Shown: positions 1 through 64,000 of the stretch, in pieces
How the letters are laid out: each line of letters starts with the position of its first letter
Position numbering within the stretch: the stretch's first letter is position 1
Assembly (NCBI GenBank): GCA_963833555.1
Contig: CAWHYB010000002.1
Coordinates: 209,666 to 273,665 of the forward strand
Length of the DNA: 64,000 nt
Direction of reading: 5' to 3'
Origin: an uncultured Actinomycetes bacterium
GTDB taxonomy: Bacteria; Actinomycetota; Thermoleophilia; UBA2241
Program-made: the position numbers and the translations under genes
Notes under the pieces: generated by a model
Seen by the model: the letters and a program-made list of their open reading frames with translations, nothing else
The model's database searches: none
What the model was told of the DNA's origin: nothing

Positions 1-659
1 GGCTCGGCGCAGAGGCCGGCGTCGGGGTGGATGCCGCGCTCCTTGAAGCGCTCGACGACCGACCAGCTGCCCATGCCCGACGACTCCTCGTCGGTGACCG
101 AGGCGAAGACGACCTCGCCGGCCAGGGCAACGCCGGCCCCCGGCAGCACGGCGTGCAGCACCTCGAGCGCAACGATCAGAAGCGCAAGGCCGCCCTTCAT
201 GTCGTTGACGCCGCGCCCGTAGAGCATGCCGTCGCGCTCGGTGGCGACGAACGGGTCGCTCGTCCACTGCTCGCGCGGCTCGACGTCGACGGCGTCGATG
301 TGACCGGTGAGGAGGAGGGAGTGGCCGGCGGCCGACCCGGCCCCACTTGGATCGTCAACCTGCCGCGTCGCCCCCGGCAGGCGGGCGATCAGCTGCGGCC
401 GGCCGACGAAGTCGAGGCCGGGCGGCACGAAGCGCCCGCCGTCACCGGTGGGCTGAGGCTCCCAGATGTCGATCTCGGCGCCCAGCGCGCGGAGGCGCGC
501 CGCGAGCACGCGCTGAAGCTCCGCTTCAGCGCGCGGCGGCGCGCCGGCGTCCCGGGCGGTCGTGTCGAGCGCGACGAGCTCGCTCGTGAGACTCACGAGC
601 TCGTCGCGCCGGCGCCGCACCTCGGCGACGATCGTACCCTCAAGCTCGTCGGAATCCAT
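1..659 (-). CDS. M20-family metallopeptidase (ArgE/DapE/CPG2-like), N-terminal part; runs off the left edge
   Basis: My reverse-strand translation from the ATG at 659 gives MDSDELEGTIVAEV...HSLLLTGHIDAVDVEPREQWTSDPF...GRGVNDMKGGLA...VTDEESSG. These are M20 metal-binding motifs. The ORF is open at the window edge, so it is missing from the ORF track. Confidence 0.7.
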   Translation of the reverse strand, partial: MDSDELEGTIVAEVRRRRDELVSLTSELVALDTTARDAGAPPRAEAELQRVLAARLRALGAEIDIWEPQPTGDGGRFVPPGLDFVGRPQLIARLPGATRQVDDPSGAGSAAGHSLLLTGHIDAVDVEPREQWTSDPFVATERDGMLYGRGVNDMKGGLALLIVALEVLHAVLPGAGVALAGEVVFASVTDEESSGMGSWSVVERFKERGIHPDAGLCAE

Positions 660-684
660 GCTCTGTGCTCCTCGTCGCGGCCAG

Positions 685-3473
685 TCAGGTCAAACGCAGG
701 GCGACGACCTGGAGGTCGTCCTTCAGTTCGTCGGCGAACCCGATCACGGCGGCCTGCAGGTGCTCGACCAGCGCCTTCGCCGTCGCTTCGGGGACACCAA
801 GCAGGACCTCGATGAGCCGCTCCTCTCCAAACAGCTCCTTGCCACGACGTGCCTCGATGACGCCGTCTGTGTAGAGCACTAACGTGTCGCCCGACGTCAG
901 CGAGAGGCGCTTCACCGGGTAGTCGGATGCCAAGCTGCCCAACGGGGTGCCGTTCTGAGGCTCCACCAACGAGCAGCCGGTCGCTGAGAGCAGCGCGAGC
1001 GGCGGATGGCCGGCGCTGGCGAGGATCGTCTCGCCGGTGGCCGGGTCGAGCAGAACGACCAGGGCCGTGACGAACTGGTCTGACCCATCGTTCACCAGAG
1101 CGTGCACATTGGCGAGGATGCGATCGGGCGCCGAGGAGAGTTGTGCCGTGGCACGCACGGCGACTCGCACCGTCTCTCCCAGTGCCGTGGCCCTGACCCC
1201 CTTGCCCGCCACGTCGCCGATGAGGAGGAGCACCTTGCCGTCGGGCAGGCGGAAGACGTCGTGGAAGTCACCGCCGACGAGATCGCGACGCTCCTCGTTG
1301 ATGCTCTGCATCTCTTCGCCGGCTGAGAGCATCTCCTCGTTGGCGGCACGCAGCTCCTCGTTGGCCGCCTCCTTTTCTTCGATCACGGCCTCAAGGCGTT
1401 CGCGTGTCGCGTTCAGCTCACCACGCAGCCGCTCGATCTCGCTGACGGCTTCATCGCCTCCTGGCTCTCCGCCGTCTCTGTCTGGACGGCCGCCGACGGC
1501 CATCGGCCCGGGCCCCTCGAACAGGACGACGCAGTGCGTCTCGCCGGTCGCGGAGTTGAACGGCACGACCTTGAGATCGATCGTCCGCCGTACCTCGGCC
1601 TCGCCTACGCCTGGGCGACCGATCTCGACCACCGTCGTGAGCCCGGTCCGCTGCGCCTCCGCCAGCGCCGCCCGCACCTGCCCGACCAGTTCGTCACGCA
1701 GCATGTCGAGCAGGTTGTGAGTCGGTCGGCCCGGCCGGTTGTTGAGGTAGGGAGACGTGTCGCCGCGGAAATCGACGATGACCAGTCGGGAGTCGACGGT
1801 CACTCCGGCCGGAGCGATCGCCGCAAGAACGGCTTTGTCGGCCTCTTCCCGCACTGTCGGGCTGCGTTCTCCTGCGGGGAGTCTTCGCGCCGAGTCGGTA
1901 CGGGCGAGCTTGCCGGCCTGGTCTGCGCCTGCCAGCGCGGCGAAACTGAGCGGACTCACAGCCGAGTCGGCAACGAGCTTCCTGAAGATCTTGTGCTTCT
2001 TGTCGACGGGTTCGAAGAGCTCGCCGAAGCCGCCGATCGATTCCGATCGGCCGAGCACCAGGTAGCCGTCTCGCCGCAAGCCGTAGTGGAGACTGGGAAC
2101 GACCCGTCTCTGGAGGGCCGCGCCAAAATAGATCAGCAGGTTACGGCAACTCACCAGGTCGACATTGGCGAAGGGCGGGTCGTGCGTGACGTCGTGACGA
2201 GCAAAGACACACTGCTCGCGGATGGCTTTCGCGATCTGGTAGCCGCTCTCGGTGCGTGTGAAATGGCGCTGCAGCAGGTCTGGGACGACCGCGTCCGCGA
2301 TGCTCTCTGTGAACGACCCGCGGCGTGCTCGTTCCAGGTCGGGCTCGCTGATGTCGGTGGCGAAGATCTTGACCTTCGCCTCGACGTGCAGCTCCGTCAT
2401 CACCTCGCGCAGGCTGATGGCCAGACTGTAGGCCTCTTCGCCGCTCGCGCAGCCTGGCACCCAGATGCGCACCGGAGCATGGCGACCCTTGCCTTCCAGG
2501 ATGGCCGGCAAGACTCGCTTGCGCAACACCGCGAAGGTCTCGGGATCGCGGAAGAACTCGGTCACCATGATGAGGATGTCGCGATACAGGGCCTCCACCT
2601 CGGCGGGGTCCTCGTGCAAGAGACGCACGTAACTCGCCAGATCCGGACTCCTGCGCACAAGCATGCGCCGGGTGATGCGGCGGCGGATCGTCGGCAGCTT
2701 GTAGGCCGAGAAGTCCACGCTCAAGGCGGCACGCAGCAAGGCGAAGATCTCGTCGAACGCCTGGGCCTCCTCATCCTCTTGGCTCGAGGCATCGCCCGCA
2801 GCGACCGTGGAGGCCCCGCCGCTTGTCGGCGAGCCGTCGGCTCCCAGGCGCGCCAGCTCGCGGCCCATCTCGCCCGGCGGCAGGACGAAGTCGACGGCCC
2901 GGGCGCCCATGGCGTTGGCGGGCATGCTCGGGTACTCCGCCGACGACGGTTCCTGGGCGAAGGTCACGCCGCCCTCCGACTTGATGGCCGCCAGGCCCTG
3001 CGCTCCGTCCGAGGCAGCGCCCGAGAGGATGACGCCGATCGCGCGCTCGCCGCGATCGGCTGCCAGCGAGCGCAAGAATCTGTCGATGGGCAGATGGACC
3101 TCCGGCGTTTGCCGGCGCGGCGCGAACCCGAGCCGCCCCCGTCGATGACGACGTCCACCCCGGGCGGGATCACATGCACGTGGTCTGCGACAACGCGCTC
3201 GCCATCGGCGGCCTCGGCGACTGCCATACTCGTCTTGTCGGTAAGTAGGTGGCTGAGCAGACTGGGATGCTTCGGATCGAGATGCTGGAGCAACACGAAG
3301 CCCATGCCGGTGTCGCCAGGCAGCCCTTCGAGAAACTGCGAGAAGGCCTCGAGGCCGCCCGCCGAGGCTCCGACGCCGACCACCACACACGACTCCGGGG
3401 CACCGCCGCCGTTTGCCGCGTCGGCAGTCGTGCCGCCGGGTGACGATCGACGTGAGGACGATTCGTTGCTCAC
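685..3473 (-). pseudogene. CheB methylesterase - CheR methyltransferase - coiled coil - PP2C/SpoIIE phosphatase fusion; one frameshift in the CheB part
   Basis: CheB motifs VVVGVGASAGGLEAF...LQHLDPKHPS lie in frame 2964..3593. The continuation LPIDRFLRSLA...ILSGAASDG, CheR (FFRDPETF, VWVPGCASGEEAYSLA, CRNLLIYF) and PP2C (GGDFHDV, GDVAGKG, YTDGVIE, DDLQVVALR) lie in frame 685..3693. The frames join at the C5 run at 3136-3140. A GTG start at 3473 is preceded by GGAG. Confidence 0.75.
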
Positions 3474-3655
3474 ACGCGCTCCGCGCAAGGTAGTGCGAAT
3501 CTTCTGGATCGGTTCGCAGCGAGAGGCAAATCCTGCTGTCCTTGTAGCATACATCGAGCGCCCGCTGGACCTCTGCTGTGCGCTCGATCTCACTTGGTCC
3601 GTCCCCTGCTGTAAGCTTGCAGCGCCAGGTCAGGCCGCCGCAGGAGGTCATCCAG

Positions 3656-4057
3656 ATGTGCGCCGATGAACGGTCGAGCAGGATCCGCGTCATCCGGCCC
3701 CAGGACGTGGTCTGGGACGAGGCGATGACCTACTCCGAAGAGACCGACCCGCCCGGGGAGGAATGTGTCGCGGCGCAGTCGACCGACGAGCGTTTCAGCT
3801 GCGGCCTCTGGCGGCGCGACGTGCAGCGTCGCTACTTCGAGCGGGGCTACCACGAGATCGCCTACATCATCGAGGGCCAGGTCGAGGTGACCGACGACGA
3901 CGGCAACCTGGTCGTGGCTGGTCCCGGCGACATCCTGATCACGCCGAAGGGTAGCAAGGGCCACTGGAAGAACCTCGGTCCGGTCAAGAAGTTCTGGACG
4001 ATCTACGAGGATTCCGGCGACGGGCTCGAGGCCTACCTCGGCCCAGGCAGCTTCTGA
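3656..4057 (+). CDS. Cupin-fold protein (DUF861/cupin_3-like)
   Basis: ORF 3578..4057 reads FSCGLWRRDV...YHEIAYIIEGQVEVTDDDGNLVVAGPGDILITPKGSKGHWKNLGPVKKFW, a typical small cupin barrel. The start codon is uncertain. Confidence 0.65.
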   Translation: MCADERSSRIRVIRPQDVVWDEAMTYSEETDPPGEECVAAQSTDERFSCGLWRRDVQRRYFERGYHEIAYIIEGQVEVTDDDGNLVVAGPGDILITPKGSKGHWKNLGPVKKFWTIYEDSGDGLEAYLGPGSF

Positions 4058-4100
4058 GCCGGTCCGGGACGTCGCCGAGACGAACCGGTGACGACGTGAC

Positions 4101-4712
4101 ATGACGCCGATCGGCCTGCCTCTCCCCGACGTCGTGCCGGTCCTGCCCGGGCGGCGCGTCGTGCTGCGGCCGCCGGCCGCCGGCGACGCGCCGCTCATCG
4201 CCCGGCTCGGCGTCGACCCCGAGATCGCGCGCTTCTTCGGCGTCGAGCTCGCCAGCCACCGCGGCCTGACCGCCGACGAGGCGCGCCGCAGCGTCGAGCG
4301 CCTGACGGGCGCGCCGTCGACCCAGGGATGGGTGATCGAGGCGGGCGGCCGGCTCGCCGGCACCGCGCGCCTGTTCGCCGTCGAGCCGGCCGCCCGCCGC
4401 GCCTGGTACAGCGTGACGCTGCTCTCGCACGACCTCGTGGGCATGGGCCTCGGCACCGAGGCGACGCGGCTGGTCCTGACCTACGCGTTCGCCGTGCTCG
4501 GCCTGCATCGCGTCTCGGCGCGGGTGCTCGACTTCAACACCCGCGCACTCGCCTGTCTGCCAGGCCTGCGGCTTCGTGGTCGAGGGCCGCGAGCGCGACT
4601 GGGTGTTCTTCGAGGACCGCTGGCGCGACGCGCTGCTGTTCGGCGTGCTCGAGCGCGAGTTCGCGGCGAGCGTGACGGCGGACTCCGGCGTGGGAGTGGC
4701 TGTCGGGGCTGA
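4101..4712 (+). pseudogene. GNAT family N-acetyltransferase (RimJ/RimL-like), frameshift near 4553
   Basis: The N-terminal part is in frame 4101 (VVLRPPAAGDAPLIARL...LGLHRVSARVLDFNTRAL). The conserved C-terminal part ACGFVVEGRERDWVFFEDRWRDALLFGVLEREF continues in frame 4576. The 3' end is uncertain. Confidence 0.65.
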
Positions 4713-4755
4713 GCCGCGTCGTGCGCGACCAGGTGAGGGCGCCGGTCCCGACCCG

Positions 4756-6424
4756 CTAGCGGCGCACCTGCACCCGGAACCGCCGCAGGCCGACCCCTCC
4801 GTGGCGATCGAAGACCCTCACCGAGACGGTGAACAGTCCCGCGTGCCTGAACGTATGGCGGATGACGAACCCGTGGGCGGTGCCGATGGGGCGACGGCTC
4901 CTGCCGGAGCCGTCGCCCCAGGCCAGCACCGCCCGCCACGAGTCGGCGCCGGGGTCTGTGAAGACGATCCGACGCCTGAAGGCGATCCCGCGGCGAGCGG
5001 TCCCTGAAGACTGATGGGCGATACGCGGCGCGACGTTGCGCGCCGTCACGGTGAAGCGCGAGCCGCCCAGCGTGCCGCCGTCTCCCTGCACCACGACCTT
5101 GACGACGTACGTGCCGGCGACGGCGTAGGGCTGCGAGAAGGTGAAGCTGTGGCCGGGGGCGGCGAGGGCGAGCGGCTGCTCGCCCTCGCCGCCCCCGTAG
5201 TCCACGGTCGCCGTGTAGACCGACGACACGCCGTCGTCGACGAACGATCCCGAACGAGCGAAGGTCTGTCCTTCGTCCACCGCACCGTCACCCCCGGAGT
5301 TGACAATCAGGGTCCCGGGCTGCAGCGAGCGGGTATCGACCACCTCGAAGTCGCTGCCCTTGACCTGCGAGAGTTCGTGCAGATCCTCGTCGTTCCAGCG
5401 CGGATCGGGCGCGCCGCGAGACGTACCAGTCGGCGCCGTTGTCGGCGACCATCATGCCGTAGGTCTTCATCGCCTGAGGATCACCTGCACCTCGGGCGGG
5501 AACCCGTAGATGTCGAAGCCGGCCTTGAGCCGCACGCGCAGGCCCATCGGCGGCAGGTCGGGGTCGGTCGCATCGCTGGCGAAGTGGGTGGCGGGGTAGA
5601 CGTAGGCGCGCTGCGTCTGCGCGACCGTGAAGCGCAGCGCGTGGTCGATCACTCCCTCGGTCACGGCTTCGTCGTAGCGCACCAGTCCCGGCAGGATGGG
5701 CAGGCCGGCGGCATCGGCCGAGGTCCAGCCGTCGGGCCGCAGAGCGTTGCTACTGCAGATCGAAGACGGCGCCCGAGCCCGCCTACCACGAGCCGTCGGC
5801 CTGCGGATGCGCGGCGTAGAGCTCGTAGAGCAGCTGATGGTCGACGTCGAGCGATCAGCACGTGGCGGTCGCCGGTGCTGGAGCGGCCGCCCTCGATGGG
5901 CGCGTCGCTGCGGGATCGGGTAGGGCCCCGGGTCGCTCTCGTCGGCGTAGTCGAACGTGACCGGCACCTTCGGCTGGGTGCCGGGCACGCACGACGTAGG
6001 GGATGCCGATCGGCGCGCCGTCCCAGACGGTGCCGAAGTCGGCGTGCAGGCCGGTGCACAGGCCGATGCTCGCCGAGTAGTCGGCCGAGTTGGGATCGAC
6101 CGGCAGGGTGTCGACGGGCGTGTTCCAGGGGTTGTCGGCGGGGAACAGCGGGAACGGGATCGGGCAGCCGGGCCCGATGTCTCGTAGCAGCCCCGGGGCG
6201 CTCGCCGCGCCAGCGGGCGGCGCCAGCACGAGCCACAGCGCCACCACGAGAAACACGGCCGTGAGCGCCAGCAGCGCCGCGATCGCGAGCCCGAGCGTCC
6301 GCGCCAGCAGCGTACCCGCGGTCGCGGTCGCCTCGTTGCCGCGCAGCAGCCGCCAGGCGCGCACCGCGTCGCCGAGCGACCCCGGAAGGGTCGCGTGGCT
6401 GATCGGACTGCCTTGGAGCGTCAA
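4756..6424 (-). pseudogene. Membrane-anchored/secreted protein with C-terminal PKD-like domains; several frameshifts
   Basis: A TM segment and PADNPWNTPVDTLPVDPNSADY...GIPYVV are in frame 5855..6424. The text continues as VPGTQPKVPVTFDYADESDPGPYPIP, LPILPGLVRYDEAVTEG...YVYPATHFAS and KTYGMMVADNGADWYVS in other frames. The PKD-like tail (VTARNVAP...FTDPGADSW...WGDGS) is in 4756..5343. At least five frame switches. Confidence 0.6.
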
Positions 6425-6535
6425 CCGGGTCTCCTCGTGACGGTGCGCCTCTGGCTGGTATCGGCGCGCTGCGCCGGTGCACTTACGAGGAAGCGTTGAC
6501 GGGGCTGGCTATCCTTCGGTGGTAGCATCCCGGCC

Positions 6536-7789
6536 ATGACCATGATCGAGCCCCCGCCCCCGCGCCGCCCCTCGACGATGACACGTCTGCGGCGCCTCGA
6601 TCCCAACGTGCGCGCGCTCGGCCTGGTCAGCTTCGTGGCCGACCTCAGCTCAGAGATGATCTACCCGGTCTTCCCGGACTTCGTCACCAAGGTGCTGGGC
6701 GCCTCGGCGGCGATCCTGGGCATCATCGAAGGCATCGCCGAGGCCACTGCCAGCCTCACGCGCTACCCCTTCGGGCGCTGGTCCGACAGCGCCGGCAAAC
6801 GCCGTGCCTTTGTGCTCGGTGGCTACGGCCTCTCCGGGCTCGGCAAGCTCGTGCTGGCATTGGCACTCGTCTGGCCCGTCGCGCTGGTAGGCCGCGTCGT
6901 CGACCGTACGGGGAAGGGCATGCGCACCGCCCCGCGCGACGCGCTGCTGGCCGGCGGCGTGCCCGATGAGGACCGCGGCCTCGCGTTCGGCCTGCACCGC
7001 TCGATGGACACGCTCGGTGCCGTGCTCGGACCGCTGTTCGCGCTGCTGCTGATCGAGCTCGGCGTGTCGTTGCGCTGGGTGTTCGCGGCGGCGGTAGTGC
7101 CGGGCCTGCTCTCCGTCATGGTGATCCGACTGTGGGTGCGGGAGCGGGCGCCCGAACGGGCGCCCGCTCCCGCACCCACGACCGCCGGTGCGCTGCTGCC
7201 GCGTCTACGTCTGCCGCGGTCGCCGGCCTTCCGGCGCCTGCTGCTCGCCTCGCTCGTGTTCGCCGTCGGCAACTCGACCAACGCCTTCATCCTGCTCAAG
7301 GCCTCGTCGGTGGGCTTCGGCGTGAAGGCCGTCATCCTCGTCTACGTGCTCTACAACCTGACCTACGCCGCGGGCTCGCTGCCGCTGGGCGGCCTGTCCG
7401 ACCGCATCGGCCAGTTCCCCGTGGTCGCCGGCGGCTGGCTCGTGTTCGCCGCCGTCTACCTCGGCTTCGCGCTCGCCCATAGCAAGTGGGCAGTCGTGGT
7501 GCTCTTCGCCGCCTATGGCCTCTACATCGCCGCCACCGAGGGCACGACCAAGGCGCTCATCAGCCGGGCCGCGCCCGACGCGGAGCGCGGCTCGGCGATG
7601 GGCTTCTTCGACACCTCGATCGGCATGGCGACCTTCGCGGCGAGCGCGGCGGGCGGCGTCCTGTGGACGGTCGTCGGCCCTTGGGCGACCTTCGCCTACG
7701 GCGCCGCCGCCGCCGCGCTCGCCGCCGTCCTGCTGCTCGTCGTGGGACGAGGCGCCAGCGCGGCCGGCCACACGGAGAACGGTCTGTAG
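6536..7789 (+). CDS. MFS transporter
   Basis: Uninterrupted 417-aa ORF with about 12 hydrophobic segments. MFS loop motif GRWSDSAGKRR / DRTGKGMRTAPRDAL. Confidence 0.8.
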   Translation: MTMIEPPPPRRPSTMTRLRRLDPNVRALGLVSFVADLSSEMIYPVFPDFVTKVLGASAAILGIIEGIAEATASLTRYPFGRWSDSAGKRRAFVLGGYGLSGLGKLVLALALVWPVALVGRVVDRTGKGMRTAPRDALLAGGVPDEDRGLAFGLHRSMDTLGAVLGPLFALLLIELGVSLRWVFAAAVVPGLLSVMVIRLWVRERAPERAPAPAPTTAGALLPRLRLPRSPAFRRLLLASLVFAVGNSTNAFILLKASSVGFGVKAVILVYVLYNLTYAAGSLPLGGLSDRIGQFPVVAGGWLVFAAVYLGFALAHSKWAVVVLFAAYGLYIAATEGTTKALISRAAPDAERGSAMGFFDTSIGMATFAASAAGGVLWTVVGPWATFAYGAAAAALAAVLLLVVGRGASAAGHTENGL

Positions 7790-7843
7790 CGCCTCGCACG
7801 ACTGATGTAGCATCGCGGCAGCCCTTCGAGAAAGGACGCCGAG

Positions 7844-9104
7844 ATGAAGATCGAGCCTCACGGCAGTACGCGCCGCTCAGCCGTTCCCGTTCTCCTCGTT
7901 CTCGCGATCGCGGCCATCGTCATGACCCTCGCCGGCGCGGCCCTTGCCGCCTGCGGCGGCAACGGCTCGGCCGGCTCGTCGCCGACTCCGGCCGCCACCG
8001 TGACCGTCACCGTAGGGCCGAGCGGCTCGCCATCCGCCTCGTCCTCACCGACGGCAGGTGTGACGAAGCAGCTCGTGATCGCGGCCGCCAGCGGGCCCAA
8101 TGCGAATGCCATCAGCGCGATCAACTCGACGGGCCAGGTCAAGGATCTCGTGCCGCCAAGCGCAGGGCCCGTCCGCGAGCTCGTATGGTCGCCAGACGGC
8201 ATGCGGCTCGCGTACCTGCAGGCAGAGACAGCCGACGCCTACGACGCGCAGCTCCGACGTCTACGACGCCTCCAGCGACAAGGCCACCCAGGTCGTGTTC
8301 CCTAACGAAGACAACGCCGCGGCCATCGACGGCTTCACCTGGGTCGGGCCCTCCCAGCTCATCGTCTCGATGATCGCAAGCGGCCCGACCTACCGCGCCA
8401 ACGGCACGCTGTTCGTCTACGACGCGGTCAAGAAGACTGCGCAGGCCGTCAAGGACAGCGCCGGCCACCTCCTGCGCGGCGCCGCTCCCTCGGCCTCGGC
8501 CGACGGCACCTCGGTCGCCTACGTCTGGTACGGCGCCAAGAGCGCCGGCGTGATCAAAGAGAAGCTGCTGGTGTTCGACGCCGACAACCTGCAGCTCTCG
8601 ACCGTCGCCACGGGCAAGGCGCCCGCCGACATCGACGGCGACGCCTTCTCTTACCCGCAGATCTCGCCCGACGGCTCGCTGGTCTACACGACGCAGACCG
8701 GCAGCGACCCGGGGTTCAGGTGCACGGTGTACCGGACGGACGGGTCCAGGGCGTATGTCAGCCCCTACCTGGCCTGGCCGACGGCGGGCAGATGGCTCGC
8801 CACCAAGGCGAGCCTCGCCTTCGGCGGGGGCGCGTCGACCGCCACGACGTCCGACGCCGTCAACGTCTGGCTGCCGGGCGCGTCCAAGGCGACCGCGGTC
8901 GTGACCTATCCCAACGGCAAGGGCACGATCTCGTCGCTGGCCTGGACGCCGCAGGGCAAACAGATCGTCTGCACGTGGTACGGCACAAGTAGTGGCCCCA
9001 ACGGCGATCTCTGGATCGTCGGCGCAGACGGCACGAACAGGCACCTGCTGCTGCACAATGGCAGCTGGCCGGCCTGCGCGCTGGCGCCCGTAAGCTTCCC
9101 CTGA
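7844..9104 (+). pseudogene. Lipoprotein with TolB/PD40-like beta-propeller repeats; frameshift near 8254
   Basis: Signal peptide plus lipobox (LAGAALAACGG) and WSPDGMRLAYLQ are in frame 7844. The continuation DVYDASSDKATQVVF...ISPDGSLVYT...WTPQGKQIVC...DLWIVGADGTN is in frame 8100. Confidence 0.65.
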
Positions 9105-9289
9105 GCACATGTCGTTGGCCTCACGACGGGGTTTTGAGCGTCACTTGTGACAAAACGGACAAGTATTGCCCGAATTGAGCGCGGCCTTTACACTACGACT
9201 GTAGATTTATCTCGGGGAACGAGCGTGTCTCCTGCTCGGCTCCCCCGTAGCGGCCGTCCCGACGGCCCTGATCACGAGAGGCGGATACC

Positions 9290-9911
9290 ACGACCACCCC
9301 GGCCACCCCGGTCACTTCAGGCCAGCCTACCGACACTGTCGCGCGCGAGACGCTGGCGGCCTACGTGCGCCGCACCTCCGGCGCGGTCGTTGCACGCTGC
9401 TACCAGTGCGGCAAGTGCTCGGCCGGCTGCCCGATGGGCGTCCGAGATGCCGCTGCCGCCCGCACGACATCATGCGCCTGACGCTGACCGACGACCGCGA
9501 GCGGCTGTTCGGCGACGACTCGCATCTGGCTGTGCCTGACCTGCGAGACCTGCACCGCGCGCTGCCCCAACGGCTGTCGATCCGGCGCGCGTCATCGACG
9601 CCCTGCGCGAGCTCGCCGTCAGCCGAGGGCGCCGAGCACGCCCCGCGCGCCATCCGCGCCTTCCACCAGGCGTTCCTCGACCAGATCCAGCTGCGAACGG
9701 CCGCCTGTTCGAGGTCGGCCTGGTCATGCAGTACAAGCTGCGCAGCGGCGCCCTGCTGCAGGACGTCGCCGCCGCGCCCGGCATGCTGCGCCGCGGCAAG
9801 CTGCCGCTGCGCCCACCGCGCATCGAGGGCGTCGACGAGGTGCGGCGCATCTTCGAGGCGCGCCTGCGAGCGGCGCAGCGGCGACGCGCCGGCGCCGACG
9901 AGGCACGCCGG
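9290..9911 (+). pseudogene. hdrC: Heterodisulfide reductase subunit C (HdrC-like, 2x[4Fe-4S]); many frameshifts, ends approximate
   Basis: Motifs are read across all three frames: [13 protein letters not shown] / SEMPLPP / [16 protein letters not shown] / [17 protein letters not shown] / [15 protein letters not shown] / [18 protein letters not shown] / [19 protein letters not shown]. At least six frame switches between 9436 and 9700. Confidence 0.55.
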
Positions 9912-10901
9912 ATGCCGACAGCTCGCCTACTACCCCGGCTGCTCGATGCACGGCACCTCGCGCGAGTATCGAGGAGAGCCTGCACGGCGATCGCCGCGCG
10001 CGCTCGACATCGGCATGACCGAGATCGACGACTGGAACTGCTGCGGCGCCAGCTCGGCGCACGCCGACCGACCATCTGCTCGGCGTGGCGCTGCCGGCGC
10101 GCAACCTGGCGCTGGCCGAGGCGCAGGGCGTCGACGAAGTGCTCGCGCCCTGCGCGGCCTGCTACAGCCGGCTCTGGCGGGCGCCGCGCCACGCGGTCGC
10201 CGACGAGCACGGCATGGCCGAGCAGATTCCCGAGCTGCTGCGACCGGCCGTTCGCCAACTCGGTCGCGCGTGCTCAACATCGTCGAGTTCCTGCTGCGGC
10301 CTGACGCCGGCCATCGAAGAGCGGGTGGCGGCCCGCATGGAGCCCAACCCGCTCGAGCACCTCAAGGTCGCCGCCTACTACGGCTGCCTGCTGGTGCGCC
10401 CCGCCGAGATCACCGGCTTCGACGACACCGAGCGCCCGACCGCATGGACGAGGTCATCAGCGCCTGCGGCGCCCAGCCGGTGTCGTGGAACATGGCCGTC
10501 GAGTGCTGCGGCGGCGCCTTCTCGATCTCGCGCACGAGCTCGCGTCCTGCGCCTCAGCCGCGCCATCATCGACGACGCGCGTACCGCCGGCGCCGACGCC
10601 ATCGTCGTCGCCTGCCCGATGTGCCACTCCAACCTCGACTTCCGCCAGGCGGCCATGAGCCGGCGCGGCGACGCGCCGATGCCGATCCTCTACATCACCC
10701 AGCTCGTCGGCCTGGCCCTGGGCCTGCCGGTCGACGCAGCTCGGCTTCGACCGCCACTTCGTCGACACGCAGCCGCTGCTCGCCCGCCTGGCCGGCGAGG
10801 CGCGAGCGGGCGGCGGTCCGGCGGCCGAACGCGCACGCGGCGAAGGCGGCGCCAAAGCCGCCGCCCGCGCGAGCGCCGCGCCGACCGGGAACGACGCCTG
10901 A
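9912..10901 (+). pseudogene. hdrB: Heterodisulfide reductase subunit B (HdrB-like, CCG domains); many frameshifts
   Basis: Fragments [126 protein letters not shown] and [14 protein letters not shown] alternate between frames. The stop TGA overlaps the hdrA ATG at 10901. Confidence 0.65.
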
Positions 10902-12943
10902 TGGCCCGCATCGGCGTCTTCGTCTGCCACTGCGGCGAGAACATCGGCCGCACGGTCGACTGCGCCGGCGTGGCCGACGACGCTCCGCGACCACCCCGGC
11001 GTCGTCCACTCGCGACGGACTACAAGTACATGTGCTCCGACCCCGGCCAGCAGCTCGTCAAGCAGGCCATCGCCGAGCACGAGCTCGACCGGCGTCGTGG
11101 TCGCGCGCCTGCTCGCCGCACATGCACGAGAAGACCTTCCGCCGCGCCGCCGCGCAGGCCGGCCTCAACCCGTTCCTCTGCGAGATGGCCAACATCCGCG
11201 AGCACTGCTCGTGGATCCACGACGACCGCGGCGAGGCGACCGCCAAGGCCATCGACATCGCGCCGCACCATCGTCGAGAAGGTCAAGCACAACGAGCCGC
11301 TCGCAGACGATCCGCATCCCGGTGACCAAGCGCGCCCTGGTGATCGGCGGCGGCATCGCCGGCATCCAGGCCGCGCTCGACATCGCCGACGGCGGCCACG
11401 AGGTCGTGCTGGTCGAGAAGGAGCCATCGATCGGCGGCCACATGAGCCAGCTCTCGCGAGACCTTCCCGACGCTCGACTGCTCGCAGTGCATCCTCACGC
11501 CGCGCATGGTCGAGGTCTACCAGCACCCGCAACATCAAGCTGCTACACCTGCAGCGAGGTCGAGAAGGTCGACGGCTACATCGGCAACTTCACGGTGAAG
11601 ATCCGCAAGAAGGCGCGCAGCGTCGACGAGAGCATGTGCAACGGCTGCGGCGACTGCCAGGCGGCCTGCCCGAGCCGCAAGATCCCCAGCGAGTTCGACG
11701 CCGGGCTGGGCAAGCGCACCGCGATCTACGTGCCGTTCCCGCAGGCCGTGCCCAACATCCCGGTGCTCGACCGCGAGCACTGCACGCTCTTCAAGGGCCG
11801 CCGCAAGGGGCTCGCCAAGGATGCGTGCGGCAAGTGCAAAGAGGCCTGCCTCAAGGGCGCCATCGACTACGACCAGGAAGACTCGTTCGTGACCGAAGAA
11901 GTCGGCGCCATCGTGGTGGCCACCGGCTTCCAGCTCTACGACATCGGCCGCGAGCAGCCCGAGGGCCTCAAGGGCTACGGCGAGTACGGCTACGGCGACG
12001 TGCCCGACGTGATCGACGGCCTGCAGTTCGAGCGGCTGGCGTCGGCGTCCGGGCCGACCAACGGCGCAGATCGTGCGGCCGTCCGACGGCACCGAGCCCA
12101 AGACGGTCGTCTTCGTGCAGTGCGTCGGCAGCCGCGACCCCGAGAAGGGCATCTCGTACTGCTCCAAGATCTGCTGCATGTACACGGCCAAGCACACGAT
12201 GCTCTACAAGCACAAGGTGCACGACGGCCGTGCCGTGGTCTTCTACATGGACATCCGCGCCGCCGGCAAGGGCTACGACGAGTTCTCGCGGCGCGCGATC
12301 GAAGAGGACGGCGCCGAGTACGTCCGCGGCCGCGTCTCGCCGCATCTTCCGCGACGGCGACAAGGTCAAGGTCTGGGGCTTCGACACGCTCGAGCCGGCG
12401 AGCAGGTCGTGATCGACGCCGACATGGTCGTGCTGGCCACCGCGATCCGGCCGCAGCCGGGCATGCAGCGAGCTCGCCCAGAAGCTCGTCGATCAGCTAC
12501 GACGAAGCACGGCTTCATCAACGAGGCGCACCCCAAGCTGCGCCCGGTCGAGACCAACACCGCCGGCGTCTACCTCGCCGGCGCCTGCCAGGCGCCCGCG
12601 CGACATCCCCGACTCGGTCGCCATGGCCAGCGCGACGGCCGGCAAGGTGCTCGGCCTGTTCAGCGCCGACGAGCTCGAGCGCGAGCCGACCGTCGCGACC
12701 GTCAACGAGCGCACCTGCATCGGCTGCTTCAACTGCGAGCGCGTCTGCCCCTACGGCGCGATCGAGCATCGCGACGTCTGCGACGTGGACGGGCAGGTCT
12801 GCGGCCACGTCGCCTACGTCAACCCCGGCGTCTGCCAGGGCTGCGGCACCTGCGTGGCGGTGTGCCCGAGCAAGAGCGTCGAGCTGGCCGGCTTCACCGA
12901 CGAGCAGGTCTACGCCGAGATCAACGCGCTGGCGGGGTGGTGA
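10901..12943 (+). pseudogene. hdrA: Heterodisulfide reductase subunit A (HdrA-like flavoprotein with Fe-S clusters); frameshifted in the first two thirds
   Basis: [142 protein letters not shown] and GVYLAGACQ are spread over three frames. The C-terminal ferredoxin part (CIGCFNCERVCPYGAI...CQGCGTCVAVCP) is intact up to the stop at 12941-12943. Confidence 0.7.
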
Positions 12944-12945
12944 CG

Positions 12946-13464
12946 GTGGCCGACTTCGAGCCACGCATCACGGCGTTCGTCTGCAACTGGTGCACCTACA
13001 CCGGCGCCGACCTGGCCGGCACGAGCCGCCTGCACATGGCCAGCAACGTGCGCATCATCCGGCTGCCGTGCACTGGACGGATCGACCACATGTTCATCGT
13101 CAAGGCCTTCGAGCGCGGCGCCGACGGGGTGATCGTCAGCGGCTGCCATCCGGCCGACTGTCACTACACCTCCGGCAACTACCACGCCCGCCGGCGCTTC
13201 GGCGTGTTCCGCGAGCTGCTCAAGTTCATGGGGATCGACCCCGGGCGCCTCACCTTCTCGTGGGTCTCCGCTTCAGAGGGCGTGAAGTGGCAGGACGTCG
13301 TCAACGAGACGGTGGCGCGCGTGCGCCGGCTGGGGCCGTTCGACGCCTACCACGCGCTGGCCGGGCCGGCGCTGCCGGCCGACGATCCCCTCGCGGCCGG
13401 CGCGGCCGAGGCCCCAGCCGGCGCGACGGCGCGCGCCACCGAGGGCGAGGCGAAGCCGGCATGA
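12946..13464 (+). CDS. mvhD: MvhD/FlxD-like protein (methyl-viologen-reducing hydrogenase delta subunit family)
   Basis: ITAFVCNWCTYTGADLAGTSRLHMASNVRIIRLPCTGRIDHMFIVKAFERGADGVIVSGCHPADCHYTSGN is the canonical MvhD signature. Alternative GTG starts at 12937 and 12940. Confidence 0.8.
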   Translation: MADFEPRITAFVCNWCTYTGADLAGTSRLHMASNVRIIRLPCTGRIDHMFIVKAFERGADGVIVSGCHPADCHYTSGNYHARRRFGVFRELLKFMGIDPGRLTFSWVSASEGVKWQDVVNETVARVRRLGPFDAYHALAGPALPADDPLAAGAAEAPAGATARATEGEAKPA

Positions 13465-14339
13465 CCGAGCTCCAGGACACCGCCCGCCGCTTGCTCGCCG
13501 ACGGCACGGTCGAGGTCGTCATCGGCTGGGAGCAGGGCCGCCGCGGCGCTCGCCCCGTCTTCGTGACGAGCGCCGCCGACTGCGACCGGCTGATCTTCGA
13601 CGCCCGCTGCGTGCATGACCTGGCGACCTACCTCAGTCCGCGCCGCTCCCAGGTGAGCGAGCTCGGCAAGGCGGCCGTCGTCGTCAAGGGCTGCGATGCC
13701 AAGGCGGTCGCGGGGCTGCTGCGCGAAGCGCAGCTCGACCGCGACCGCATCGTGCTGATCGGAGTGCGCTGCGGCGGCGTCGTGACGACGCCGGACGGCG
13801 CCGAGGCGCCCGAGTTGACTGCCGAGACTGTGGCAAGCCGCTGCTGGGGCTGCGACGTGCGCGAACCCGAGTCGGTCGATGTGCTGGTCGGCGAGAGGCA
13901 GGCCGAGCCGCCCGTGACCGACGCCCTCGACGAGCGCATCGCGGAGCTCGACGGGCTGTCGCCGGCCGAACGCTTCGCCTTCTGGACGAAGGAGCTCGCA
14001 CGCTGCACCCAGTGCTACGCCTGCCGCCAGGCCTGCCCGCTGTGCTTCTGCGAGCGCTGCATCGTCGAGAAGACCGAGCCCCAGTGGATCGAGACCTCGC
14101 CGCATCCACGCGGCAACCTCGCCTGGCACCTGACGCGCGCCCAGCACCTCGCCGGCCGCTGCGTCGGCTGTGGCGAATGCGAGCGCGCCTGCCCGGTCGG
14201 CATCCCGCTCAGCCTGATCAACCGCAAGCTGCAGCAGGTCGTCTACGAGCTCTACGGCTACACCGCGTCGGAGGACCCCTCGGTGCCGGCGCCCATCGGC
14301 GCCTACGCCGTCGACGACACACAGGACTTCATCAGATGA
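13461..14339 (+). CDS. 4Fe-4S dicluster protein, FlxC-like partner of the Hdr/MvhD module
   Basis: ATG overlaps the mvhD stop (ATGA). Two ferredoxin motifs: CTQCYACRQACPLC and CVGCGECERACPVG. Uninterrupted. Confidence 0.65.
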   Translation: MTELQDTARRLLADGTVEVVIGWEQGRRGARPVFVTSAADCDRLIFDARCVHDLATYLSPRRSQVSELGKAAVVVKGCDAKAVAGLLREAQLDRDRIVLIGVRCGGVVTTPDGAEAPELTAETVASRCWGCDVREPESVDVLVGERQAEPPVTDALDERIAELDGLSPAERFAFWTKELARCTQCYACRQACPLCFCERCIVEKTEPQWIETSPHPRGNLAWHLTRAQHLAGRCVGCGECERACPVGIPLSLINRKLQQVVYELYGYTASEDPSVPAPIGAYAVDDTQDFIR

Positions 14340-15451
14340 GCGACGCGCTGTTCCTGTCGCACGAGCACCTCGCCGCGCTGGTCGAGCTCCTGGCGGCCGC
14401 CGGCACGCCCGCGATCGCGCCGGCGTGGGCTGACGACGCCCGGCGCGAGACCGAGTACCGCGCCGTGACGGGCGCGGCCGAGCTCGCCTTCGGCGAGCGG
14501 CTGCCGCGCCTCTCGCTCAAGCAGTTCTTCCTGCCCCCGACTGAGGTCCTCTTCGCCTGGAAGCGCACGAGCAGCGACGCCGGCGCGGGCATCGAGATCA
14601 CCTCCGCGCCGACGCGGTTCGCGCCGCAGGTCGTGCTCGGTGCGCGGCCCTGCGACGCTGCCGCGCTGCCCATCGTCGACAAGGTCATGGACTGGGACTA
14701 CCAGGACGAGCTCTGGAACGGCCGCCGCGAGGCGACCACCATCTTCAGCCTCGCCTGCCATGTCGAGGACCAAAGCTGCTTCTGCAGCGCCGTGTTCCTG
14801 GACCCGGCCGCGAGCAAGGGCTCGGACGGGCTGTTGACACCCGTGGAGGGCGGCTATCTCGTCGAGACCGTCAACGACAAGGGCGCCGAGTTCCTGGCCG
14901 CGCATCGCGACCTGTTCGCCGCGCCGGGCGCCGACGGGCGTGACTGCGACGCACTCGCGGGCGAGGCCGAGCGCTTCCGCGCTCAGGCCCGCGAGCGCGT
15001 CGCCGCCAATCTCGCAGTCGACCAGAACGCCGTCCGCGCCTGGCTCGACGACCACTTCGACGACGCGTTCTGGAAGACCCTGGGACCGCGCTGCAACGGC
15101 TGCGGCGCCTGCGCCGCGGTGTGCCCGACGTGCCACTGCTTCGACATCGTCGACGAGCCAGAGGCTGTCGGTCACGGCGTGCGGCGCCGCAACTGGGACA
15201 CCTGTCAGGCCTGCGTCTTCACGCTGCACGCCTCCGGCCACAATCCGCGCGACGACCAGAACGCCCGCTTCCGACAGCGCGTGAACCACAAGTTCCTGAT
15301 CTATCCGCTCAAGTTCGGAGACGTCCTGTGCACGGGTTGCGGCCGCTGCTCCCGAGCGTGCCCGGCCGGTCAGGACCTGGCCGAAGTCCTGGCCACTATC
15401 GATCAGAAGGCGCGCGCAGGCGTAGTCGGACAGGCCGGTGAGGCCTCATGA
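14336..15451 (+). CDS. Fe-S subunit resembling sulfhydrogenase beta / anaerobic sulfite reductase A (FlxB/AsrA/HydB-like)
   Basis: ATG overlaps the upstream stop. Motifs LGARPCDAAAL, CNGCGACAAVCPTCHCFD, CTGCGRCSRACPAG. Uninterrupted. Confidence 0.65.
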   Translation: MSDALFLSHEHLAALVELLAAAGTPAIAPAWADDARRETEYRAVTGAAELAFGERLPRLSLKQFFLPPTEVLFAWKRTSSDAGAGIEITSAPTRFAPQVVLGARPCDAAALPIVDKVMDWDYQDELWNGRREATTIFSLACHVEDQSCFCSAVFLDPAASKGSDGLLTPVEGGYLVETVNDKGAEFLAAHRDLFAAPGADGRDCDALAGEAERFRAQARERVAANLAVDQNAVRAWLDDHFDDAFWKTLGPRCNGCGACAAVCPTCHCFDIVDEPEAVGHGVRRRNWDTCQACVFTLHASGHNPRDDQNARFRQRVNHKFLIYPLKFGDVLCTGCGRCSRACPAGQDLAEVLATIDQKARAGVVGQAGEAS

Positions 15452-16323
15452 CGATCGACGCCACCACTCGCCCCGAAGCGGTCCGCCCCGGCACGATCTA
15501 CCAGCCCGACCTGGTGGTGGTCGACGACATCGTCGACGAGACGCCCGACACCCGCACGTATCGTCTGCGGTTCAAGGACGCGGCCAAAGGCGAGAGCTTC
15601 ACCTTCCGTGCGGGCCAGTTCGGCGAGTTCTCGGTGTTCGGCTCCGGCGAGTCGACCTTCTGCATCGCCAGCCCGCCGACCCGCAGCGGCTACCTCGAGT
15701 GCACGTTCAAGGCGGCCGGCAAGGTCACGGGCTCGCTGCGCGAGGTCAACGTGGGTGACATGCTCGGCTTCCGCGGGCCGTACGGCAACGTGCTTCCCGG
15801 TCGACGAGTGGGAAGGCAAGGACCTCGTCTTCATCGCCGGCGGGATCGGGCTGGCGCCGGTGCGCTGCGCCATCTGGAACGTGCTCGACTTGCGCGATCG
15901 CTATCGGCGACGTGACCATCGTCTACGGCGCCCGTAGCGTGGCCGACCTGGTGTACAAGCGCGAGCTCGAGGAGTGGGCGGCGCGCTCCGACGTGACGCT
16001 GGTGACCACGGTCGACCCCGGCGGCGAGACCCCGGAGTGGACCGGCGAGGTCGGCTACGTCACGCCGGTCGTCGAGAAGACCGCGCCCCGCGCCGACAAC
16101 GCGGTCGCCGTACTGTGCGGCCCGCCGATCGTGGTCAAGCTGACGCTGCCCGTGCTCGCGCAGGCTCGGCTTCGCCGACGATGCCGTCTACACCACGCTC
16201 GAGAACCGCATGAAGTGCGGCGTGGGCAAGTGCGGCCGCTGCAACATCGGCACCGTCTACGTCTGCAAGGACGGCCCGGTGTTCACCGCCGCGCAGCTCA
16301 AGACGCTGCCGCAGGAGTTCTAG
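15448..16323 (+). pseudogene. FAD/NAD(P)-binding oxidoreductase with C-terminal Cys cluster (FlxA/AsrB/HydG-like); three frameshifts
   Basis: RAGQFGEFSVFG...FCIASPP...GFRGPYGN is in frame 15448. DLVFIAGGIGLAPVRC is in frame 15608. TIVYGARSVADLVY...LCGPPIVVKLTL is in frame 15912. My translation of the tail gives GFADDAVYTTLENRMKCGVGKCGRCNIGTVYVCKDGPVF, ending at the TAG at 16321-16323. Confidence 0.65.
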
Positions 16324-16371
16324 AAGCTCACTTCCGGACACGGCCGACCCCCCCGGCCCCGGAGTGACAAA

Positions 16372-16404
16372 GGGCGGGGTGCGGCTTTCAGCCGCACCCC
16401 GCCC
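16372..16404. terminator. GC-rich hairpin between convergent genes (14-bp perfect stem)
   Basis: GGGCGGGGTGCGGC-tttca-GCCGCACCCCGCCC lies between the stop at 16323 (+) and the stop at 16417 (-). No U-tract. Confidence 0.6.
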
Positions 16405-16416
16405 ACCTCATCGGCC

Positions 16417-18900
16417 TACTTCCAGGTCACGTATCGCGTCGCGGAGGCGCCGGCCAGCGCGCCGGCCGCGGCGGGCATCCAGGCCCGCACCTTGTAGCTG
16501 CCCCGCGTCAGAGCCTTCGAGACGGCGAAGGTCCCGGTCGCGGAGACCTTCGCCTTGGCGAACGACTTCCAGGTCCCCGTATAGCGCTGTATGGAGACGA
16601 AAGCGCCGGCGGCCGCCGCCGGCAGGCGTGACCTTGCCGCTGAACCTGATCGAGTGTCCGATCGTCGTGATCGCCGGCTTGACGGCGAGCGTCACCTTGA
16701 AGGTCGGGATCGGCACCACGATGAGGGTCTGTGGGTTGGACCACGTGCCGGCCGTGTCGCGCACGAACACGGTGAAGTAGTAGGCGGTGTTGTTCTTAAG
16801 GCCGGTGCGCAGCAACTGTGAGCGGGTGCCTTCGTAGGCGAGCGACTGTGCGTAGGTGTCGTCGACCGAGCTCGCGCAGCGGACGGTCGAGTAGTAGACC
16901 ATCGCGCCGCCGAAGTCGAGCGCCGGGTTCGTCCAGCTCACAGTGATCTTGCCATCGCCCGGCACACCCTTGAGCCGAGTCACGGCGAGCGTGTCGGCGT
17001 TGAAGTTCGAGAGGATGGCGCCCGCGCTACCGGCGATCCAGACCGCCTCGGGGTCGGTCGGCTGGGCTCTGAAGGTCGCGATCCCGTACATGCTGTCGTC
17101 GAAGGCCTGCAGCTGCTGCACCCAGGTGGTGCCACCGTCGGTCGTTCGCACGACGTCGCCGAGATCGCCGACCGCGATGCCGTTGTTGAGATCGGCGAAG
17201 TGCACCGCCCGCAGCGTGTCGGCGACCGGCGAGGCCTGCTGGATCCAGTTCGCGCCGCCATTGGTCGTGTGGATGATGGCGCCGTTCGTGCCGACCGCCC
17301 AGCCGTTGAGGAGGTCGACCATCTGCACGGCGTCGAACTCCTCACCCGTCGGCTCGTTGCCGCCGGTCCAGGTGGTGCCACCGTCGGTCGTGTAGTCGAC
17401 CTCGCCGCCGAGCCCGACGACGACGCCCGCGTTCACGCTGGCGAAACTCACCGCGCGCAGCGCCTGCAGGCCGAGCCCGTTGCCGAGGTTCTCGTTGGCC
17501 CAGAGGGCGCCGCCGTTCGCGGTGCGCAGGATGGTGCCGGCGTTGCCGACGGCCCAGCCGTTGGCGATGTCGAAGAAGTCGACGCCGTTGAGGTTCTGAT
17601 TGACGGTGGCCGCCTGGGCGGTCCAGGTGAGACCACCGTCCGTGCTCGTGCGGATCGTGCCCGGCTGCCCCGCGGCCGGCCGGTTGCCGACCGCCCAGAC
17701 GTAGGTCAGACCAGACGACTGGGCGACGTCAAGCCCGTTGAGCTGTTGCGCTGTCCCCGAGTCTTGCGGATACCAGCCCGCCCCGCCATCGGCGGTGTGC
17801 ATGACCGTCCCGCCGTTGCCCACGGCCCATCCGTTCAGCCCGTCGGCGAACTTGATGTCGCGAAGCTGCGTGCGGGCGTCGCGGCTCCACAGCGGCGTCC
17901 ACGTCGCGCCGTCGGCGGTCCGCGTCACAACGCCGTTCGAGCCGACGGCCCTGATGTCGCTACCGGAGACGGCCGCCATCCCGAAGAGGTCCTCGGTCGT
18001 GCCCGGATCCTGGCCCTGCCACGTCACTCCCGCGTCGGTCGTGTGCGCGACCGTCCCGCCGGACCCGGCCACCCAGGCCTCGTCGGGGTTCAGGACGGCG
18101 ACTTCGTGCAAGTCCTGGGTCGTGTGGGAGTTCTGCTGGGCCCAGCTCGAACCGCCGTTCACGGTGCGCATGACCGCGCCGCCGCTGCCGACTGCCCATC
18201 CCTGATAGAGGCTCGCGAAGCCGACATCGTAGAGGGTCGCGCCCGTCGGGGTCGACATCGGCGCCCAGGTGAGGCCGCCGTTGGTGGTCCTCAGGATCGT
18301 CCCGCCGGCACCGACGGCCCAGCCGTTGTTCAGGCTGCGGAAGGTGATAGCGGTCAGGTCGGCGACGGTCGGCGCGGCTTGCTTGAGCCAGGTGCCGCCA
18401 CCGTCGGTCGTGTGCAGGATCAGGCCGCCGTCGCCGACGGCGTAGACATTCAGGGCGTCCAGGGCGAAGAGACCATTGACGTCCGCGCCCACCGGAGAGC
18501 CTTGCGGCGTCCACGTGGCGCCCCCATCGGTCGTGCCCAGGATCGTCGCGGACGCTCCTGCGTCGCCGACGATCCAGCCGGTGTTGGAGTCGGCGAAGGC
18601 TACGTCGTTCAGGTGGGATCCGGTGCCGGCGGGGGCTGCCTGCGGCGTCCACGTCGCGCCGGCGTCGCCGGTCTTGAGGATCGTCGAGGCCGAGCCCACA
18701 GCCCAACCTGTGTTGGCGCTCGCGAACCAGATCGAGTCGAGCTCGTTACCCTGCGGCGACGGGTCCTGCCAGTACCAGGCCCCGCCGGGGGCGGCGATGT
18801 TGGCGCCGGCTGGACCGGCCGCGAGCGCCCCCGCGGCGATCACAACGAGGACGACCGCAAAGATGGCACACAGACGGCGCCCCGGACGTGAGTGGCTCAT
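16417..18900 (-). pseudogene. Secreted protein with 14 BNR/Ycf48-like propeller blades, an FN3-like domain and an Ig-like tail; one frameshift near 16615
   Basis: Signal peptide, then 14 repeats of the type GWAVG..GTILRTTNGGLTWAPQ. My retranslation of the 3' end gives AAGAFVSIQRYTGTWKSFAKAKVSATGTFAVSKALTRGSYKVRAWMPAAAGALAGASATRYVTWK with a stop at 16417-16419. The arginine-rich tail in the ORF track looks like a frameshift product. Confidence 0.75.
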
Positions 18901-19039
18901 GGAGACTCCCCCTCTCGAAGATACACGCAGTCAGAGCCTTCATTATCGGCTTCGCGGCCGCGCCGCTTGAACCTGCGGAACGGGGGCGACGAGACCGCGT
19001 CGGCATGCGGACGGATACGAGAGGAGATGTCGGAAAGAG

Positions 19040-19116
19040 TGGCGGGAGCGACGAGACTCGAACTCGCGACCTCCGGCGTGACAGGCCGGCGTTCTAACCA
19101 GCTGAACTACGCCCCC
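19040..19116 (-). tRNA. tRNA-Asp (anticodon GUC), CCA encoded
   Basis: The reverse complement GGGGGCGTAGTTCAGCTGGTTAGAACGCCGGCCTGTCACGCCGGAGGTCGCGAGTTCGAGTCTCGTCGCTCCCGCCA folds by hand into a cloverleaf. Anticodon loop CUGUCAC, discriminator G. Confidence 0.9.
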
Positions 19117-19226
19117 GCAGATGAAGCGACAGCCGGCGGCCACAGGGCGCACCGGCTGCAGTGCAGCGAGCTCGGATTGTAGCAAATGCGGGCGGACCGG
19201 TACAACGACGACCCGTTGCGGGGCGC

Positions 19227-19262
19227 GAGGGCGGGCGGGCGCATCCGCGCCCGCCCGCCCTC
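19227..19262 (-). terminator. GC-rich hairpin (16-bp perfect stem, loop ATCC) after the gene ending at 19270
   Basis: GAGGGCGGGCGGGCGC-atcc-GCGCCCGCCCGCCCTC. Confidence 0.6.
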
Positions 19263-19269
19263 GATGGTC

Positions 19270-19830
19270 CTACTTCGGCCCGATGCGGTGCAGCGAGGCG
19301 ATCGCGACAGGGATGGTCGGATCGTAGTAGGTGAGCGTGTAGGACGGGTGCGTGAAGGCGCCCTGGATGAGGATCACGCGCGTGCTGAGCGCCACGTTCT
19401 TCGCGTCGAGCGGCGCGCCGCTGATCCACTGGCGGTACACGATGGAGGCCCTGTGGTCGGGCTTCTTGGTCGGCGTCAGCGCGACCAGCTCGGGGCCGAA
19501 GAACGGCAGGCCTTCGGCGTACGAGATGATGCCGTCGCCGTTGACGTCGGCGCTCAGCGGCGGGGCGACGGCGGTCGCGCCGTCGATGCCGTGGATGCCC
19601 ATGAGATGGGCCTTGCCACGATCGAGGCCGGTGACTTCGATGAAGACGTCGAGAGTGTTGCCGTATTGCCAGATCTTGACGTGTCCGCTCACTACAGAGC
19701 CGTTGAGCGAGTTGAAGTTGCCCTGCCACATCATGGGCTTGCCGTGACTCGGCCGAGCCAGGGCGGTCGCCGTGCAGAGCGTGAGCACGACCGCGACAAG
19801 GAGTACGACAATGACGAGCTTCCTACCCAT
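19270..19830 (-). CDS. Secreted hypothetical protein (possible CHRD-like fold with a DxNGDG calcium-type loop)
   Basis: Signal peptide MGRKLVIVVLLVAVVLTLCTATALA, then GHVKIWQYGNTLDVFIEVTGLDRGKAHLMGIHG and DVNGDGIISYAEG. The family assignment is tentative. Confidence 0.5.
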   Translation of the reverse strand: MGRKLVIVVLLVAVVLTLCTATALARPSHGKPMMWQGNFNSLNGSVVSGHVKIWQYGNTLDVFIEVTGLDRGKAHLMGIHGIDGATAVAPPLSADVNGDGIISYAEGLPFFGPELVALTPTKKPDHRASIVYRQWISGAPLDAKNVALSTRVILIQGAFTHPSYTLTYYDPTIPVAIASLHRIGPK

Positions 19831-20105
19831 AATCCCCCCTCAAGAGATTGGTCCGGCTGAGCCGGTGCGGAAGATGTGTTCCGGCCCCCGGGGCCGGTTA
19901 TTGCGCGCCGTACGGCGCCAATCGTGGCCCACATTGTATGCCGGCCCCCCGGTTTGGCAAGGGCCTGCCACGTTGGGCGGGGTATCCTTCGGTGTGCGGT
20001 CGGCATCGTGTCATCGGCTGCGCCTCTCGCGACGAACGCGGCGGCGTGTTGCCGGCGCGGTCAACACATATGTAGCGACACGGCAGGAAGGGAGCGTGCC
20101 ACCAG

Positions 20106-20903
20106 ATGACCGGCCGGTATCGTGCCTACGATTCGACAGAGCTCGCCGAGATCTACGACGCGGTCTACGGCGACCGCGGCGACGAGGGGTTCTGGCGCAC
20201 GCTCGCTCCTTCCGATGGAACCATTCTCGAGCTTGCCTGCGGCACCGGCCGGGTGTTGCTGCCGCTGGCCCGCGCCGGGCATGAGATCGTCGGTCTCGAT
20301 CTCTCCACGACGATGCTCGACCGCTGCCGCGCCAAGCTCGCGGCCGAACCGGCCGAGGTCAAGCGCCGTGTGCGCCTGGTGCAGGGCGACATGACGGCCT
20401 TCGACCTGGGGCGACGGTTCGCACTGGTCACGGCGCCGTTCCGTGGGTTCCAGCATCTCGTCTCGGTCGAGCAGCAGCTTGCCTGCCTGGGGCGCTGCCA
20501 CGCCCACCTCGCGCCCGACGGCAAGCTCGTGCTCGACCTTTTCCATCCCGACCCGGCGCTGCTCTACGAGCATGGCGACTCGGACGGGGAACCCGAGGCC
20601 GAGACCGTGCCGTTCACCGGGGGACGCACGATCCGCTGGTGGGGGCGTGTGCTCGAGTTCCGGCGGGCCGCTCAGGTCAACGAGTGCGAGATGGTCTATG
20701 AGATATCGGGCGGACCTGACGAACCGCTCCGCCGGCTGACCGAGACCTTCCCGATGCGCTACCTCTCACGGTTCGAAGTCGAGCACCTGTTGGCCCGCTC
20801 GGGATTCGTCGTCGAAGCCGTCTACGGAGACTACGACCGCACGCCGTTCAGGGATGCTTCGCCGGAGATGATCGTGGTCGCCGCGCCGGTCGGGCTGGCC
20901 TAG
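20106..20903 (+). CDS. Class I SAM-dependent methyltransferase
   Basis: Motif I ILELACGTGRVLLPLARAGHEIVGLDLS, motif II VQGDMTAF. Uninterrupted 265 aa. Confidence 0.8.
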   Translation: MTGRYRAYDSTELAEIYDAVYGDRGDEGFWRTLAPSDGTILELACGTGRVLLPLARAGHEIVGLDLSTTMLDRCRAKLAAEPAEVKRRVRLVQGDMTAFDLGRRFALVTAPFRGFQHLVSVEQQLACLGRCHAHLAPDGKLVLDLFHPDPALLYEHGDSDGEPEAETVPFTGGRTIRWWGRVLEFRRAAQVNECEMVYEISGGPDEPLRRLTETFPMRYLSRFEVEHLLARSGFVVEAVYGDYDRTPFRDASPEMIVVAAPVGLA

Positions 20904-21742
20904 AACGGCGACGTCACCCGCACTGCGGCCTCGGCCTCGCCGAGGCCGGGATCCGCGGTAGCCGCCCGGCAGAGCTTCTCGAGCACGACCCTGGTACCGG
21001 TGTCCCCGGATTCGATCGTCACGGCGTCCATGAGGCGGTGCATGAGATACAGCCCCCTTCCGCAGGGCCGGGAGGGATCCGGCGCGAGGTCCCAGCGCCG
21101 GCCGTCCGCGGCAAACCCCGGGCCTCTGTCGGTGACCTCGACTATGACCAGGCCGGAAGCTACCGAAACGGTCACGCGAGCCTCGCCGGGATCGTGGACG
21201 ACGGCATTGTTGTAGGCCTCCTGCGTGGCAAGGACGACGTCGTCGGCGGCGTCATGGTCGATGCCGCGACTCGCGAGCAGTCCTCTTAGGGCGACGCGGA
21301 GTTCGGCGGCGTTGTCGTCGGCGAGTGAGAGGACGACGCTGTGGCGGGCGGGCGGCGCCGTGCGCCGCCCGCCCGCCACACCGATGCGCGCGCCGAGCAG
21401 CGACGCCAGGACACCGCTCGCGTTCCAGCCGCCGATGGCCACGGCGGCCACGGCGATCTGGCCGCCCGTGTGCAGCGGCGTCATGAAACAGACGAACAAC
21501 GTCCCGGTGAACAGGCCGACAGTGAGAGCCGCTTCCCACCCGGCGAGCACGCCTGCCAGCACCGCAGCCACGGCGAAGAAGGCGGCGCCGAGCATGGCGG
21601 CGCTCCACGACGACGCAGCATCACCGAGCATCACCAGCAAAGCGGCGTCGACGCACAGGCTGACGATAAGGATGAAGCGTCGGCGGCTCCCGCCGGCGCC
21701 CATCATCGGAACGATCTCACGTTGCGGAAGGCCCCCACCCAC
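20900..21742 (-). CDS. Membrane-anchored HATPase_c protein (RsbW/SpoIIAB-like anti-sigma serine kinase domain)
   Basis: N-terminal half has about 4 hydrophobic helices. C-terminal half reads ATQEAYNNAVVH...VEVTDRGPGF...GRGLYLMHRLMD. Confidence 0.65.
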   Translation of the reverse strand: MGGGLPQREIVPMMGAGGSRRRFILIVSLCVDAALLVMLGDAASSWSAAMLGAAFFAVAAVLAGVLAGWEAALTVGLFTGTLFVCFMTPLHTGGQIAVAAVAIGGWNASGVLASLLGARIGVAGGRRTAPPARHSVVLSLADDNAAELRVALRGLLASRGIDHDAADDVVLATQEAYNNAVVHDPGEARVTVSVASGLVIVEVTDRGPGFAADGRRWDLAPDPSRPCGRGLYLMHRLMDAVTIESGDTGTRVVLEKLCRAATADPGLGEAEAAVRVTSPF

Positions 21743-21884
21743 TCTGGTTCCCTGCTCCCGTCAGCTCTTGCCCGACCGCCCTGTGCGCGAAACGCCAACG
21801 TGTTGCCTGGCGAGACAATCGGCCGAGTAGAGGCCGAGGGCCCAGAGCTGCCCGCATCTCCACCACTCCCGCGAACGGCACCGG

Positions 21885-22304
21885 TCACTCCCGGGTCGCC
21901 GGATACAGCCACACGAGCAGCGCGAGGCCGATCGACAGCGGCGCGAGCACGAGCCAAGTCCGCAGCCGCGATCCGTCGACCGCCAGCCGCCAGAGGAGCG
22001 ACATCGCGGCGACCCCGGTGAAGACCAACTCCACCTGGAAGAGGGCCCGGTTGCGGACCGGGTCGCGGGCGACGGCGAAGGCGCCGAAGGCGAAGGCGAT
22101 CAGCGCTCCGCCCAGGATCCGCACCGATGTCAGATTGGCGGCCTCAGCCACGGGCCCGAGAGCGAAGATCAGCGGCACGCTGGCCGCGAGACACAGCAGA
22201 GCGTAGGCGAGCTCGACCACCACCAGCGCCCTTCGGCGTCCGGCCTTGCCCAAGGGGCACTTCTCGGGCCTGCTCAGGCGATGCTCTGGACCACTCTGGG
22301 CCAT
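21885..22304 (-). CDS. Small integral membrane protein, function unknown
   Basis: 139-aa ORF with 4 hydrophobic segments. No recognisable motif. Confidence 0.45.
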   Translation of the reverse strand: MAQSGPEHRLSRPEKCPLGKAGRRRALVVVELAYALLCLAASVPLIFALGPVAEAANLTSVRILGGALIAFAFGAFAVARDPVRNRALFQVELVFTGVAAMSLLWRLAVDGSRLRTWLVLAPLSIGLALLVWLYPATRE

Positions 22305-22330
22305 GCGGCTGCCCTTCGACGTGGTAGTAG

Positions 22331-22405
22331 TGGTGGGCGATGCTGGATTTGAACCAGCGACTCCCTGCTTGTAAGGCAGGTGCTCTACCCCTGAGCTAAT
22401 CGCCC
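22331..22405 (-). tRNA. tRNA-Val (anticodon UAC), CCA encoded
   Basis: The reverse complement GGGCGATTAGCTCAGGGGTAGAGCACCTGCCTTACAAGCAGGGAGTCGCTGGTTCAAATCCAGCATCGCCCACCA folds into a canonical 75-nt cloverleaf. Anticodon loop CUUACAA. Confidence 0.9.
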
Positions 22406-22474
22406 ACGATGACGGTGTGGCGCGGCCGGGCGCCGGCCAACGCAGATTATACAGACCGTGGGTAGACAGTCCGC

Positions 22475-22680
22475 GTGGACATGAGCCCAGGCAACGGCCT
22501 CTCCGACCCGGTCAAGCTGACCGTCGCGGGTCTCTCGCATGTCGTGGACGATCGGGATGGCGGCCGGCGGGCGATCCTGGACGACGTGTCGTTCAGCGCG
22601 CCCGCCGGCCGCTTCTTCACCATCGTCGGCCTTCGGGGAGCGGCCTGCGGCAGATCGCGCGCGGCGCGGCCGACGCCTGA
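22475..22680 (+). pseudogene. Remnant of an ABC-transporter ATP-binding protein (N-terminal stub only)
   Basis: LTVAGLSHVV...AILDDVSFSAPAGRFFTIVG is followed, after a frameshift, by PSGSG. The rest of the Walker A motif and all downstream motifs are missing, with a stop soon after. Confidence 0.5.
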
Positions 22681-22937
22681 CCACAGAGCATCTCTCAAGA
22701 ACCACCGAAAGGTTCCGCTGGCGCAGACGTTACAGGGGATAGTGAGGGCGACGCACCGTCGTGAGACGGGGAGGTAGAACGGCGCGCCGCCCTCGTTGCC
22801 TTCAGCCGCCGGCGTCTCGGGCAGGGATTGCCGGGGTCGAAGGACCTTGTCACTCTAGCCTTCCACACCTGCGGCTGACCAGCCCCTGAACGTTTGTCTA
22901 GGGGCTTCCCTCAGGCAGCCGGCGGCGGGAAGCACCG

Positions 22938-22976
22938 GGGGCGGGGGAGCGGACGTCCCGCCCGCTCCCCCGCCCC
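22938..22976 (-). terminator. GC-rich hairpin (15-bp stem) after the pilX-like gene
   Basis: GGGGCGGGGGAGCGG-acgtcccgc-CCGCTCCCCCGCCCC, located 12 nt downstream of the stop at 22988. Confidence 0.6.
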
Positions 22977-22987
22977 TCACGCGCTCG

Positions 22988-24181
22988 TCACCTGGGCGAC
23001 AGCTGCCGCCAGGTGTTGGGCACGACCTGGGCTGCCAGCGGGATGACCTTGCTGATGTTCTGGATCACGTTGTCGTTGTAGACGATCTGCTCGGAGCCAC
23101 CGATGTCGGAGCCCTTCGTCGGGTCGAGCGAGACCACCATGCCGTGGATCGAGGCGTTACCTGTGTCGACGAAGCCGCCGCGACAGATCACGACACCGTA
23201 GTAGGTCGGGGTGCCGTGGAAGGTCACACCGCCGCCGTCGACGATGAGGATGCCCGGCGGCTTGACGGCGCCCGCTGGGAGGCTCACGCCGTCGCCGTTG
23301 AACGTACCGTTCGCCGTGATCGTGATGTCGCTCGTCGTCTTGAGGTACACGAGCGGACCGGTCGCCAGCGCGGCCGTGGCCGCCGAGACGTCTGTGTAGT
23401 AGCGGCCTTGCTCTTGAGCGACCTGCTTGAGGGCGTCCATCACCTCGGGCGAGAAGACGGAGTTCGCCGGCGGGATCGCGACGCCCGAACCGGTCACGTT
23501 GGGTCCCGCCGAATTGACGCACGAGGCGAAGTCGTTGCTGCCGTTCTGGGTCAGCGTGCCCCCCACCCAGACCGTCACCGTGTTCGAGCCGGGTGGGAAG
23601 ACCTCGCAGTCGATCGAGGTGCCCCCGCCGTGCGACCGCAGGTCGCCGCCGGCATACAGGGCGATCCCTCGCGGCAGCTGCACGTTGACGGGCGACATCT
23701 CGACCAGCGCCCGCACGCGAGCCGTCTGGTTGCCGACGGTCGCCTGGGTGTCGACGAACATCATGAAGTCCTCGTTCGCGTCGTAGTGCGCGTCGCGATT
23801 GTCGATGACGCCGTCACCGTTCGTGTCGGAGTTGTCGTAGAACTGCACGTCGACGAACTTCGCGCCGCTGATGATCGGATTGGGGTACTCGGTCGTACTG
23901 AAGGCCGCGCGGAAGGGCGTCGGAGCGACCGACGGCAGCAGCGTGGGCGTCGTAGACGGGGACGGTCCCGGCGTGGGCCAGTTGCGGCCGAGCACGAAGA
24001 GACCGTTGTCCATGCCGGCCTCGGCGATGCTGAACGCCTTTGCCTTGGTGCGGTCTGTCGCGGTGTTCCCGCTGACGTTGATCGTGAGCGCGACCAGCGT
24101 CGTTGCGAGTATCGCCAACGCGGCCACCATGCCGATCAGCAGGATCAGGCTCGAGCCCTGCTGGGTGCGAAGTCTGGTCAT
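22988..24181 (-). CDS. PilX-like minor pilin / pilus-associated protein
   Basis: N-terminus MTRLRTQQGSSLILLIGMVAALAILATTLVAL...AKAFSIAEAGMD has the PilX N-terminal pattern with no Glu at +5. Large Gly/Thr-rich C-terminal domain. Uninterrupted 397 aa. Confidence 0.65.
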   Translation of the reverse strand: MTRLRTQQGSSLILLIGMVAALAILATTLVALTINVSGNTATDRTKAKAFSIAEAGMDNGLFVLGRNWPTPGPSPSTTPTLLPSVAPTPFRAAFSTTEYPNPIISGAKFVDVQFYDNSDTNGDGVIDNRDAHYDANEDFMMFVDTQATVGNQTARVRALVEMSPVNVQLPRGIALYAGGDLRSHGGGTSIDCEVFPPGSNTVTVWVGGTLTQNGSNDFASCVNSAGPNVTGSGVAIPPANSVFSPEVMDALKQVAQEQGRYYTDVSAATAALATGPLVYLKTTSDITITANGTFNGDGVSLPAGAVKPPGILIVDGGGVTFHGTPTYYGVVICRGGFVDTGNASIHGMVVSLDPTKGSDIGGSEQIVYNDNVIQNISKVIPLAAQVVPNTWRQLSPR

Positions 24182-24193
24182 GTCCGAACCCTC

Positions 24194-24877
24194 CTAGGTT
24201 CCCCAGCGGCCGTTGCGCGGCTGGACCGTCGACTGCAGGTCCATGAACGTGGGCGACTTTCCGGGGTTGAGGTCGACAAGAATCCGGATCGTGACGTCGA
24301 CGATGCTCATGGTGGAGGCCACGCTCGACAAGTTCGAGGTATGCACGAGTGTGCCGGAAGCGTCGTAGTACGAGTAGATGAACACCGGCGTCTGCGCGTA
24401 GGCCGTCCCGAACATCGTCGAGGCCTTGGTGTTGTTGACCAGGTTGCTCAGGATCACCTGGCCGGTGTTATTGGTCAGCGACCCGTTGCCGTCGCTGTCG
24501 ACGGTCCGCACGATCGTGCCCGTCGCGGCGAAGTACTGGTAGCGCACCAGCCGGGGAACGAGCGCCTGGTCAAGGTTGCCGACCTCATTGAAGGTCGTCG
24601 AGAAGATCACCGTGTTGAGTCCGGCGCTCTGGACGGGTGCATAGCCGGCCCGGCTCTGGGCGTCGCGCAGCTCCATGACCATACGGGTCATGGCCTGGCG
24701 GGCGTTGTCGCGCGCCTCGCTGCTGCGCACGGAGTAGGCGAACGAGTCGTTCAGGGTGAACCAGGTGAGATAGAGCATGGTCGAAAGGATGGCCATGATG
24801 ATCATCCCGACAAGCAGCTCCATCAGGGTGACGCCCTCCTGACCGCGCAGGCGGCCCACCACCGAGGAGCGGCTCAT
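24194..24877 (-). CDS. Type IV pilin-like minor pilin (PilW-like), prepilin-type N-terminal cleavage/methylation motif
   Basis: GQEG|VTLMELLVGMIIMAILS has G at -1 and E at +5. The start overlaps the upstream stop (ATGA). Confidence 0.7.
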   Translation of the reverse strand: MSRSSVVGRLRGQEGVTLMELLVGMIIMAILSTMLYLTWFTLNDSFAYSVRSSEARDNARQAMTRMVMELRDAQSRAGYAPVQSAGLNTVIFSTTFNEVGNLDQALVPRLVRYQYFAATGTIVRTVDSDGNGSLTNNTGQVILSNLVNNTKASTMFGTAYAQTPVFIYSYYDASGTLVHTSNLSSVASTMSIVDVTIRILVDLNPGKSPTFMDLQSTVQPRNGRWGT

Positions 24878-26640
24878 GGGTAGGTCACCGTGAGGCTGTA
24901 GACAGAGCCGTTCGTCCATGCCTGCTCCTTGCCGACCTGCTCGACCCCGTTGAACGTCACATAGGTGTACACGGGGCCCGCGACTACAGACCACGCCGTG
25001 GGGCCGCCCTTCTTGCCCTTTGCGGCCGTCACAGTCCCGACGAGCGTGTGTGCGCCGCTCTTGCTGCCGCTATAGAGCTGCACCACGAGGCTCGGGTTGC
25101 CGCTGCCGCTGTAGTTGTTCACGGCCGTGACCGAGATGCTGTAGCTGGGAGGCGGCGGGGCCGCGTCTGTGGTGACCGCGTTCGAGGCGCCGTAGCTCGG
25201 CGACGTGCCGCTCGGGTTGCCGGCGGCGTCGTAGGCGACGATGCGGTAGTAGTAGGTGGTCGTGTTGGCGACGCCCGTGTCGGAGTAGGTCGGCGACACG
25301 GAGGCAGGCGCCTGGCCGACGAGCTGCCAGCCGCTCGTCCAGGTGGCGGTGCTGCTGGTCGCACGGTAGACGTTGTAGTGGTCGACGCCCACGTCGTCGG
25401 TCGACGCCGTCCAGGTCAGGTTGACCTGGGCGGTGTTGGGGACCTTGGTCGCCACCACGTTGGTCGGGGCCGTCGGGGCGGTCGTGTCCGCCGGCGGCGT
25501 CAGACTCGCGTTCACCGCGGTGCACAACGGCCCGACGTTCGCGGGCGTCCAGCTATCGGTCGCACAGAGCGCGTAGTGGTACGTGTGGCCCAACGACACG
25601 CCCGTGTCGAGGTAGCCCGCCGTGGCCGTGATCGGCGCCAGGTTGTCGGCGAGCACGTGCCAGGTCATGTCGCCGTCGACCCTCCGATACAGCGTGTAGT
25701 AGCTGATGTCGGATGCGGGCGACGGTGTCCAGGTCAGCTTGATCGATGACGCCAGCGAGGTAGCGGTGAGACCCGCGGGCGCGTCGGGTGGGCCGGTCTC
25801 GAGTATGTAGGTGTTCTGGAACGGCTTGCCGATGCCGGCGCCCTTGGCGCCGATCATGCCCGCCGTGGCGACGGCCACGAACGTGTAGTTGCCGTCACGG
25901 TAGCCCGCAGGGTTCCAGGTCACGCCGTAGATGCCCGAGTTGGTGGCGTCGGTCGCAAGGTGCACGATCTCTTGTTGGAACACCTGCTGTCCGTTGTTGT
26001 CGAGGACCATGAACGTGACGGAATAGGTGTTGGCGATGTCGTTCGGGTCGATAAGCACACCAAGCGTGACCGGCTTCGCATTGATGTACCAGTAGTCGAG
26101 ACCGTCGCTGGTCGATGCCTGTTGCAGCGGGGTCACCGAGAACGTGTTGATGCGCGGTCCGGCGTACTGGCGGTAGATGAACGTCTGCAGCCGGGCGTGC
26201 TTGACGGGGCTCGGGTTCCCCGTCCAGTACACATCGACCGACACCTGCTTGAACTCCTCGAAGCCGCCGGCGTCGTGCATGACCACGACGCTGTAGTCGA
26301 TCGTGAAGTTGCGCGAGTTCGTGGAGCTCGAGTACGAGCTCTCGGTGGGTCCGAACTGGCCGCCCACGAACGCCGGGTCGTAGAGGTTCGGTGTGCTCTG
26401 GTTCGCGGACTTATCGGCCGGGTTCGCCTCGATCTGATCGTAGTGCAGCTGGCGGATCTTCTCCATCTTCTCGCGTGCGATGTTCAGGGCGATGTTGCGG
26501 AAGCTGTCGGACGCGTTTCGCTGAATCGCATCGACGAACAACGGCACCATGGCCGAGAACACGATGCCGGCCAGGACGATCGTCACGAGCAATTCCATGA
26601 GACTGAAGCCGCGTTGGCGGCGAGAGTCGGCTCTCTTCAT
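24874..26640 (-). CDS. Large type IV pilin-like protein (PilV/FimT-like N-terminus) with two FN3-like domains
   Basis: RQRG|FSLMELLVTIVLAGIVFSAMVPLF is a prepilin motif (F+1, E+5). Later come IKLTWTPSPASDISYYTLYRR and VNLTWTASTDDVGVDHYNVYRA, both FN3-like. GGAGG lies 6 nt before the ATG at 26640. Confidence 0.7.
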   Translation of the reverse strand: MKRADSRRQRGFSLMELLVTIVLAGIVFSAMVPLFVDAIQRNASDSFRNIALNIAREKMEKIRQLHYDQIEANPADKSANQSTPNLYDPAFVGGQFGPTESSYSSSTNSRNFTIDYSVVVMHDAGGFEEFKQVSVDVYWTGNPSPVKHARLQTFIYRQYAGPRINTFSVTPLQQASTSDGLDYWYINAKPVTLGVLIDPNDIANTYSVTFMVLDNNGQQVFQQEIVHLATDATNSGIYGVTWNPAGYRDGNYTFVAVATAGMIGAKGAGIGKPFQNTYILETGPPDAPAGLTATSLASSIKLTWTPSPASDISYYTLYRRVDGDMTWHVLADNLAPITATAGYLDTGVSLGHTYHYALCATDSWTPANVGPLCTAVNASLTPPADTTAPTAPTNVVATKVPNTAQVNLTWTASTDDVGVDHYNVYRATSSTATWTSGWQLVGQAPASVSPTYSDTGVANTTTYYYRIVAYDAAGNPSGTSPSYGASNAVTTDAAPPPPSYSISVTAVNNYSGSGNPSLVVQLYSGSKSGAHTLVGTVTAAKGKKGGPTAWSVVAGPVYTYVTFNGVEQVGKEQAWTNGSVYSLTVTYP

Positions 26641-26844
26641 GGCAGCCTCCGACCTCAGGGGACCTGTACGACTCCTATCGGCAGACCCCGGTGTTTCATG
26701 AACGGCCGGCGCACAGCTCCAGCCCGCCGTACGCGTAGCTTCCGTACCAGCTGGTGCGCGCGTTCCCTCTAGTCGGGCGCCGCCGAGGATTCTTCTGTCA
26801 CTGCTGGTCTCGTTCATGCCTCGGTCCTCGTTCCTTGCACCGGT

Positions 26845-28200
26845 CTAGGGCGTCTGCACGGAGTCGACCAGGACGCGCCACGTCTCGCCGTCTCGCCGGA
26901 TGATGAGCGGAAGGTTGCCGCCTGCGGAGCCCGAGACGATGCCGGCAGCCCAGACCACGCCGTCCTGCGCCGTGGTCACCGAGCGCACGCTCGCGGTCGA
27001 TCCGGCCTGCAGCTGCGGACCGGCGTCGGAGGCGTCGCGCCACGCCTGGCCGTCCCAGCGCGCCAGGCCGTCGCGTCCGCAGATCCAGATGCCGTTCCCG
27101 GCGGCCGCGATCGTGGTGCCCGCCACGTCGAAGGGCGCCCTCACGTCGGTCCAGCTCGCGCCGTCCCAGTGATGCAGGAGCATGCCGCCACCTACCCAGA
27201 CGTTGTCGGGGGCCAAGGCGGCGGCGGTCGACAGACCGCCGCCGCCGGCGACCGTCGTCCCGCTCTGACTGCTCGCAGCGCGCGCGAGCGTGCCCGGCGC
27301 CACCGACCACGAACTGCCGTTCCAGCGCAGCGCCACACCCGTGACGCCGTCGGCCGCGGTCCCGACCGTCCACACGTCATCGCTCGATGACCCGGATACT
27401 GCCTCGAGCGCGCCGCCGTCGCTCGCCGCCGGCAGCTGCGTCGCCTGCCATGAAGCGCCGTCCCAGTGCAGGGCGAGCGGCGTACCGTCGCGGGCGCCGA
27501 CCGCCCAGACGTCGTTCGAGGCCAGGGCGGTGAGGCCGTGCAGGACGGCGCCCTGCAGGGCGCCGTCCTGCACGGCCTCCCAAAGCGTGCCGTTCCAATG
27601 CACCATCGAGCCGCTCTCGCTGAGCGCCCACGCTTCGCCGTCGCGCGCCGCCGTCACGGCGGTCAGGTTGCCGAGATCGGGAGCAGGAGTCTCGCGCCAG
27701 GCTGTGCCGTTCCAATGAAGGACGAATGAGCGACTCAGCCCACTGCCCGGCGCGATCGTCGCGCCCACCGCCCAGACGTCCGCAGGCCCGCCGACGGCGA
27801 TCGCCGAGAGTCCGTAGCCGGCGGTGGCGCCTGTCTGGCCGTCCGTCGCGGATGAGGTCGCCGAGACTGCAGGGCTCGGCGACTGGACGTAGGCCGGCGC
27901 CACCGCTCCCGGGGTGCCGATCAGCTGGTTGGCGGCCGGCGTGGGCGTCAGCCCCGTCTCCGGCCGCGTCGCCAGGAACCCGGCCCCCAGCGCGACGACG
28001 CCGACGACCAGCACGGCGGCCCAGGCGAGCACCCGGCGACGTGCCGGCCGCGCGAGACGCCGTGCGCCTGCGCGAGTGTCGCGGGTGGGAACGGTCTCGC
28101 GACCCGTCGTACGCTGCGCTGCGCCTTCGGCGTCGGCGCAGCGCACGATCTCGGTGCGCAGATCGCTTAGAAAGTCATCGAAGCGGCGATCCACCGTCAT
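26845..28200 (-). CDS. Single-pass membrane protein with a 7-repeat beta-propeller ectodomain; anti-sigma factor by position
   Basis: Short cytoplasmic N-terminus, one TM (VLAWAAVLVVGVVALGAGFL), then about 7 repeats of the type VWAVG...HW(N/D)G(T/A/S)xW. Overlaps the 3' end of the ECF sigma gene. No zf-HC2 motif seen. Confidence 0.55.
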   Translation of the reverse strand: MTVDRRFDDFLSDLRTEIVRCADAEGAAQRTTGRETVPTRDTRAGARRLARPARRRVLAWAAVLVVGVVALGAGFLATRPETGLTPTPAANQLIGTPGAVAPAYVQSPSPAVSATSSATDGQTGATAGYGLSAIAVGGPADVWAVGATIAPGSGLSRSFVLHWNGTAWRETPAPDLGNLTAVTAARDGEAWALSESGSMVHWNGTLWEAVQDGALQGAVLHGLTALASNDVWAVGARDGTPLALHWDGASWQATQLPAASDGGALEAVSGSSSDDVWTVGTAADGVTGVALRWNGSSWSVAPGTLARAASSQSGTTVAGGGGLSTAAALAPDNVWVGGGMLLHHWDGASWTDVRAPFDVAGTTIAAAGNGIWICGRDGLARWDGQAWRDASDAGPQLQAGSTASVRSVTTAQDGVVWAAGIVSGSAGGNLPLIIRRDGETWRVLVDSVQTP

Positions 28201-28774
28201 CCCTCAGGATCTCGAGATCGCGCGCCAGCGCCTTCAGTCCGCGACTCACACGCTGGCGCACGAGCGCCTCGCTGCAGCCGACGAGCACGGCCGCGTCGGC
28301 GTAGGACTTGCCTTCGACCACCCGCAGCAGGACGGCTTGTCGCTGGTCGCCCTTGAGTCTGTCGAGCGCGCCGGTCACGGCGTCACGCACGCGCTCGAGA
28401 TCGATCAGTTCCTCGGCACGCTCCAGCGCGTCGGGCGCCACCTGCAGTGACTCCATGCCCAGCCGCTCGCGCCACCGCGACTCGACGCGCTGTTTGTGGA
28501 TGAAGCGATTGAGCTGGCGCCGGGCGATCGTGTAGAGCCACGCGGTCGCCGCACCGGGGCCCGGATTGAGAAAGCCGGAGCGGCCGGCAAAGGCCTGCGC
28601 GAAAGTCTCGGCCGTCAGGTCGGCCGCCACCTGCGAGTCGTAGGTGCGACGGGCGAAGAACGACAGCAGCCGCCGGGCGTGACGGTCGTAGAAGGCTACG
28701 AACTCCTCGGGGCATGCGGCCGATCCCTCCAGCAACTCCTCGTCGCTGGGCGACGAGGCGGTCGTGATCTCCAT
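28175..28774 (-). CDS. ECF-type sigma-70 family RNA polymerase sigma factor
   Basis: Region 2: FVAFYDRHARRLLSFFARRTYDSQVAADLTAETFAQAF...WLYTIARRQL. Region 4: LKGDQRQAVLLRVVEGKSYADAAVLVGCSEALVRQRVSRGLKAL. The start is uncertain (28774, 28855 or 28927). Confidence 0.8.
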   Translation of the reverse strand: MEITTASSPSDEELLEGSAACPEEFVAFYDRHARRLLSFFARRTYDSQVAADLTAETFAQAFAGRSGFLNPGPGAATAWLYTIARRQLNRFIHKQRVESRWRERLGMESLQVAPDALERAEELIDLERVRDAVTGALDRLKGDQRQAVLLRVVEGKSYADAAVLVGCSEALVRQRVSRGLKALARDLEILRDDGGSPLR

Positions 28775-28973
28775 GTCCTGCGACGTGGCTATGTCAACTA
28801 AGTGCACCGTGGCTCCGGTCTGTGACAGCTCGTGTGGTCCCAGAGAGAAATGCATCGGCGCAGCGCGGCTATCTCTGTAGCCGTTTGGGGCGACGGAGGG
28901 TGCCTCTTGGGCCGCCGAGGCGGCCATGGGGTCTAGTCCGCCCGACGAAGCGGGCAGGGCGGGAAGAACGCGG

Positions 28974-31874
28974 CTAGCGCAGGCCCTGGAGCTGCTGCAG
29001 GGTGCCCTGCAGGGCGGCGATCTGCTTGCCGTAAGCGGCGAAATCGCCGGCCTTGAGGGCGGCCTGTGCCGCCAGGAACTGGCTGTTGGCCTGGGCGATG
29101 AGGGCCTTGGCCTGCGCCGAGACCTTGCCGGCTGGGGCGGCCGGCCCGGTCGGCGGCGGCGTTGCGCCCGCCGTCGGGCCGGCCGCCGCCGGGGCGGCGC
29201 CGAACACCGCCGTGAGGCTGTCGGCCAGCGTGGGTGTCATGGCGACGCTCTGCTGCCCTCCGAGCACCGTGATGCCGGCCTGTGTACTGGCCCGGTAAAA
29301 GACGATCACCCGCTTCAGCTGCGGCAGCGGCGTCGACGGCGATTGCAAGTAGAGCGGCTGCACGTAGAGCAGTGCATCCTCGATCGGCATGACGAGCAGG
29401 TTGCCGAAGATGACGTGCGAACCGCTCTGATCCCACAGCGTCTTCTGGGAAGAGATGGTCGGGTCTTGATTGATGGCCGCCTCGACCTGAGCGGGACCAT
29501 AGACCGTCGCGCTCTGCGGGAAGGAGAAGCTCACGGCGCGACCGTAGTTGGGCGCGTCGGACTGCGCCCCGAGCCAGCCGATCATGTTCTGTCTCCCGAC
29601 CGGGTTGAACGGCAGGATCTGGACGAACTCCTCCTGGGTCTTACCGGGCAGCCGCATGATCACGTAGTAGGGCTGCATCTGCCCGCTCACCGTGCTGAGC
29701 GACACCCCGGAGGGGATCTGCCACTGGTTACCCTTGTTGTAGAGCACGTCGGGCTGCGTGACGTGGTAGGTCGCGAAGACCTCGGACTGTACGTCGAAGT
29801 AGTCCTGCGGGTAACGCACGTGGGCAACGAGCTCCGAGGGCATGTCGGCGAACGGGGTGAACATGCCGGGGAAGATCTTCTCGTAGGTGCGGATGATGGG
29901 ATCGGTCGGGTCGGCGACGTAGAACTTCATCGAGCCGTTGTACGCGTCGATCACGACCTTCACCGAGTTGCGGATGTAGTTGATGCCGCCCTGCGGCTGC
30001 GAATACGGGTAGCGAGCTGTGGTCGTGTAGGCGTCGACGATCCACCAAAGCTTGCCGTTGGCGATGACCATGTACGGGTGGCTGTCCAGCGTCAGGAACG
30101 GGGCGGCCGCGTGCAGGCGCTGGATGATGTTGTTGCGGATGATGATGCGGCTGTTGCCCTGGATCCCTGTGGCCGTGAAGAACCTGATCGTGCCGAACCG
30201 CAGGCAGAACGCCAGCCTGTTGAAGAACGAGCCGATGGGGATGCCCCCCGCGCCCGCATAGTGGGTGTACACGTCGCCGTTGCCGCCGGGATAGTCGAAT
30301 TCGGCCACCTTGGTGTCGACCAGCGTGTAGTTGTTGCCGATCAGGCCGTAGTAGATGCGCGGCTGGCTGATCGCCAGCGTGGGCGCGCTCGAGACAGGCG
30401 GCACGTTCTGCACCAGGAAGTCGGGCGAGCCGTCGGACGTGACCTGGTTGACGGCTGACACGACGACACCGAAGCCGTGCGTGTAGACGAGATGCTGATT
30501 GACCCACGTCTGGTTCGTGCCCGGCAGCCCGGCGATGTTGATCTCACGCGGCGCGAGCATGGTCTGGCGATACACGCCGTTGACGATGTAGCGGTCGACC
30601 CCGACCGTGGTGAACGAGTAGTACTTCTTCAGCTCCTGGAGCTGCTGGTAGCTGGCGAGCAGCGTCTGCGGGTCCCACAGGCGGATGTTGCGGATGGTGC
30701 CGCTGTTGGCCGCCAGCTTGGCGGTGGTCAGGTCACCCTGCAGGGGGTACGGCGCTTGCGTGATGGCGTTGAGCCGGTACGCGGCGCGTGTCGCGGCGAT
30801 GTTATAGGCGATGTACTTCTGCTCTTTGGAGAGCTGGTTCGGGCTGACCACCAGCGACTGCATCAGGCCGGGGAACGCGACGCGCACGATGATGAGAGCG
30901 ACGACCCAGCCGGCGACGGCGTAGGCGCCCCAGCGCCAGCGGCGGCGCCAGAAGGCGTTGGCGATGAGCAGGGCGCCAAGGGCCCACCCGATGACCATCA
31001 TCACCCGCATGCCCGGCAATCCGGCGTGGATGTCGGTGTAGCCGGCGCCGGCAACGACCCCGCTGTTCGAGAACAGCAGGTTCCAGGCGTTGAGGATGTA
31101 GCCGGTCCCTGCCCATGCGAAGACCAGGCCGAGCAGGAACGACAGGTGGGCGATCGAGGCGGGACGAGGCCTTAGCGCGAAGTTGACGGTCGGGCCTGGG
31201 CCTCGGCCGAACGGCCCGCGTGTCACGCCTGGCGCCTCTTCGACCGGCCCGCCGGGCCGCTGCTGGGGAACGACGAGCCCGCCCAGGACGCCGTGCACGA
31301 TCACCGATGCGATCAGCGCCGCGATCAGCGCGCCCATGATCAGCCCATACGCGGTCTGCCAGGCGGGCAGCGCGAAGACGTAGAAGCCGAGATCGTGATG
31401 GAAGATCGGGTCGCTGCTTCCGAATGGCACACCACTCAGGGCGCGGCGGAACACAAGCCAGTCCGACGAGGCGCCGATGCCGACGATCACAGCGATCACG
31501 ATCGAGAGGAGCAGGCCGCCCAGGCGCAGGCTTTGCACGGTGCGCTCGTTGACGTACTCGACGACGTCGATGCCCTCGAACGCGCGATGGCGCGGCGAGA
31601 GGCGCCGGGCGATCTCGATATTGACGAAGAACACGACGAAGAAGACGGCGCCGCTCGCCGCGCCGACGATCACCCTGCTCCAGATCTGCGTCCAGAACAC
31701 GACGCGCAGATGCACTTCGCCGAACCACAGCCAGTCCGTGTAGGCCATGAGGAACACGACGAACAGCACCACGACGAGCGCGGCGGCGGCGGCGATGATG
31801 CCGACCAGCCGGCCGCGGCGACGCGGCGGCCGGGGCTTCGGCACCTTGGCCGGCATCTGGTAGACCTTGGCCAT
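28974..31874 (-). CDS. UPF0182 family large membrane protein
   Basis: 967 aa from MAKVYQMPAKV. N-terminal multi-TM region with YTDWLWFGEVHLRVVFWTQIW, then a long soluble domain. Uninterrupted. Confidence 0.8.
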   Translation of the reverse strand: MAKVYQMPAKVPKPRPPRRRGRLVGIIAAAAALVVVLFVVFLMAYTDWLWFGEVHLRVVFWTQIWSRVIVGAASGAVFFVVFFVNIEIARRLSPRHRAFEGIDVVEYVNERTVQSLRLGGLLLSIVIAVIVGIGASSDWLVFRRALSGVPFGSSDPIFHHDLGFYVFALPAWQTAYGLIMGALIAALIASVIVHGVLGGLVVPQQRPGGPVEEAPGVTRGPFGRGPGPTVNFALRPRPASIAHLSFLLGLVFAWAGTGYILNAWNLLFSNSGVVAGAGYTDIHAGLPGMRVMMVIGWALGALLIANAFWRRRWRWGAYAVAGWVVALIIVRVAFPGLMQSLVVSPNQLSKEQKYIAYNIAATRAAYRLNAITQAPYPLQGDLTTAKLAANSGTIRNIRLWDPQTLLASYQQLQELKKYYSFTTVGVDRYIVNGVYRQTMLAPREINIAGLPGTNQTWVNQHLVYTHGFGVVVSAVNQVTSDGSPDFLVQNVPPVSSAPTLAISQPRIYYGLIGNNYTLVDTKVAEFDYPGGNGDVYTHYAGAGGIPIGSFFNRLAFCLRFGTIRFFTATGIQGNSRIIIRNNIIQRLHAAAPFLTLDSHPYMVIANGKLWWIVDAYTTTARYPYSQPQGGINYIRNSVKVVIDAYNGSMKFYVADPTDPIIRTYEKIFPGMFTPFADMPSELVAHVRYPQDYFDVQSEVFATYHVTQPDVLYNKGNQWQIPSGVSLSTVSGQMQPYYVIMRLPGKTQEEFVQILPFNPVGRQNMIGWLGAQSDAPNYGRAVSFSFPQSATVYGPAQVEAAINQDPTISSQKTLWDQSGSHVIFGNLLVMPIEDALLYVQPLYLQSPSTPLPQLKRVIVFYRASTQAGITVLGGQQSVAMTPTLADSLTAVFGAAPAAAGPTAGATPPPTGPAAPAGKVSAQAKALIAQANSQFLAAQAALKAGDFAAYGKQIAALQGTLQQLQGLR

Positions 31875-32032
31875 GGCTGCATTATGGCAGAACTGACGCG
31901 ACACCAAGCCATGCGTCGTTGGCGAGGGGCTGCCGTTGGGCGGTGCGGGGGCGACGCGCCTGCGGCGCCGAGGGGCGACGCCCCGGCGCCGCTCGAACGG
32001 TTTGCATCCCAAAATGCAGGGCATTTATCGAC

Positions 32033-32426
32033 AATGAGTATTGCGGACCGGGGTGCGGACCTTCGCCTGTCGGTCAGGATCGACGGCTCGACCGCCATCG
32101 TCACTGCCGAGGGGAATCTCGACGACTACACTGCGTCGTTGCTGCGCGACCGCCTCGCAGCTTGTGTCGACTCCGGAGTCCGTTCGTTCACGCTCGAGCT
32201 ACGGCACATCGCTCTCATCGACAGTTCCGGTCTGAGCGCGCTGGTGTTCGGCTACAAGCTGGCTCGGCGCAATGGTGGCGAGTTCAACCTCTGCGGCGAT
32301 GCCGACCTTGTCGAGAGGCTCCTGCATCGGACCGCGCTCGATCGCGTGATCCCGCTGCAGCCGCCGACCGACGACCTGCTGCATCAGCCGCATCGCCACC
32401 GGTCACAGGCCTCGGGCGAGAAGTAG
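32033..32426 (+). CDS. STAS-domain anti-sigma factor antagonist (RsbV/SpoIIAA-like)
   Basis: TAIVTAEGNLDDYTASLLRDRL...FTLELRHIALIDSSGLSALVFGYKLARRNGGEFNLCG. Confidence 0.75.
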
Positions 32427-32469
32427 ACGGCGCACAGAATCGAACTGAGCGCCGCGGACCGGCTCGGCG

Positions 32470-34653
32470 TCAGGGGCCCATCCGAGCGTCGCGACTGTCA
32501 AGAGGGCTCCAGCGGCGCGCCTCTTCCGCCAGAAACGCCAGGAATCGATTGACCATGCGCGGATCGAAGCTCTTGCCGGCCCCCGCGCGCACGGCCGTGA
32601 CCGGCTCGCGTGAGTCGGCGGCATAGGCGCGCAGCACCGCGAACGCGCGGGCGACCCGGGGGATCGATTCGCCGCGTAGCCCTTCCGGGTAGCCGCGGCC
32701 GTCCCACCGTTCGGTGCCATACAGAAGTGCCGAGAAGAGATGGCTGAACGCGGGCGCCGGCCCGCCGGATCCGGGACCGGGGCCGGCGCCGTTCTCGCCG
32801 GCCAGGTGCAGCTGCGGACCAGGTCGTGAGGTCCCGAGTACCTGGAGGGCGGCGGCCAGGGCCACGGCCTCTTCGTGCGTCAGGCCCGCGCGCACGGCGA
32901 ACCGATACCCCAGCCCAGAGAGCGGGCTCTCGTCGGCCTCGGCCGGCATGATGGCGGGCGCTTCGTCGCCGTAGCTGTGCACGCAGTCGCGGCCGCGCGC
33001 CTTGGCCGCCAGCAGCGCACCGTCGGCGGCGCCCAGGATGCCGTCGCTGTCGTTCGCGTCACGCGGGAAGCGCGGCGACACCGATCGACACGGTGACCGA
33101 CACGGACGGCTCCAGCGAGGACAGTCTCGGCCACCTGGGCGCGGATACGCTCGGCCACCTGGCGCGCCTCGGCGAGGTCGGTGTGCGGCAGGATCATGGC
33201 GAATTCCTCGCCGCCGTAGCGGGCGGCGAAGTCCGATTCGCGTGAGCAGCGCTGAGGACCGCGGCGACGTCGCGCAGCACGTCGTCGCCGCGCTGGTGAC
33301 CGACGGTGTCGTTGACGGCCTTGAAGCGGTCGAGGTCCATCATGAGCAGGCAGAACTGCGCGTCGTAGCGCTCGGCGCGCGCGACCTCGAGCGCGAGCGC
33401 CTCCTGGAAGCGGCGGTGGTTGAACAGGCCGGTGAGACCGTCGGTGGAGGCCTGCACCTCCATCTCCTTGTAGGACGCGCGCGTTGCGGATCGCGATGGC
33501 GGCCAGGTTGGCGAACAGCTGCACGATCTCGAGCTCGCGGCTGCTCGAACGTGCGCCCGCCGAGCCGGTCGATGGCGAGCAGGCCGATGACCGCGCCCAT
33601 GAAGCGCAGCGGCACGAGGATGGAGGCCTGCTGCTCGAGGTCGGTGCCCGGCACGACGCACGGCCGCGCGGATCGGCGTTCATGTCGTTGATCAGCTGCG
33701 GCTCGTCGTGGCGCACCACCCAGCCGCCGACGCCCTGGTCGAGCGGCTGCCGGAACTCGCATCATCTCGGTCGGCCCACTTGTCCTGGGCGAAGATCGTG
33801 ACCAGCTCGCTGGCCGTCTCGTCGACGAGCGCGATGTCGATGGTGTCGTAGTCGACGAGCGTCTTGAGCACGTCGGCGATCTGCCCGAACACGGCCGTGT
33901 GGTCGAGCGTCGACAGCAGCGACCCGCGACAGGTCGAGCAGGTCGTGACGCACCTCGAGCTGCTGCTCGAGCAGCTCGGTCGTGCGCGCTGCAGCTCCTC
34001 GTACTGGCGGGCGCTCTCGATGGCCGCGATCGGCGAAGGTCGCGAAGACCTCGAGCTCGCTTGGCGAGGTCGAGCGTCGGGCAGCCGGCGATCGGACGGG
34101 TCGGCGAGGTCGAGCACGCCGATCGACGCGGTCGGCGCGGTCGCGCAGCGGCACGAGCAGGCGTGTCGTCGCTCTGCCACTCGCCGGCGGCGCGCGCCCG
34201 AGGGTCGGCGCCGGGAAGCAGGCGCTGTCTCGTCGGGCCGACGGCTCGTGCGTCGCGATGTCGACGAAGAAGGCGCAGCCGATCTGGTGCCGCTCGACCA
34301 GGAGGCGTTCGAGCAGGCCTCGGCCGGGACCGGCGTCGTCGAGGATCGTGCGGTCGACGCGCCTCGTCGCGCCCGACGACGGCGTGCGCGCGGAACAAGG
34401 GCTCCGTCGGGCTCGCGCAGGTAGACCGCGATCTCGTTGAAGCCGAACGTGCGGGCGGACGGCCGTGGCGATGGCGCGCACGACGCCGCCGAGGTCGGGG
34501 CTGGAGCGCAGCAGGTTGCCGAGCTGCACGAGACTAGCGAGCAGCCCGTCCGGTCCGGACCAGGATGATGCGTCCTTGAAGAACAGACCCAGCGGAGACT
34601 CCCCCTTGTGCGCGCCCACCAGCGCGCCGTGCCGTCGCAACGACACGCCTATA
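32470..34653 (-). pseudogene. GAF-GAF-GGDEF diguanylate cyclase with a degenerate HD-GYP-like tail; many frameshifts
   Basis: Pieces lie in three frames: GAF ([115 protein letters not shown]), GGDEF ([50 protein letters not shown]) and a tail ERWDGRGYPEGLRGESIP. Confidence 0.65.
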
Positions 34654-34786
34654 GTACCCCCTGCACCGTGGGATACGCCGCGTCCGGGCGCTCTACGTTC
34701 GGCATTCTGTAGCCGGATCTGTCGACGGCCGTGCGGTCGAGCCTGGCGGGGGCGGGAGTGCGAGGGGAAGTCGCGTCTGAAACGGG

Positions 34787-34825
34787 GCGGGAGCGGGCGG
34801 GGCCGGAGACCCCGCCCGCTCCCGC
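34787..34825 (-). terminator. GC-rich hairpin (16-bp perfect stem) after kce
   Basis: GCGGGAGCGGGCGGGG-ccggaga-CCCCGCCCGCTCCCGC, located 40 nt downstream of the stop at 34865. Confidence 0.6.
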
Positions 34826-34864
34826 AGTCGTCTGCGGCGCCGGTCGTCCCGGCCGGCGCCGCTC

Positions 34865-35697
34865 CTACTTGTCGTACGGCGGCAGCTTGAGGATGCGGCG
34901 CGCCTCGTCGGGAGTGGCACAGTCCCTGTCCCACTCCTGCGCGAGGCGCGCCACGCGCGCCACGAGCTGGGCGTTGCTCGTCGGCCAGCACGCCCTTGTG
35001 GTAGAAGACGTTGTCCTCGAAGCCGAGGCGCACGTTGCCGCCCAGCGCGAGCGCCGTCATCGTGACCGGCATGTGCCAGCGGCCGATGCCGGTGCAGGTC
35101 CAGGTCGAGCCGTCGGGCAGCCGGTCGACCAGGAAGACGAGGTTGCGCGGCTCGCCGCTCATGCGAGCCCGGCACGCCGAGCACGAAGTCCCAGTGCAGT
35201 AAGCGGTCCGGCCGGACCGAACTTCTTGACCAGCTTGAGCGCGTTGTCGATCTGGCCGGCCTCGAAGATCTCGAACTCGGGACGCACGCCCGGCGGCCTT
35301 CTGGCGCTGGTAGAACTCGCTCATCAGCGCCGTGTCGTTGAAGAACACGTCGTCGCCGAAGTTCGCCGTGCCGGTCGTCAGCGAGGCCATCTCGGGCTTG
35401 AGCTCGAGCGGCTGCAGGCGCTCGTCGGCCGTCATGCCCATGGCGCCGCCGGTCGAGGTCTGGATGATGATGTCGGTGCGCTTGCGGATCTCTTCGATGG
35501 CCGCCGCGAACACCTCTCGTGCCTGCGTCGGGTTGCCGGCGGCGTCGCGCACGTGCAGGTGGTACATGCGAGGCGCCGGCCTCGCGGCAGCGGGCCGCGT
35601 CGGCGCCGATCTCCGCGGCGCTCACCGGCAGGGCCGGCTGCGCCTCCTTGGTCGTCTCGGCGCCGACGCCGGCGACGGTGATGATCAGCTTGTCCAT
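34865..35697 (-). pseudogene. kce: BKACE family enzyme (3-keto-5-aminohexanoate cleavage enzyme-like, DUF849); frameshifted
   Basis: MDKLIITVAGVGAETTK..., YHLHVRDAAGNP, IIIQTSTGGAMG, LKPEMASLTTGTANFGDDVFFN, GIGRWHMPVTMTALALGGNVRLGFEDNVFYHKGVLA and AQLVARVARLA match Kce signatures. They are split over frames 34693..35697 and 33762..35567. The length is not a multiple of 3. Confidence 0.75.
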
Positions 35698-35698
35698 G

Positions 35699-36987
35699 TC
35701 AGCCTCCTACTTCGTGCCAGGGATGGCTCTCGGCCACGTAGGCGAGCGCTCTCCTCGACCACGTCGAGGGCACGCGTCGAGGTCGTCTTCGGTGTGGCGG
35801 TAGGCGATGTACCAGTGGTGATACGGCTGCACGAACAGGCCGCGGCGGATGCACTGCGTGTAGAACTCGGTGCGGCGCTCCTTGTAGTGATCGTCGACGT
35901 GGTCGAAGGTGAGGAACGGCATCGGCGGGATGCCCGACTTGGTGACCGGCACGCCCGAGGCGTCGACGATCTGCGCCGAGACGCTCGAGGAAGCGCGTGC
36001 CGCGCTCCCAGATCGCGTCCTGCACCTTCTCGCGCTCGAGGATCTCGAGGCACTTCATGCTGGCCGCCATCTCGAGGCTGTTGGGGAAGTAGGTCGAGCT
36101 CAGGAAGGCGTCCTTGACGTAGACGCTCATGATCTCGCGCTTGCCGACCAGGGCGGCGATGGAGTAGCCGTTGGCCATCGCCTTGCCGACCGTGGTCAGG
36201 TCGGGCGTCACGCCGTAGCGCTCGCTGGCGCCGCCCATGGACACGCGAAAGCCGGTGCGGATCTCGTCGAAGGTGAGCACGGCGCCGTTCTTGTGCGCGA
36301 GCTCCTTGACCGCCTCGCAGGTAGCCGGGCGGCGGCGGCGATGATCGGCTTGGCCATGGGGTGGCCGACCGGGGTGATGATGACGCCGGCGACCTTGCCG
36401 GGGTTCTCGGCGAAGACGCGCTCGAGGTCCTCGATCTTGCCGTACTCGAACTCCTTGGTGAGCTCGCCAGACGGCCTGCGGCACGCCGCCGTGGTGCTCG
36501 ACGCACCAGTCGCCCCAGCCGTGGTAGCCGCAGCGGGCGATGACGTCGCGGCCGGTGTGCGGCGCGCATCGCGCGCACGGCGGCGTTGGTGGCGTCGGAG
36601 CCGGTCTTGACGAGGATCGTCTGCTCGCCGCAGGGCATGATGTCGGCGAGACGCTCCTCGAGCTCGTTCTGCAGCGGCTGCACGAGGCTGAAGCAGAAGC
36701 CCTTGTCCATCTGCGCCTTGGCGGCGTCGTTGATCTCGGGCTCGACGTAGCCGAGGATGATCGGCCCGTAGGCGCAGAGCATGTCGATGTACTCGTTGCC
36801 GTCGACGTCGAAGATGTGGCCGCCCTTGCCGTGGGTGATGAAGACCGGGTACTCGCCGACGACGAAGTTGTAGGGCCGGCGGATGCCGCCGACGCCGCCG
36901 GGCGTGAGCCGCTGGGCGTCGTCGAGCATCGACATGGACTTGGTGAGGGTGAGCGGCGGCGCGCTCTGACGCTGTCTTGGTGGTCAT
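35699..36987 (-). pseudogene. Class-III PLP aminotransferase / glutamate-1-semialdehyde aminomutase-like; several frameshifts
   Basis: LTPGGVGGIRRP...FITHGKGGHIFDVDGNEYIDMLCAYGPIILGY, VKTGSDATNAAVRAMRA, VAGVIITPV, LTFDEIRTGFRVSMGGASERYGVTPDLTTVGKAMANGYSIAALVG and FVQPYHHWYIAYRHTEDDLD are distributed over three frames. The stop at 35699 is adjacent to the kce ATG. Confidence 0.7.
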
Positions 36988-37104
36988 GATGGCTCCTTCG
37001 TTGCTGGAGATTGACTCGATTGTATGCGCTTCACACGCCGTGCGGCGCCGAGGCGATGAGCGCTTGGGCCGAACGTCGCCGGACCGTGACGACCGCGCGG
37101 CGGG

Positions 37105-38139
37105 TCAGCCCGGATCGGTAAGCTGACGGCAGAGCGCGGCGCGGCGGACTCCGTCGCGGTCGCCCCACCGGGCGTCGCCGCTCACGGCGTGGGCTCCAGC
37201 GACGCGTGACCTGGTCTTCGCGCTCCCCGAAGAGCACGACGAGCAGCGCCGGCGACGCACGATCAGGGCGCCGCCGACGATGGTCCAGCACCGAGATGCC
37301 CTGGCCCAGCAGCAGAAGCGCGTAGAGGGGCGCCGACACCGGCTCGAGGTAGCCCAGGATCGAGGCGTGCTGCACGCTGATCGCGGCCCACGCCCTCCGT
37401 CCACATGGTGTAGGCGAGGGCCGTGCAGACCACGCCGAGGATCGAGGCCGGCGACGAGGTCGCGGGTGCGTCAGCCGGTAGCCCGCGCCGACCGTCTGCC
37501 AGAGCGCCAGGGGCAGCAGGACGAGCGCGTCGCAGCCAGGCCTCGGTGAAGACGATCGTGACGCGCCGACGACGCGGCCGGTGAGGTCCTTGACGACGAG
37601 CTGGAAGACCGCGTAGCCGAGCGCCGGCCGCGAGGCCGGCGACCACGCCGCCGGTCGACAGCCTGACCCCCTCGCCCGAGCAGTGACGGCGCGAGGATCA
37701 CGGCCAGGCCGGCAAGGGCGAGCGCCAGGGCCGGGTAGACGATGCGGCTCGGTCCTGGCCTTGAAGATGCGCGGCGCCACCAGCGCGACCCAGACCGGCG
37801 CCAGGAACTGCAGGAACATGCCGATGGCGACGCTCGTGCTCGCGGATGGCGACGAAGAACAGCAGCAGGGTGAACGCGTCGACGAGGCCCATGACGAGCA
37901 GCCGCGGCCGGACGCCCGTGCCGCGGACGCCGGCCAGCGGCCGCCGGCGCGCGAAGAGCGACGCCGAGCACGAGGCCGGCGGTCACGAAGCGGATCACGA
38001 GCAGCGCGCTCTCGGGCGCGGTCGTCCAGGCGACGAGCGCGCCGATCGAGACCCATGATCAGGTACGACCCGGCGACCAGCAGGTAGCCCTGGCCGAGGT
38101 GAGGCGGCGGCGCGCGGCGAGACCGACGGCGCCGCTCAC
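37105..38139 (-). pseudogene. EamA/DMT family transporter, paralog d; several frameshifts, 3' end uncertain
   Basis: VAIGMFLQFLAPVWVALVAPRIF, ALGYAVFQLVVKDLTG, LLPLALWQTVGAGYRLT and ISVQHASILGYLEPVSAPLYALLLLGQGIS occur in alternating frames. The GTG start overlaps the stop of paralog c. Confidence 0.55.
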
Positions 38140-39084
38140 AACAGCGCCATCTCGGCCGATTGCTGCTCGGGCGCACCGAACACGACCACGAGGATGCCGG
38201 CGACGACGATGAGCGCGCCTCCGGCGAGCGTCGTCGCCGCCGTCGCCCTCGCCCAGCAGCAGCAGCGCATAGAGCGGCGCGCTGAGCGGCTCGAGGTAGC
38301 CCAGGATCGAGGCGTGCTCGACGCGGATGCGGCGGATGCCCTCGACGAAGATGACGTAGGGGACGGCGGTGCAGACCAGCGCCAGTACGAGCACCACGCC
38401 GAGATCGTGGGTGGTCAGCCGGAAGCCGGTGGCGGCCATCTGCCAGGCCGCCAGCGGCAGCAGGAAGACGACGTCGAGCACCATCTCGCTGAGGGCGATC
38501 GTGACGCTGCGGGTGGTGCGCGTCAGCGCCTTGGTCATGAGCGCGTAGCCGGCGTAGGTGAGACCGGTGGCCACGCCGCAGAGCGACGCCGAGGGTCGAG
38601 AGACGGTGCGCGCCGACGAGGCCGGGCAGCAGGATCACCGCCATGCCGGCGAGCGCCAGACCAAGGGCGGGATAGACGACCCGGTCCGGGCGCTGCCCGA
38701 GCAGGCGCGGCGCCAGCAGGGCCACGTAGACGGGCCCGGTGAACAGCAGGAACATGGCGATGGCGACGTCGGTCAGACGCAGGGCGATGAAGAAGAACAG
38801 CAGCGTCGTGGCGCTGAACGTGCCCATGATGAGCAAGCGGATCGACCACACGCCGGTCGCGCAGCTCGGCGAGCATCGCGCGGCCGCGCGAAGACGACGG
38901 CCACGACCGACGCGGCGATCGCCATGCGGGCCACGATGAGGGCGCTCTCGGGCATCGTCGTCATGCGCACCAGCACGCCGATCGAGCCCCAGACGAGGAA
39001 GCTCGCCGTGGCGAGGCCGTAGCCGAGGCGGTCGCGTCGCGGCGGCGCGACGGCGGCGCCTGCGGCGCCGTTCGCCGCCGCCAT
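38136..39084 (-). pseudogene. EamA/DMT family transporter, paralog c; several frameshifts
   Basis: MAAANGAAG...LATASFLVWGSIGVLVRMT, IRLLIMGTFSATTLLFFFIALRLTDVAIAMFLLFTGPVYVALLAPRLL, GLTYAGYALMTKAL and RVEHASILGYLEPLSAPLYALLLLGEG. My retranslated tail is TLAGGALIVVAGILVVVFGAPEQQSAEMALL, stop at 38136. Confidence 0.55.
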
Positions 39085-40031
39085 CAGGCGTCCGCCCTGT
39101 CGGGCAGCGCGCCGTCGGCCAGCGCCAGCGACGGCAGTTCGGGCTCGGCATCGGCGCTGCCGTAGCGCACCACGATCACGCCGGCGCCGATGATCAAGCG
39201 CGCCGCCGGCGATCGTCCACCACGACGGCACCTGGCGCAGGAACAGCAGCGCGTAGACGCGGCGCCGTCACCGGCTCGAGGTAGCCCATGATGGCGGAGT
39301 GCTGCACCTTGATGAAGTGCATGCCGTCCATGATCAGGCTGAAGGTCAAGGCTGTGCAGACGACGCCAAGGACCGCCGCGACGATGATGTTGCGGGGGGT
39401 GAAGTCGGAGGCCGACGACTGCGTCAGGCCGAGCGGCACGAGCAGCACCACGGCCATGGCGCACATGGCGAAGACGATGGTGGTGGCGTGCACCCCGCGG
39501 TGACGCAGCTGCTTGCCGCCGATGAGGTAGACCGAGTACATCGCGCCCGCGATCACGGCGAAGAACAGGCCGTAGGCGGTCAGCTGGAGGCCGTTGCCGG
39601 TGAGTCCGGGCACCAGGATCAGCGCCATGCCGCCGAGGCCGACCGCCAGGGCGACGTACACTGCCTTCTCCGTCCGGCCGCCTTCAAGGTAGGGCGCCAC
39701 GAACGCCACATACACGGGCGCAAGGTACGAGAGGAAGATGGCGATCGCCACACCGGTCTGGCGGATGGCGATGAAGTAGCTCAGCAGGTTGAGCGCCAGC
39801 GCGACGCCGCAGACCAGCAGGCGGATCGTGGTCCCCCGGTCGGCCACGAGCGCCTGCCAGTCGCGGCGCGCAGCCACGACGATACCCAGCGCCAGACCCG
39901 GCGAAGCACATGCGCAGTGCGACGAGCATGCTGGCCGACATCGTCGCGTAGGTGACCAGCGTGCCGATCGCGCCGTCGATGAGCCCGGCGGCGAGTGTCT
40001 CGGCGTAGCCGCGGGCGCGGCGCGCGTTCAC
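39084..40031 (-). pseudogene. EamA/DMT family transporter, paralog b; frameshifts near 39890 and 39190-39240
   Basis: The central 227 aa are intact in ORF 39194..39877 (IAIRQTGVAIAIFLSYLAPVYVAFVAP...VQHSAIMGYLEPVTAP). The N- and C-terminal parts are in other frames. The GTG start overlaps the stop of paralog a, and the stop overlaps the ATG of paralog c. Confidence 0.6.
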
Positions 40032-40951
40032 GCCGGCACCGTCTCTTCGGCTCTGCCCAGGGCGATCGCCACGGCGCCGGCGCCGATGATGAGCGCGCCG
40101 CCGAGCCAGGTCGACTGCGCTGGGTGCTCGCCGACCAGCAGCAGCGCCCACAGTGGCGCGGTCACCGGCTCGAGGTAGCCCAGCATGCCGGCGTGTTCGA
40201 TGCGCACGAAGCGGATGCCGTCGGTGAACAGACTGAAGCAGAGCGCCGTGTAGACGAGGCCCATCACCAGCACGATGCCGGCGTCGGGCCAGGTCGGCCG
40301 GTAGTCGCCCTGGACGGTCTGCCAGACCGCCAGCGGCGTCAGCAGGACCGTCGTGGCGGCGCAGTGGAACAGGGTGAAGGTCGTGCCGCTGATGTCGCGT
40401 CCGACGCTCTTGGTGAGCAGCAGCGCCGTCGCGTACAGCGCGCCGGCCACGACGCCGCAGGCGATGCCGGGGCCGAGGTGCTCGCCCCGCGCGGTCAGCC
40501 CAGGCACGATGATGAGCGCCATGCCGACGGCCGCGACGGCCACGGCGACCATGTCGATGCCCTGGCGGCGGGTGTGCAACACCCACGGAGCGACGAGGGC
40601 GATGTAGACCGGCGCCATGTACTCGAGGGCGATGCCGACGGCGACGTTGGCCAGCCGGATCGAGGCGAAGTAGAAGAGCAGCTCGAAGGCCACGACCACG
40701 CCGATGAGCACGAGCCGGCCGAAGCGGCCCGAGCGGCGTACCTCGTCGATGCCGCCGGTGAGCAGGAAGAGCACGCCCAGGACGACCCCTGCCAGAGCCA
40801 TGCGGCAGACCAGCAGCAGGCTGGCCGGCATGCTCGAAAGCTGCAGCAGCGCGCCCGAGGTGCCCAGGATCAGCGAGGCGACGCCGATCTCGGTGTAGCC
40901 GCGCAGGCGGCCCGAACCGAGCCTGAGCGCCGTCGCCTCGCTTGCCGACAC
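40028..40951 (-). CDS. EamA/DMT family transporter, paralog a (intact)
   Basis: 308 aa from the GTG at 40951, with GAGGGG 7 nt upstream. Ten hydrophobic segments. FYFASIRLANVAVGIALEYMAPVYIALVAP and RIEHAGMLGYLEPVTAPLWALLLVGE. Confidence 0.75.
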   Translation of the reverse strand: MSASEATALRLGSGRLRGYTEIGVASLILGTSGALLQLSSMPASLLLVCRMALAGVVLGVLFLLTGGIDEVRRSGRFGRLVLIGVVVAFELLFYFASIRLANVAVGIALEYMAPVYIALVAPWVLHTRRQGIDMVAVAVAAVGMALIIVPGLTARGEHLGPGIACGVVAGALYATALLLTKSVGRDISGTTFTLFHCAATTVLLTPLAVWQTVQGDYRPTWPDAGIVLVMGLVYTALCFSLFTDGIRFVRIEHAGMLGYLEPVTAPLWALLLVGEHPAQSTWLGGALIIGAGAVAIALGRAEETVPA

Positions 40952-40976
40952 CTCGGATCCCCTCTGCCTGCGGCCG

Positions 40977-42800
40977 TCAGGCGAAGCCGAGTTCGGCCGT
41001 GAACACCTCGTTGAAACCGCGGTCGGTCGCCAGATCGAGGAACGACAGGCGGCCGGCGAGCGCGGCCATGGCCCGGCGCTCATCGACGTCGATGAGCGCC
41101 ATCTGGGCGCCGACGCCGGCCGCGTTGCCGACGAAGGCCACGAGCTCAGGGACGACCGGCGGCAGCAACCCGATCGCCAAAGCGTGGCCGGTGTCGAGCT
41201 CGTTGCCGAAGGCGCCGGCCACGAAGACCTGGGCCAGGTCGGCCGGCTCGAGACCGGCGGCGGCCAGCAAGAGCTTCCAGCCGCTGGCGACCGCCGCCTT
41301 GGCGAGCTGCAGCGCCCGCACGTCGTGCTGGGTGAAGACGATGTCGCCCTGCGGGCCTTCGGTGAGCAGGTACTCGAGTCCGTTGCCGTTGGCCGACGCG
41401 CTCTGACGGACCCGCGGATGCGACCGCAGGCGGCCGCCGGCGTCGACGACGCCGGCGGCCACAAGGCCCGCCAGCAGGTCGACCACGCCCGAACCGCAGA
41501 TGCCCAGGGGCTCGCGCCCGCCGATGGTCTTTATGCCGTCAGGTTCGCCGTCGGCGCCGATGGTGACGCGCTCGATCGCGCCCTCGACGGCCTTCATGCC
41601 ATGGGTGATCTGATAGCCCTCGAAGGCGGGACCCGACGCGCAGCTCGTCACCACGACGCGGCCCTCGTGAGCCAGGGCGATCTCGGTGTTGGTGCCGATG
41701 TCGATGGCCATGACGGGTGCGCTCGCCTGGCTCAGCCGGGTGGCGACGATCACGGCCAGACAGTCGGAGCCGACGAAGCCCGCGATCGGAGGCGGCACGT
41801 GCACGCCGCCTTCGGGGTTCGTCTCGAGGCCGAGATCGGCGGCGCGCAACGTCACCGGCGCCGCCAGCGCCGGTGCGAACGGCGCGCCGCCGAGCCCCAC
41901 GGGCGAGAGGCCGAGCGCCAGATGGTGCATCGCGGTGTTGCCCACGATCGTCATGTCGTAGATGTGGCGGGCCGTGACCTCCTGGCGAGCGCAGAGCCGC
42001 TCAAGCAGCTCGTTGATGCCGCCTCGCGCCGCTTCGCGCAGGTCCTCGAGCCGGTCGTGGTAGATCGCCTGGGTCAGACGGGTGATGACGTCCTCGCCGA
42101 AGCGCATCTGCGGGTTCTCGATGGCCTCCTGGTCGATCTGGCGGCCGCTCTGCAGATCGAACAGATAGGCGATGATCTTGGAGGTGCCGATGTCGACCGC
42201 GACGCCGAGCAGCGGGCCGCCGGCCGCATCGTCGTCGGCGCCGCCGTCCGCCATGGCCGGCAAGCCCTCGACGTCGATGATCCGTCCCTGATAGCGGGTG
42301 ACGGCCGCGCGCCAGCCGGCGTCGCGCAGCGTGTCCGGCAGCTGCCGCAGCACGCTCAGCGGCAGGTCGTCGGCGCCGAGCGCTTCGAGCAGTCGCTCGC
42401 GGTCGGCGCGCGCGTCGCCGAGGGTCGGCGGCGCCAGGCTCACGACCTCGCGCGTCACCGCGGGTCGGGGTTCGCCGGGATGCAGGCGCGAGGTCGTCAG
42501 GATCTGGCGCCGCCCCTGCGTGGCGCGTACCTCGATGCTGACGCGCTCGGACAGGGGTACCGTCTGACAGGCGAGCCGCCAGCCTTGAGCCAGGCGGCTC
42601 GCCGGCACCTTCTGCAGCTCGGCCTCGGTCGGCTCGCTGAACTCGCCCGAACCCGTGCGCAGCAGGCACTTGCCGCAGGTGCCGCGTCCGGCGCAGTCGA
42701 CGGGCACGTCGACCGCACCGCTCGTGACGACGGCAAGCAGGGTCTCGCCGGCGGGGATCTCGACCGTGACGCCGATGGGTTCGACGAATACCTTGGTCAT
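40977..42800 (-). CDS. RamA/RACo-type corrinoid reductive activase (N-terminal [2Fe-2S] ferredoxin + ASKHA/DUF4445 ATPase)
   Basis: Uninterrupted 607 aa. Plant-type ferredoxin motif DCAGRGTCGKCLLR...RLACQT. The ASKHA part has LLGVAVDIGTSKIIAYLF, MAIDIGTNTEIAL, SCASGPAFEG and ICGSGVVD. Confidence 0.75.
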   Translation of the reverse strand: MTKVFVEPIGVTVEIPAGETLLAVVTSGAVDVPVDCAGRGTCGKCLLRTGSGEFSEPTEAELQKVPASRLAQGWRLACQTVPLSERVSIEVRATQGRRQILTTSRLHPGEPRPAVTREVVSLAPPTLGDARADRERLLEALGADDLPLSVLRQLPDTLRDAGWRAAVTRYQGRIIDVEGLPAMADGGADDDAAGGPLLGVAVDIGTSKIIAYLFDLQSGRQIDQEAIENPQMRFGEDVITRLTQAIYHDRLEDLREAARGGINELLERLCARQEVTARHIYDMTIVGNTAMHHLALGLSPVGLGGAPFAPALAAPVTLRAADLGLETNPEGGVHVPPPIAGFVGSDCLAVIVATRLSQASAPVMAIDIGTNTEIALAHEGRVVVTSCASGPAFEGYQITHGMKAVEGAIERVTIGADGEPDGIKTIGGREPLGICGSGVVDLLAGLVAAGVVDAGGRLRSHPRVRQSASANGNGLEYLLTEGPQGDIVFTQHDVRALQLAKAAVASGWKLLLAAAGLEPADLAQVFVAGAFGNELDTGHALAIGLLPPVVPELVAFVGNAAGVGAQMALIDVDERRAMAALAGRLSFLDLATDRGFNEVFTAELGFA

Positions 42801-42840
42801 GCCGCCTCTCTGGACGCCCTCGGGACGTCTCTTGAGCGGG

Positions 42841-42877
42841 TGGGGCGGGCGGCGGCTTGCAGCCGCCGCCCGCCCAC
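42841..42877 (-). terminator. GC-rich hairpin between kamA and the activase gene
   Basis: GGGCGGGCGGCGGCT-tgc-AGCCGCCGCCCGCCC. Confidence 0.5.
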
Positions 42878-42930
42878 GCCCGGTCGTGTCGGTCTTCTAC
42901 CGGCCGTGTGGACCGGTCCGCAGTCCGCGC

Positions 42931-44236
42931 CTAGACGTCGGCCGGCCCGTGGATGTCTGCCATCAGGTTCTTGCGATCGCGCACCTTCTGCCAGCGCGCC
43001 GCCCAGACGTCGTCGAGCACGGGTCCGGGGGTGTCGAACAGACCGCTCACGCCGGTGCGGTCCCGCCCGGCCTCGCAGTCCTCGCAGTGGCACTCGAACT
43101 TGTAGTCGTCGGGCTCGACGTACTTGCTGATGACGCCCTCGTAATTGCGCAGGATGACCTGGTGGTCGGCCATCGAGATCATGTACTGCGGGATCACCGG
43201 CGTCTTCCCGCCGCCGCCGATGGCGTCGATGATGTACATCGGCACCGCGAAGCCGGTGGTGTGGCCGCGCAGGCTCTCGTAGATCTCGAGGCCCTTGGAG
43301 ACCGAAGTGCGGAAGTGGCCGGTGCCCATCGGCCAGGTCGCACTGGTAGAAGTAGTAGGGCTTGACGCGGATCTTCACGAGACCGCGCACGAGCTTCATC
43401 ATGACCTTCGCGCAGTCGTTCACGCCGCGCATGAGCACCGTCTGGTTGCCGAGCGAGATGCCGGCGTCGGCGAGCATGGCGCAGGCCCGCGCCGAGTCCT
43501 CGGTGATCTCCTTGGGATGGTTGAAGTGCGTGTTGAGGAACAGCGGGTGGTATTTCTTGAGCATGGCGCAGAGCTCAGGCGTGATGCGCTGTGGGCAGAC
43601 CACCGGCATGCGGGTACCGAGGCGCACGATCTCGACGTGGTCGATCTCGGTGACGCGCTGCAGCAGCCACTCGAGCTTCTCGTCGGACAGGGTCAGCGGG
43701 TCGCCACCGCTGATCAGCACGTCGCGGACCTCGGGATTGCGCTTGATGTAGGTGAAGGCGTTCTCGTAGTCCTCGTCTCTCGCGGCGCCCTCGCTCTCGC
43801 CCACGATGCGGCGGCGGGTGCAGTGGCGGCAGTACATCGAGCACATCTCGGTCGCCAGGAACAGCACGCGGTCGGGATAGCGGTGCGTGATCAGCGTGGT
43901 CGGCGAGTCGATCGTCTCGGCGATCGCGTCTTCCATGTCGGCCTCGCCGACGATGAGCTCCATCGGCGAGGGCACGCCCTGCACGCGCACGGGGCAGGTC
44001 GGGTCGTCGGGGTCCATGAGCGAGGCGTAGTAGGGCGTCACCGCGACGCGGAACTTGCCCATGCAGGCCTCGAGGTCGGCACGCTGGGGGTCGGTCAGGT
44101 TGAGCACCGCGTCGAAGTCGGCGACCGTCGACAGCCGGTTGCGGACCTGCCAGCGCCAGTCGTTCCACTGCTCGTCGGTGACGCCCTTGAAGAGCGGTAT
44201 GTCTTTCCAGTGTCGTTGTGTGGTCTCGACCGTCAT
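42931..44236 (-). pseudogene. kamA: Lysine 2,3-aminomutase (KamA family radical SAM/PLP enzyme); single frameshift near 43330
   Basis: MTVETTQRHWKDIPLF..WNDWRWQVRNR, VAVTPYYASLMDPDDPTCPVR, ATEMCSMYCRHCTRRR (CxxxCxxC), VLISGGDPL, GNQTVLMRGVND and YYFYQCDLA are in frame 42797..44497. [34 protein letters not shown] continues in frame 42931..43329. GAAGGAG precedes the ATG at 44236. Confidence 0.8.
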
Positions 44237-44313
44237 GTCGTCTCCTTCTCGCGCAGCGCCCCCACTCGGACCCGCGGTTCCTTTGGCAGATGGCCCTTCG
44301 GCCGGTGCTTCTA

Positions 44314-44340
44314 GCGGGCGGCGGCTGCGCCGCCGCCCGC
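44314..44340 (-). terminator. GC-rich hairpin (12-bp perfect stem, loop TGC) after the MttB-family gene run
   Basis: GCGGGCGGCGGC-tgc-GCCGCCGCCCGC, located 24 nt downstream of the stop at 44364. Confidence 0.6.
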
Positions 44341-44363
44341 AGGATCCATGCTCGTCTGCAGGA

Positions 44364-45743
44364 TCAAAGCCCTGCAGTCGCGATGATACGCCGAAGTGTC
44401 TCGAGCTTCTCGGGGTCCGGCGGCGGCACGTCGTGGCCGGCGACAAGCTCGCCGGCCAGCGCCGCCGCCCTGTCGCGGGCGCTCTTGCGGCCCTCACGGT
44501 CCCACGCCTCGTAGGCGCCGCGGTCGAAGAGCCGCGGCCGCCAGACGTCCTTCATGTGTCGCCGCGTGTGCCGCTGGCCCAGCGCGTTCCCGCCGATGCC
44601 CACCGCGGCGATCGTGTCGAGCGCGATCGTCTCGTCGTCGACCACGATCCCGGCGCCCACGAAGGCCACGTTCGACCACGTCTCGGCGTCGAGCACGAGC
44701 TGCTCGGGCGAGTAGCGTGTGCCGTGGTCGGTGTGGCCGGCGCCGGCCACGAGCGCGGCGCCGCCCAGTGCGGCGGCGAGCGCGGCGAAGACGCCGGCCT
44801 CGGCGGCGCGCCAGTCGTCGGCGGCGGGACGGTCGGCGGGAAGCCCGTCGACACGGGCAGGCCGGCATGCGCCGCGAGCTGGGCCAGCGCCGCGAAGGCG
44901 CCCGGCCAGGCGGCTCCGCCGCCCCAGCCGGGCGCATGGAGCGCGACGGCCGCGGGCAGCGCCGGGACGAAGTAGGACGAGCCCGGCGCGGCGAGCTGCT
45001 GCAGCGTGCAGGCCGCCAGGGCGGCGGCGTGGAAGGCGACGATCGCGGCGTCGGCGTCGCCCGAGAGGGCGCCACTGTAGGCCACGGGCTGCGTCAGCCA
45101 GCCGCACGCCAGCCCGGCGCGCGCGCAGGCGAGCAGCGGGCCGAGATCGGTCTGGTCGGCGCTGTGCACGACCACTCCGACCGAGGGCGGGCCGTCGTCG
45201 GGCGCGGCGAGCGCCCCGACGACCGCGATCAGCGCCTCGGCCTGCACGGCCGACAGAGCCCCGCAGACGAGGATCGGCTTGTTCGTGGCGGCCACGACCT
45301 CGGCCAGGCCGGCCAGGCGGGCGGTCGGGCAGGCCGACCGCGGCGACCTCGGGCAGCGCGTCGGCCAGCAGGCAGGCGGCGCCGAGGTCGGGGGCGGCGG
45401 CCATGGCGGCCAGCAGGCCGCCCGGGCCGCCGCCGACAAGGACATCGTTGCCCGGTGCGCGGCCGGACAGCACGAACGTGGCGGGCGCCTTCGCGACCGC
45501 GCCGCCCACGAGCTCGGCGGGAAGCCAGGCCCTGCCGGCGGCGCGGTCGACCCGGGCGCCCGCCTCGTCGAGAAGACGCAGCGCCAGTTCGCCGGCGATC
45601 GGCACGCCGTCGCCGGCCAGCACCGTGAGGGCCCGGTCGTGCAACCGCGCCGCATCGTGCTCGGCCAGCGGCCGGTGGCGCAGCCTCGGCCGGTCGGTCA
45701 TCTCGCCGCCAGGCGTGCCCGAAACATGCGTCGTCTCAGCCAC
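44364..45743 (-). pseudogene. MttB-superfamily (trimethylamine methyltransferase-like) protein, paralog 1, divergent; two frameshifts (about 45330 and 44855)
   Basis: The ends are in frame 44364..45743 (C-terminal part VVDDETIALDTIAAVGIGGNALGQRHTRRHMKDVWRPRLFDRGAYEAW). The middle is in frame 44552..45655 (AEVVAATNKPILVCGA...). The GTG start overlaps the stop of paralog 2. Confidence 0.65.
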
Positions 45744-47166
45744 GAGGTCTCCTTCCGGCGGCGGCGGTCACGACTTCGTCGATGGCCCGCCGCGCCTCGT
45801 CGTCCAGATGGAACGCCGGCGGCTCGCGCCGCAGCGCCTCGCTGCGCTCCCGCACCCTTTCCTTGAGGGTGGTGGCGCCCTGCGCCTGCCAGTGCTCGAA
45901 ACCGTCGCGCTCGAACAGGCCCGGCGACCAGAACTCGCGCCCGTGTTCGCGGGTGTGCAGCAAGCCGGCGAAGCTGCCGCCCGGGCCCACCGCGGAGATC
46001 TCGTTGATGGCCAGCGACCTCGAGTCGCTGCCCACCTCATGCATGAGCGCGCGCGCATACGACACGAGCTCGTGGCCGAGCACGATCGTCTCGAACGAGC
46101 TCTGCAGCCCGGTCTCGAGGTAGCCGACGTCGTGCAGCAGCGTCGCCCGCGAAAGCGCACCCAGCACCGCGGAGATGGCGGCCTCGGCGGCCCACTGCTC
46201 GTCGAGGACCTTGGCGTCGGACACTGCGGCGTAGGCGAAGCTCGGCAGGCCGTAGAAGTGGCACAGATCGCAGGCGGCGGCGTTGCCGAGATGAAGCTCG
46301 GGGGCGCCGAAGACCTCGATCGCCGACCCCATGTCCATCGTGCCGCTGCCGACGCCGAGCACGAACGGCGCTCCCGGTGCGATGAGCTGGTGCACGACGA
46401 GCGCGCTCAGGACCTCGGCGTTGCCCAGCAGCACGGTGGCCGCGACCGACGCCGGCGCGGACTCGCCCGACACGCCCGAAGGCGCGTAGACGAGCGGGAT
46501 GCCCTGGCGGGCGCAGGCGACGATCTGGCGCAGCGCCTCGCGGCTGTGACCGAGCGGCGGCGTCGAGAGCACGTAGACGGCGAAGCTGTCGGGCTCTCCG
46601 CAGACCGCCGCCATCTCACGCAGACGCGGCAGCGAGGCGGCGTCGCGGGCGGTCGCGATGAGCGGCTTGCGTGTGCCGGCCAGCATGGCGGCGAACCGGG
46701 CGATGTCGTCTGCCTCGGCGGGCACGTCGGCCGGCCGGCCCATCGACATGACGAAGTCGATGCCGCGCAGCCGCTCGCAGAGCGCGGCCATGCCCTCGAT
46801 GTCGGCCGTCGTCGCGGGACGCCGCTCCCCGGTCTCAGGGTCTCGAACGAAACGGCAGTCGGCGCCGGTGCCGAAAAAGCTGTTGCCGTCGGCGAGCTCG
46901 ATGCCCTCGGGCGCTCCGCTGCCGTTGCCCGTCTCGCCTCGCGACTTGACCACGAAGCGTCGCGGGGCCGACGCGAGGGCCGCTCCGACCAGCGATGAGG
47001 GGATGCGGGCGCGCGTGTCTTCGACACGCGCGCCCGCATCCCCCAGCAGCCTGCGCACCGGCTCCCACGGCATGTCGACGCCGGTCTCTTCGAGCAGCGC
47101 CAGCGTCGCTTCGTGGACCTGCCAGCAGGCCTCGTCGTCCCACACGACCAGGCGGGCGCCCTTCAT
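45736..47166 (-). CDS. MttB-superfamily methyltransferase, paralog 2 (intact, no in-frame UAG)
   Basis: Uninterrupted 476 aa with GNSFFGTGADCRFVRDPETGERRPAT...LLGNAEVLSALVVHQLIAPGAPFVLG...LLHDVGYLETGL...GPGGSFAGLLHTREH. Confidence 0.75.
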   Translation of the reverse strand: MKGARLVVWDDEACWQVHEATLALLEETGVDMPWEPVRRLLGDAGARVEDTRARIPSSLVGAALASAPRRFVVKSRGETGNGSGAPEGIELADGNSFFGTGADCRFVRDPETGERRPATTADIEGMAALCERLRGIDFVMSMGRPADVPAEADDIARFAAMLAGTRKPLIATARDAASLPRLREMAAVCGEPDSFAVYVLSTPPLGHSREALRQIVACARQGIPLVYAPSGVSGESAPASVAATVLLGNAEVLSALVVHQLIAPGAPFVLGVGSGTMDMGSAIEVFGAPELHLGNAAACDLCHFYGLPSFAYAAVSDAKVLDEQWAAEAAISAVLGALSRATLLHDVGYLETGLQSSFETIVLGHELVSYARALMHEVGSDSRSLAINEISAVGPGGSFAGLLHTREHGREFWSPGLFERDGFEHWQAQGATTLKERVRERSEALRREPPAFHLDDEARRAIDEVVTAAAGRRPRG

Positions 47167-47197
47167 CGGCCCCGCCGGCGCTGTCGGCGTTCGGTCG

Positions 47198-48670
47198 TCA
47201 TGCCTTGACGAGCTCCCCGTCGGCCCGGGCGACGATGCCCGCGATCTCGGCGACGACGTCGTCGGGCAGGGGTTCGGGCCTGTAGTTGGCGAGGATGTCG
47301 TCGGCGATCTCGGTGGCCTTCTCGAGCGCGCCCTTCTTGCCGCCGGCGTTCCACACGTCGTAGGGCGTGCGGTCCCAGACCGTCGGGCGCCAGATCTCTT
47401 TCATGTGACGCCGCGTGTGCTTTTCGGCGAGGTAGGTGCCGCCGGGGCCGACCTTCTTGATGAGGTCGAGCGCGAGCGTCTCGTCGTCGACGTCGACGCC
47501 ACCGGCCACCTTCTGCACGATGCCGTAGATCTCGGTCTCCATGACCATGTGCGGGTAGTGGAGGATCTTCGAGCCGTTGAGCAGACCGGCGCCGTTCATC
47601 ATGTCGGCGCAGGTCATCACGCTCGCGAAGGTCGACAGCGAATCGTCGACGGCCGCTTGCCAGTCGGGCTCCTTGGCGCTCGTCGCCATCGTGCCCATCG
47701 CCATCGGCACGCCGTAGAAGTGAGCGAGCTGGGTGGCGCCGGCGGCCAGCAGGTAGTCCTCGGGGCCGGCGGTATAGCCGCCTGTCTTGAGGTCCATGGC
47801 GCTCGGCGCGCCGGCGAAGAACGCCGGGCAGCCGGGATAGGCCAGCTCGAGGAGCACGACACCGCTGAGCGCCTCGGCGTTCTGGACGACCAGGTTGCCG
47901 GCCAGCGTCGCGGGACCGGTACCGGCGGCCAGCGGCATGGGCATGAAGCCCGACGCCAGGCCGTGCTCGGCGGCGACCAGGTTGGCTTCGAGGTTGGGGC
48001 CGTCGTGAGCGAGCGGGTCGACCGCGCACTGCATGAAGCTGATGATCGGGCGGCGGCGCAGCTCGGCGGTGCCACCGACGATCGCGGCGGCCATCTCGAC
48101 GAGCAGCCTGGCGGCGTACTCGCCGACCGTCGTCACCGCCTGATAATGCTTGCCGGTGTTGGTGAGCACCGCCTCGGAGTCGTGCAGCGCCTTGGTCGCC
48201 GGCGGCACGTCCTGCGAGGTGACGACCGGGCCCCAGTAGTAGCTGATATTGGGCAGCGCATCGACGAAGCGCGCAGACGTAGCGGCATCGGCCTTGGTCG
48301 AGGTGCGCTTCTCGCCGGTGTGGTGGTCATAGACGAACACGCCGCTGCCGTCGTTCGACAGGTAGCAGTGCTTGCGGTCGATGATCATGTCGCAGTCCGG
48401 GTCGCGGCCGGCGAGCAGGTACTGGTCGGGGACCTGGGCGACGGCCTCCATGACGATCTTGCGCGGCAGCTTGGCGATGTGGGTCGTGCGGTCGACCGAA
48501 CACCCGTTCTTCTCGAGGATCGTGAGCGCTTTCTCGGAGGGGAAGCGGATGCCGACGTCCTCCATGACCTCGAGGGTCGCCTCGTGGATCCGCTCGAGCT
48601 CGCTGGGGGAGAGGACATCCCAGTGGAGTCGGGGGGCGATGGGGTTGATCCGTGGAGTCATGGGCAGCAA
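47198..48670 (-). CDS. MttB-superfamily methyltransferase, paralog 3 (intact, no in-frame UAG)
   Basis: Uninterrupted 490 aa with YLSNDGSGVFVYDHHTGEKR, NTGKHYQAVTTVG, AGNLVVQNAEALSGVVLLELAYPGCPAFFAGAPSAMDLKTGGY and GPGGTYLAEKHTRRHMKEIWRPTVWDR. Confidence 0.8.
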   Translation of the reverse strand: MLPMTPRINPIAPRLHWDVLSPSELERIHEATLEVMEDVGIRFPSEKALTILEKNGCSVDRTTHIAKLPRKIVMEAVAQVPDQYLLAGRDPDCDMIIDRKHCYLSNDGSGVFVYDHHTGEKRTSTKADAATSARFVDALPNISYYWGPVVTSQDVPPATKALHDSEAVLTNTGKHYQAVTTVGEYAARLLVEMAAAIVGGTAELRRRPIISFMQCAVDPLAHDGPNLEANLVAAEHGLASGFMPMPLAAGTGPATLAGNLVVQNAEALSGVVLLELAYPGCPAFFAGAPSAMDLKTGGYTAGPEDYLLAAGATQLAHFYGVPMAMGTMATSAKEPDWQAAVDDSLSTFASVMTCADMMNGAGLLNGSKILHYPHMVMETEIYGIVQKVAGGVDVDDETLALDLIKKVGPGGTYLAEKHTRRHMKEIWRPTVWDRTPYDVWNAGGKKGALEKATEIADDILANYRPEPLPDDVVAEIAGIVARADGELVKA

Positions 48671-48831
48671 CCTCGCAGGTCAAGGGTGGGGTGGCGGTTG
48701 GTGGGCGAGCATCGACCGCGGGGGACGCGGCGGCAGGTCCGGTTAGAGCCCGGAGGTGCGGCAGATGGCGATGATGGAGGCTGCTGGCACGCCACGAGTC
48801 TACCAAATGCCTGCATCTCGGCCAACCGGGC

Positions 48832-49239
48832 TCACCCGCCGACGTCGAAGACGAACGGCTCGCTGCGGTGCTCTATGCCGCGCACGTCGATGTTGGTCCC
48901 CCGGCTCAGCATCATGCTGACCAGCCTCGCCTGGTGGTCGAGGGGCTCGAGGAACATCGCGATCAGCGTCGTCTTGCCCTCGCACCCGCGGGCGCGAAGC
49001 TCGCGCGCCGCCACGCCGCACTCGACCCACTCCCGGCACCACTCGCCGGGCTTGAGGACAAGCGGGTAGTCCAGGTGAGGGTCGAGGTACAGGCGCGCCC
49101 CGAACATGGTGAGGATGATGCATGTCCAGACACTCAGAGGGCCGTCGGTCCGGTTGACCGCCGTGATCCCCAGGACGTCGACCGTCTCGCCGCCGGACGA
49201 CTCGGTCGACAGCGCGACTCTGACGTCCAGGGCGCCCAC
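48832..49239 (-). CDS. Hypothetical 135-aa protein, no recognisable domain, tightly coupled to MttB paralog 4
   Basis: Uninterrupted ORF. Its GTG start lies 3 nt after the TAG of the upstream MttB gene. The sequence (…VWTCIILTMFGARLYLDPHLDYPLVLKPGEWCREWVECG…) matches no family I recognise. Confidence 0.45.
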   Translation of the reverse strand: MGALDVRVALSTESSGGETVDVLGITAVNRTDGPLSVWTCIILTMFGARLYLDPHLDYPLVLKPGEWCREWVECGVAARELRARGCEGKTTLIAMFLEPLDHQARLVSMMLSRGTNIDVRGIEHRSEPFVFDVGG

Positions 49240-49242
49240 GCC

Positions 49243-50694
49243 CTACGACCCTGTCTCGGCCCGCTCGATGATCGCCTGGAGCTCGGCTGCGACGTCGTCG
49301 GCGAGCGGCGCCGGCCGATGGCCGGCGAGGATGTCGGCGGCAAGCTGCTGCGCCTTCTCGAAGGCGCCGGGCTTGCCGCCCTCGAGCCACGCGTCGTAGG
49401 ACGCGCGATCCCACACGGTCGGCCTCCAGATCTCCTTCATGTGCGCCCGCGTGTGCTTCTCGGCCAGGTAGGTGCCGTTCGGCCCCACGCGCGTGATCAC
49501 GTCGAGCGCGAGCTGCTCGTCGTCGACCACGATGCCCTGGGCCAGACGCTGCACGATGCGGTAGACCTCGGTCTCCATGACCAGATGCGGGTACGACAGC
49601 ATCTTGGAGCCGTCGAGCATGCCGGCGCCGCTCATCGTGTCGGCGCCGGCGAGCACCGAAGCGGCCGTCGAGAACGCGTCGTCGACGGCCGACTGCCAGC
49701 CCGGCTCCTTGGCGCCGGTGGCCATCGTGCCCATGTTGACCGGCAGGCCGAACGAGTGGGCGAGCTGCGTCGCGGCGGCGGCCAGGACGTAGTCCTCCGG
49801 GCCGCCGCCGGTATAGCCGCCGCTGCGCAGGTCCATGACGCTGGGCGCGCCGCCGAAGATCACCGGCGCGCCGGGCGAGGCGAGCTGCAGCAGCACGAGG
49901 TCGGCGATCACGCCGGCGGCATTGACGACGAGGTTGCCGGCGTAGGTGGCCGGCGCGGTGCCGCAGGCCATCGTCAGCGAGAGGAAGCCGCAGGGCAGGC
50001 CGGCCTCGGCGAAGACGAGGCCGGCCTCGAGACTCACCGCATCGTTGCCGAGCGGGTCGACCGGGCAGGCGATGAGCGACACGATGGGACGGCGCCGCAG
50101 CTCGTCGTGGCCGCCGCATGTCGCGGCAGCCATCTCGACGAGCAGTCGCGCCGCCCGCTCCCCAACCGTCGTGACGGCCTGGTAGTGCTTGCTCGTGTTG
50201 GCGAACACGGCCCGGGCCTCGTGCAACGCGCGCGTCGCCGGCGGCGCGTCGCCGGCGGCGACGATCGGCCCCCAGTAGAACGACACCTGGGGCAGCGCGT
50301 CGGCGAACCGCGCCGACTCGGCCACGTCGGCCAGCGTCGAGGGCCGCTTCTCGCCGCTGCGGGGGTCGACGACGAACACACCGCTGGCGTCGGTGGACAG
50401 GTAGCTGTGGCGGCCGTCGAGCGGCAGATCGCACGCAGGGTCGCGTCCGCACAGGCTGAACTCGCGCGGCGCCTGTGCCAGCGCCCCCTCGACGACGTTC
50501 CGAGGCAGCCGCGCGGTCTCGTGAACGCGGTCGACCGCGCACCCGCCGGCCTCGAGTACGTCGAGCGCGCGCGCCAGCGGGAACCGCACGCCGGCCTCGG
50601 CGAGCACAGTGAACACGCCTTCACGAACGCAGTCCAGTTGGGACGGCGTCAGGACGTCCCACGAGCTACGGCGAACAATCGGATCGACCCTCAT
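49243..50694 (-). CDS. MttB-superfamily methyltransferase, paralog 4 (intact, no in-frame UAG)
   Basis: 484 aa from MRVDPIVRRSSWDVL. Close paralog of 47198..48670, sharing NTSKHYQAVTTVG, AGNLVVNAAG...GAPSVMDLRSGGY and GPNGTYLAEKHTRAHMKEIWRPTVWDR. Confidence 0.8.
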   Translation of the reverse strand: MRVDPIVRRSSWDVLTPSQLDCVREGVFTVLAEAGVRFPLARALDVLEAGGCAVDRVHETARLPRNVVEGALAQAPREFSLCGRDPACDLPLDGRHSYLSTDASGVFVVDPRSGEKRPSTLADVAESARFADALPQVSFYWGPIVAAGDAPPATRALHEARAVFANTSKHYQAVTTVGERAARLLVEMAAATCGGHDELRRRPIVSLIACPVDPLGNDAVSLEAGLVFAEAGLPCGFLSLTMACGTAPATYAGNLVVNAAGVIADLVLLQLASPGAPVIFGGAPSVMDLRSGGYTGGGPEDYVLAAAATQLAHSFGLPVNMGTMATGAKEPGWQSAVDDAFSTAASVLAGADTMSGAGMLDGSKMLSYPHLVMETEVYRIVQRLAQGIVVDDEQLALDVITRVGPNGTYLAEKHTRAHMKEIWRPTVWDRASYDAWLEGGKPGAFEKAQQLAADILAGHRPAPLADDVAAELQAIIERAETGS

Positions 50695-50785
50695 CGCGCG
50701 GAGTCTACACCGGGCTCGCGAGGGTCGCCTCCCAAGTGCGACGCCCGCCGCGATCCCCATCCTCGCGCGGATCCGCAACGAAAGA

Positions 50786-50824
50786 GGGGCGGGCGGCGGA
50801 CTCGTTGAGCCCGCCGCCCGCCCC
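50786..50824 (-). terminator. GC-rich hairpin (14-bp perfect stem) after the ABC ATPase gene
   Basis: GGGGCGGGCGGCGG-actcgttgagc-CCGCCGCCCGCCCC, located 18 nt downstream of the stop at 50842. Confidence 0.6.
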
Positions 50825-50841
50825 GACGCCCGGCGACTGTC

Positions 50842-51832
50842 TCAAGTGTCGTCGGAGAGCCAGGTATTGGCGTCGGGCATCTGCGGCGCGGTCCCAGGCA
50901 ATGGGATCTTGTCTGAGGCCAGCGTCGTGCCGTCGCCGGCCGACATGTCGGCCTCAGGACGCTCGCCGGTCCGCACGTCGACGATCTCGACTCCGGGCGT
51001 GATGCCGAGCTCGGCCGCGTGCTGTGGTTCCTTCTCGGGCAGGATATGCCGCAGGAACTGTTGCGTGCGCGCGTCCTTCGGGTGAAAGAAGACCTCGCTG
51101 GGCGGGCCTTCTTCGATGAAGTAGCCGTCGTCCATATACACCACGCGGTCGGCGACGTCGCGGGCGAAACCCATCTCGTGGCTCACCACGATCATCGTCA
51201 TGCCGCCTTCGGCGAGCTCCTTCATGACCCGAAGCACCTCGCCGATCAGCTCGGGGTCGAGGGCGCTCGTCGGCTCGTCGAAGAGCATCAACACCGGCTC
51301 CATCGCCATGGCGCGGGCGATCGCGACACGCTGCTTCTGGCCGCCCGACAACTGGCTGGGGAAGAAGTCCATGCGGTCACCCAGGCCCACCTTGGTCGAG
51401 CAGCTCGTGGGCCTTCCTGGTGGCCTCGTCCTTCTTCTCGCCGCGCACGAGTATCGGACCCTCGATGACGTTCTCGGTGGCGTCCTTGTGGGGGAACAGG
51501 TTGAACTCCTGGAACACCATGCCGCATTTCATGCGGATGTCGTGGACCGCGTGCTTGAACCCGCCGCCGTGGCTGCCGCACGTCACGTGCACGCCGCCGA
51601 TCGAGATCTCGCCGGTGGTGGGATCCTCGAGGAAGTTGAGACAGCGCAGGAACGTGCTCTTGCCGGAGCCCGAGGGGCCGATGAGGACGATCACCTCGCC
51701 GCTGCGAACCTCGAGGTCGACGCCCTTGAGCACGTGGTTTCTGCCGAAGTACTTCTGCAGCCCCTCGACCTTGACGATGAGTTCGCGCTCGCCGAGCGGA
51801 GTCTTGGTGACATCTTCAGAGATCGTCGCCAC
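50842..51832 (-). pseudogene. Polar amino acid ABC transporter ATP-binding protein (GlnQ/ArtP-like) with a C-terminal extension; one frameshift near 51390
   Basis: Walker [13 protein letters not shown]-loop [12 protein letters not shown], signature [14 protein letters not shown], Walker [13 protein letters not shown] and H-loop VVSHEM. The N-terminal part is in frame 51377..52111 and the C-terminal part in 50842..51390. A GTG start at 51832 follows GGAGAGGAGG. Confidence 0.75.
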
Positions 51833-51834
51833 GG

Positions 51835-52587
51835 CTACCTCCTCTCCTTCTCTCTCGCCTTGTCGCGCGCCATGCGGTTCTCGAGCCTGGCCTGCCAGAA
51901 CGAGAAGAAGATGGTGAGGACCCAGTAGAACGCCGCCGCCACCAGCAGGGTCGAGAAGTTGTTCATCGGTACGACGAGCCGGCGAGCTGCGCACGTCGCA
52001 ACAGCTCCTCAACAGTGATAGTCGAGACCAGAGACGTGTCCTTGATGAGGGCGATGAAGTCGTTGCCGATGGCCGGGATGACGATCTTGAAGGCCTGCGG
52101 CAGGATGACACGGCGCTGAGTCTGCCAGCCGCTCAGGCCGATCGCCCACGCGGCTTCCTGCTGGCCCTTTGGGACCGCCTGGATGCCCGCCCGGAAGACC
52201 TCGGTCAGGTACGCGCCGTAGTTGAGCGAGAGCGCGGCGACGCCGGTCACGAAGGCGCTCGGGCTGGGGCAGCCCGTGAAGGAACGAGACCCTGTTGATG
52301 ACCTCCGGCGCGGCCAGGTAGATCACCATGATCTGCAGCAGCAGCGGGGTCCCCCGGAACAGCGAGGTGTAGAAGGTCGCGAGCCAGTAGGGGATGCGGC
52401 CCAGCGTCATGCGGGCCATGTAGCCCCAGCTCTGGTAGCGGTCCCAGGCCTGCTTGTAGCTCATCGTCTTGCTGAGCCGGCCAAGTGAGCCGAACAGGGC
52501 GAAGATGCAGGCGAACACCATCGAGAGGATAGTCAGTTCGACGGTGATGATGCCGCCCCGGGCGATGTAGGTCCACCACTGCTTCAT
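51835..52587 (-). pseudogene. Amino acid ABC transporter permease (HisM/GlnP-like); two frameshifts (about 52255 and 51965)
   Basis: MKQWWTYIARGGIITVELTI...YTSLFRGTPLLLQIMVIYL is in frame 52009..52671. LNYGAYLTEVFRAGIQAVPKGQQEAAWAIGLSGWQTQRRVILPQAFKIVIPAIGNDFIALIKDTSLVS is in frame 51963..52250. My translation of the tail is [29 protein letters not shown], with a TAG at 51835-51837. Confidence 0.7.
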
Positions 52588-53045
52588 CACCTGGACGACT
52601 GATGAGGCTGTCACCGCTGCCGGCGACGCCCGTCGAGTCGAACTGCCAGGTCTTGGTGGCCCTTGCCCCATCCTTGGTCTCCAGGGTGACCTCGAAGGAA
52701 TGCTTGCCGGGACTCACCGTCGGTGAGGTCGCCCAGTCGAGCGGGAACTGGAGCCTGGCCACGGTACTGGATCACCGGCGGCTGCCGGCGTCGATGATCT
52801 GGCCGTCGATGTTGAGCTGCACTTGGCGGGTCGACCGGCTGCGACCCCGTCCTTGTAATTGACCAGACGGAACCGCCGTTCCAGGCGTCTGCCGGTCCGG
52901 CCGCCGGGGATGGTCCCGTGCACGTGACGCGGCGGCCTCGGCCTTCCCGCCGCCAGGACGACGCCCGTCGTCAGCGCCGCAGGTCGAGGCCCCGAGAGCG
53001 CGGCCGAACAGCGTGGTACCGCGAACAGCTTACGTGGTCTGCGTC
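52587..53045 (-). pseudogene. Small hypothetical (lipo)protein, beta-sandwich-like; frameshifted, boundaries uncertain
   Basis: Protein-like text VQLNIDGQIIDAGS / ARLQFPLDWATSPTVSPGKHSFEVTLETKDGARATKTWQFDSTG occurs in different frames. GGAAAGGAAG lies upstream near 53050. A TGA overlaps the permease ATG. Confidence 0.3.
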
Positions 53046-53080
53046 GTCTTCCTTTCCTCAGAACCTCGGGTCGGGGGTCG

Positions 53081-53109
53081 GGCGGGGCGCCAGCTACGGG
53101 CGCCCCGCC
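53081..53109 (-). terminator. GC-rich hairpin (11-bp stem) after the frameshifted binding-protein gene
   Basis: GGCGGGGCGCC-agctacg-GGCGCCCCGCC. Confidence 0.45.
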
Positions 53110-54073
53110 GGCCACCACGGTATCGGTACGTTCAGGCCCAGGGCGGACTGGAAAGGGCCGCTCGAAGTCTCCGGGAACGTGATCCTGACTACTGAACGTC
53201 AGGTCGAAGCCGTTGTACCAGTGCTTCGACATGGTGGTGAGCTGGCCATCGGAATGCATCTTGTTGATGGCGTAGTTAAGAGCGTGAGTCATGTCCTGCG
53301 ACTCGGCGGTGCGTGTCGCGAATGCCAGCGTCTCGTAGTATAGCGGCTTGCCGGTGAACTCGAAGGGCTAGCCCTGACGAGGATCGCCTGCTGCTCGGTC
53401 GGCCGGCCGACATGACGTCGTCGAGCTTGCCGTTCTGGAGGTCCGGGAAGGCGTCGGGTCGGTCGCGTAGGTGTACGACGCTTGATCTGCGGGTACTTCT
53501 TCAGGAACGTGGTAGTAGGTGGTGTCGGCGCCCACGCCGACCTTCTTGCCGAGGAGGTGCCTTCACGCCGGTGATCTCGTGCCGCCCTTCCTCATCATTA
53601 CCTGCCCCGAGGTGTAGTAGTACGGGTCGGTGAAGGCGACGGACTTCTTGCGGTCTGGGTGATCGTCATCGAGCCGATCGAGACGTCCCAGCGCTTGGTC
53701 TTCAGGCCGGCCGGGATCGTCGGTCCCAGTTCGGGTTCACGAACTTGATCGGGACACCGAGGATCTTGCCGGTGGCGTTGGCGACGTCGACGTCGAAGCC
53801 GACGAGCTGCTTGGTGACCTTGTCGACTGAACTCTGCGGCGCGTAGTTGGCGTCATTGGCCACGACGAGCTGGTTGGCCGTCAGGACCTCCTGGGCCAGA
53901 CCGGTGGGCGCGTGACCCAGGATCTTCTGCCACACCTGCGCAGTGGTCTGTGTGCCGGGGCTGCTGCTCGCACTCGTGCCGCTGTTCGAACTCCCGCAGC
54001 CGGCGACGAGCACGACGGCGAGGAGTGCCACCAGGACGAGAGCGACCAGGGGCGCCCACTTGCGTTGGCTCAT
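53096..54073 (-). pseudogene. Amino acid ABC transporter substrate-binding lipoprotein (family 3), copy 1; many frameshifts
   Basis: MSQRKWAPLVALVLVALLAVVLVAGCGSS (lipobox), LVVANDANYAPQSSVDKVTKQLVGFDVDVANATGKILGVPIKFVNPNWD, then KRWDVSIGSMTIT and MTHALNYAINKMHSDGQLTTMSKHWYNGFDLT in other frames. GGAAAGGAAGG lies before the ATG at 54073. Confidence 0.6.
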
Positions 54074-54219
54074 GTTGCCTTCCTTTCCTGACTCCGCCCA
54101 CGTCATCGCGGACGGGCCGACCCCGGGTGCAACGCAAGCACAGCGCCACCCCCGCTTATTCCCAAGAGACAGGCTCGGAGCCTGAGATTGAGGACGTTCT
54201 GATGAAGCCCTTGCTCAAA

Positions 54220-54247
54220 GTTATACAACACGCGCACAGGATTACAA
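54220..54247 (-). promoter_or_regulatory. Candidate sigma-70-type promoter for the ABC transporter genes
   Basis: On the minus strand, TTGTAA-16 nt-TATAAC sits in a visibly less GC-rich patch about 150 nt upstream of the ATG at 54073. Based on pattern only. Confidence 0.3.
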
Positions 54248-54299
54248 CCGGCTGCACGCACGCTCGGTTGCGCACTGCGGGGCGGGGGCGGGTCGCGCA

Positions 54300-55193
54300 T
54301 CACGGCGCATAGAGCGCCAGTCCCGCCGCCGGGGCCTTCGAGAGGTCATGACCCCCGTACCACTTGGCCGAGATCCTCGCCAGGCTGCCGTCGCCGCGCA
54401 TGCTCGCGATGGCATGATCGAACAAGGCGGACAGATCCGTCTGTCCCATCGCCGTGGCGAAGCCCAGCGGCTCGTAGAAGAAGGGACCGCCGATGGCCAG
54501 GGACTCGCCGCTCGCGATCGCGCTCCAGGCGTTCGCCTGGTCGGTCATCACGGCGCCGATCTTGCCTGCGTTCAGGTCGGCGATCGCCCCGCTGATGTCG
54601 CCGTACGACACCACGGAGACGCCGCCGATCTTCTGCAGCCAGCGTTCGAAGACACTCTGGGCGACCGCGCCCACTGTACTGCCCTGGAGCTGTGTGACAC
54701 TCGCAGGCGGGCTGGCCGCCGAAGGCACGAGCACCACGGCCTGCTGATAGGCGTAGGGCGCGCCGAAGGAGAGTGCGTTCCGCGCGCTCTTGGTGATCGG
54801 CAGCGAGTCGATCGCGACGTCGCACGTCCCATCGGCCAGCGTACGGGCGACGGTGTCCCAGGCGGGGATGACGAACTCGACCTTGAGGCCGAGGATCGCG
54901 CCCACGCGGCGGGCGACGTCGATATTGAAGCCGACGAGCTGCTTGCTCGAGGGGTCGAGCGAGCTCTGTGGCGGGAACGCCCCATCGACCGCCACGATCA
55001 GCGTCTTCTTCTGGACGACGGCGGCCGCAGTGCCCGTGGGGGCGTGGCCCAGGATAGCACGCGCAGTGGCGGCGGGGTCGGTGGCGGCGCCGCCGGCCCC
55101 GCCGCCACAGCCGCCCACGATCAGGATGGCGACCGCCGCCAGCGCCACGGCGACTGCCGCGAGGCACGCGGGCGGATGGCGTCTAGAAGCCAA
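54300..55193 (-). CDS. Amino acid ABC transporter substrate-binding lipoprotein (family 3), copy 2 (intact)
   Basis: 298 aa from a TTG at 55193. Lipobox ILIVGGCGGG. LIVAVDGAFPPQSSLDPSSKQLVGFNIDVARRVGAILGLKVEFVIPAWD is parallel to copy 1. Ends AKWYGGHDL. Confidence 0.7.
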   Translation of the reverse strand: MASRRHPPACLAAVAVALAAVAILIVGGCGGGAGGAATDPAATARAILGHAPTGTAAAVVQKKTLIVAVDGAFPPQSSLDPSSKQLVGFNIDVARRVGAILGLKVEFVIPAWDTVARTLADGTCDVAIDSLPITKSARNALSFGAPYAYQQAVVLVPSAASPPASVTQLQGSTVGAVAQSVFERWLQKIGGVSVVSYGDISGAIADLNAGKIGAVMTDQANAWSAIASGESLAIGGPFFYEPLGFATAMGQTDLSALFDHAIASMRGDGSLARISAKWYGGHDLSKAPAAGLALYAP

Positions 55194-56523
55194 CCGTCTC
55201 GCCGGCGACGAGCTGCCGCAGCTCGGCGTCGAGATCGGGGGCGAGAGGTGGAGGGATGTGCGTCGCCAGCAGCTCGCGCGCGAGGCTGCGCGCGGCCTCG
55301 CGCGCCCCGCCCGCGGCGTCGCCGGGCAAGAGACTCTGCGCCGCCGCACGAACTGCCTGGGGCGGCGTCATATCGGACGCGACGCCGGTGGCGGCGGCGG
55401 CTCTCGCCGCCGCCGCCACCTCGGTCCCGAGCATGAGTTCGTCGAACGAGAAGATCCGGCCGCCCGCGACCATGCCCACACCGGTCAGCATGTCGACGCC
55501 GGCCAGCATCGACAGCCAGGTCGTGGTGACATCGTCGACAAGGGTCTGCCAGCCCGGCAGCTTGGCGGCCGAGGCGTTCACGCCACACATCGTCGGAAGT
55601 CCATAGTAGGCGCCGATGTCGCCGACGGCCGCGCCCATGAGCGTGTCTTCGGGAGCCCCGCCGGAGAAATCGCCGGTGCGCAGGTCCATGACGCTCGGGA
55701 TGAAGCAGATGAAGACCGGCGCGCCCGGATGCGCCGCCTCGATGGCGCAGACGCCCGAGAGCGACTCGGCGATCCCCACCACCAGCGAGCCGGCCATCGT
55801 GATCGGTGTCGTCGAACCGCCCTGCGGCATGGTCACGAAGCCGATCGGCACCCCGGCGGCGGCGAACACGAGCCCCGCTTCGAGGGTGCCCTCGTCGTGA
55901 CCGAGCGGTGTGATCGTGCCGAGCAGAGCGGAGATGGGCGAGGCGCGGCGCACAGCCTGGCCGCCGCCGGCGATGGCGCGGGCCATCTCGACCGCGACCT
56001 GGGCCTGGGCCTTATCGACGATGGTCACCGTCTGGACGTGCTTGCCCGTGTTGGCGAGTACCTCGTAGATCTCGTAGAGGCCGCGCCGCTCGACCGGCCG
56101 GTCCTGCGCGCTCACGGTCGTCCAGCAGAAGTCCACGTCGTCGAGCGCATCGACGACGCGGGTGATGGCAGCCACGTCGGCGGCCGTCGTCGGCCGCTTT
56201 GCGCCGCTGTCGAGATCGTAGATGTCGGTGGGGCAACCGTCGGTGGTGAGCAGCGAGGTCTCGCCGGTCACCAGGGTGCGATTGGCGCGAGCTCCGAGCG
56301 TCATGCGAGCCGGAGCGAGCGCTACCAGATGGCGGACGACGTCAGGCGGGATGCGCACGGTGTGGCCGTCGATATGAGCACCGGCGGCGGCGAGCGCCTC
56401 GCGCGCCGCCGCCGAGGGCATCGCCACGCCGGTCGTGGCGAGCACGTGCAGCGCCGCCGCGTCGAGCCTGTCAAGGTCGCCCAGGGTGAGGATCTCTATA
56501 CGTCCAGCCAGCCTGGGGAGCAT
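55183..56523 (-). CDS. MttB-superfamily methyltransferase, paralog 5 (intact, no in-frame UAG)
   Basis: 447 aa from MLPRLAGRIEIL. NTGKHVQTVTIV, MAGSLVVGIAESLSGVCAIEAAHPGAPVFICFIPSVMDLRTGDFSGGAPE and DMLTGVGMVAGG. The stop overlaps the start of the binding-protein gene. Confidence 0.75.
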   Translation of the reverse strand: MLPRLAGRIEILTLGDLDRLDAAALHVLATTGVAMPSAAAREALAAAGAHIDGHTVRIPPDVVRHLVALAPARMTLGARANRTLVTGETSLLTTDGCPTDIYDLDSGAKRPTTAADVAAITRVVDALDDVDFCWTTVSAQDRPVERRGLYEIYEVLANTGKHVQTVTIVDKAQAQVAVEMARAIAGGGQAVRRASPISALLGTITPLGHDEGTLEAGLVFAAAGVPIGFVTMPQGGSTTPITMAGSLVVGIAESLSGVCAIEAAHPGAPVFICFIPSVMDLRTGDFSGGAPEDTLMGAAVGDIGAYYGLPTMCGVNASAAKLPGWQTLVDDVTTTWLSMLAGVDMLTGVGMVAGGRIFSFDELMLGTEVAAAARAAAATGVASDMTPPQAVRAAAQSLLPGDAAGGAREAARSLARELLATHIPPPLAPDLDAELRQLVAGETVGF

Positions 56524-56605
56524 GTTGTGGCACGAGCACCACCATCCTGTCCGTCTGTGCGCGTCGCTGGGGCCGGCACGAGCGACTCGCCGGTGCCGAT
56601 GGCCC

Positions 56606-57094
56606 CTACCGGGCCGCATCATTGTGGGGTCGCACCGCGATGCCTGCAACCCGCGGGCTCAGCGCGTCTCGCAGGTCGGTGCTGCGGATCTTCAGCATCG
56701 TCGTCGTGGTGCCACCACCGCAGTACACGACCGGCTCGACGAAGACCTCGGGGTCGACGACGACCGGGATGCCGCCCGGCAGCCCACAGGGCGGCACGGC
56801 GCCGGGGCGATAGCCGGTGAGCGTGGCCACCTCAGGCGGCGGCGCAAGAACGGCGCTGCGGCAGTCGAGGGCGGTCAGCAGCTGGACGGTGTCGACCTGG
56901 GAGTCACCGGGGACGAGACAGAGGACGGGACCGGCGTCGGTGACGAACAGCAGCGACTTGACGATCTCGCGCGGGGTCACGCCGAGCAGATCGGCGGCAC
57001 GGCGTGCGGTCGTCGAGGGGGCGGGCAGATGGACGATCTCATGCGCCACGCCCTCTTCGATCAGGTAGTTGTGCACGTCACTGCAGGATCTCAT
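56606..57094 (-). CDS. YbaK/aminoacyl-tRNA editing (deacylase) domain protein
   Basis: 163 aa from MRSCSDVHNYL with VKSLLFVTDAGPVLCLVPGDSQVD...GYRPGAVPPCGLPGGIPVVVD...VYCGGG. Confidence 0.6.
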   Translation of the reverse strand: MRSCSDVHNYLIEEGVAHEIVHLPAPSTTARRAADLLGVTPREIVKSLLFVTDAGPVLCLVPGDSQVDTVQLLTALDCRSAVLAPPPEVATLTGYRPGAVPPCGLPGGIPVVVDPEVFVEPVVYCGGGTTTTMLKIRSTDLRDALSPRVAGIAVRPHNDAAR

Positions 57095-57146
57095 GAGGCC
57101 CCCGGGTCGCGCGGTGACTCTACCACAGCGATGAGAGTGGGCTACG

Positions 57147-57848
57147 ATGGGTGCCATGAAGACACGCACGGCACGGCAACGGTTCGTGAGACGGCTGGCC
57201 AACGTCCTTCTGGTCGCCGGCGGTCTGACCCTCGCGTTCCCGTTCTGGTCGTCCGCCTACACCCAGCTTCAACAGGGGCGTCTGCGCAGCGACTACCGGG
57301 CGGCCACGAGCGCCTTCGCTACCTCCGCCGCGCGCGATGCGCCGGCGCTGGCGCGGCTGCGCACCCCTGAGCAGAAAGCCCGCCAGCTCGCGGCGTTGTT
57401 CGCGCGTAGCCTCAGTCCAGGCCGTCCCATCGGGCGGCTCATCATCCCTCGCATCGGCCTGAGCCGTATCGTCGTCCAGGGATCGACCGGCGCACGCAGC
57501 CTCAGCCCGTCGGCGGACACCGGCTATCTGCGGGGCGGACCGGTGCACTACGGGGTGACGCCGCTGCCTGGTGCCGGCGAGCCCTTCGCCATAGCCGGCC
57601 ACCGCACCACGTACGCCGCCCCCTTCTACCGGCTGAACGAGCTGCGCCGCGGCGACACGATCGCGATGGAGACGCCCTACGGACGGTTCACGTATCGGGT
57701 GGCCCGGGTGACCACGGAGCTGCCCTCGGACGTCGGCGTGCTCTACGACCGCGGCTACGCGCTCGTGCTGACGACCTGCACGCCCCGCTACAGCGCGAGC
57801 CACCGCCTCGTGGTGTGGGCGACGGCCGGACCGTTCACCCTGAAGTAG
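57147..57848 (+). CDS. Sortase (class E-like transpeptidase)
   Basis: N-terminal TM segment, LIIPRIGLSRIVVQG, FAIAGHRTTYAAPFYRLNELRRGD and catalytic LVLTTCTP...SHRLVVWA. Confidence 0.75.
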   Translation: MGAMKTRTARQRFVRRLANVLLVAGGLTLAFPFWSSAYTQLQQGRLRSDYRAATSAFATSAARDAPALARLRTPEQKARQLAALFARSLSPGRPIGRLIIPRIGLSRIVVQGSTGARSLSPSADTGYLRGGPVHYGVTPLPGAGEPFAIAGHRTTYAAPFYRLNELRRGDTIAMETPYGRFTYRVARVTTELPSDVGVLYDRGYALVLTTCTPRYSASHRLVVWATAGPFTLK

Positions 57849-57863
57849 TCGCGACGGCCCAGG

Positions 57864-59108
57864 TCAGTCCGGGAACGGCGGCCGCTCCGGTCGGGAACCC
57901 TCCAGCAGCAGGACCCGATAGCGCTCACCAACCGCCCCGCCCGGGTGACGCGAGGGCACGAGCACGAGACCGTCGGCGAGCGCCATCGAACGCAGGATCC
58001 CCGACCCCTGCGGCCCGGTCGTCGCGAACCGCCAGCCACCCTCGGCGTCGCGCTCGAGCCGGCAGCGCCGCACCTCGACTCTGTCCTTTGTCGGCCTCAC
58101 CGGCTCGAGCGCCGCGGCCGCCACCCACGGCCGCCAGATGTCGTGTCTGCCCTGCATCGTCAGCAGCGCGGGGCGCACGTAGAGCTCGAACGACACCATG
58201 GCCGCGACAGGGTTTCCGGGCGCCCCGAACACCAGCCGCTCGCCGCCGGCGCCGTAGACCCCGAACGCCACGGGCTTGCCGGGCTTGGTGGCGACGCCCC
58301 AGAACCGCCGCTGCACCCCGAGCTCGTCCTGGACCTGCTTCACGAAATCGTAGTCGCCTACCGAGACGCCGCCCGACGTGATCGTCACGTCGTGCTCGAG
58401 GGCGCGAGCAATGAGGTCGCGCGTCACGGCACGGTCGTCGCGGGCGATGCCGAGCAGCACGGGCTCGGCGCCCGCGGCGAGCGCCTGGCCGAACGCGGTG
58501 AAAGAGTTCGAGTTGCGGATAAGGCCGGGCGCGAGCGCCTCGCCCGGCGCGACCAGCTCGCTGCCGGTCGCGAGGATCGCGACGCTCGGGCGGCGCGCCA
58601 CCTCGACGCTCTCGACGCCGACCGACGCCAGGAGCCCGACCACGGCAGGCGTCACGACGGCGCCGGCGGGCAGCACCATGTCGCCGCGCCGCAGATCTTC
58701 GGCGGCGCGGCGCACGTTGCTGCCGGCATCCGGCGCCAGCTCGACGAACAGCCGGCCGTCGCGCTCGCGCGTGTGCTCGACCTGTACCACGGTGTCGGCC
58801 CCGACCGGAAGCGGCGCTCCGGTCATGATGCGCGCCGCCTGGCCGGGGCCGACCGGCCGCCGCGCCACACTGCCGGCCGGGATCTCCTCGACGACCTCGA
58901 ACCCGTCCTGGAGAGGCACACCACCCAGATCCGCGGCGCGTAGAGCGAAGCCGTCCATGGCCGAGTTGTCGAACGACGGGACGTCCTCGGGCGAGACGAC
59001 ATCGGCGGCGGCGGCGCGGCCGAACGCCTCGAGCAGCAGGACACGCTCGGCGCCGAGCGGCCGCGCCGCGGCCAGCACCAGGTCGATCGCCTCGTTCAGG
59101 GGGATCAT
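57864..59108 (-). CDS. moeA: Molybdopterin molybdenumtransferase MoeA
   Basis: 415 aa from MIPLNEAIDLV with PSFDNSAMDGFALR, RIMTGAPLPVGADTVV, ATGSELV, IRNSNS, TSGGVSVGDYDFVK, KPGKP and GLPGNP-like GAPGNPVAAMVSF. Confidence 0.85.
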   Translation of the reverse strand: MIPLNEAIDLVLAAARPLGAERVLLLEAFGRAAAADVVSPEDVPSFDNSAMDGFALRAADLGGVPLQDGFEVVEEIPAGSVARRPVGPGQAARIMTGAPLPVGADTVVQVEHTRERDGRLFVELAPDAGSNVRRAAEDLRRGDMVLPAGAVVTPAVVGLLASVGVESVEVARRPSVAILATGSELVAPGEALAPGLIRNSNSFTAFGQALAAGAEPVLLGIARDDRAVTRDLIARALEHDVTITSGGVSVGDYDFVKQVQDELGVQRRFWGVATKPGKPVAFGVYGAGGERLVFGAPGNPVAAMVSFELYVRPALLTMQGRHDIWRPWVAAAALEPVRPTKDRVEVRRCRLERDAEGGWRFATTGPQGSGILRSMALADGLVLVPSRHPGGAVGERYRVLLLEGSRPERPPFPD

Positions 59109-59512
59109 CGCGCGGCCTCCCGATCGCTCGTCGCCGGGGCGCGACGCCGCGCCCACCACAACAGCCCCAGGGCGACCGCCACGCCGGCCACGTCGACGGC
59201 GAAGTCGCGCCAGTCGGCGGAACGGTAGGGGATCGGCGCCTGGATGATCTCGATCGCCCCACCGTAGCCCGCTCCCGCGAGCGCCCCGGCGCGCAGCCCT
59301 GCGTCGTCGTGCCCGGCAGTTCGCCAACCGCCACCCCGGGCGACCGCGACGAGCACCGCGAAGAGGCCGAACTCCAGGAAGTGGCCGACACTGCCCGACG
59401 TGCTCCAGGTCTCCCGGGGCACGAACCCGAACACCCAGCCGACAGGCACGACCGAGACGACCAGCACCACGATCCCCCAGACAAGCCAGCCGCGGCGGGC
59501 GATCAGGTCCAT
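59105..59512 (-). CDS. VanZ-like family membrane protein
   Basis: 135 aa with 4 hydrophobic segments. GHFLEFGLFAVL and YGGAIEIIQAPIPYRSADWRDFAVDVAGV. The stop overlaps the moeA ATG. Confidence 0.6.
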   Translation of the reverse strand: MDLIARRGWLVWGIVVLVVSVVPVGWVFGFVPRETWSTSGSVGHFLEFGLFAVLVAVARGGGWRTAGHDDAGLRAGALAGAGYGGAIEIIQAPIPYRSADWRDFAVDVAGVAVALGLLWWARRRAPATSDREAAR

Positions 59513-60927
59513 GTGGGACGGCCGGTCTCGGTCGGGGGCGCGGGCGCCCCAGACGCACCGGCGCGGCCGGCGGCGACCGAGCGCGCGAAGCGCTCGTCGC
59601 CGTCGGCCGCCACGACGAGCAGCAGCCCGCCACCGACACCTATGGTGGCGCCGCGGCGTGCGATGCGATTACTCAGACCGCGGCAGGTCGCGGCCGCGAG
59701 CGGCGCGTTGGTGAGCGGATACTCGAGCCCCTTGAGCGTCACGACGGCCGTCGGCGTGAGGGCGAGCAGCGACACCCGGGTACCGGGCGGCGAGGTCAGG
59801 TGCAATCGCGCCGGCGACCACACCACCGTCGCGGCGACGCCCGGCGCGGCCAGGCGCGCGTCGCGCCCGCGCGACGCGAGGCCGCGCAGCAGCGCGACGT
59901 GGCCGATCTCGTGGTCGAACGCGCCGCCGAACGCGCCGAGCAGCACGATCTCACCCTGGTGGTTGGCTTCGGCCCAGGCCACCGCCAGCTCGGCGTCGGT
60001 CTCGTCCTTCTTCACCGGGTGCTGCACGACCTCTACGCCCGCATCACGAGCCTCGACGACGAGCTCCGCATCGAGCGAGTCGAAGTCGCCGATCAGCACC
60101 CGCGGCCAGCGGCCGAGGCGGCGCAGGTAGCGGTGGCCGCCGTCGGCGGCCACGACCACCTGCGCCGCCTCGATCTGCCGCACGTGCCAGGCCTCGTCTT
60201 CGTAGTCGCCGTTGAGCAGGATCACACAGGTCATGACGATCTTCTTCTCATCAGTCCCCCCGGCCGGCGCCCGTCGCGGCATCGTAGGCCCGAACACCAC
60301 CGCCAGCAAGACGACGGTGAGCAACGCCTCGGGCACGAGGTACAGCAGATTGTAGGTCAACGAGTACAGCCAGACCGGCTGGCCGGCGGGCGCGTAGGAC
60401 GCGAAGAACACGATCCCCGACAGGAAGTGGCAGACGAAGCGGGCGCCGACGCCCACGGCGACGGCGCCCGCCAGCGAAGCGACGAACGGCGCCAGCGCAC
60501 GGCCGCGCAGCGTGGCCGGCGCGCGACGCACAGGCACGAGCGCGGCCAGGCCCAGCGCGCCGAACGCCAGCGGGTAGTCCAGCACCAACTGCACCGGGTG
60601 CACGACGAACGCCCCCGGAAGCAGGAGCTGCACGAAGCCGTAGACGACGCCGGCGGCCACCCCGAGGGCCAGGCCACGGCGCACAGCCAGGAACAGCAAC
60701 GGCAGCATCTCGAGGCTCACTGAGCCCCCCTGGGGCATGACGAACAGCTTCACGAGCCCGAGGGCCGCCGCCAGCGCGACGGCCACACCCGCTTCGGCGA
60801 TGACCTTCGCGTCCCAGCGGTCGGGTTCGATCACCACCCTCGGCTTGACGAATCCGATCGCTCGTGACCTGACGGATTCGCGACGGGTCCGTCCGTCGAC
60901 TGTCTGATCGGCATGTGCGCGAGGCAT
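59503..60927 (-). CDS. Single ORF fusing a ThiT/YuaJ-family thiamine transporter to thiamine pyrophosphokinase
   Basis: The N-terminal part has MPQGGSVSLEMLPLLFLAVRRG, HPVQLVLDYPLAFGALG and LSGIVFFASYAPAGQPVWLYSLTYN, which are YuaJ signatures. With no intervening stop it continues as MTCVILLNGDY...LIGDFDSLD...VKKDETDAELA...LGAFGGAFDHEIGH, which are TPK signatures. Confidence 0.75.
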   Translation of the reverse strand: MPRAHADQTVDGRTRRESVRSRAIGFVKPRVVIEPDRWDAKVIAEAGVAVALAAALGLVKLFVMPQGGSVSLEMLPLLFLAVRRGLALGVAAGVVYGFVQLLLPGAFVVHPVQLVLDYPLAFGALGLAALVPVRRAPATLRGRALAPFVASLAGAVAVGVGARFVCHFLSGIVFFASYAPAGQPVWLYSLTYNLLYLVPEALLTVVLLAVVFGPTMPRRAPAGGTDEKKIVMTCVILLNGDYEDEAWHVRQIEAAQVVVAADGGHRYLRRLGRWPRVLIGDFDSLDAELVVEARDAGVEVVQHPVKKDETDAELAVAWAEANHQGEIVLLGAFGGAFDHEIGHVALLRGLASRGRDARLAAPGVAATVVWSPARLHLTSPPGTRVSLLALTPTAVVTLKGLEYPLTNAPLAAATCRGLSNRIARRGATIGVGGGLLLVVAADGDERFARSVAAGRAGASGAPAPPTETGRPTWT

Positions 60928-60933
60928 CAGATA

Positions 60934-61040
60934 CTCCCTTCGCTGGCATTACCCAGCAGCGCCGGTGTAGCGAGCGCCGCCACCCTCGGGGTGGTCAGGT
61001 TCTGCGCGTCGGCGCTAGGAAGCGCCCTCTCAGCCCCTCT
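60934..61040 (-). promoter_or_regulatory. TPP (THI-box) riboswitch upstream of the ThiT-TPK ORF
   Basis: The minus-strand RNA reads GGGGCUGAGAGGGCGC...GCGCC...GAACCUGACC...(variable stem)...GGGUAAUGCCAGCGAAGGGAGUAUCUGAUG. The CUGAGA, ACCUGA and UAAUGCCAGCG.AGGGA elements are conserved. The GGGAG Shine-Dalgarno sequence is embedded in the 3' strand. Confidence 0.75.
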
Positions 61041-61146
61041 CTCAGGAGCTCCGCAGGACGCGTTCATCATACCCCGCGTGGGCCCGAGACGACCCCGCGG
61101 CGGGGCCGCCGTGTTTCAAGACCGTCGGAGACCGTTGACAGAGCCC

Positions 61147-61470
61147 TGTGGAAAGTGTGGATAACTTCCTTTTGCCACGCACACAGGCTCGAACCCGGGG
61201 TGAAGAAACCGCTGGTGCGAAGAAGTTGACTTGACAGCGCGGTGCCCCGGCTATCAGTGCGTGGCTGCGGCCGGTTGCAGGTCTTTCCTCGAGACACCCG
61301 GTCCGATTTGCCCCTTGACAGCATGCCCTCGGATGCCTTTCCGTCGCCCCGACCCCGCGCCCTGCCGCGAGGGGCAGTGAAAGGCGCTTTTCCACAAATG
61401 CTGGAGTTTGCGCTGAATCGGTCCCTTTCGGCCGACGGCTCTCCACAGTTGTCGAAAACCCTGTGGACAA
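61147..61470. other. Candidate oriC: cluster of DnaA boxes in a less GC-rich intergenic region
   Basis: TGTGGATAA at 61156-61164 (= TTATCCACA, perfect). TGTGGACAA at 61462-61470 (= TTGTCCACA). TTTTCCACA at 61388-61396. TGTGGAAAG at 61147-61155. CTCTCCACA at 61439-61447. dnaA lies about 1 kb downstream. Confidence 0.65.
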
Positions 61471-61546
61471 CCACGTTCGTTCACCTGCAAATCGGCTTTT
61501 CAGGCCGACCCGCGGCGGGGACCGCTTTGGTATACTTCCAGCCCCC

Positions 61547-62392
61547 ATGGAGTCGTTCCTCGACAGGCTACTGGCCCAGGACTCAGCACCCTCCGCGGCA
61601 TCGGCGGTGATCGCGGCGCCGGCCGCAGTCGCCGGTGAGCCGGCGGAGGGACCGCTTGCGGCGCGTCTGCCGGAGCCGCCGTCGGGCCCGGGCGCACCCC
61701 GCATCGCCGTCTACGACACGCTCACCAGCCCGCCGCGGGTCATCACCGTCGAAGAACGCGACCTTCCGTCGCTCATCGGCTCGCTTGCCGAGAAGACCTA
61801 CCATTCCTGTCGCGAGCAGGGAGGCAACGTCCCGTTCACCGTCATCAACGAGCTCATCGAGAACCTCATGCACGCCTGCTTTCTCGATGTCGTCATCACC
61901 ATCCTCGACGGCGGCCGACTGGTGCGCATCTCGGACCACGGTCCGGGGCTCGACGACAAGGAGCGTGCCTTCCTGCCGGGCTTCACAACGGCCACCGCCG
62001 CGCAGCGGCGCTTCATCCGCGGCGTCGGCTCGGGCCTGCCTATAGCACGCGAGTCGCTCGGGTTCCTGCGCGGCGTGATCACCGTCGAGGACAACCTCGG
62101 CGGCGGCGCGGTCTTCACGATCAAGATGCCGCAGCAGCAGCCGGCCGAGCCCGTCCCCAAGGCGGCTCCGCCGCGCACCCGCGTCACCCTGCGCCAGCAG
62201 AAGGTCCTCGTCCTGCTGATGGAGCTCAACACTGCCGGTCCCAGCGCACTCGCCAAAGAGCTCGGGGTCGCTCCGGCCACAGCCTATCGGGAGCTGCATA
62301 TACTGGAGACCATGGGTCTGGTACACTCGCGCGGCGACGGGAAGCGCGCCCTCACCGAAGAGGGGATGGGCCTCCTCGAGTCGCTCTTCTGA
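61547..62392 (+). CDS. GHKL/HATPase_c-like ATP-binding protein fused to a C-terminal winged HTH (MarR/TrmB-like)
   Basis: Ala/Pro-rich N-terminus. N-box INELIENLMHA, G1 SDHGPGLD, G2 GVGSGLPIA. Then LRQQKVLVLLMELNTAGPSALAKELGVAPATAYRELHILETMGLVHS. Confidence 0.6.
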   Translation: MESFLDRLLAQDSAPSAASAVIAAPAAVAGEPAEGPLAARLPEPPSGPGAPRIAVYDTLTSPPRVITVEERDLPSLIGSLAEKTYHSCREQGGNVPFTVINELIENLMHACFLDVVITILDGGRLVRISDHGPGLDDKERAFLPGFTTATAAQRRFIRGVGSGLPIARESLGFLRGVITVEDNLGGGAVFTIKMPQQQPAEPVPKAAPPRTRVTLRQQKVLVLLMELNTAGPSALAKELGVAPATAYRELHILETMGLVHSRGDGKRALTEEGMGLLESLF

Positions 62393-62453
62393 CCACCTCT
62401 CGCCGACACGCAGTGCCGGTCGCCGCATCCGTGTCGGGCGGCAGGCGGCATCT

Positions 62454-63881
62454 TTGGGGGACGGCATCGACGACCAGCTGACACTCATCTGGGACGAGGC
62501 CCGCAGGCACATCCGCCAGCGTGTCAACGACCGCACCTACCGGCTCTGGTTCGAACGCACCGTGGCCGTCGGGCTCGAGGATGGGCGCTTCATCATCGGC
62601 CTGCCCAACGAGTTCGCGCGCGAGTGGGTCGAGTCGCGGTTCGCCGATCTCCTGCACGAGGCCGTCAGCAGCGCCATGGCCGACGACGTCGATGTGGTGC
62701 TCGTCGTCGACGAGCGAGCGGCCGCGATCGAGACAAAGGGGGACGACGGCCAGGCGGTCGAAGACGTCCCGGCGGGTCGCGCGGCCGGCGGGGCCGGCGC
62801 ACCCGCGGCCACCGTTGCGCGTGACACAGACGTCGCCGGCCCCGCCGGCCTCAACTCCCGCTACGTCTTCGATCGCTGGGTCGTCGGCCCCCACAACGAA
62901 TACGCCACCGCCGTCGGCCGCAGTGTCGCCGAGGCTCCCGGGTCGGCCTACAATCCGGTGTTCATCTACGCCGACACCGGGCTGGGTAAGACCCATCTCG
63001 TGCAAGCCATCGCCCACGAGATCGCGGCGCGCTCTCCGGCACTGCGGCTCAAGTACGTCACCTGCGAGCAGTTCACCGACGAGTTCATCACGGCGGTCAC
63101 CGAGAAGAACCGCGTCGAGGGCTTCAAGAAGGCCTACCGCACCAACGACGTCCTGCTGATCGACGATATCCAGTTCCTGGCCGGCAAAGAGGGCACCCAG
63201 GTCGAGTTCTTCCATACGTTCAACGCACTCTACGAAGCCGACAAGCAGATCCTCCTCACCTCAGACCGCCAGCCACGCGAACTCGAGGAGCTCGACGACC
63301 GCCTGCGCTCGCGCTTCGGCCAAGGCGTCGTCGTCGACATCGGGCGGCCCGACGTCGAGACGCGCATCGCCATCCTCCGCCGCCAGGTCAAGGTCGAAGG
63401 CTTCAAGGTGCGCGAGCCCGAGGCGCTCGAGTACATCGCCAGCCGGGTGTCGACGAACATCCGCGAGCTCGTCGGAGCGTTGCGGCGGGTCGTCAGTTAC
63501 GCCTCGATCACCCACGGCGACGTCACTCTCGAGCTCGCCCGCGAGGCGCTCAAGGACATCCTTCCCAAGCCCTTCACGCAACCCATCACGGTCGAAGGCG
63601 TGCAAAGCGAGGTCGCGCGCCAGTTCGGCTGCCACGTGAGCGACCTGCGCGGCGACAAGCGCACCGCCGACATCGCCTACGCGCGCCACATCGCCATGTA
63701 CCTGAGTCGCGATCTGACCGAGATCTCGCTCCCGCAGATCGGCAAGCGCTTCGGCGGGCGTGACCACAGCACGGTCCTCTACGCGGTCAACAGGATCGAC
63801 CGCCTCCTCAAAGACGGTCACGACAGGCAGCTTCACGAGCTTCTCCAGGTCATCACCAGCCGCCTCCAGGCCGGCCGCTGA
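62454..63881 (+). CDS. dnaA: Chromosomal replication initiator protein DnaA
   Basis: 475 aa from a TTG start. Domain [13 protein letters not shown]...TYRLWF, AAA+ [38 protein letters not shown] and [16 protein letters not shown]. Domain [40 protein letters not shown]. Confidence 0.95.
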
Positions 63882-64000
63882 CCGTCTCGACACGTCCCTG
63901 TTGACGAACCCGGGACAACGCGGTGGAGAATGTCGCGTGCCAGGGTCAAACCGGTTATGCTTGCGGGTGCCGAGGGGCCATGAGGGGGACTCCTGGGGGC

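What the first reader, a model, noticed from the sequence alone, without database searches (positions are those of the whole stretch)
34865..56523. Co-directional island of about 21.7 kb joining MttB-family methyltransferases to a KamA / aminotransferase / BKACE module and amino-acid-type transporters
All genes from 56523 down to 34865 are on the minus strand. Many have overlapping or near-abutting stop/start codons. The order is: MttB paralog 5, two family-3 binding proteins, a small lipoprotein, permease and ATPase of a polar-amino-acid ABC system, MttB paralog 4, an orphan ORF, MttB paralogs 3, 2 and 1, KamA, a RamA/RACo-type corrinoid activase, four EamA transporters, a class-III aminotransferase and a Kce-like BKACE enzyme. 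Characterised non-Pyl MttB homologs (MtgB, MtpB, MtcB, MtyB) demethylate quaternary amines. Characterised KamA and Kce belong to lysine fermentation. I do not know of a described system that links the two. My hypothesis is a pathway for a methylated basic amino acid or beta-amino acid, such as N-methylated lysine. It would be imported by the PAAT-type ABC system, demethylated stepwise by several MttB paralogs, and the carbon skeleton then processed via beta-lysine.
Basis: partly seen in the sequence, partly recalled or inferred. Interest (0 to 1): 0.8.

Follow-up and report, generated by a model that had tools for sequence, protein, structure and literature searches.

The report
MttB methyltransferase–lysine fermentation gene island
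An uncultured wetland/soil actinobacterial lineage (Thermoleophilia) keeps several uncharacterised cobalamin-dependent N-methyltransferase genes in one conserved operon-like cluster with three lysine-fermentation enzymes and transporters, which suggests, but does not prove, an undescribed anaerobic pathway for methylated lysine.

Summary
The island is real. About 20 co-directional minus-strand genes (34.9–56.6 kb) encode five non-pyrrolysine MttB paralogues, a polar-amino-acid ABC system, lysine 2,3-aminomutase (KamA), a RACo/RamA activase, four EamA transporters, a class-III aminotransferase and a BKACE.

In this sequence about half of these genes are broken by single-base insertions. Similar frame-switching occurs outside the island, so these are most likely assembly errors.

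The core order MttB(n)–KamA–RamA–EamA(n)–aminotransferase–BKACE is kept in 31 of 34 fully covered related loci, all from Thermoleophilia/Actinomycetota MAGs.

The reading can be sharpened:
- KamA is canonical.
- The aminotransferase is Kat-like (3-aminobutyryl-CoA transaminase).
- The BKACE is Kce-like.
- So this is part of the known Kat variant of lysine fermentation, but KamDE and Kdd are absent from every locus.

All MttB paralogues lack the substrate-binding residues of MtgB, including the Arg reported as conserved in every characterised member. The corrinoid protein and the second methyltransferase are not in the cluster.

No paper was found that links these modules. Methyl-lysine catabolism is the most economical hypothesis and remains untested. 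I rate it a new variant of known kinds, of moderate to high interest.

The parts
55183..56649 (-). MttB paralogue 5, a non-Pyl MttB-superfamily methyltransferase. Intact; the true start is probably between 56445 and 56649.
   Evidence: PF06253 at 211 bits. It is 78% identical to the L007 orthologue over 55201-56445. MtgB motif positions read G/Q/A/G.
54300..55349 (-). Family-3 solute-binding protein 1 of the PAAT-type ABC system. Intact ORF; the start is probably downstream of 55349.
   Evidence: SBP_bac_3 at 91 bits. The best NCBIfam match is the lysine/arginine/ornithine binding-protein subfamily, below its cutoff.
53194..54001 (-). Family-3 solute-binding protein 2, split over three frames.
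   Evidence: The L005 binding protein aligns in frames -1, -3 and -2. There is a partial SBP_bac_3 hit.
51853..52593 (-). ABC permease (HEQRo/PAAT type), with two frame changes.
   Evidence: The L005 permease aligns in frames -2, -3 and -2. NCBIfam was run on the L005 orthologue.
50842..51660 (-). ABC ATPase, split near 51390.
   Evidence: ABC_tran positions 1-89 fall in one ORF and 90-137 in another frame. tblastn confirms the split.
49243..50778 (-). MttB paralogue 4 (MttB3/4-type group). Intact; ends in TAG.
   Evidence: PF06253 at 310 bits. PDB matches: 7XCL at 225 bits and MtgB at 218 bits. Motif positions read A/N/S/S, with Ala at the Pyl position.
48832..49239 (-). 135-aa ORF of unknown function. 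It is in the same frame as MttB4 across MttB4's TAG stop and has no homologue in the 74 related loci.
   Evidence: GC3 is 0.94. No Pfam or NCBIfam hit. No tblastn hit in L001-L074. Frame continuity shown.
47198..48670 (-). MttB paralogue 3, the most conserved MttB type in the island family. Intact.
   Evidence: PF06253 at 313 bits. Orthologues at 74-89% identity occur in at least 28 of 34 islands. Motif positions read G/A/N/S, with Ala at the Pyl position.
45736..47166 (-). MttB paralogue 2 (MttB2-type group). Intact.
   Evidence: PF06253 at 245 bits. The group is present in at least 25 of 34 islands, with motif S/F/H/G.
44364..45743 (-). MttB paralogue 1, a divergent type. It has two frame changes, near 45319-45330 and 44832-44846.
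   Evidence: Partial PF06253 hit in two stretches. The L004 and L005 orthologues align in frames -3, -1 and -3. One insertion and one deletion were located.
42931..44236 (-). KamA, lysine 2,3-aminomutase, broken by one inserted base at about 43328, just after the codon for Asp293.
   Evidence: Radical_SAM and LAM_C fall in different frames. The insertion was located. The corrected protein scores 538 bits to 2A5H, with CxxxCxxC, K337, D293 and D330 conserved. The L007 orthologue passes TIGR03820.
40977..42800 (-). RACo/RamA-type ATP-dependent reductive activase of corrinoid proteins, with an N-terminal 2Fe-2S domain. Intact.
   Evidence: Fer2 + RACo_linker + Raco_middle + RACo_C_ter. Below the NCBIfam cutoffs for AcsV and RamA.
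40028..40950 (-). EamA/DMT transporter 1. Intact.
   Evidence: EamA, two repeats. 72% identical to L007 EamA1.
39194..40022 (-). EamA/DMT transporter 2, with frame changes near its 3' end.
   Evidence: EamA hit. tblastn shows frames -3, -1 and -2.
38151..39039 (-). EamA/DMT transporter 3, with several frame changes.
   Evidence: tblastn with L005 and L007 EamA3 shows frames -2, -3, -1 and -2.
37220..38112 (-). EamA/DMT transporter 4, with several frame changes.
   Evidence: tblastn with L007 EamA4. Partial EamA hit inside the 706-aa ORF.
35716..36999 (-). HemL-like class-III aminotransferase, Kat-like (probably a 3-aminobutyryl-CoA transaminase). Carries eight single-base insertions.
   Evidence: Aminotran_3 matches only positions 9-111 in the window ORF. 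The intact L007 orthologue is 423 aa. Insertions were mapped. Homologues at ~69-70% identity sit in Kdd-AT-Kce-KamDE operons.
34865..35697 (-). [quoted passage not shown] Carries five single-base insertions.
   Evidence: BKACE matches only positions 1-42 in the window ORF. The L007 orthologue has a full BKACE hit at 323 bits. It scores 382.4 on NF052387 against a cutoff of 382. It scores 270 bits to 2Y7D with catalytic residues conserved. It is 48% identical to the characterised Kce.
32497..34550 (-). GAF-GGDEF-HD protein. A conserved flanking gene, frameshifted here.
   Evidence: Pfam on the L007 orthologue. tblastn shows frames -3, -1 and -2. It follows the island in 30 of 34 loci and is present in L014, which has no island.
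56606..57256 (-). YbaK/ProX-type aminoacyl-tRNA editing-domain protein at the upstream flank. Not seen at this position in L082.
   Evidence: tRNA_edit at 97.6 bits. L082 context.

Best explanation
This is an operon-like catabolic island, found here only in anaerobic Thermoleophilia/Actinomycetota MAGs. It sits at a fixed chromosomal site near oriC: sortase/MoeA, then the island, then GGDEF/UPF0182.

**What the sequence shows**
- It joins 2-5 non-pyrrolysine MttB-superfamily methyltransferases of uncharacterised specificity to a RACo/RamA-type reductive activase.
- It adds three enzymes of the Kat variant of lysine fermentation: KamA (lysine 2,3-aminomutase), a Kce-like BKACE and a Kat-like aminotransferase.
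- It also carries uptake systems: a PAAT-type ABC transporter and 1-7 EamA transporters.

**Inferred mechanism**
1. An N-methylated lysine, or a closely related N-methylated diamino acid, is imported.
2. The MttB paralogues pass its methyl groups to a Co(I) corrinoid protein. That protein is encoded elsewhere, for example at the second RamA locus that carries corrinoid proteins. RamA keeps it reduced.
3. The methyl groups go on to tetrahydrofolate through a methyltransferase encoded elsewhere.
4. The freed lysine is converted by KamA to beta-lysine.
5. After the KamDE and Kdd steps, which would have to be supplied in trans, Kce splits 3-keto-5-aminohexanoate with acetyl-CoA into acetoacetate and 3-aminobutyryl-CoA.
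6. [quoted passage not shown]

The gene identities and the conserved linkage are shown. The substrate, the in-trans partners and the coupling of the two halves are inferred.
For: **Gene identities**.

**Conserved order**: 31 of 34 full-flank loci carry all four core components, across RamA identities of 58-91%. Genes are tightly packed or overlapping in intact relatives.

**KamA**: it passes the lysine 2,3-aminomutase equivalog. It keeps both Asp residues that bind the lysine epsilon-ammonium, so it should see free lysine. That fits demethylation coming first.

**Aminotransferase and BKACE**
- The aminotransferase clade sits in classical Kdd-AT-Kce-KamDE operons at ~69-70% identity. Kat biochemistry is described in PMC3149608.
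- The BKACE is closer to the characterised Kce (48%) than an operon-validated Kce is (42%).

**MttB paralogues**
- All 119 MttB homologues lack MtgB Y97/R312/H348/F356. The MtgB paper states that R312 is conserved in all characterised members, whose substrates are acidic quaternary amines (PMC13080624).
- The substrate is therefore bound differently from all known members.

**Supporting context**
- The binding proteins are most similar to the lysine/arginine/ornithine and cystine types.
- An alanine-racemase-fold gene lies inside the island in five loci.
- Corrinoid proteins are present at a second RamA locus, in some cases in the same MAG as an island locus.
- A Stordalen Mire study names genus Bog-752 among the most actively methylotrophic bacteria. 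The nearest relatives include isolate bog_752 (PMC10805028).
Against: - No KamD, KamE or Kdd occurs in the window or in any of the 74 loci. The lysine route is therefore incomplete as encoded.
- Whether those genes exist elsewhere in these genomes could not be established.
- The corrinoid protein is inside the island in only 2 of 34 loci, and no second methyltransferase was seen.
- L060 keeps KamA-RamA-EamA-BKACE without any MttB gene, and L014 keeps RamA alone. RamA may therefore be an ancestral anchor gene around which unrelated genes accumulated.
- All island loci come from one lineage, so conserved order may partly reflect descent rather than selection.
- Characterised non-Pyl MttB enzymes remove only one methyl group, and only from quaternary amines. 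Stepwise removal down to a primary amine has no precedent (my own knowledge).
- No substrate was tested.
Confidence: 0.4

Rival explanations
1. There are two functionally independent modules that merely share an operon or chromosomal site. One is a set of MttB methyltransferases plus RamA for assorted methylated amines. The other is a partial lysine-fermentation set (KamA, Kce, Kat) for free lysine. The transporters serve one or the other. There is no shared substrate.
For: - RamA occupies this site even where nothing else of the island is present (L014). L060 has the lysine genes without MttB.
- MttB and EamA copy numbers vary widely, 0-5 and 1-7, as expected for an accretion site.
- Some islands also carry unrelated methylamine genes, such as a pyrrolysine-type mtbB and a corrinoid protein.
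- Kat, Kce and KamA are fully explained by the known lysine pathway.
Against: - 33 of 34 islands have both MttB and lysine genes.
- KamA sits on the MttB side of RamA while Kat and Kce sit on the other side. The two sets are therefore interleaved, not juxtaposed.
- Gene spacing is operon-like.
- The lysine module is just as incomplete under this reading.
Confidence: 0.3
2. The island encodes a self-contained bypass that needs no KamDE or Kdd.
1. KamA makes beta-lysine, or an N6-methylated beta-lysine.
2. The HemL-like aminotransferase removes the 3-amino group directly, giving 3-keto-6-(methyl)aminohexanoate.
3. The BKACE cleaves that with acetyl-CoA to acetoacetate and a 4-(methyl)aminobutyryl-CoA, for example gamma-butyrobetainyl-CoA.
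4. The MttB paralogues demethylate the methylated amine before or after these steps.

I recall a formally similar route in Pseudomonas B4: N6-acetyl-beta-lysine transaminase followed by 3-keto-6-acetamidohexanoate cleavage. This is from memory and was not checked here.
For: - It explains why KamDE and Kdd are missing from all 34 islands, so the cluster is complete as encoded.
- HemL-like enzymes include beta-amino-acid transaminases (discussed in PMC3149608).
- An N6-blocked amine would prevent cyclisation of the 6-amino-3-keto acid and of 4-aminobutyryl-CoA (chemical reasoning, my own knowledge).
- L007 and L073 add a 3-hydroxyacyl dehydrogenase whose other matches include carnitine dehydrogenases, directly before the BKACE.
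Against: - The aminotransferase is ~70% identical to those in classical operons. The characterised Kat did not accept free beta-amino acids, only thioesters (PMC3149608).
- The BKACE reaches the Kce equivalog cutoff and shares Kce motifs around the catalytic Glu.
- KamA keeps the canonical epsilon-ammonium pocket, which argues against a bulky trimethylammonium substrate.
Confidence: 0.15
3. In this particular genome the island is a decaying remnant. The frameshifts are real mutations, so KamA, Kat, Kce, MttB1, three EamA genes and the ABC system are pseudogenes.
For: - At least 20 frame changes lie within the island.
- The insertions are not in homopolymers, unlike the usual nanopore error pattern.
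- They are patchy: RamA and MttB2-5 are clean.
Against: - The events in the aminotransferase, BKACE and KamA are all single-base insertions. The frame-corrected KamA has no internal stop, no large deletion was seen, nucleotide identity to intact orthologues is about 90%, and GC3 stays above 0.9.
- Equally dense frame switching hits the Hdr/Mvh-like energy genes and other genes outside the island.
- Other long-read contigs of this lineage fragment the same genes at other positions.
Confidence: 0.1

Closest known systems
Kat variant of the lysine fermentation pathway (kamA, kamDE, kdd, kce, kat; 'Candidatus Cloacamonas acidaminovorans', Perret et al. 2011, PMC3149608), and the Kdd-AT-Kce-KamD-KamE operons of loci L075-L079
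   Same: KamA is canonical and passes the lysine 2,3-aminomutase equivalog. The BKACE is Kce-like: it sits at the equivalog cutoff, is 48% identical to the crystallised Kce and keeps the catalytic residues. The aminotransferase belongs to the same HemL-like clade, ~69-70% identical to the operon copies.
   Different: No beta-lysine 5,6-aminomutase (KamDE), no reactivase-like genes and no Kdd occur in the window or any of the 74 related loci. KamA is separated from Kat and Kce by RamA and several EamA transporters. MttB genes are present. The aminotransferase was not compared directly with the characterised Kat sequence.
Non-pyrrolysine MttB-superfamily quaternary-amine methyltransferase systems: MtgB/MtgC/MtgA of Desulfitobacterium hafniense, and MtpB, MtcB, MtyB and MthB of Eubacterium limosum
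   Same: PF06253 fold family, no pyrrolysine codon, and association with a reductive activase of corrinoid proteins. As I recall, methyltransferase genes in E. limosum can also be unlinked from the shared corrinoid protein.
   Different: All paralogues lack the MtgB residues Y97, R312, H348 and F356. R312 is reported as conserved in all characterised members (PMC13080624). They are about as distant from MtgB (233 bits) as from the Pyl-type MttB (248 bits). The corrinoid protein and second methyltransferase are not adjacent. Up to five paralogues sit in tandem beside amino-acid catabolic genes.
Pyrrolysine-dependent methylamine methyltransferase clusters with RamA (MttB/MttC and MtbB/MtbC of methanogens and some bacteria)
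   Same: The same superfamily for MttB and the same logic of activase plus methyltransferases. Some related islands carry an mtbB-like gene with an in-frame TAG at their edge. The motif around the MtgB H348 position resembles Pyl-type MttB (GAGML) more than MtgB.
   Different: The window's MttB3 and MttB4 have Ala at the pyrrolysine position. The activase has a RACo-like N-terminal 2Fe-2S domain. As I recall, methanogen RamA instead has C-terminal 4Fe-4S clusters; this was not checked here.
Carnitine catabolism: carnitine dehydrogenase plus a dehydrocarnitine-cleaving BKACE
   Same: A BKACE linked to quaternary-amine metabolism. L007 and L073 have a 3-hydroxyacyl-dehydrogenase-type gene directly upstream of the BKACE, with sub-threshold matches to carnitine dehydrogenase models.
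   Different: That dehydrogenase is absent from the window and from most islands. Its best match is a 3-hydroxyacyl-CoA dehydrogenase model, which also fits reduction of the Kat product acetoacetyl-CoA. The BKACE scores as Kce.

Membership tests
MttB superfamily (PF06253) | Sequence match to the MTTB TIM-barrel family above the curated threshold | tested here: met
   The five window paralogues score 128-313 bits against a cutoff of 25. Paralogue 1 is partial because of frameshifts.
Pyrrolysine-type TMA methyltransferase MttB | In-frame UAG (pyrrolysine) at the active-site position | tested here: not met
   There is no in-frame stop. MttB3 and MttB4 have Ala at the column aligned to Pyl of 7XCL, and all paralogue groups have ordinary residues there. 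All score below the TIGR02369 cutoff.
Characterised non-Pyl quaternary-amine methyltransferases (MtgB, MtpB, MtcB, MtyB, MthB) | Arg312 (MtgB numbering) binding the substrate acid group, plus an aromatic pair (Y97, F356) for the quaternary nitrogen | tested here: not met
   0 of 119 homologues have R312. The four motif positions read G/A/N/S, A/N/S/S, S/F/H/G, -/A/A/G and G/Q/A/G in the five groups. The motif comes from PMC13080624. This is alignment-based at about 30% identity; the R312 column lies next to the conserved FYG(V/L)P motif.
Characterised non-Pyl quaternary-amine methyltransferases (MtgB, MtpB, MtcB, MtyB, MthB) | Phylogenetic placement inside one of the characterised clades | not tested
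   Only MtgB and M. barkeri MttB sequences were available, taken from PDB alignments. MtpB, MtcB, MtyB and MthB sequences could not be obtained with these tools.
Three-component corrinoid methyltransferase system | A cognate corrinoid-binding protein (B12-binding domain with DxHxxG) encoded with the methyltransferase | tested here: not met
   tblastn with the L044 corrinoid protein finds nothing in the window. It finds a copy in only 2 of 34 islands. Corrinoid proteins are present at a second RamA locus (L008, L009, L010, L012, L052, L059).
Three-component corrinoid methyltransferase system | A methylcobalamin:THF (or CoM) methyltransferase (MT2) encoded with it | tested here: inconclusive
   No such gene was recognised among the island genes or the unlabelled conserved ORFs. 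The rest of the window was only read by eye from translations.
Three-component corrinoid methyltransferase system | An ATP-dependent reductive activase (RamA/RACo, ASKHA fold) | tested here: met
   Fer2 + RACo_linker + Raco_middle + RACo_C_ter, intact. Scores fall below the NCBIfam AcsV and RamA cutoffs.
Lysine 2,3-aminomutase (KamA/AblA) | Equivalog-level match, CxxxCxxC cluster motif, the PLP lysine, and Asp293/Asp330 that bind the epsilon-ammonium | tested here: met
   L007 scores 582 on TIGR03820 against a cutoff of 525. The frame-corrected window protein scores 538 bits to 2A5H with all of these residues conserved. The window copy carries one inserted base.
Lysine fermentation pathway (Kat variant) | Beta-lysine 5,6-aminomutase (KamD/KamE) and 3,5-diaminohexanoate dehydrogenase (Kdd) | tested here: not met
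   No tblastn hit in the window or in L001-L074. Their presence elsewhere in these genomes could not be tested.
Lysine fermentation pathway (Kat variant) | Kce: a BKACE with Zn ligands and catalytic residues, at equivalog level | tested here: met
   NF052387 scores 382.4 against a cutoff of 382, which is borderline. It scores 270 bits to 2Y7D. H46, H48, E230, E14, S82, E143, R226 and D231 are conserved. It is 48% identical to the characterised Kce.
Lysine fermentation pathway (Kat variant) | Kat: a HemL-like class-III aminotransferase acting on 3-aminobutyryl-CoA | tested here: inconclusive
   It is HemL-like and ~69-70% identical to aminotransferases encoded in Kdd-AT-Kce-KamDE operons. No direct comparison with the characterised Kat sequence was possible, and activity cannot be tested here.

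The most novel reading that the evidence does not exclude
The MttB3/4-type and MttB2-type proteins would be the first corrinoid-dependent demethylases of N-methylated lysine, or of another methylated diamino acid. Together with RamA they would feed methyl groups to one-carbon metabolism, while the same operon ferments the lysine skeleton. A further possibility is that the Kat-like and Kce-like enzymes act directly on (N6-methyl) beta-lysine derivatives. That would make a KamDE/Kdd-independent route. Either way it would be a new anaerobic sink for protein-derived methyl-lysines in wetlands and a new substrate class for the MttB superfamily.
Probability: 0.25. Interest if true: 0.8.

Novelty: new variant of a known kind. 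Interest (0 to 1): 0.6.

Why it matters
**Substrate range.** Non-pyrrolysine MttB proteins are very numerous in genomes. According to the 2026 MtgB paper, only five substrates are known: glycine betaine, proline betaine, carnitine, gamma-butyrobetaine and phosphocholine (PMC13080624). The paralogues here lack the residue that paper reports as conserved in all of them. They are locked to lysine-catabolic genes in dozens of species, which gives a concrete and testable lead to a new substrate class.

**Ecology.** A Stordalen Mire study lists genus Bog-752 among the most actively methylotrophic bacteria (PMC10805028). The nearest relatives found here include isolate bog_752. Such bacteria could compete with methylotrophic methanogens for methylated amines, so the substrate bears on wetland methane budgets.

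**Pathway biochemistry.** KamDE and Kdd are consistently absent from the cluster. It therefore becomes a direct question whether these organisms complete lysine fermentation in trans or use an undescribed shortcut.

**Practical warning.** A gene caller run on this contig will miss or truncate about half of the island.

Tried and rejected
- **Source contig.** Looking up the window's own proteins to recover the source contig and its annotation failed twice. Only the contig length, 759,312 bp, emerged.
- **RNA elements.** Rfam and tRNA scans found no riboswitch or other RNA element in the island. The only hits were tRNA-Asp and tRNA-Val, elsewhere in the window.
- **KamD elsewhere in Thermoleophilia.** The 120 listed hits (at least 70% identity) carry only Acidobacteriota, Spirochaetota and Firmicutes names. 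Amino-acid composition did not discriminate high-GC sources. The result is inconclusive.
- **AT-BKACE fusion.** An apparent fusion protein (P0097) looked like evidence for coupling. It lies in an error-prone contig with duplicated AT and BKACE copies, so I do not use it.
- **MttB3 outside the lineage.** The search returned only the same group at 60% identity or more. The two contexts I inspected were one further island and a methyltransferase-rich fragment without lysine genes in view, so there was no independent test.
- **Transporter specificity.** All matches fall below the curated cutoffs, so no substrate can be read from them.
- **Orphan ORF.** It has no family hit and no homologue in the related loci.
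- **Literature.** Searches combining MttB with aminomutase, trimethyllysine or methyllysine found nothing relevant.
- **Pyrrolysine biosynthesis.** I considered and rejected a link to it. PylB is not a KamA-family enzyme (my own knowledge), and KamA here is canonical.
- **KamDE replaced by MttB/RamA.** I also rejected the idea that MttB and RamA replace KamDE. The chemistries differ: methyl-Co(III)/Co(I) transfer versus an adenosylcobalamin radical mechanism.
- **Structure prediction.** Not used, because the tool returns no coordinates for pocket analysis.

Full report
**1. What is in the window**

The window is about 70% G+C, so long spurious ORFs are common. I therefore called genes by third-position GC and a seven-state frame model. 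Between about 33.2 and 57.1 kb, every coding segment lies on the minus strand. The one exception is a short, probably spurious plus-strand call at 52599-52842.

| Gene | Window coordinates |
|---|---|
| MttB paralogues 5, 4, 3, 2, 1 | 55183-56649, 49243-50778, 47198-48670, 45736-47166, 44364-45743 |
| Family-3 binding proteins | 54300-55349 and about 53194-54001 |
| ABC permease and ATPase | about 50842-52593 |
| KamA | 42931-44236 |
| RACo/RamA-type activase (Fer2 + RACo_linker + Raco_middle + RACo_C_ter) | 40977-42800 |
| Four EamA transporters | about 37220-40950 |
| Class-III aminotransferase | about 35716-36999 |
| BKACE | 34865-35697 |

I could not verify the 'small lipoprotein'. The 135-aa 'orphan' (48832-49239) has a strong coding signal, but no family match and no homologue in the 74 related loci.

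**2. The sequence is damaged**

Several genes match only part of their family model, or are split over frames:
- The ABC ATPase is split in two.
- KamA's radical-SAM and LAM_C parts fall in different frames.
- The window's aminotransferase ORF matches only positions 9-111 of 403.
- The BKACE ORF matches only positions 1-42 of 274.

Alignment with intact orthologues from related loci shows frame changes in ten genes. These are KamA, MttB1, binding protein 2, the permease, the ATPase, EamA2-4, the aminotransferase and BKACE.

At nucleotide level the changes are single-base insertions. There are eight in the aminotransferase, five in BKACE and one in KamA, directly after the codon for Asp293. MttB1 has one insertion and one deletion. 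The RamA and MttB3 controls have none.

I read these as assembly or sequencing errors rather than gene decay, for four reasons:
- The surrounding sequence is about 90% identical to intact orthologues, and GC3 stays above 0.9.
- The frame-corrected KamA has no internal stop, and I saw no large deletion.
- Equally dense frame switching occurs outside the island, for example 18 frame segments in the Hdr/Mvh-like block at 9.4-16.3 kb.
- Other long-read contigs of the same lineage fragment the same genes at other places.

I could not prove this. The insertions are not in homopolymers, and they are patchy.

**3. Conservation of the gene order**

A scan of one genome per species with the RamA protein returned 74 loci. 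Nearly all come from Thermoleophilia/Actinomycetota MAGs of peat, soil, sediment and digesters. The nearest are 77-80% identical. In the closest relatives (L004-L007, L073) the genes are intact, have GC3 of 0.91 or more, and abut or overlap.

A census by tblastn, which tolerates frameshifts, covered the 42 loci with at least 9 kb on both sides of RamA:
- 34 carry the island.
- 31 of those 34 carry MttB, KamA, the aminotransferase and BKACE together, in the same order around RamA.
- MttB copy number ranges from 0 to 5, and EamA from 1 to 7.
- The MttB3/4 type is present in at least 28 of 34 islands, and the MttB2 type in at least 25.

The island sits at a fixed chromosomal site: DnaA, then TPK/YuaJ, MoeA, sortase, the island, GGDEF, UPF0182.

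Reduced forms exist. L060 has a binding protein, a racemase-fold gene, KamA, RamA, one EamA and BKACE, but no MttB and no aminotransferase. L014 has only a binding protein and RamA.

Some islands carry optional extras:
- An ABC system.
- An alanine-racemase-fold gene (five loci).
- A 3-hydroxyacyl-dehydrogenase-type gene before BKACE (L007, L073).
- At the 5' edge, an mtbB-like gene with an in-frame TAG, and a corrinoid protein in 2 of 34 islands.

The eight non-island RamA loci include five with one or two corrinoid proteins, and three of those also have mtbB. By contig names, some belong to the same MAG as an island locus, for example L008 with L024, L009 with L040, and L012 with L061.

**4. 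The lysine part is three steps of a known pathway**

*KamA.* The L007 orthologue passes NCBI's lysine 2,3-aminomutase equivalog, scoring 582 against a cutoff of 525. The frame-corrected window protein scores 538 bits to the *Clostridium subterminale* enzyme (2A5H). It keeps the CxxxCxxC motif, the PLP lysine and both Asp residues that hold the lysine epsilon-ammonium. The assignment of those residues rests on my own knowledge of that structure. KamA should therefore act on lysine itself.

*Aminotransferase.* It is HemL-like. Perret et al. showed that the HemL-like enzyme of the variant lysine-fermentation pathway is Kat. Kat is a 3-aminobutyryl-CoA transaminase that needs a thioester substrate (PMC3149608). 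Homologues ~69-70% identical to the island enzyme, from other phyla, lie in operons ordered Kdd, aminotransferase, BKACE, a 297-aa protein, a MutS_V-like protein, KamD, KamE.

*BKACE.* It reaches the Kce equivalog cutoff, scoring 382.4 against 382. It scores 270 bits to the crystallised Kce and keeps the zinc ligands and catalytic residues. At 48% identity it is closer to that enzyme than the operon-validated Kce of L075 is, at 42%.

*The gap.* No KamD, KamE or Kdd is encoded in the window or in any of the 74 loci. Whether they lie elsewhere in these genomes could not be determined.

**5. The MttB part is uncharacterised**

MttB3 is about equally distant from the pyrrolysine-type MttB of *Methanosarcina barkeri* (248 bits) and from MtgB (233 bits). 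It has Ala at the pyrrolysine position.

The 2026 MtgB structure paper defines four substrate-binding residues. Y97 and F356 form the cation-pi pair, and R312 and H348 bind the carboxylate. The paper states that R312 is conserved among all members of known function (PMC13080624).

I aligned 119 MttB homologues from the loci, four window paralogues, MtgB and MttB. None of the island proteins has R312 or the aromatic pair. The four positions read G/A/N/S or A/N/S/S (MttB3/4 type), S/F/H/G (MttB2 type), -/A/A/G (MttB1 type) and G/Q/A/G (MttB5 type).

This is alignment-based at about 30% identity, but the R312 column lies beside the conserved FYG(V/L)P motif. Sequences of MtpB, MtcB, MtyB and MthB were not available, so no full phylogeny was made.

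The cognate corrinoid protein and the second methyltransferase are not part of the conserved island. The transporters give no specific substrate. The binding proteins are nearest to the lysine/arginine/ornithine and cystine types, and the EamA proteins to the generic carboxylate/amino-acid/amine model. All fall below the curated cutoffs.

**6. How it most likely works**

*Shown.* This is a conserved, tightly packed, co-directional cluster. It joins novel MttB subfamilies and their activase to KamA, a Kce-like BKACE and a Kat-like aminotransferase, plus uptake systems.

*Inferred.* One methylated, lysine-derived substrate is imported and demethylated by the MttB paralogues. The methyl acceptor is a corrinoid protein supplied in trans and kept active by RamA. 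The resulting lysine then goes through beta-lysine to acetoacetate and acetoacetyl-CoA, with KamDE and Kdd supplied in trans. I give this about 0.4.

*Rivals:*
- Two independent modules that share a site (0.3). The reduced forms L060 and L014 and the variable copy numbers favour this. The interleaving of the two gene sets and their near-universal co-occurrence count against it.
- A self-contained bypass (0.15). Here the aminotransferase and BKACE act directly on beta-lysine or N6-methyl-beta-lysine derivatives. This explains the missing KamDE and Kdd. The close similarity of both enzymes to Kat and Kce counts against it.
- Real pseudogenisation in this genome (0.1).

**7. Comparison with what is known, and novelty**

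Each part belongs to a known family, and the lysine enzymes belong to a described pathway variant. Three things were not found described:
- The combination of these modules. Three searches pairing MttB or corrinoid terms with aminomutase or methyl-lysine terms returned nothing relevant.
- MttB subfamilies that lack the conserved Arg.
- The consistent absence of KamDE and Kdd.

A Stordalen Mire multi-omics paper names genus Bog-752 among the most actively methylotrophic bacteria. It also reports Actinobacteriota expressing pyrrolysine-type mttB and mtbB (PMC10805028). Locus L002 is isolate bog_752. Which phylum the paper assigns to each named genus is ambiguous in its wording.

I file the finding as a new variant of known kinds, with interest 0.6.

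Noticed in passing
window 4098-6439, 9450-16322, 32000-39260, 42932-45749, 50848-54352: Patches of dense frame switching, roughly one change per 100-500 nt, alternate with clean stretches (16.6-31.9 kb, 39.3-42.8 kb, 45.7-50.6 kb). Where mapped at nucleotide level, the changes are single-base insertions outside homopolymers. Any automatic gene call on this contig will be badly fragmented.
   Followed up: partly
window 9450-16322 (+): A block that, read by eye from the frame-resolved translation, looks like a heterodisulfide-reductase/MvhD-type electron-bifurcating complex. It appears to contain HdrC/B-like, HdrA-like, MvhD-like and FAD/NAD oxidoreductase subunits. It is heavily frameshifted and was not checked against family models.
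   Followed up: no
window 62391-63878 (+); composition profile around 58-60 kb: DnaA is encoded at the right end of the window, and cumulative GC skew peaks near 56-58 kb. The island therefore lies close to the replication origin. The same DnaA/TPK/MoeA/sortase neighbourhood flanks the island site in L014, L060 and L082.
   Followed up: partly
window 48832-49245 (-): The 135-aa orphan ORF is in the same reading frame as MttB4. Only MttB4's TAG stop and one Gly codon precede its GTG start. The coding signal runs right up to the TAG. Relatives have no such extension, and their MttB4 stops are either TGA or TAG. It could be a coupled small gene, a read-through extension or coincidence.
   Followed up: partly
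L033 1874-3298, L035 1835-3232, L036 1967-3241, L043 1030-2418, L044 1589-2992: Five more distant island loci carry, at their 5' edge, a 350-aa ORF continued in frame after a TAG by about 90-116 further codons. By eye it resembles dimethylamine methyltransferase MtbB, so it is probably a pyrrolysine-encoding gene in Thermoleophilia. It is followed by a roughly 180-aa flavodoxin-like ORF. No family scan was run on it.
   Followed up: partly
L008, L009, L010, L012, L052, L059 (around 10001-11770): A second RamA paralogue, about 63% identical to the island one, sits in a different context with one or two corrinoid proteins and, in three loci, mtbB. By contig names, some belong to the same MAG as an island locus. 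This is the likely source of the corrinoid partner.
   Followed up: partly
L022, L030, L039, L055 (between MttB genes, opposite strand) and L060 6792-7850 (-): A gene with an alanine-racemase N-terminal domain lies inside the island in five loci. This would fit a lysine or ornithine racemase and the amino-acid theme. It is absent from the window.
   Followed up: partly
L007 17054-18022, L073 12722-13741: Two close relatives have an extra 3-hydroxyacyl-CoA-dehydrogenase-type gene between the aminotransferase and BKACE. Its best NCBIfam match is PRK06129, with weaker matches to carnitine dehydrogenase models. All are below cutoff. It is absent from the window.
   Followed up: partly
L081 8675-12938: One contig shows aminotransferase, a BKACE-aminotransferase 'fusion' ORF, and BKACE in a row, alongside fragmented GAF/GGDEF and EamA genes. 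This looks like an assembly artefact or a local duplication. It is not a genuine fusion protein.
   Followed up: partly
window 19040-19116 (-), 22331-22405 (-): tRNA-Asp(GTC) and tRNA-Val(TAC) are the only RNA genes found. No riboswitch was found anywhere in the window.
   Followed up: yes
window 16626-18856 (-), 22994-26601 (-), 26846-28036 (-): There are large secreted repeat proteins and a run of pseudopilin-like genes with N-terminal hydrophobic segments. They were read by eye only and are unrelated to the island.
   Followed up: no

Follow-up and report, generated by a model that had tools for sequence, protein, structure and literature searches.

A conserved island of five non-pyrrolysine MttB-superfamily genes in an uncultured actinobacterium, with a corrinoid partner most likely encoded in trans

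We assign a probability of roughly two in three (0.68) to the reading that the five MttB-superfamily genes in the window (the whole 64 kb stretch of DNA analysed) belong to a conserved catabolic island, that its enzymes transfer methyl groups to a corrinoid protein encoded in trans, and that the frameshifts in many of its genes are errors. The host, an uncultured actinobacterium of the Thermoleophilia/Bog-752 type that inhabits peat and soil, is probably anaerobic. As predicted from sequence, the island holds five MT1-type genes, a RACo activase, a Lys/Arg-type ABC importer, four EamA transporters, an AblA-type aminomutase, an aminotransferase and a Kce-like enzyme, laid out as follows.

34868-35697, minus strand: Kce-like beta-keto acid cleavage enzyme (Pfam BKACE); frame-broken, coordinates by tblastn
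35779-37022, minus strand: GSA-aminomutase-like class III aminotransferase (Pfam Aminotran_3); frame-broken, coordinates by tblastn
37214-40945, minus strand: four tandem EamA-family transporter genes (Pfam EamA); three of the four frame-broken (tblastn)
40977-42800, minus strand: RACo-type ATP-dependent reductive activase of corrinoid proteins; intact
42931-44236, minus strand: AblA/KamA-type lysine 2,3-aminomutase (Pfam Radical_SAM); G-run frameshift near 43326
44364-45701, minus strand: paralog 1, non-Pyl MttB-family, with two compensating single-base indels; Pfam MTTB E 4.6e-37
45736-47166, minus strand: paralog 2, non-Pyl MttB-family, 476 aa; Pfam MTTB E 9.3e-73
47198-48661, minus strand: paralog 3, non-Pyl MttB-family, 487 aa, best conserved of the five; Pfam MTTB E 3.2e-93
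48832-49236, minus strand: orf135, a small conserved ORF; GC3 0.93
49243-50694, minus strand: paralog 4 (P0103), non-Pyl MttB-family, 483 aa, stop codon TAG; Pfam MTTB E 1.9e-91
50786-50824, minus strand: terminator-like hairpin (18 bp stem, 16 G-C pairs, T-rich tail) in the gap that separates paralog 4 from the transporter genes
50842-53100, minus strand: ABC permease (Pfam BPD_transp_1) and ABC ATPase (Pfam); both frameshift-split
53203-55167, minus strand: two substrate-binding protein genes (Pfam SBP_bac_3), polar/basic amino-acid type; the second frame-broken
55183-56523, minus strand: paralog 5, non-Pyl MttB-family, 446 aa, C-terminally shortened subfamily; Pfam MTTB E 3.7e-61

Five minus-strand genes match PF06253 (MTTB), where the earlier note had placed five paralogs without an amber codon. 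In an alignment, the column equivalent to Pyl334 indeed contains no stop and reads Pro, Val, Ala, Ala and Ala in paralogs 1 to 5. Together with the Pfam matches, this agrees with their assignment to the non-pyrrolysine MttB superfamily, and the five genes are predicted to encode MT1-type substrate:corrinoid methyltransferases. They share fold and family with Methanosarcina barkeri MttB/MttC (PDB 7XCL/7XCN), to which paralog 3 is about 32% identical (E 1.7e-72 to 7XCL over 466 residues, with Ala at the Pyl position). Unlike that Pyl-type enzyme, in which pyrrolysine stands in place of the Pro, Val or Ala seen here, all five fall below the NCBIfam Pyl-MttB equivalog cutoff (174-455 bits against 525), and neither a tRNA-Pyl nor a riboswitch was found in the window. 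The glycine betaine:THF system of Desulfitobacterium hafniense, MtgB/MtgC/MtgA, offers a second likeness in its non-Pyl TIM barrel (PDB 2QNE/9YCE; E 7.6e-68 with paralog 3), its corrinoid-dependent logic and its activase. However, residues Y97, R312, H348 and F356 of MtgB (taken from PMC13080624) are kept in none of the five paralogs, which are 24-31% identical to this sole characterised quaternary-amine enzyme compared by sequence. By these comparisons, none of the five is an enzyme for TMA, nor one for glycine betaine of the MtgB kind. That the paralogs might have lost the TIM-barrel core, raised earlier as a way in which the assignment could fail, is rejected by the alignment of paralog 3 with 7XCL and by the AF2 model of the most aberrant copy, paralog 5 (pLDDT 84), which gives a Foldseek TM of 0.87 to both 9YCE (MtgB) and 7XCL (MttB).

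Paralogs 3 and 4 had been described as close duplicates; they are 62% identical and so are not. Every other pair shows 24-40% identity, a divergence large enough to imply different substrates, as had been proposed. Orthologs exist for each of the five in the loci of relatives (numbered with the prefix L), and the paralogs represent old, separately conserved lineages. Paralog 2 has orthologs of 75-78% identity in L010, L012, L047 and L055 and of at least 55% in 42 loci, and paralog 3 has orthologs of at least 70% in 65 loci and of 52-55% in Bacillota and Desulfovibrio MAGs. Paralog 5 covers positions 30-406 of the 500 in the Pfam MTTB profile and lacks about 45 conserved residues; its orthologs, present in 11 loci at 75-80% identity, lack these too and are likewise short (437 aa in L002). 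Paralog 1, whose ortholog in L002 is the third MttB gene there, is open only formally, its middle third lying in another frame. By GC3 phase and tblastn against the ortholog, its ORF at 44364-45743 consists of three frame pieces, 45330-45701, 44840-45331 and 44367-44846, with 65-71%, 56% and 71% identity to L002, and the junction sequences show one +1 and one -1 indel. That it reads as an open frame at all is an accident of 75% G+C.

Partner genes are absent from the window, as the earlier note had said. A Pfam search of all 64 kb, translated into a pseudo-proteome with its frames corrected, found no B12-binding, B12-binding_2, Pterin_bind, MtrH or URO-D domain; for a corrinoid protein, the best E-values in the window were 0.58 (tblastn with corrinoid seeds) and 2.3 (corrinoid-protein HMM, all six frames, filters off). 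The window thus differs from the Mtg system in having no adjoining corrinoid protein or methylcorrinoid:THF methyltransferase (MT2). Of the best 120 protein matches to the palsa_645 corrinoid protein, each at least 77% identical, none lay on a contig of 759,312 bp, so that they give no evidence of a close intact ortholog on the window's own contig. Most relatives in the Thermoleophilia carry a true Pyl-type mttB and a corrinoid protein next to the cluster, a pair of the M. barkeri mttB-mttC type, and the adjoining Pyl-mttB genes of sister lineages have an in-frame TAG in 39 of 39 cases. Within the subclade to which the window belongs, the cluster lacks this pair, but 11 of 13 MAGs carry it at another genomic site (for example palsa_645, bog_752 and MFD09286.bin.2.48); in two of them it shares a contig with the cluster, at a distance of about 150 kb in MFD01188.bin.1.141 and about 200 kb in MFD04492.bin.1.108. 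This distribution makes it most likely that the window's paralogs have their "missing partner" in trans, the arrangement known from Eubacterium limosum. The supposed puzzle of a system without a partner thereby falls away, and the partner genes, which might have been expected just outside in the same operon, are in relatives distant and in another operon. There, the corrinoid protein genes share their operons with Pyl-type mttB and mtbB, and their products may serve methylamine enzymes alone.

A different view would be that no dedicated corrinoid protein is needed, free cobamide being methylated or the methyl group passing directly to an acceptor, with RACo acting on another protein or on an enzyme-bound cofactor. 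The cluster does retain RACo yet not a corrinoid gene, and the 35 kb downstream and 7 kb upstream of it hold no corrinoid protein in either the window or close relatives; however, corrinoid proteins are the targets of RACo-family activases, sister lineages hold one inside this same island, and 11 of the 13 subclade MAGs encode them elsewhere. Free cob(I)alamin is routine in MtgB assays (PMC13080624), but in vivo the characterised family members all use a cognate corrinoid protein (PMC12155760, PMC13080624), and we regard this view as highly improbable.

A trans-encoded partner has a precedent in E. limosum, where MtpB, MtcB and MtyB have in common the corrinoid protein MtqC, the MT2 MtqA and the activase RamQ, and where the mth cluster (MthB/MthC/MthA/MthK) holds an EamA transporter and MthK alters the substrate ahead of demethylation (PMC12155760). 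Both organisms have many divergent non-Pyl MttB paralogs per genome, an ATP-dependent reductive activase and EamA genes; in both, MT1 genes may lie apart from their corrinoid protein and MT2, and an accessory enzyme may act first. In contrast to that Firmicute acetogen with its kinase, the host here is an actinobacterium, the accessories are a lysine 2,3-aminomutase, a class III aminotransferase and a Kce-like enzyme, and no MT2 was seen in the window or in the relatives' loci examined.

Frame breaks number at least 17 between 34.9 and 55.1 kb, and the frame-broken neighbours of the MttB genes include KamA, the ABC ATPase and permease (two to three pieces each by tblastn against L002 orthologs), an SBP gene, EamA genes, the aminotransferase and BKACE. 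One could read this as a decaying remnant in which paralog 1, KamA, the transporter genes, the aminotransferase and Kce have gained real frameshifts, the system having died with the loss of the adjoining Pyl-mttB/corrinoid pair, which clusters of this subclade do lack. Yet unrelated genes elsewhere in the window break frame equally often, an HdrA-like gene at 11.3-12.3 kb among them, and close relatives L002, L003 and L006 carry all of the island's broken genes intact. Neither premature stops nor large deletions were found; GC3 is 0.85-0.93 in every frame piece, and the pieces still match intact orthologs at 56-97% of their amino acids. Of three junctions inspected, two show homopolymer length changes, resembling miscalls, and relatives' loci from other long-read MAGs are fragmented in like manner. 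Decay is therefore distinctly unlikely; since the indels are spread over the whole window, errors of assembly are the likeliest cause of the frameshifts.

The activase is intact, as the earlier note had reported, with all four Pfam domains (Fer2, RACo_linker, Raco_middle and RACo_C_ter) and 79% identity to its L002 ortholog in a single piece; its best NCBIfam match, below cutoff, is the AcsV-type corrinoid regeneration protein. As in lysine fermentation and among beta-lysine enzymes, frame-corrected KamA passes the AblA equivalog cutoff (TIGR03820, 561.8 bits against 525.4) and matches PDB 2A5H (E 1.5e-160) with D293, D330 and K337 conserved, the lysine-binding Asp residues included, and intact orthologs of the Kce-like gene score at the Kce cutoff (378-383 bits on NF052387, cutoff 382). 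Unlike lysine fermentation, the window lacks KamDE (B12-dependent beta-lysine 5,6-aminomutase), Kdd and Kal by Pfam, and the GSA-aminomutase-like aminotransferase lies under every cutoff. Cystine and Lys/Arg/Orn binding proteins are the top matches of the SBP orthologs in L002, and an EamA ortholog there matches TIGR00950 (carboxylate/amino acid/amine transporter), all below cutoff. Homologs of orf135, which has no Pfam or NCBIfam match, follow paralog 4 in L005 (75%) and L044 (49%).

Tight linkage with the AblA-type aminomutase, the Kce-like enzyme and the Lys/Arg-type ABC transporter suggests a lysine-derived methylated amine as a candidate substrate. The neighbours might instead be there by chance, the MttB paralogs acting on common betaines (e.g. 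carnitine, proline betaine, butyrobetaine or choline phosphate) and the KamA/aminotransferase/Kce/ABC module serving an unrelated pathway: a shared substrate is without direct evidence, the SBP assignments are under family cutoffs and the hairpin stands between paralog 4 and the transporter genes. The run of genes that begins with paralog 4 and extends to EamA, however, keeps to one strand with overlaps or gaps of at most about 170 nt, and KamA is paired with a paralog-3-type MttB in three phyla, in about 70 Thermoleophilia loci and in Bacillota (L066, L068, L070) and Desulfovibrio (L069) MAGs, the latter group with the order GNAT-KamA-MttB-corrinoid-MttB. We think chance unlikely. In the literature searched, we found no report of a KamA/aminotransferase/Kce module fused with MttB genes.

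In the proposed working of the island, each paralog would demethylate a distinct amine, quaternary or activated in some other way, and methylate in turn the Co(I) form of a corrinoid protein whose gene lies in another part of the genome; among relatives, the acceptor may be the product of the MttC-like gene after Pyl-type mttB, or another corrinoid protein. RACo would re-reduce this protein upon accidental oxidation, an unlinked methylcorrinoid:tetrahydrofolate methyltransferase would take the methyl group off, and the aminomutase/aminotransferase/Kce module could process a lysine-like carbon skeleton or prepare the substrate. The cluster is conserved in about 75 MAGs of uncultured Thermoleophilia/Actinomycetota, bog_752 among them, and the order MttB xN - KamA - RACo - EamA x3-4 recurs in about 70 loci. 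At Stordalen Mire, Actinobacteriota including the genus Bog-752 express non-Pyl and Pyl mttB, and the bog_752 lineage was earlier reported as an active methylotroph (PMC10805028). Because a B12 carrier is encoded elsewhere in the genomes of relatives, the island is an ordinary system of a known type.

Five MttB-superfamily genes were recognised on the minus strand of the window from third-position G+C (GC3) and Pfam matches.

MttB-superfamily paralogs of the window (coordinates, strand, family)
44364-45743, minus strand, paralog 1, MTTB family
45736-47166, minus strand, paralog 2, MTTB family
47198-48661, minus strand, paralog 3, MTTB family
49243-50694, minus strand, paralog 4, MTTB family
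55183-56523, minus strand, paralog 5, MTTB family

All five exceed the PF06253 (MTTB) gathering score of 25 bits, with scores of 127-313 bits; the match of paralog 5 spans positions 30-406 of the 500 in the profile, and that of paralog 1 is split into two stretches by frameshifts. Paralog 3 aligns over 466 residues (16-481) with Methanosarcina MttB (7XCL; E 1.7e-72) and also with Desulfitobacterium MtgB (9YCE/2QNE; E 7.6e-68), and an AlphaFold (AF2) model of paralog 5 (pLDDT 84, pTM 0.87) superimposes on 9YCE, 2QNE, 7XCL and 4YYC with TM scores of 0.87-0.88. The TIM-barrel core, whose possible loss had been raised in the earlier note, is thus kept: paralog 3 has the MttB/MtgB fold by its match to 7XCL, paralog 5 is predicted to have it, and paralogs 1, 2 and 4 are judged from their sequences to share it. 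About 45 conserved residues at the C-terminus are missing from paralog 5 (55183-55400, the 3′ end of the gene) and likewise from its orthologs. The missing stretch includes the family's nearly invariant GPGGxxL...HTRxH, although the modelled barrel is still intact.

None of these proteins is a true pyrrolysine (Pyl)-type trimethylamine methyltransferase. As the earlier note had proposed, they use no in-frame UAG; in a joint alignment the column equivalent to Pyl334 holds Pro, Val, Ala, Ala and Ala in paralogs 1 to 5, and the 7XCL alignment likewise places an alanine of paralog 3 opposite the pyrrolysine of MttB. Their scores on TIGR02369, the Pyl-type MttB model, are 173.7, 280.1, 454.7, 415.5 and 269.8 bits, respectively, all below the NCBIfam equivalog cutoff of 525 bits. 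Nor do they resemble MtgB at the substrate site. The glycine-betaine-binding residues of MtgB are Y97, R312, H348 and F356 (PMC13080624), a set that none of the five keeps, the single match being a His at position 348 in paralog 2. Paralogs 3 and 4 had been described as close duplicates, a description that their 62% identity does not bear out; the remaining pairs are 24-40% identical. Each of the five has orthologs of its own; the paralogs are thus lineages of long standing, not recent copies.

At a G+C content of about 70%, long spurious open reading frames are common in the window, and the reading frames of real genes are often broken. Paralog 1, in correction of the earlier note, is open in a formal sense only: its GC3 phase switches twice, the middle third matches MttB proteins in a different frame only, and tblastn with the intact ortholog of relatives divides it into three pieces, the junctions being a one-base insertion and a C-run contraction. 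The gene for lysine 2,3-aminomutase (KamA) carries a GG-to-GGG insertion, and the ABC transporter, permease, substrate-binding protein, EamA, aminotransferase and beta-keto acid cleavage enzyme (BKACE) genes are likewise frame-broken. An HdrA-like gene at 11.3-12.3 kb, unrelated to the island, shows three frame changes in a stretch of about 100 nt. GC3 phase switches inside continuous genes were seen across the window, for instance at 11281-12100, 37214-40031, 43326, 44843, 45330 and 51386-52600. Every piece keeps a high GC3 and the same genes are intact in relatives; on these grounds we attribute the breaks to errors of long-read assembly rather than to decay of the cluster, and the pattern of switches fits indels of this kind. 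For the same reason, annotation of this window from open reading frames is unreliable.

A frame-corrected translation of the whole 64 kb, built from GC3 phase and scanned with Pfam, contained no B12-binding, pterin-binding (Pterin_bind), MtrH or URO-D domain. Corrinoid proteins of related loci had no match in the window by tblastn (best E 0.58), nor did a profile HMM of nine such proteins run on all six frames with filters off (best E 2.3). Searches with Rfam and ARAGORN recovered two ordinary tRNAs only, with no tRNA-Pyl or cobalamin riboswitch in the window. The statement that the 64 kb hold neither a corrinoid protein nor a pterin-type methyltransferase therefore stands. A methylcorrinoid:tetrahydrofolate (or CoM) methyltransferase (MT2) was recognised neither in the window nor in the fetched loci of relatives.

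The small open reading frame orf135 (48832-49236, minus strand; GC3 0.93) lies in frame directly behind the TAG stop of paralog 4, and was considered in two roles. Read-through of the TAG, as Pyl or otherwise, was rejected: homologs of orf135 follow paralog 4 in the related loci L005 (75%) and L044 (49%), but in another relative frame, and a GTG start lies two codons past the TAG. A cryptic B12-binding protein was also rejected, as orf135 lacks a DxHxxG motif and gave neither a Pfam or NCBIfam match nor a signal with the HMM. A G+C-rich hairpin of 18 bp with a T-rich tail (50786-50824, minus strand) lies between paralog 4 and the gene for the ABC ATPase, and is likely to mark a transcription boundary within the island.

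The relatives indicate where a corrinoid partner may be encoded. Paralog 3 has more than 1,200 database relatives, and its orthologs at 70-91% identity occupy about 65 loci in metagenome-assembled genomes (MAGs) of uncultured Thermoleophilia/Actinomycetota from Danish soils, Stordalen Mire (palsa_645, bog_752, fen_672) and lake sediments. The conserved core runs from several MttB paralogs through KamA and the reductive activase RACo to EamA genes, three or four in number. Often, genes for sortase, YbaK, paralog 5 and ABC transport stand before this core, and genes for an aminotransferase and a BKACE after it. Immediately upstream of the paralog 3 ortholog, about 37 Thermoleophilia loci (L013-L077) have an MttB gene in divergent orientation. 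This gene has an in-frame stop exactly at the Pyl site, which is TAG in 39 of 39 cases, and is followed by a gene for a corrinoid protein of 208-216 aa with GDLHDIGK. The cluster lacks this Pyl-type mttB/corrinoid pair in the window and in 13 MAGs with the window's gene order; 11 of these 13 carry the pair at another genomic site, often accompanied by genes for a Pyl-type mtbB, TetR, a permease and a further non-Pyl MttB. For finding the corrinoid protein in GTDB genomes, a codon-level DNA pattern performed better than protein-guided scans. In two MAGs the pair lies on the same contig as the cluster, about 150 kb away in MFD01188.bin.1.141 and about 200 kb away in MFD04492.bin.1.108.

Pyl-type mttB was also seen in other loci from Thermoleophilia/Actinomycetota MAGs (L083, L091, L247, L272, L283, L289, L290, L307, L308, L317, L319, L344 and L347), and several loci hold a Pyl-type mtbB (motif RLDGL*VGxGDP), each adjoined by a corrinoid protein gene. 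These genes imply genetic-code expansion in this actinobacterial group, in agreement with PMC10805028. At Stordalen Mire, Actinobacteriota including the genus Bog-752 express both non-Pyl and Pyl-type mttB, and this peat and wet-soil lineage has already been marked as an active methylotroph (PMC10805028).

The activase gene (40977-42800), noted earlier as present and intact, is indeed so, with Fer2, RACo_linker, Raco_middle and RACo_C_ter domains, and about 60 loci keep it downstream of KamA. Our best reading of these data is a normal corrinoid-dependent system whose partners act in trans. The paralogs would methylate a Co(I) corrinoid protein encoded at another site, RACo would repair this protein when it becomes oxidised, and the methyl group would pass to tetrahydrofolate via an unlinked MT2. 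In E. limosum, MtqC, MtqA and RamQ are common to MtpB, MtcB and MtyB, the mth cluster contains an EamA transporter, and choline is modified by MthK before demethylation (PMC12155760). The proposed arrangement mirrors that system. The apparent puzzle of the missing partner would be explained in this way, and the observation from which it arose was largely right.

Several features lie in the window outside the methyltransferase genes. An Hdr/Flx-like cluster (9450-16140, plus strand) encodes CCG-domain HdrB/C, FAD-type HdrA, MvhD/FlpD, several 4Fe-4S proteins and a FAD_binding_6/NAD_binding_1 reductase; its gene content points to an anaerobic metabolism with flavin-based electron bifurcation. 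A dnaA gene (DnaA_N, Bac_DnaA, Bac_DnaA_C) at 62431-64000 on the plus strand, with the same neighbourhood in the related locus L010, places the presumed replication origin a few kb from the island. The minus strand also encodes a large CheB-CheR-SpoIIE fusion protein (685-3729) and a run of big secreted BNR/YCF48-like, fibronectin-III and prepilin-type (N_methyl) proteins (16408-28260).

The gene context further suggests a substrate. With the one extra G removed, KamA scores 561.8 bits on TIGR03820 (AblA), above the equivalog cutoff of 525.4 bits. It has the radical-SAM CxxxCxxC motif as CRHCTRR and aligns with Clostridium lysine 2,3-aminomutase (2A5H) at E 1.5e-160, with conservation of D293 and D330, the Asp residues that bind the epsilon-amine of lysine, and of K337, the PLP lysine. 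By these sequence features KamA is a predicted lysine 2,3-aminomutase of the AblA/KamA type. The genes that come after the EamA set (34868-37022, minus strand) encode a class III aminotransferase and a Kce-like enzyme of beta-keto acid cleavage. The BKACE has an ortholog whose score is at the Kce cutoff, the aminotransferase resembles GSA aminomutase, and no KamDE, Kdd or Kal gene was found in the window; the two enzymes may provide a B12-independent route for beta-lysine through a 3-keto acid. The binding proteins of the window resemble those for Lys/Arg/Orn and cystine.

MAGs of Bacillota and Desulfovibrio carry a paralog-3-like MttB (52-55% identity) after GNAT-KamA and ahead of a corrinoid protein and another MttB. 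In this way an AblB/AblA-like pair is joined to MttB genes in the loci L066 (4799-10772), L068, L069 (7979-13833) and L070, where a sigma-54 activator and NhaC-type and APC transporters precede GNAT-KamA. From this recurrence in three phyla we put forward the hypothesis that the substrate is a methylated amine derived from lysine or beta-lysine. In this reading, paralog-3-type MttB, and perhaps its neighbours, would act on a lysine-derived methylated amine such as N6-trimethyllysine or a beta-lysine betaine; we hold it to be unlikely, at perhaps one chance in five. The aminomutase would then either prepare the substrate, as MthK does for choline, or feed the demethylated lysine skeleton onward, through the B12-independent aminotransferase and the Kce-like cleavage enzyme. 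Literature searches on MttB with aminomutase or trimethyllysine, and on pyrrolysine with Thermoleophilia, returned nothing relevant.

In anoxic soils, sediments and guts, non-Pyl MttB enzymes determine the fate of quaternary amines: conversion into trimethylamine or methane precursors, or demethylation with no trimethylamine released. To our knowledge, only a handful of substrates have been assigned to the MttB family, as against many more homologs, the roughly 1,200 recovered here among them. This cluster supplies five conserved candidate specificities, and its unusually informative context of KamA, a Kce-like enzyme and a Lys/Arg-type importer opens a concrete substrate hypothesis to testing. 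A practical lesson for genome scanning is that in this family it is normal for the corrinoid partner to seem "missing", because the carrier and MT2 can be shared and encoded far off. If the lysine proposal is true, the MttB superfamily would gain lysine derivatives as a substrate class new to it, and in Actinomycetota, Bacillota and Desulfovibrio alike methylotrophy would be tied to the fermentation of lysine.
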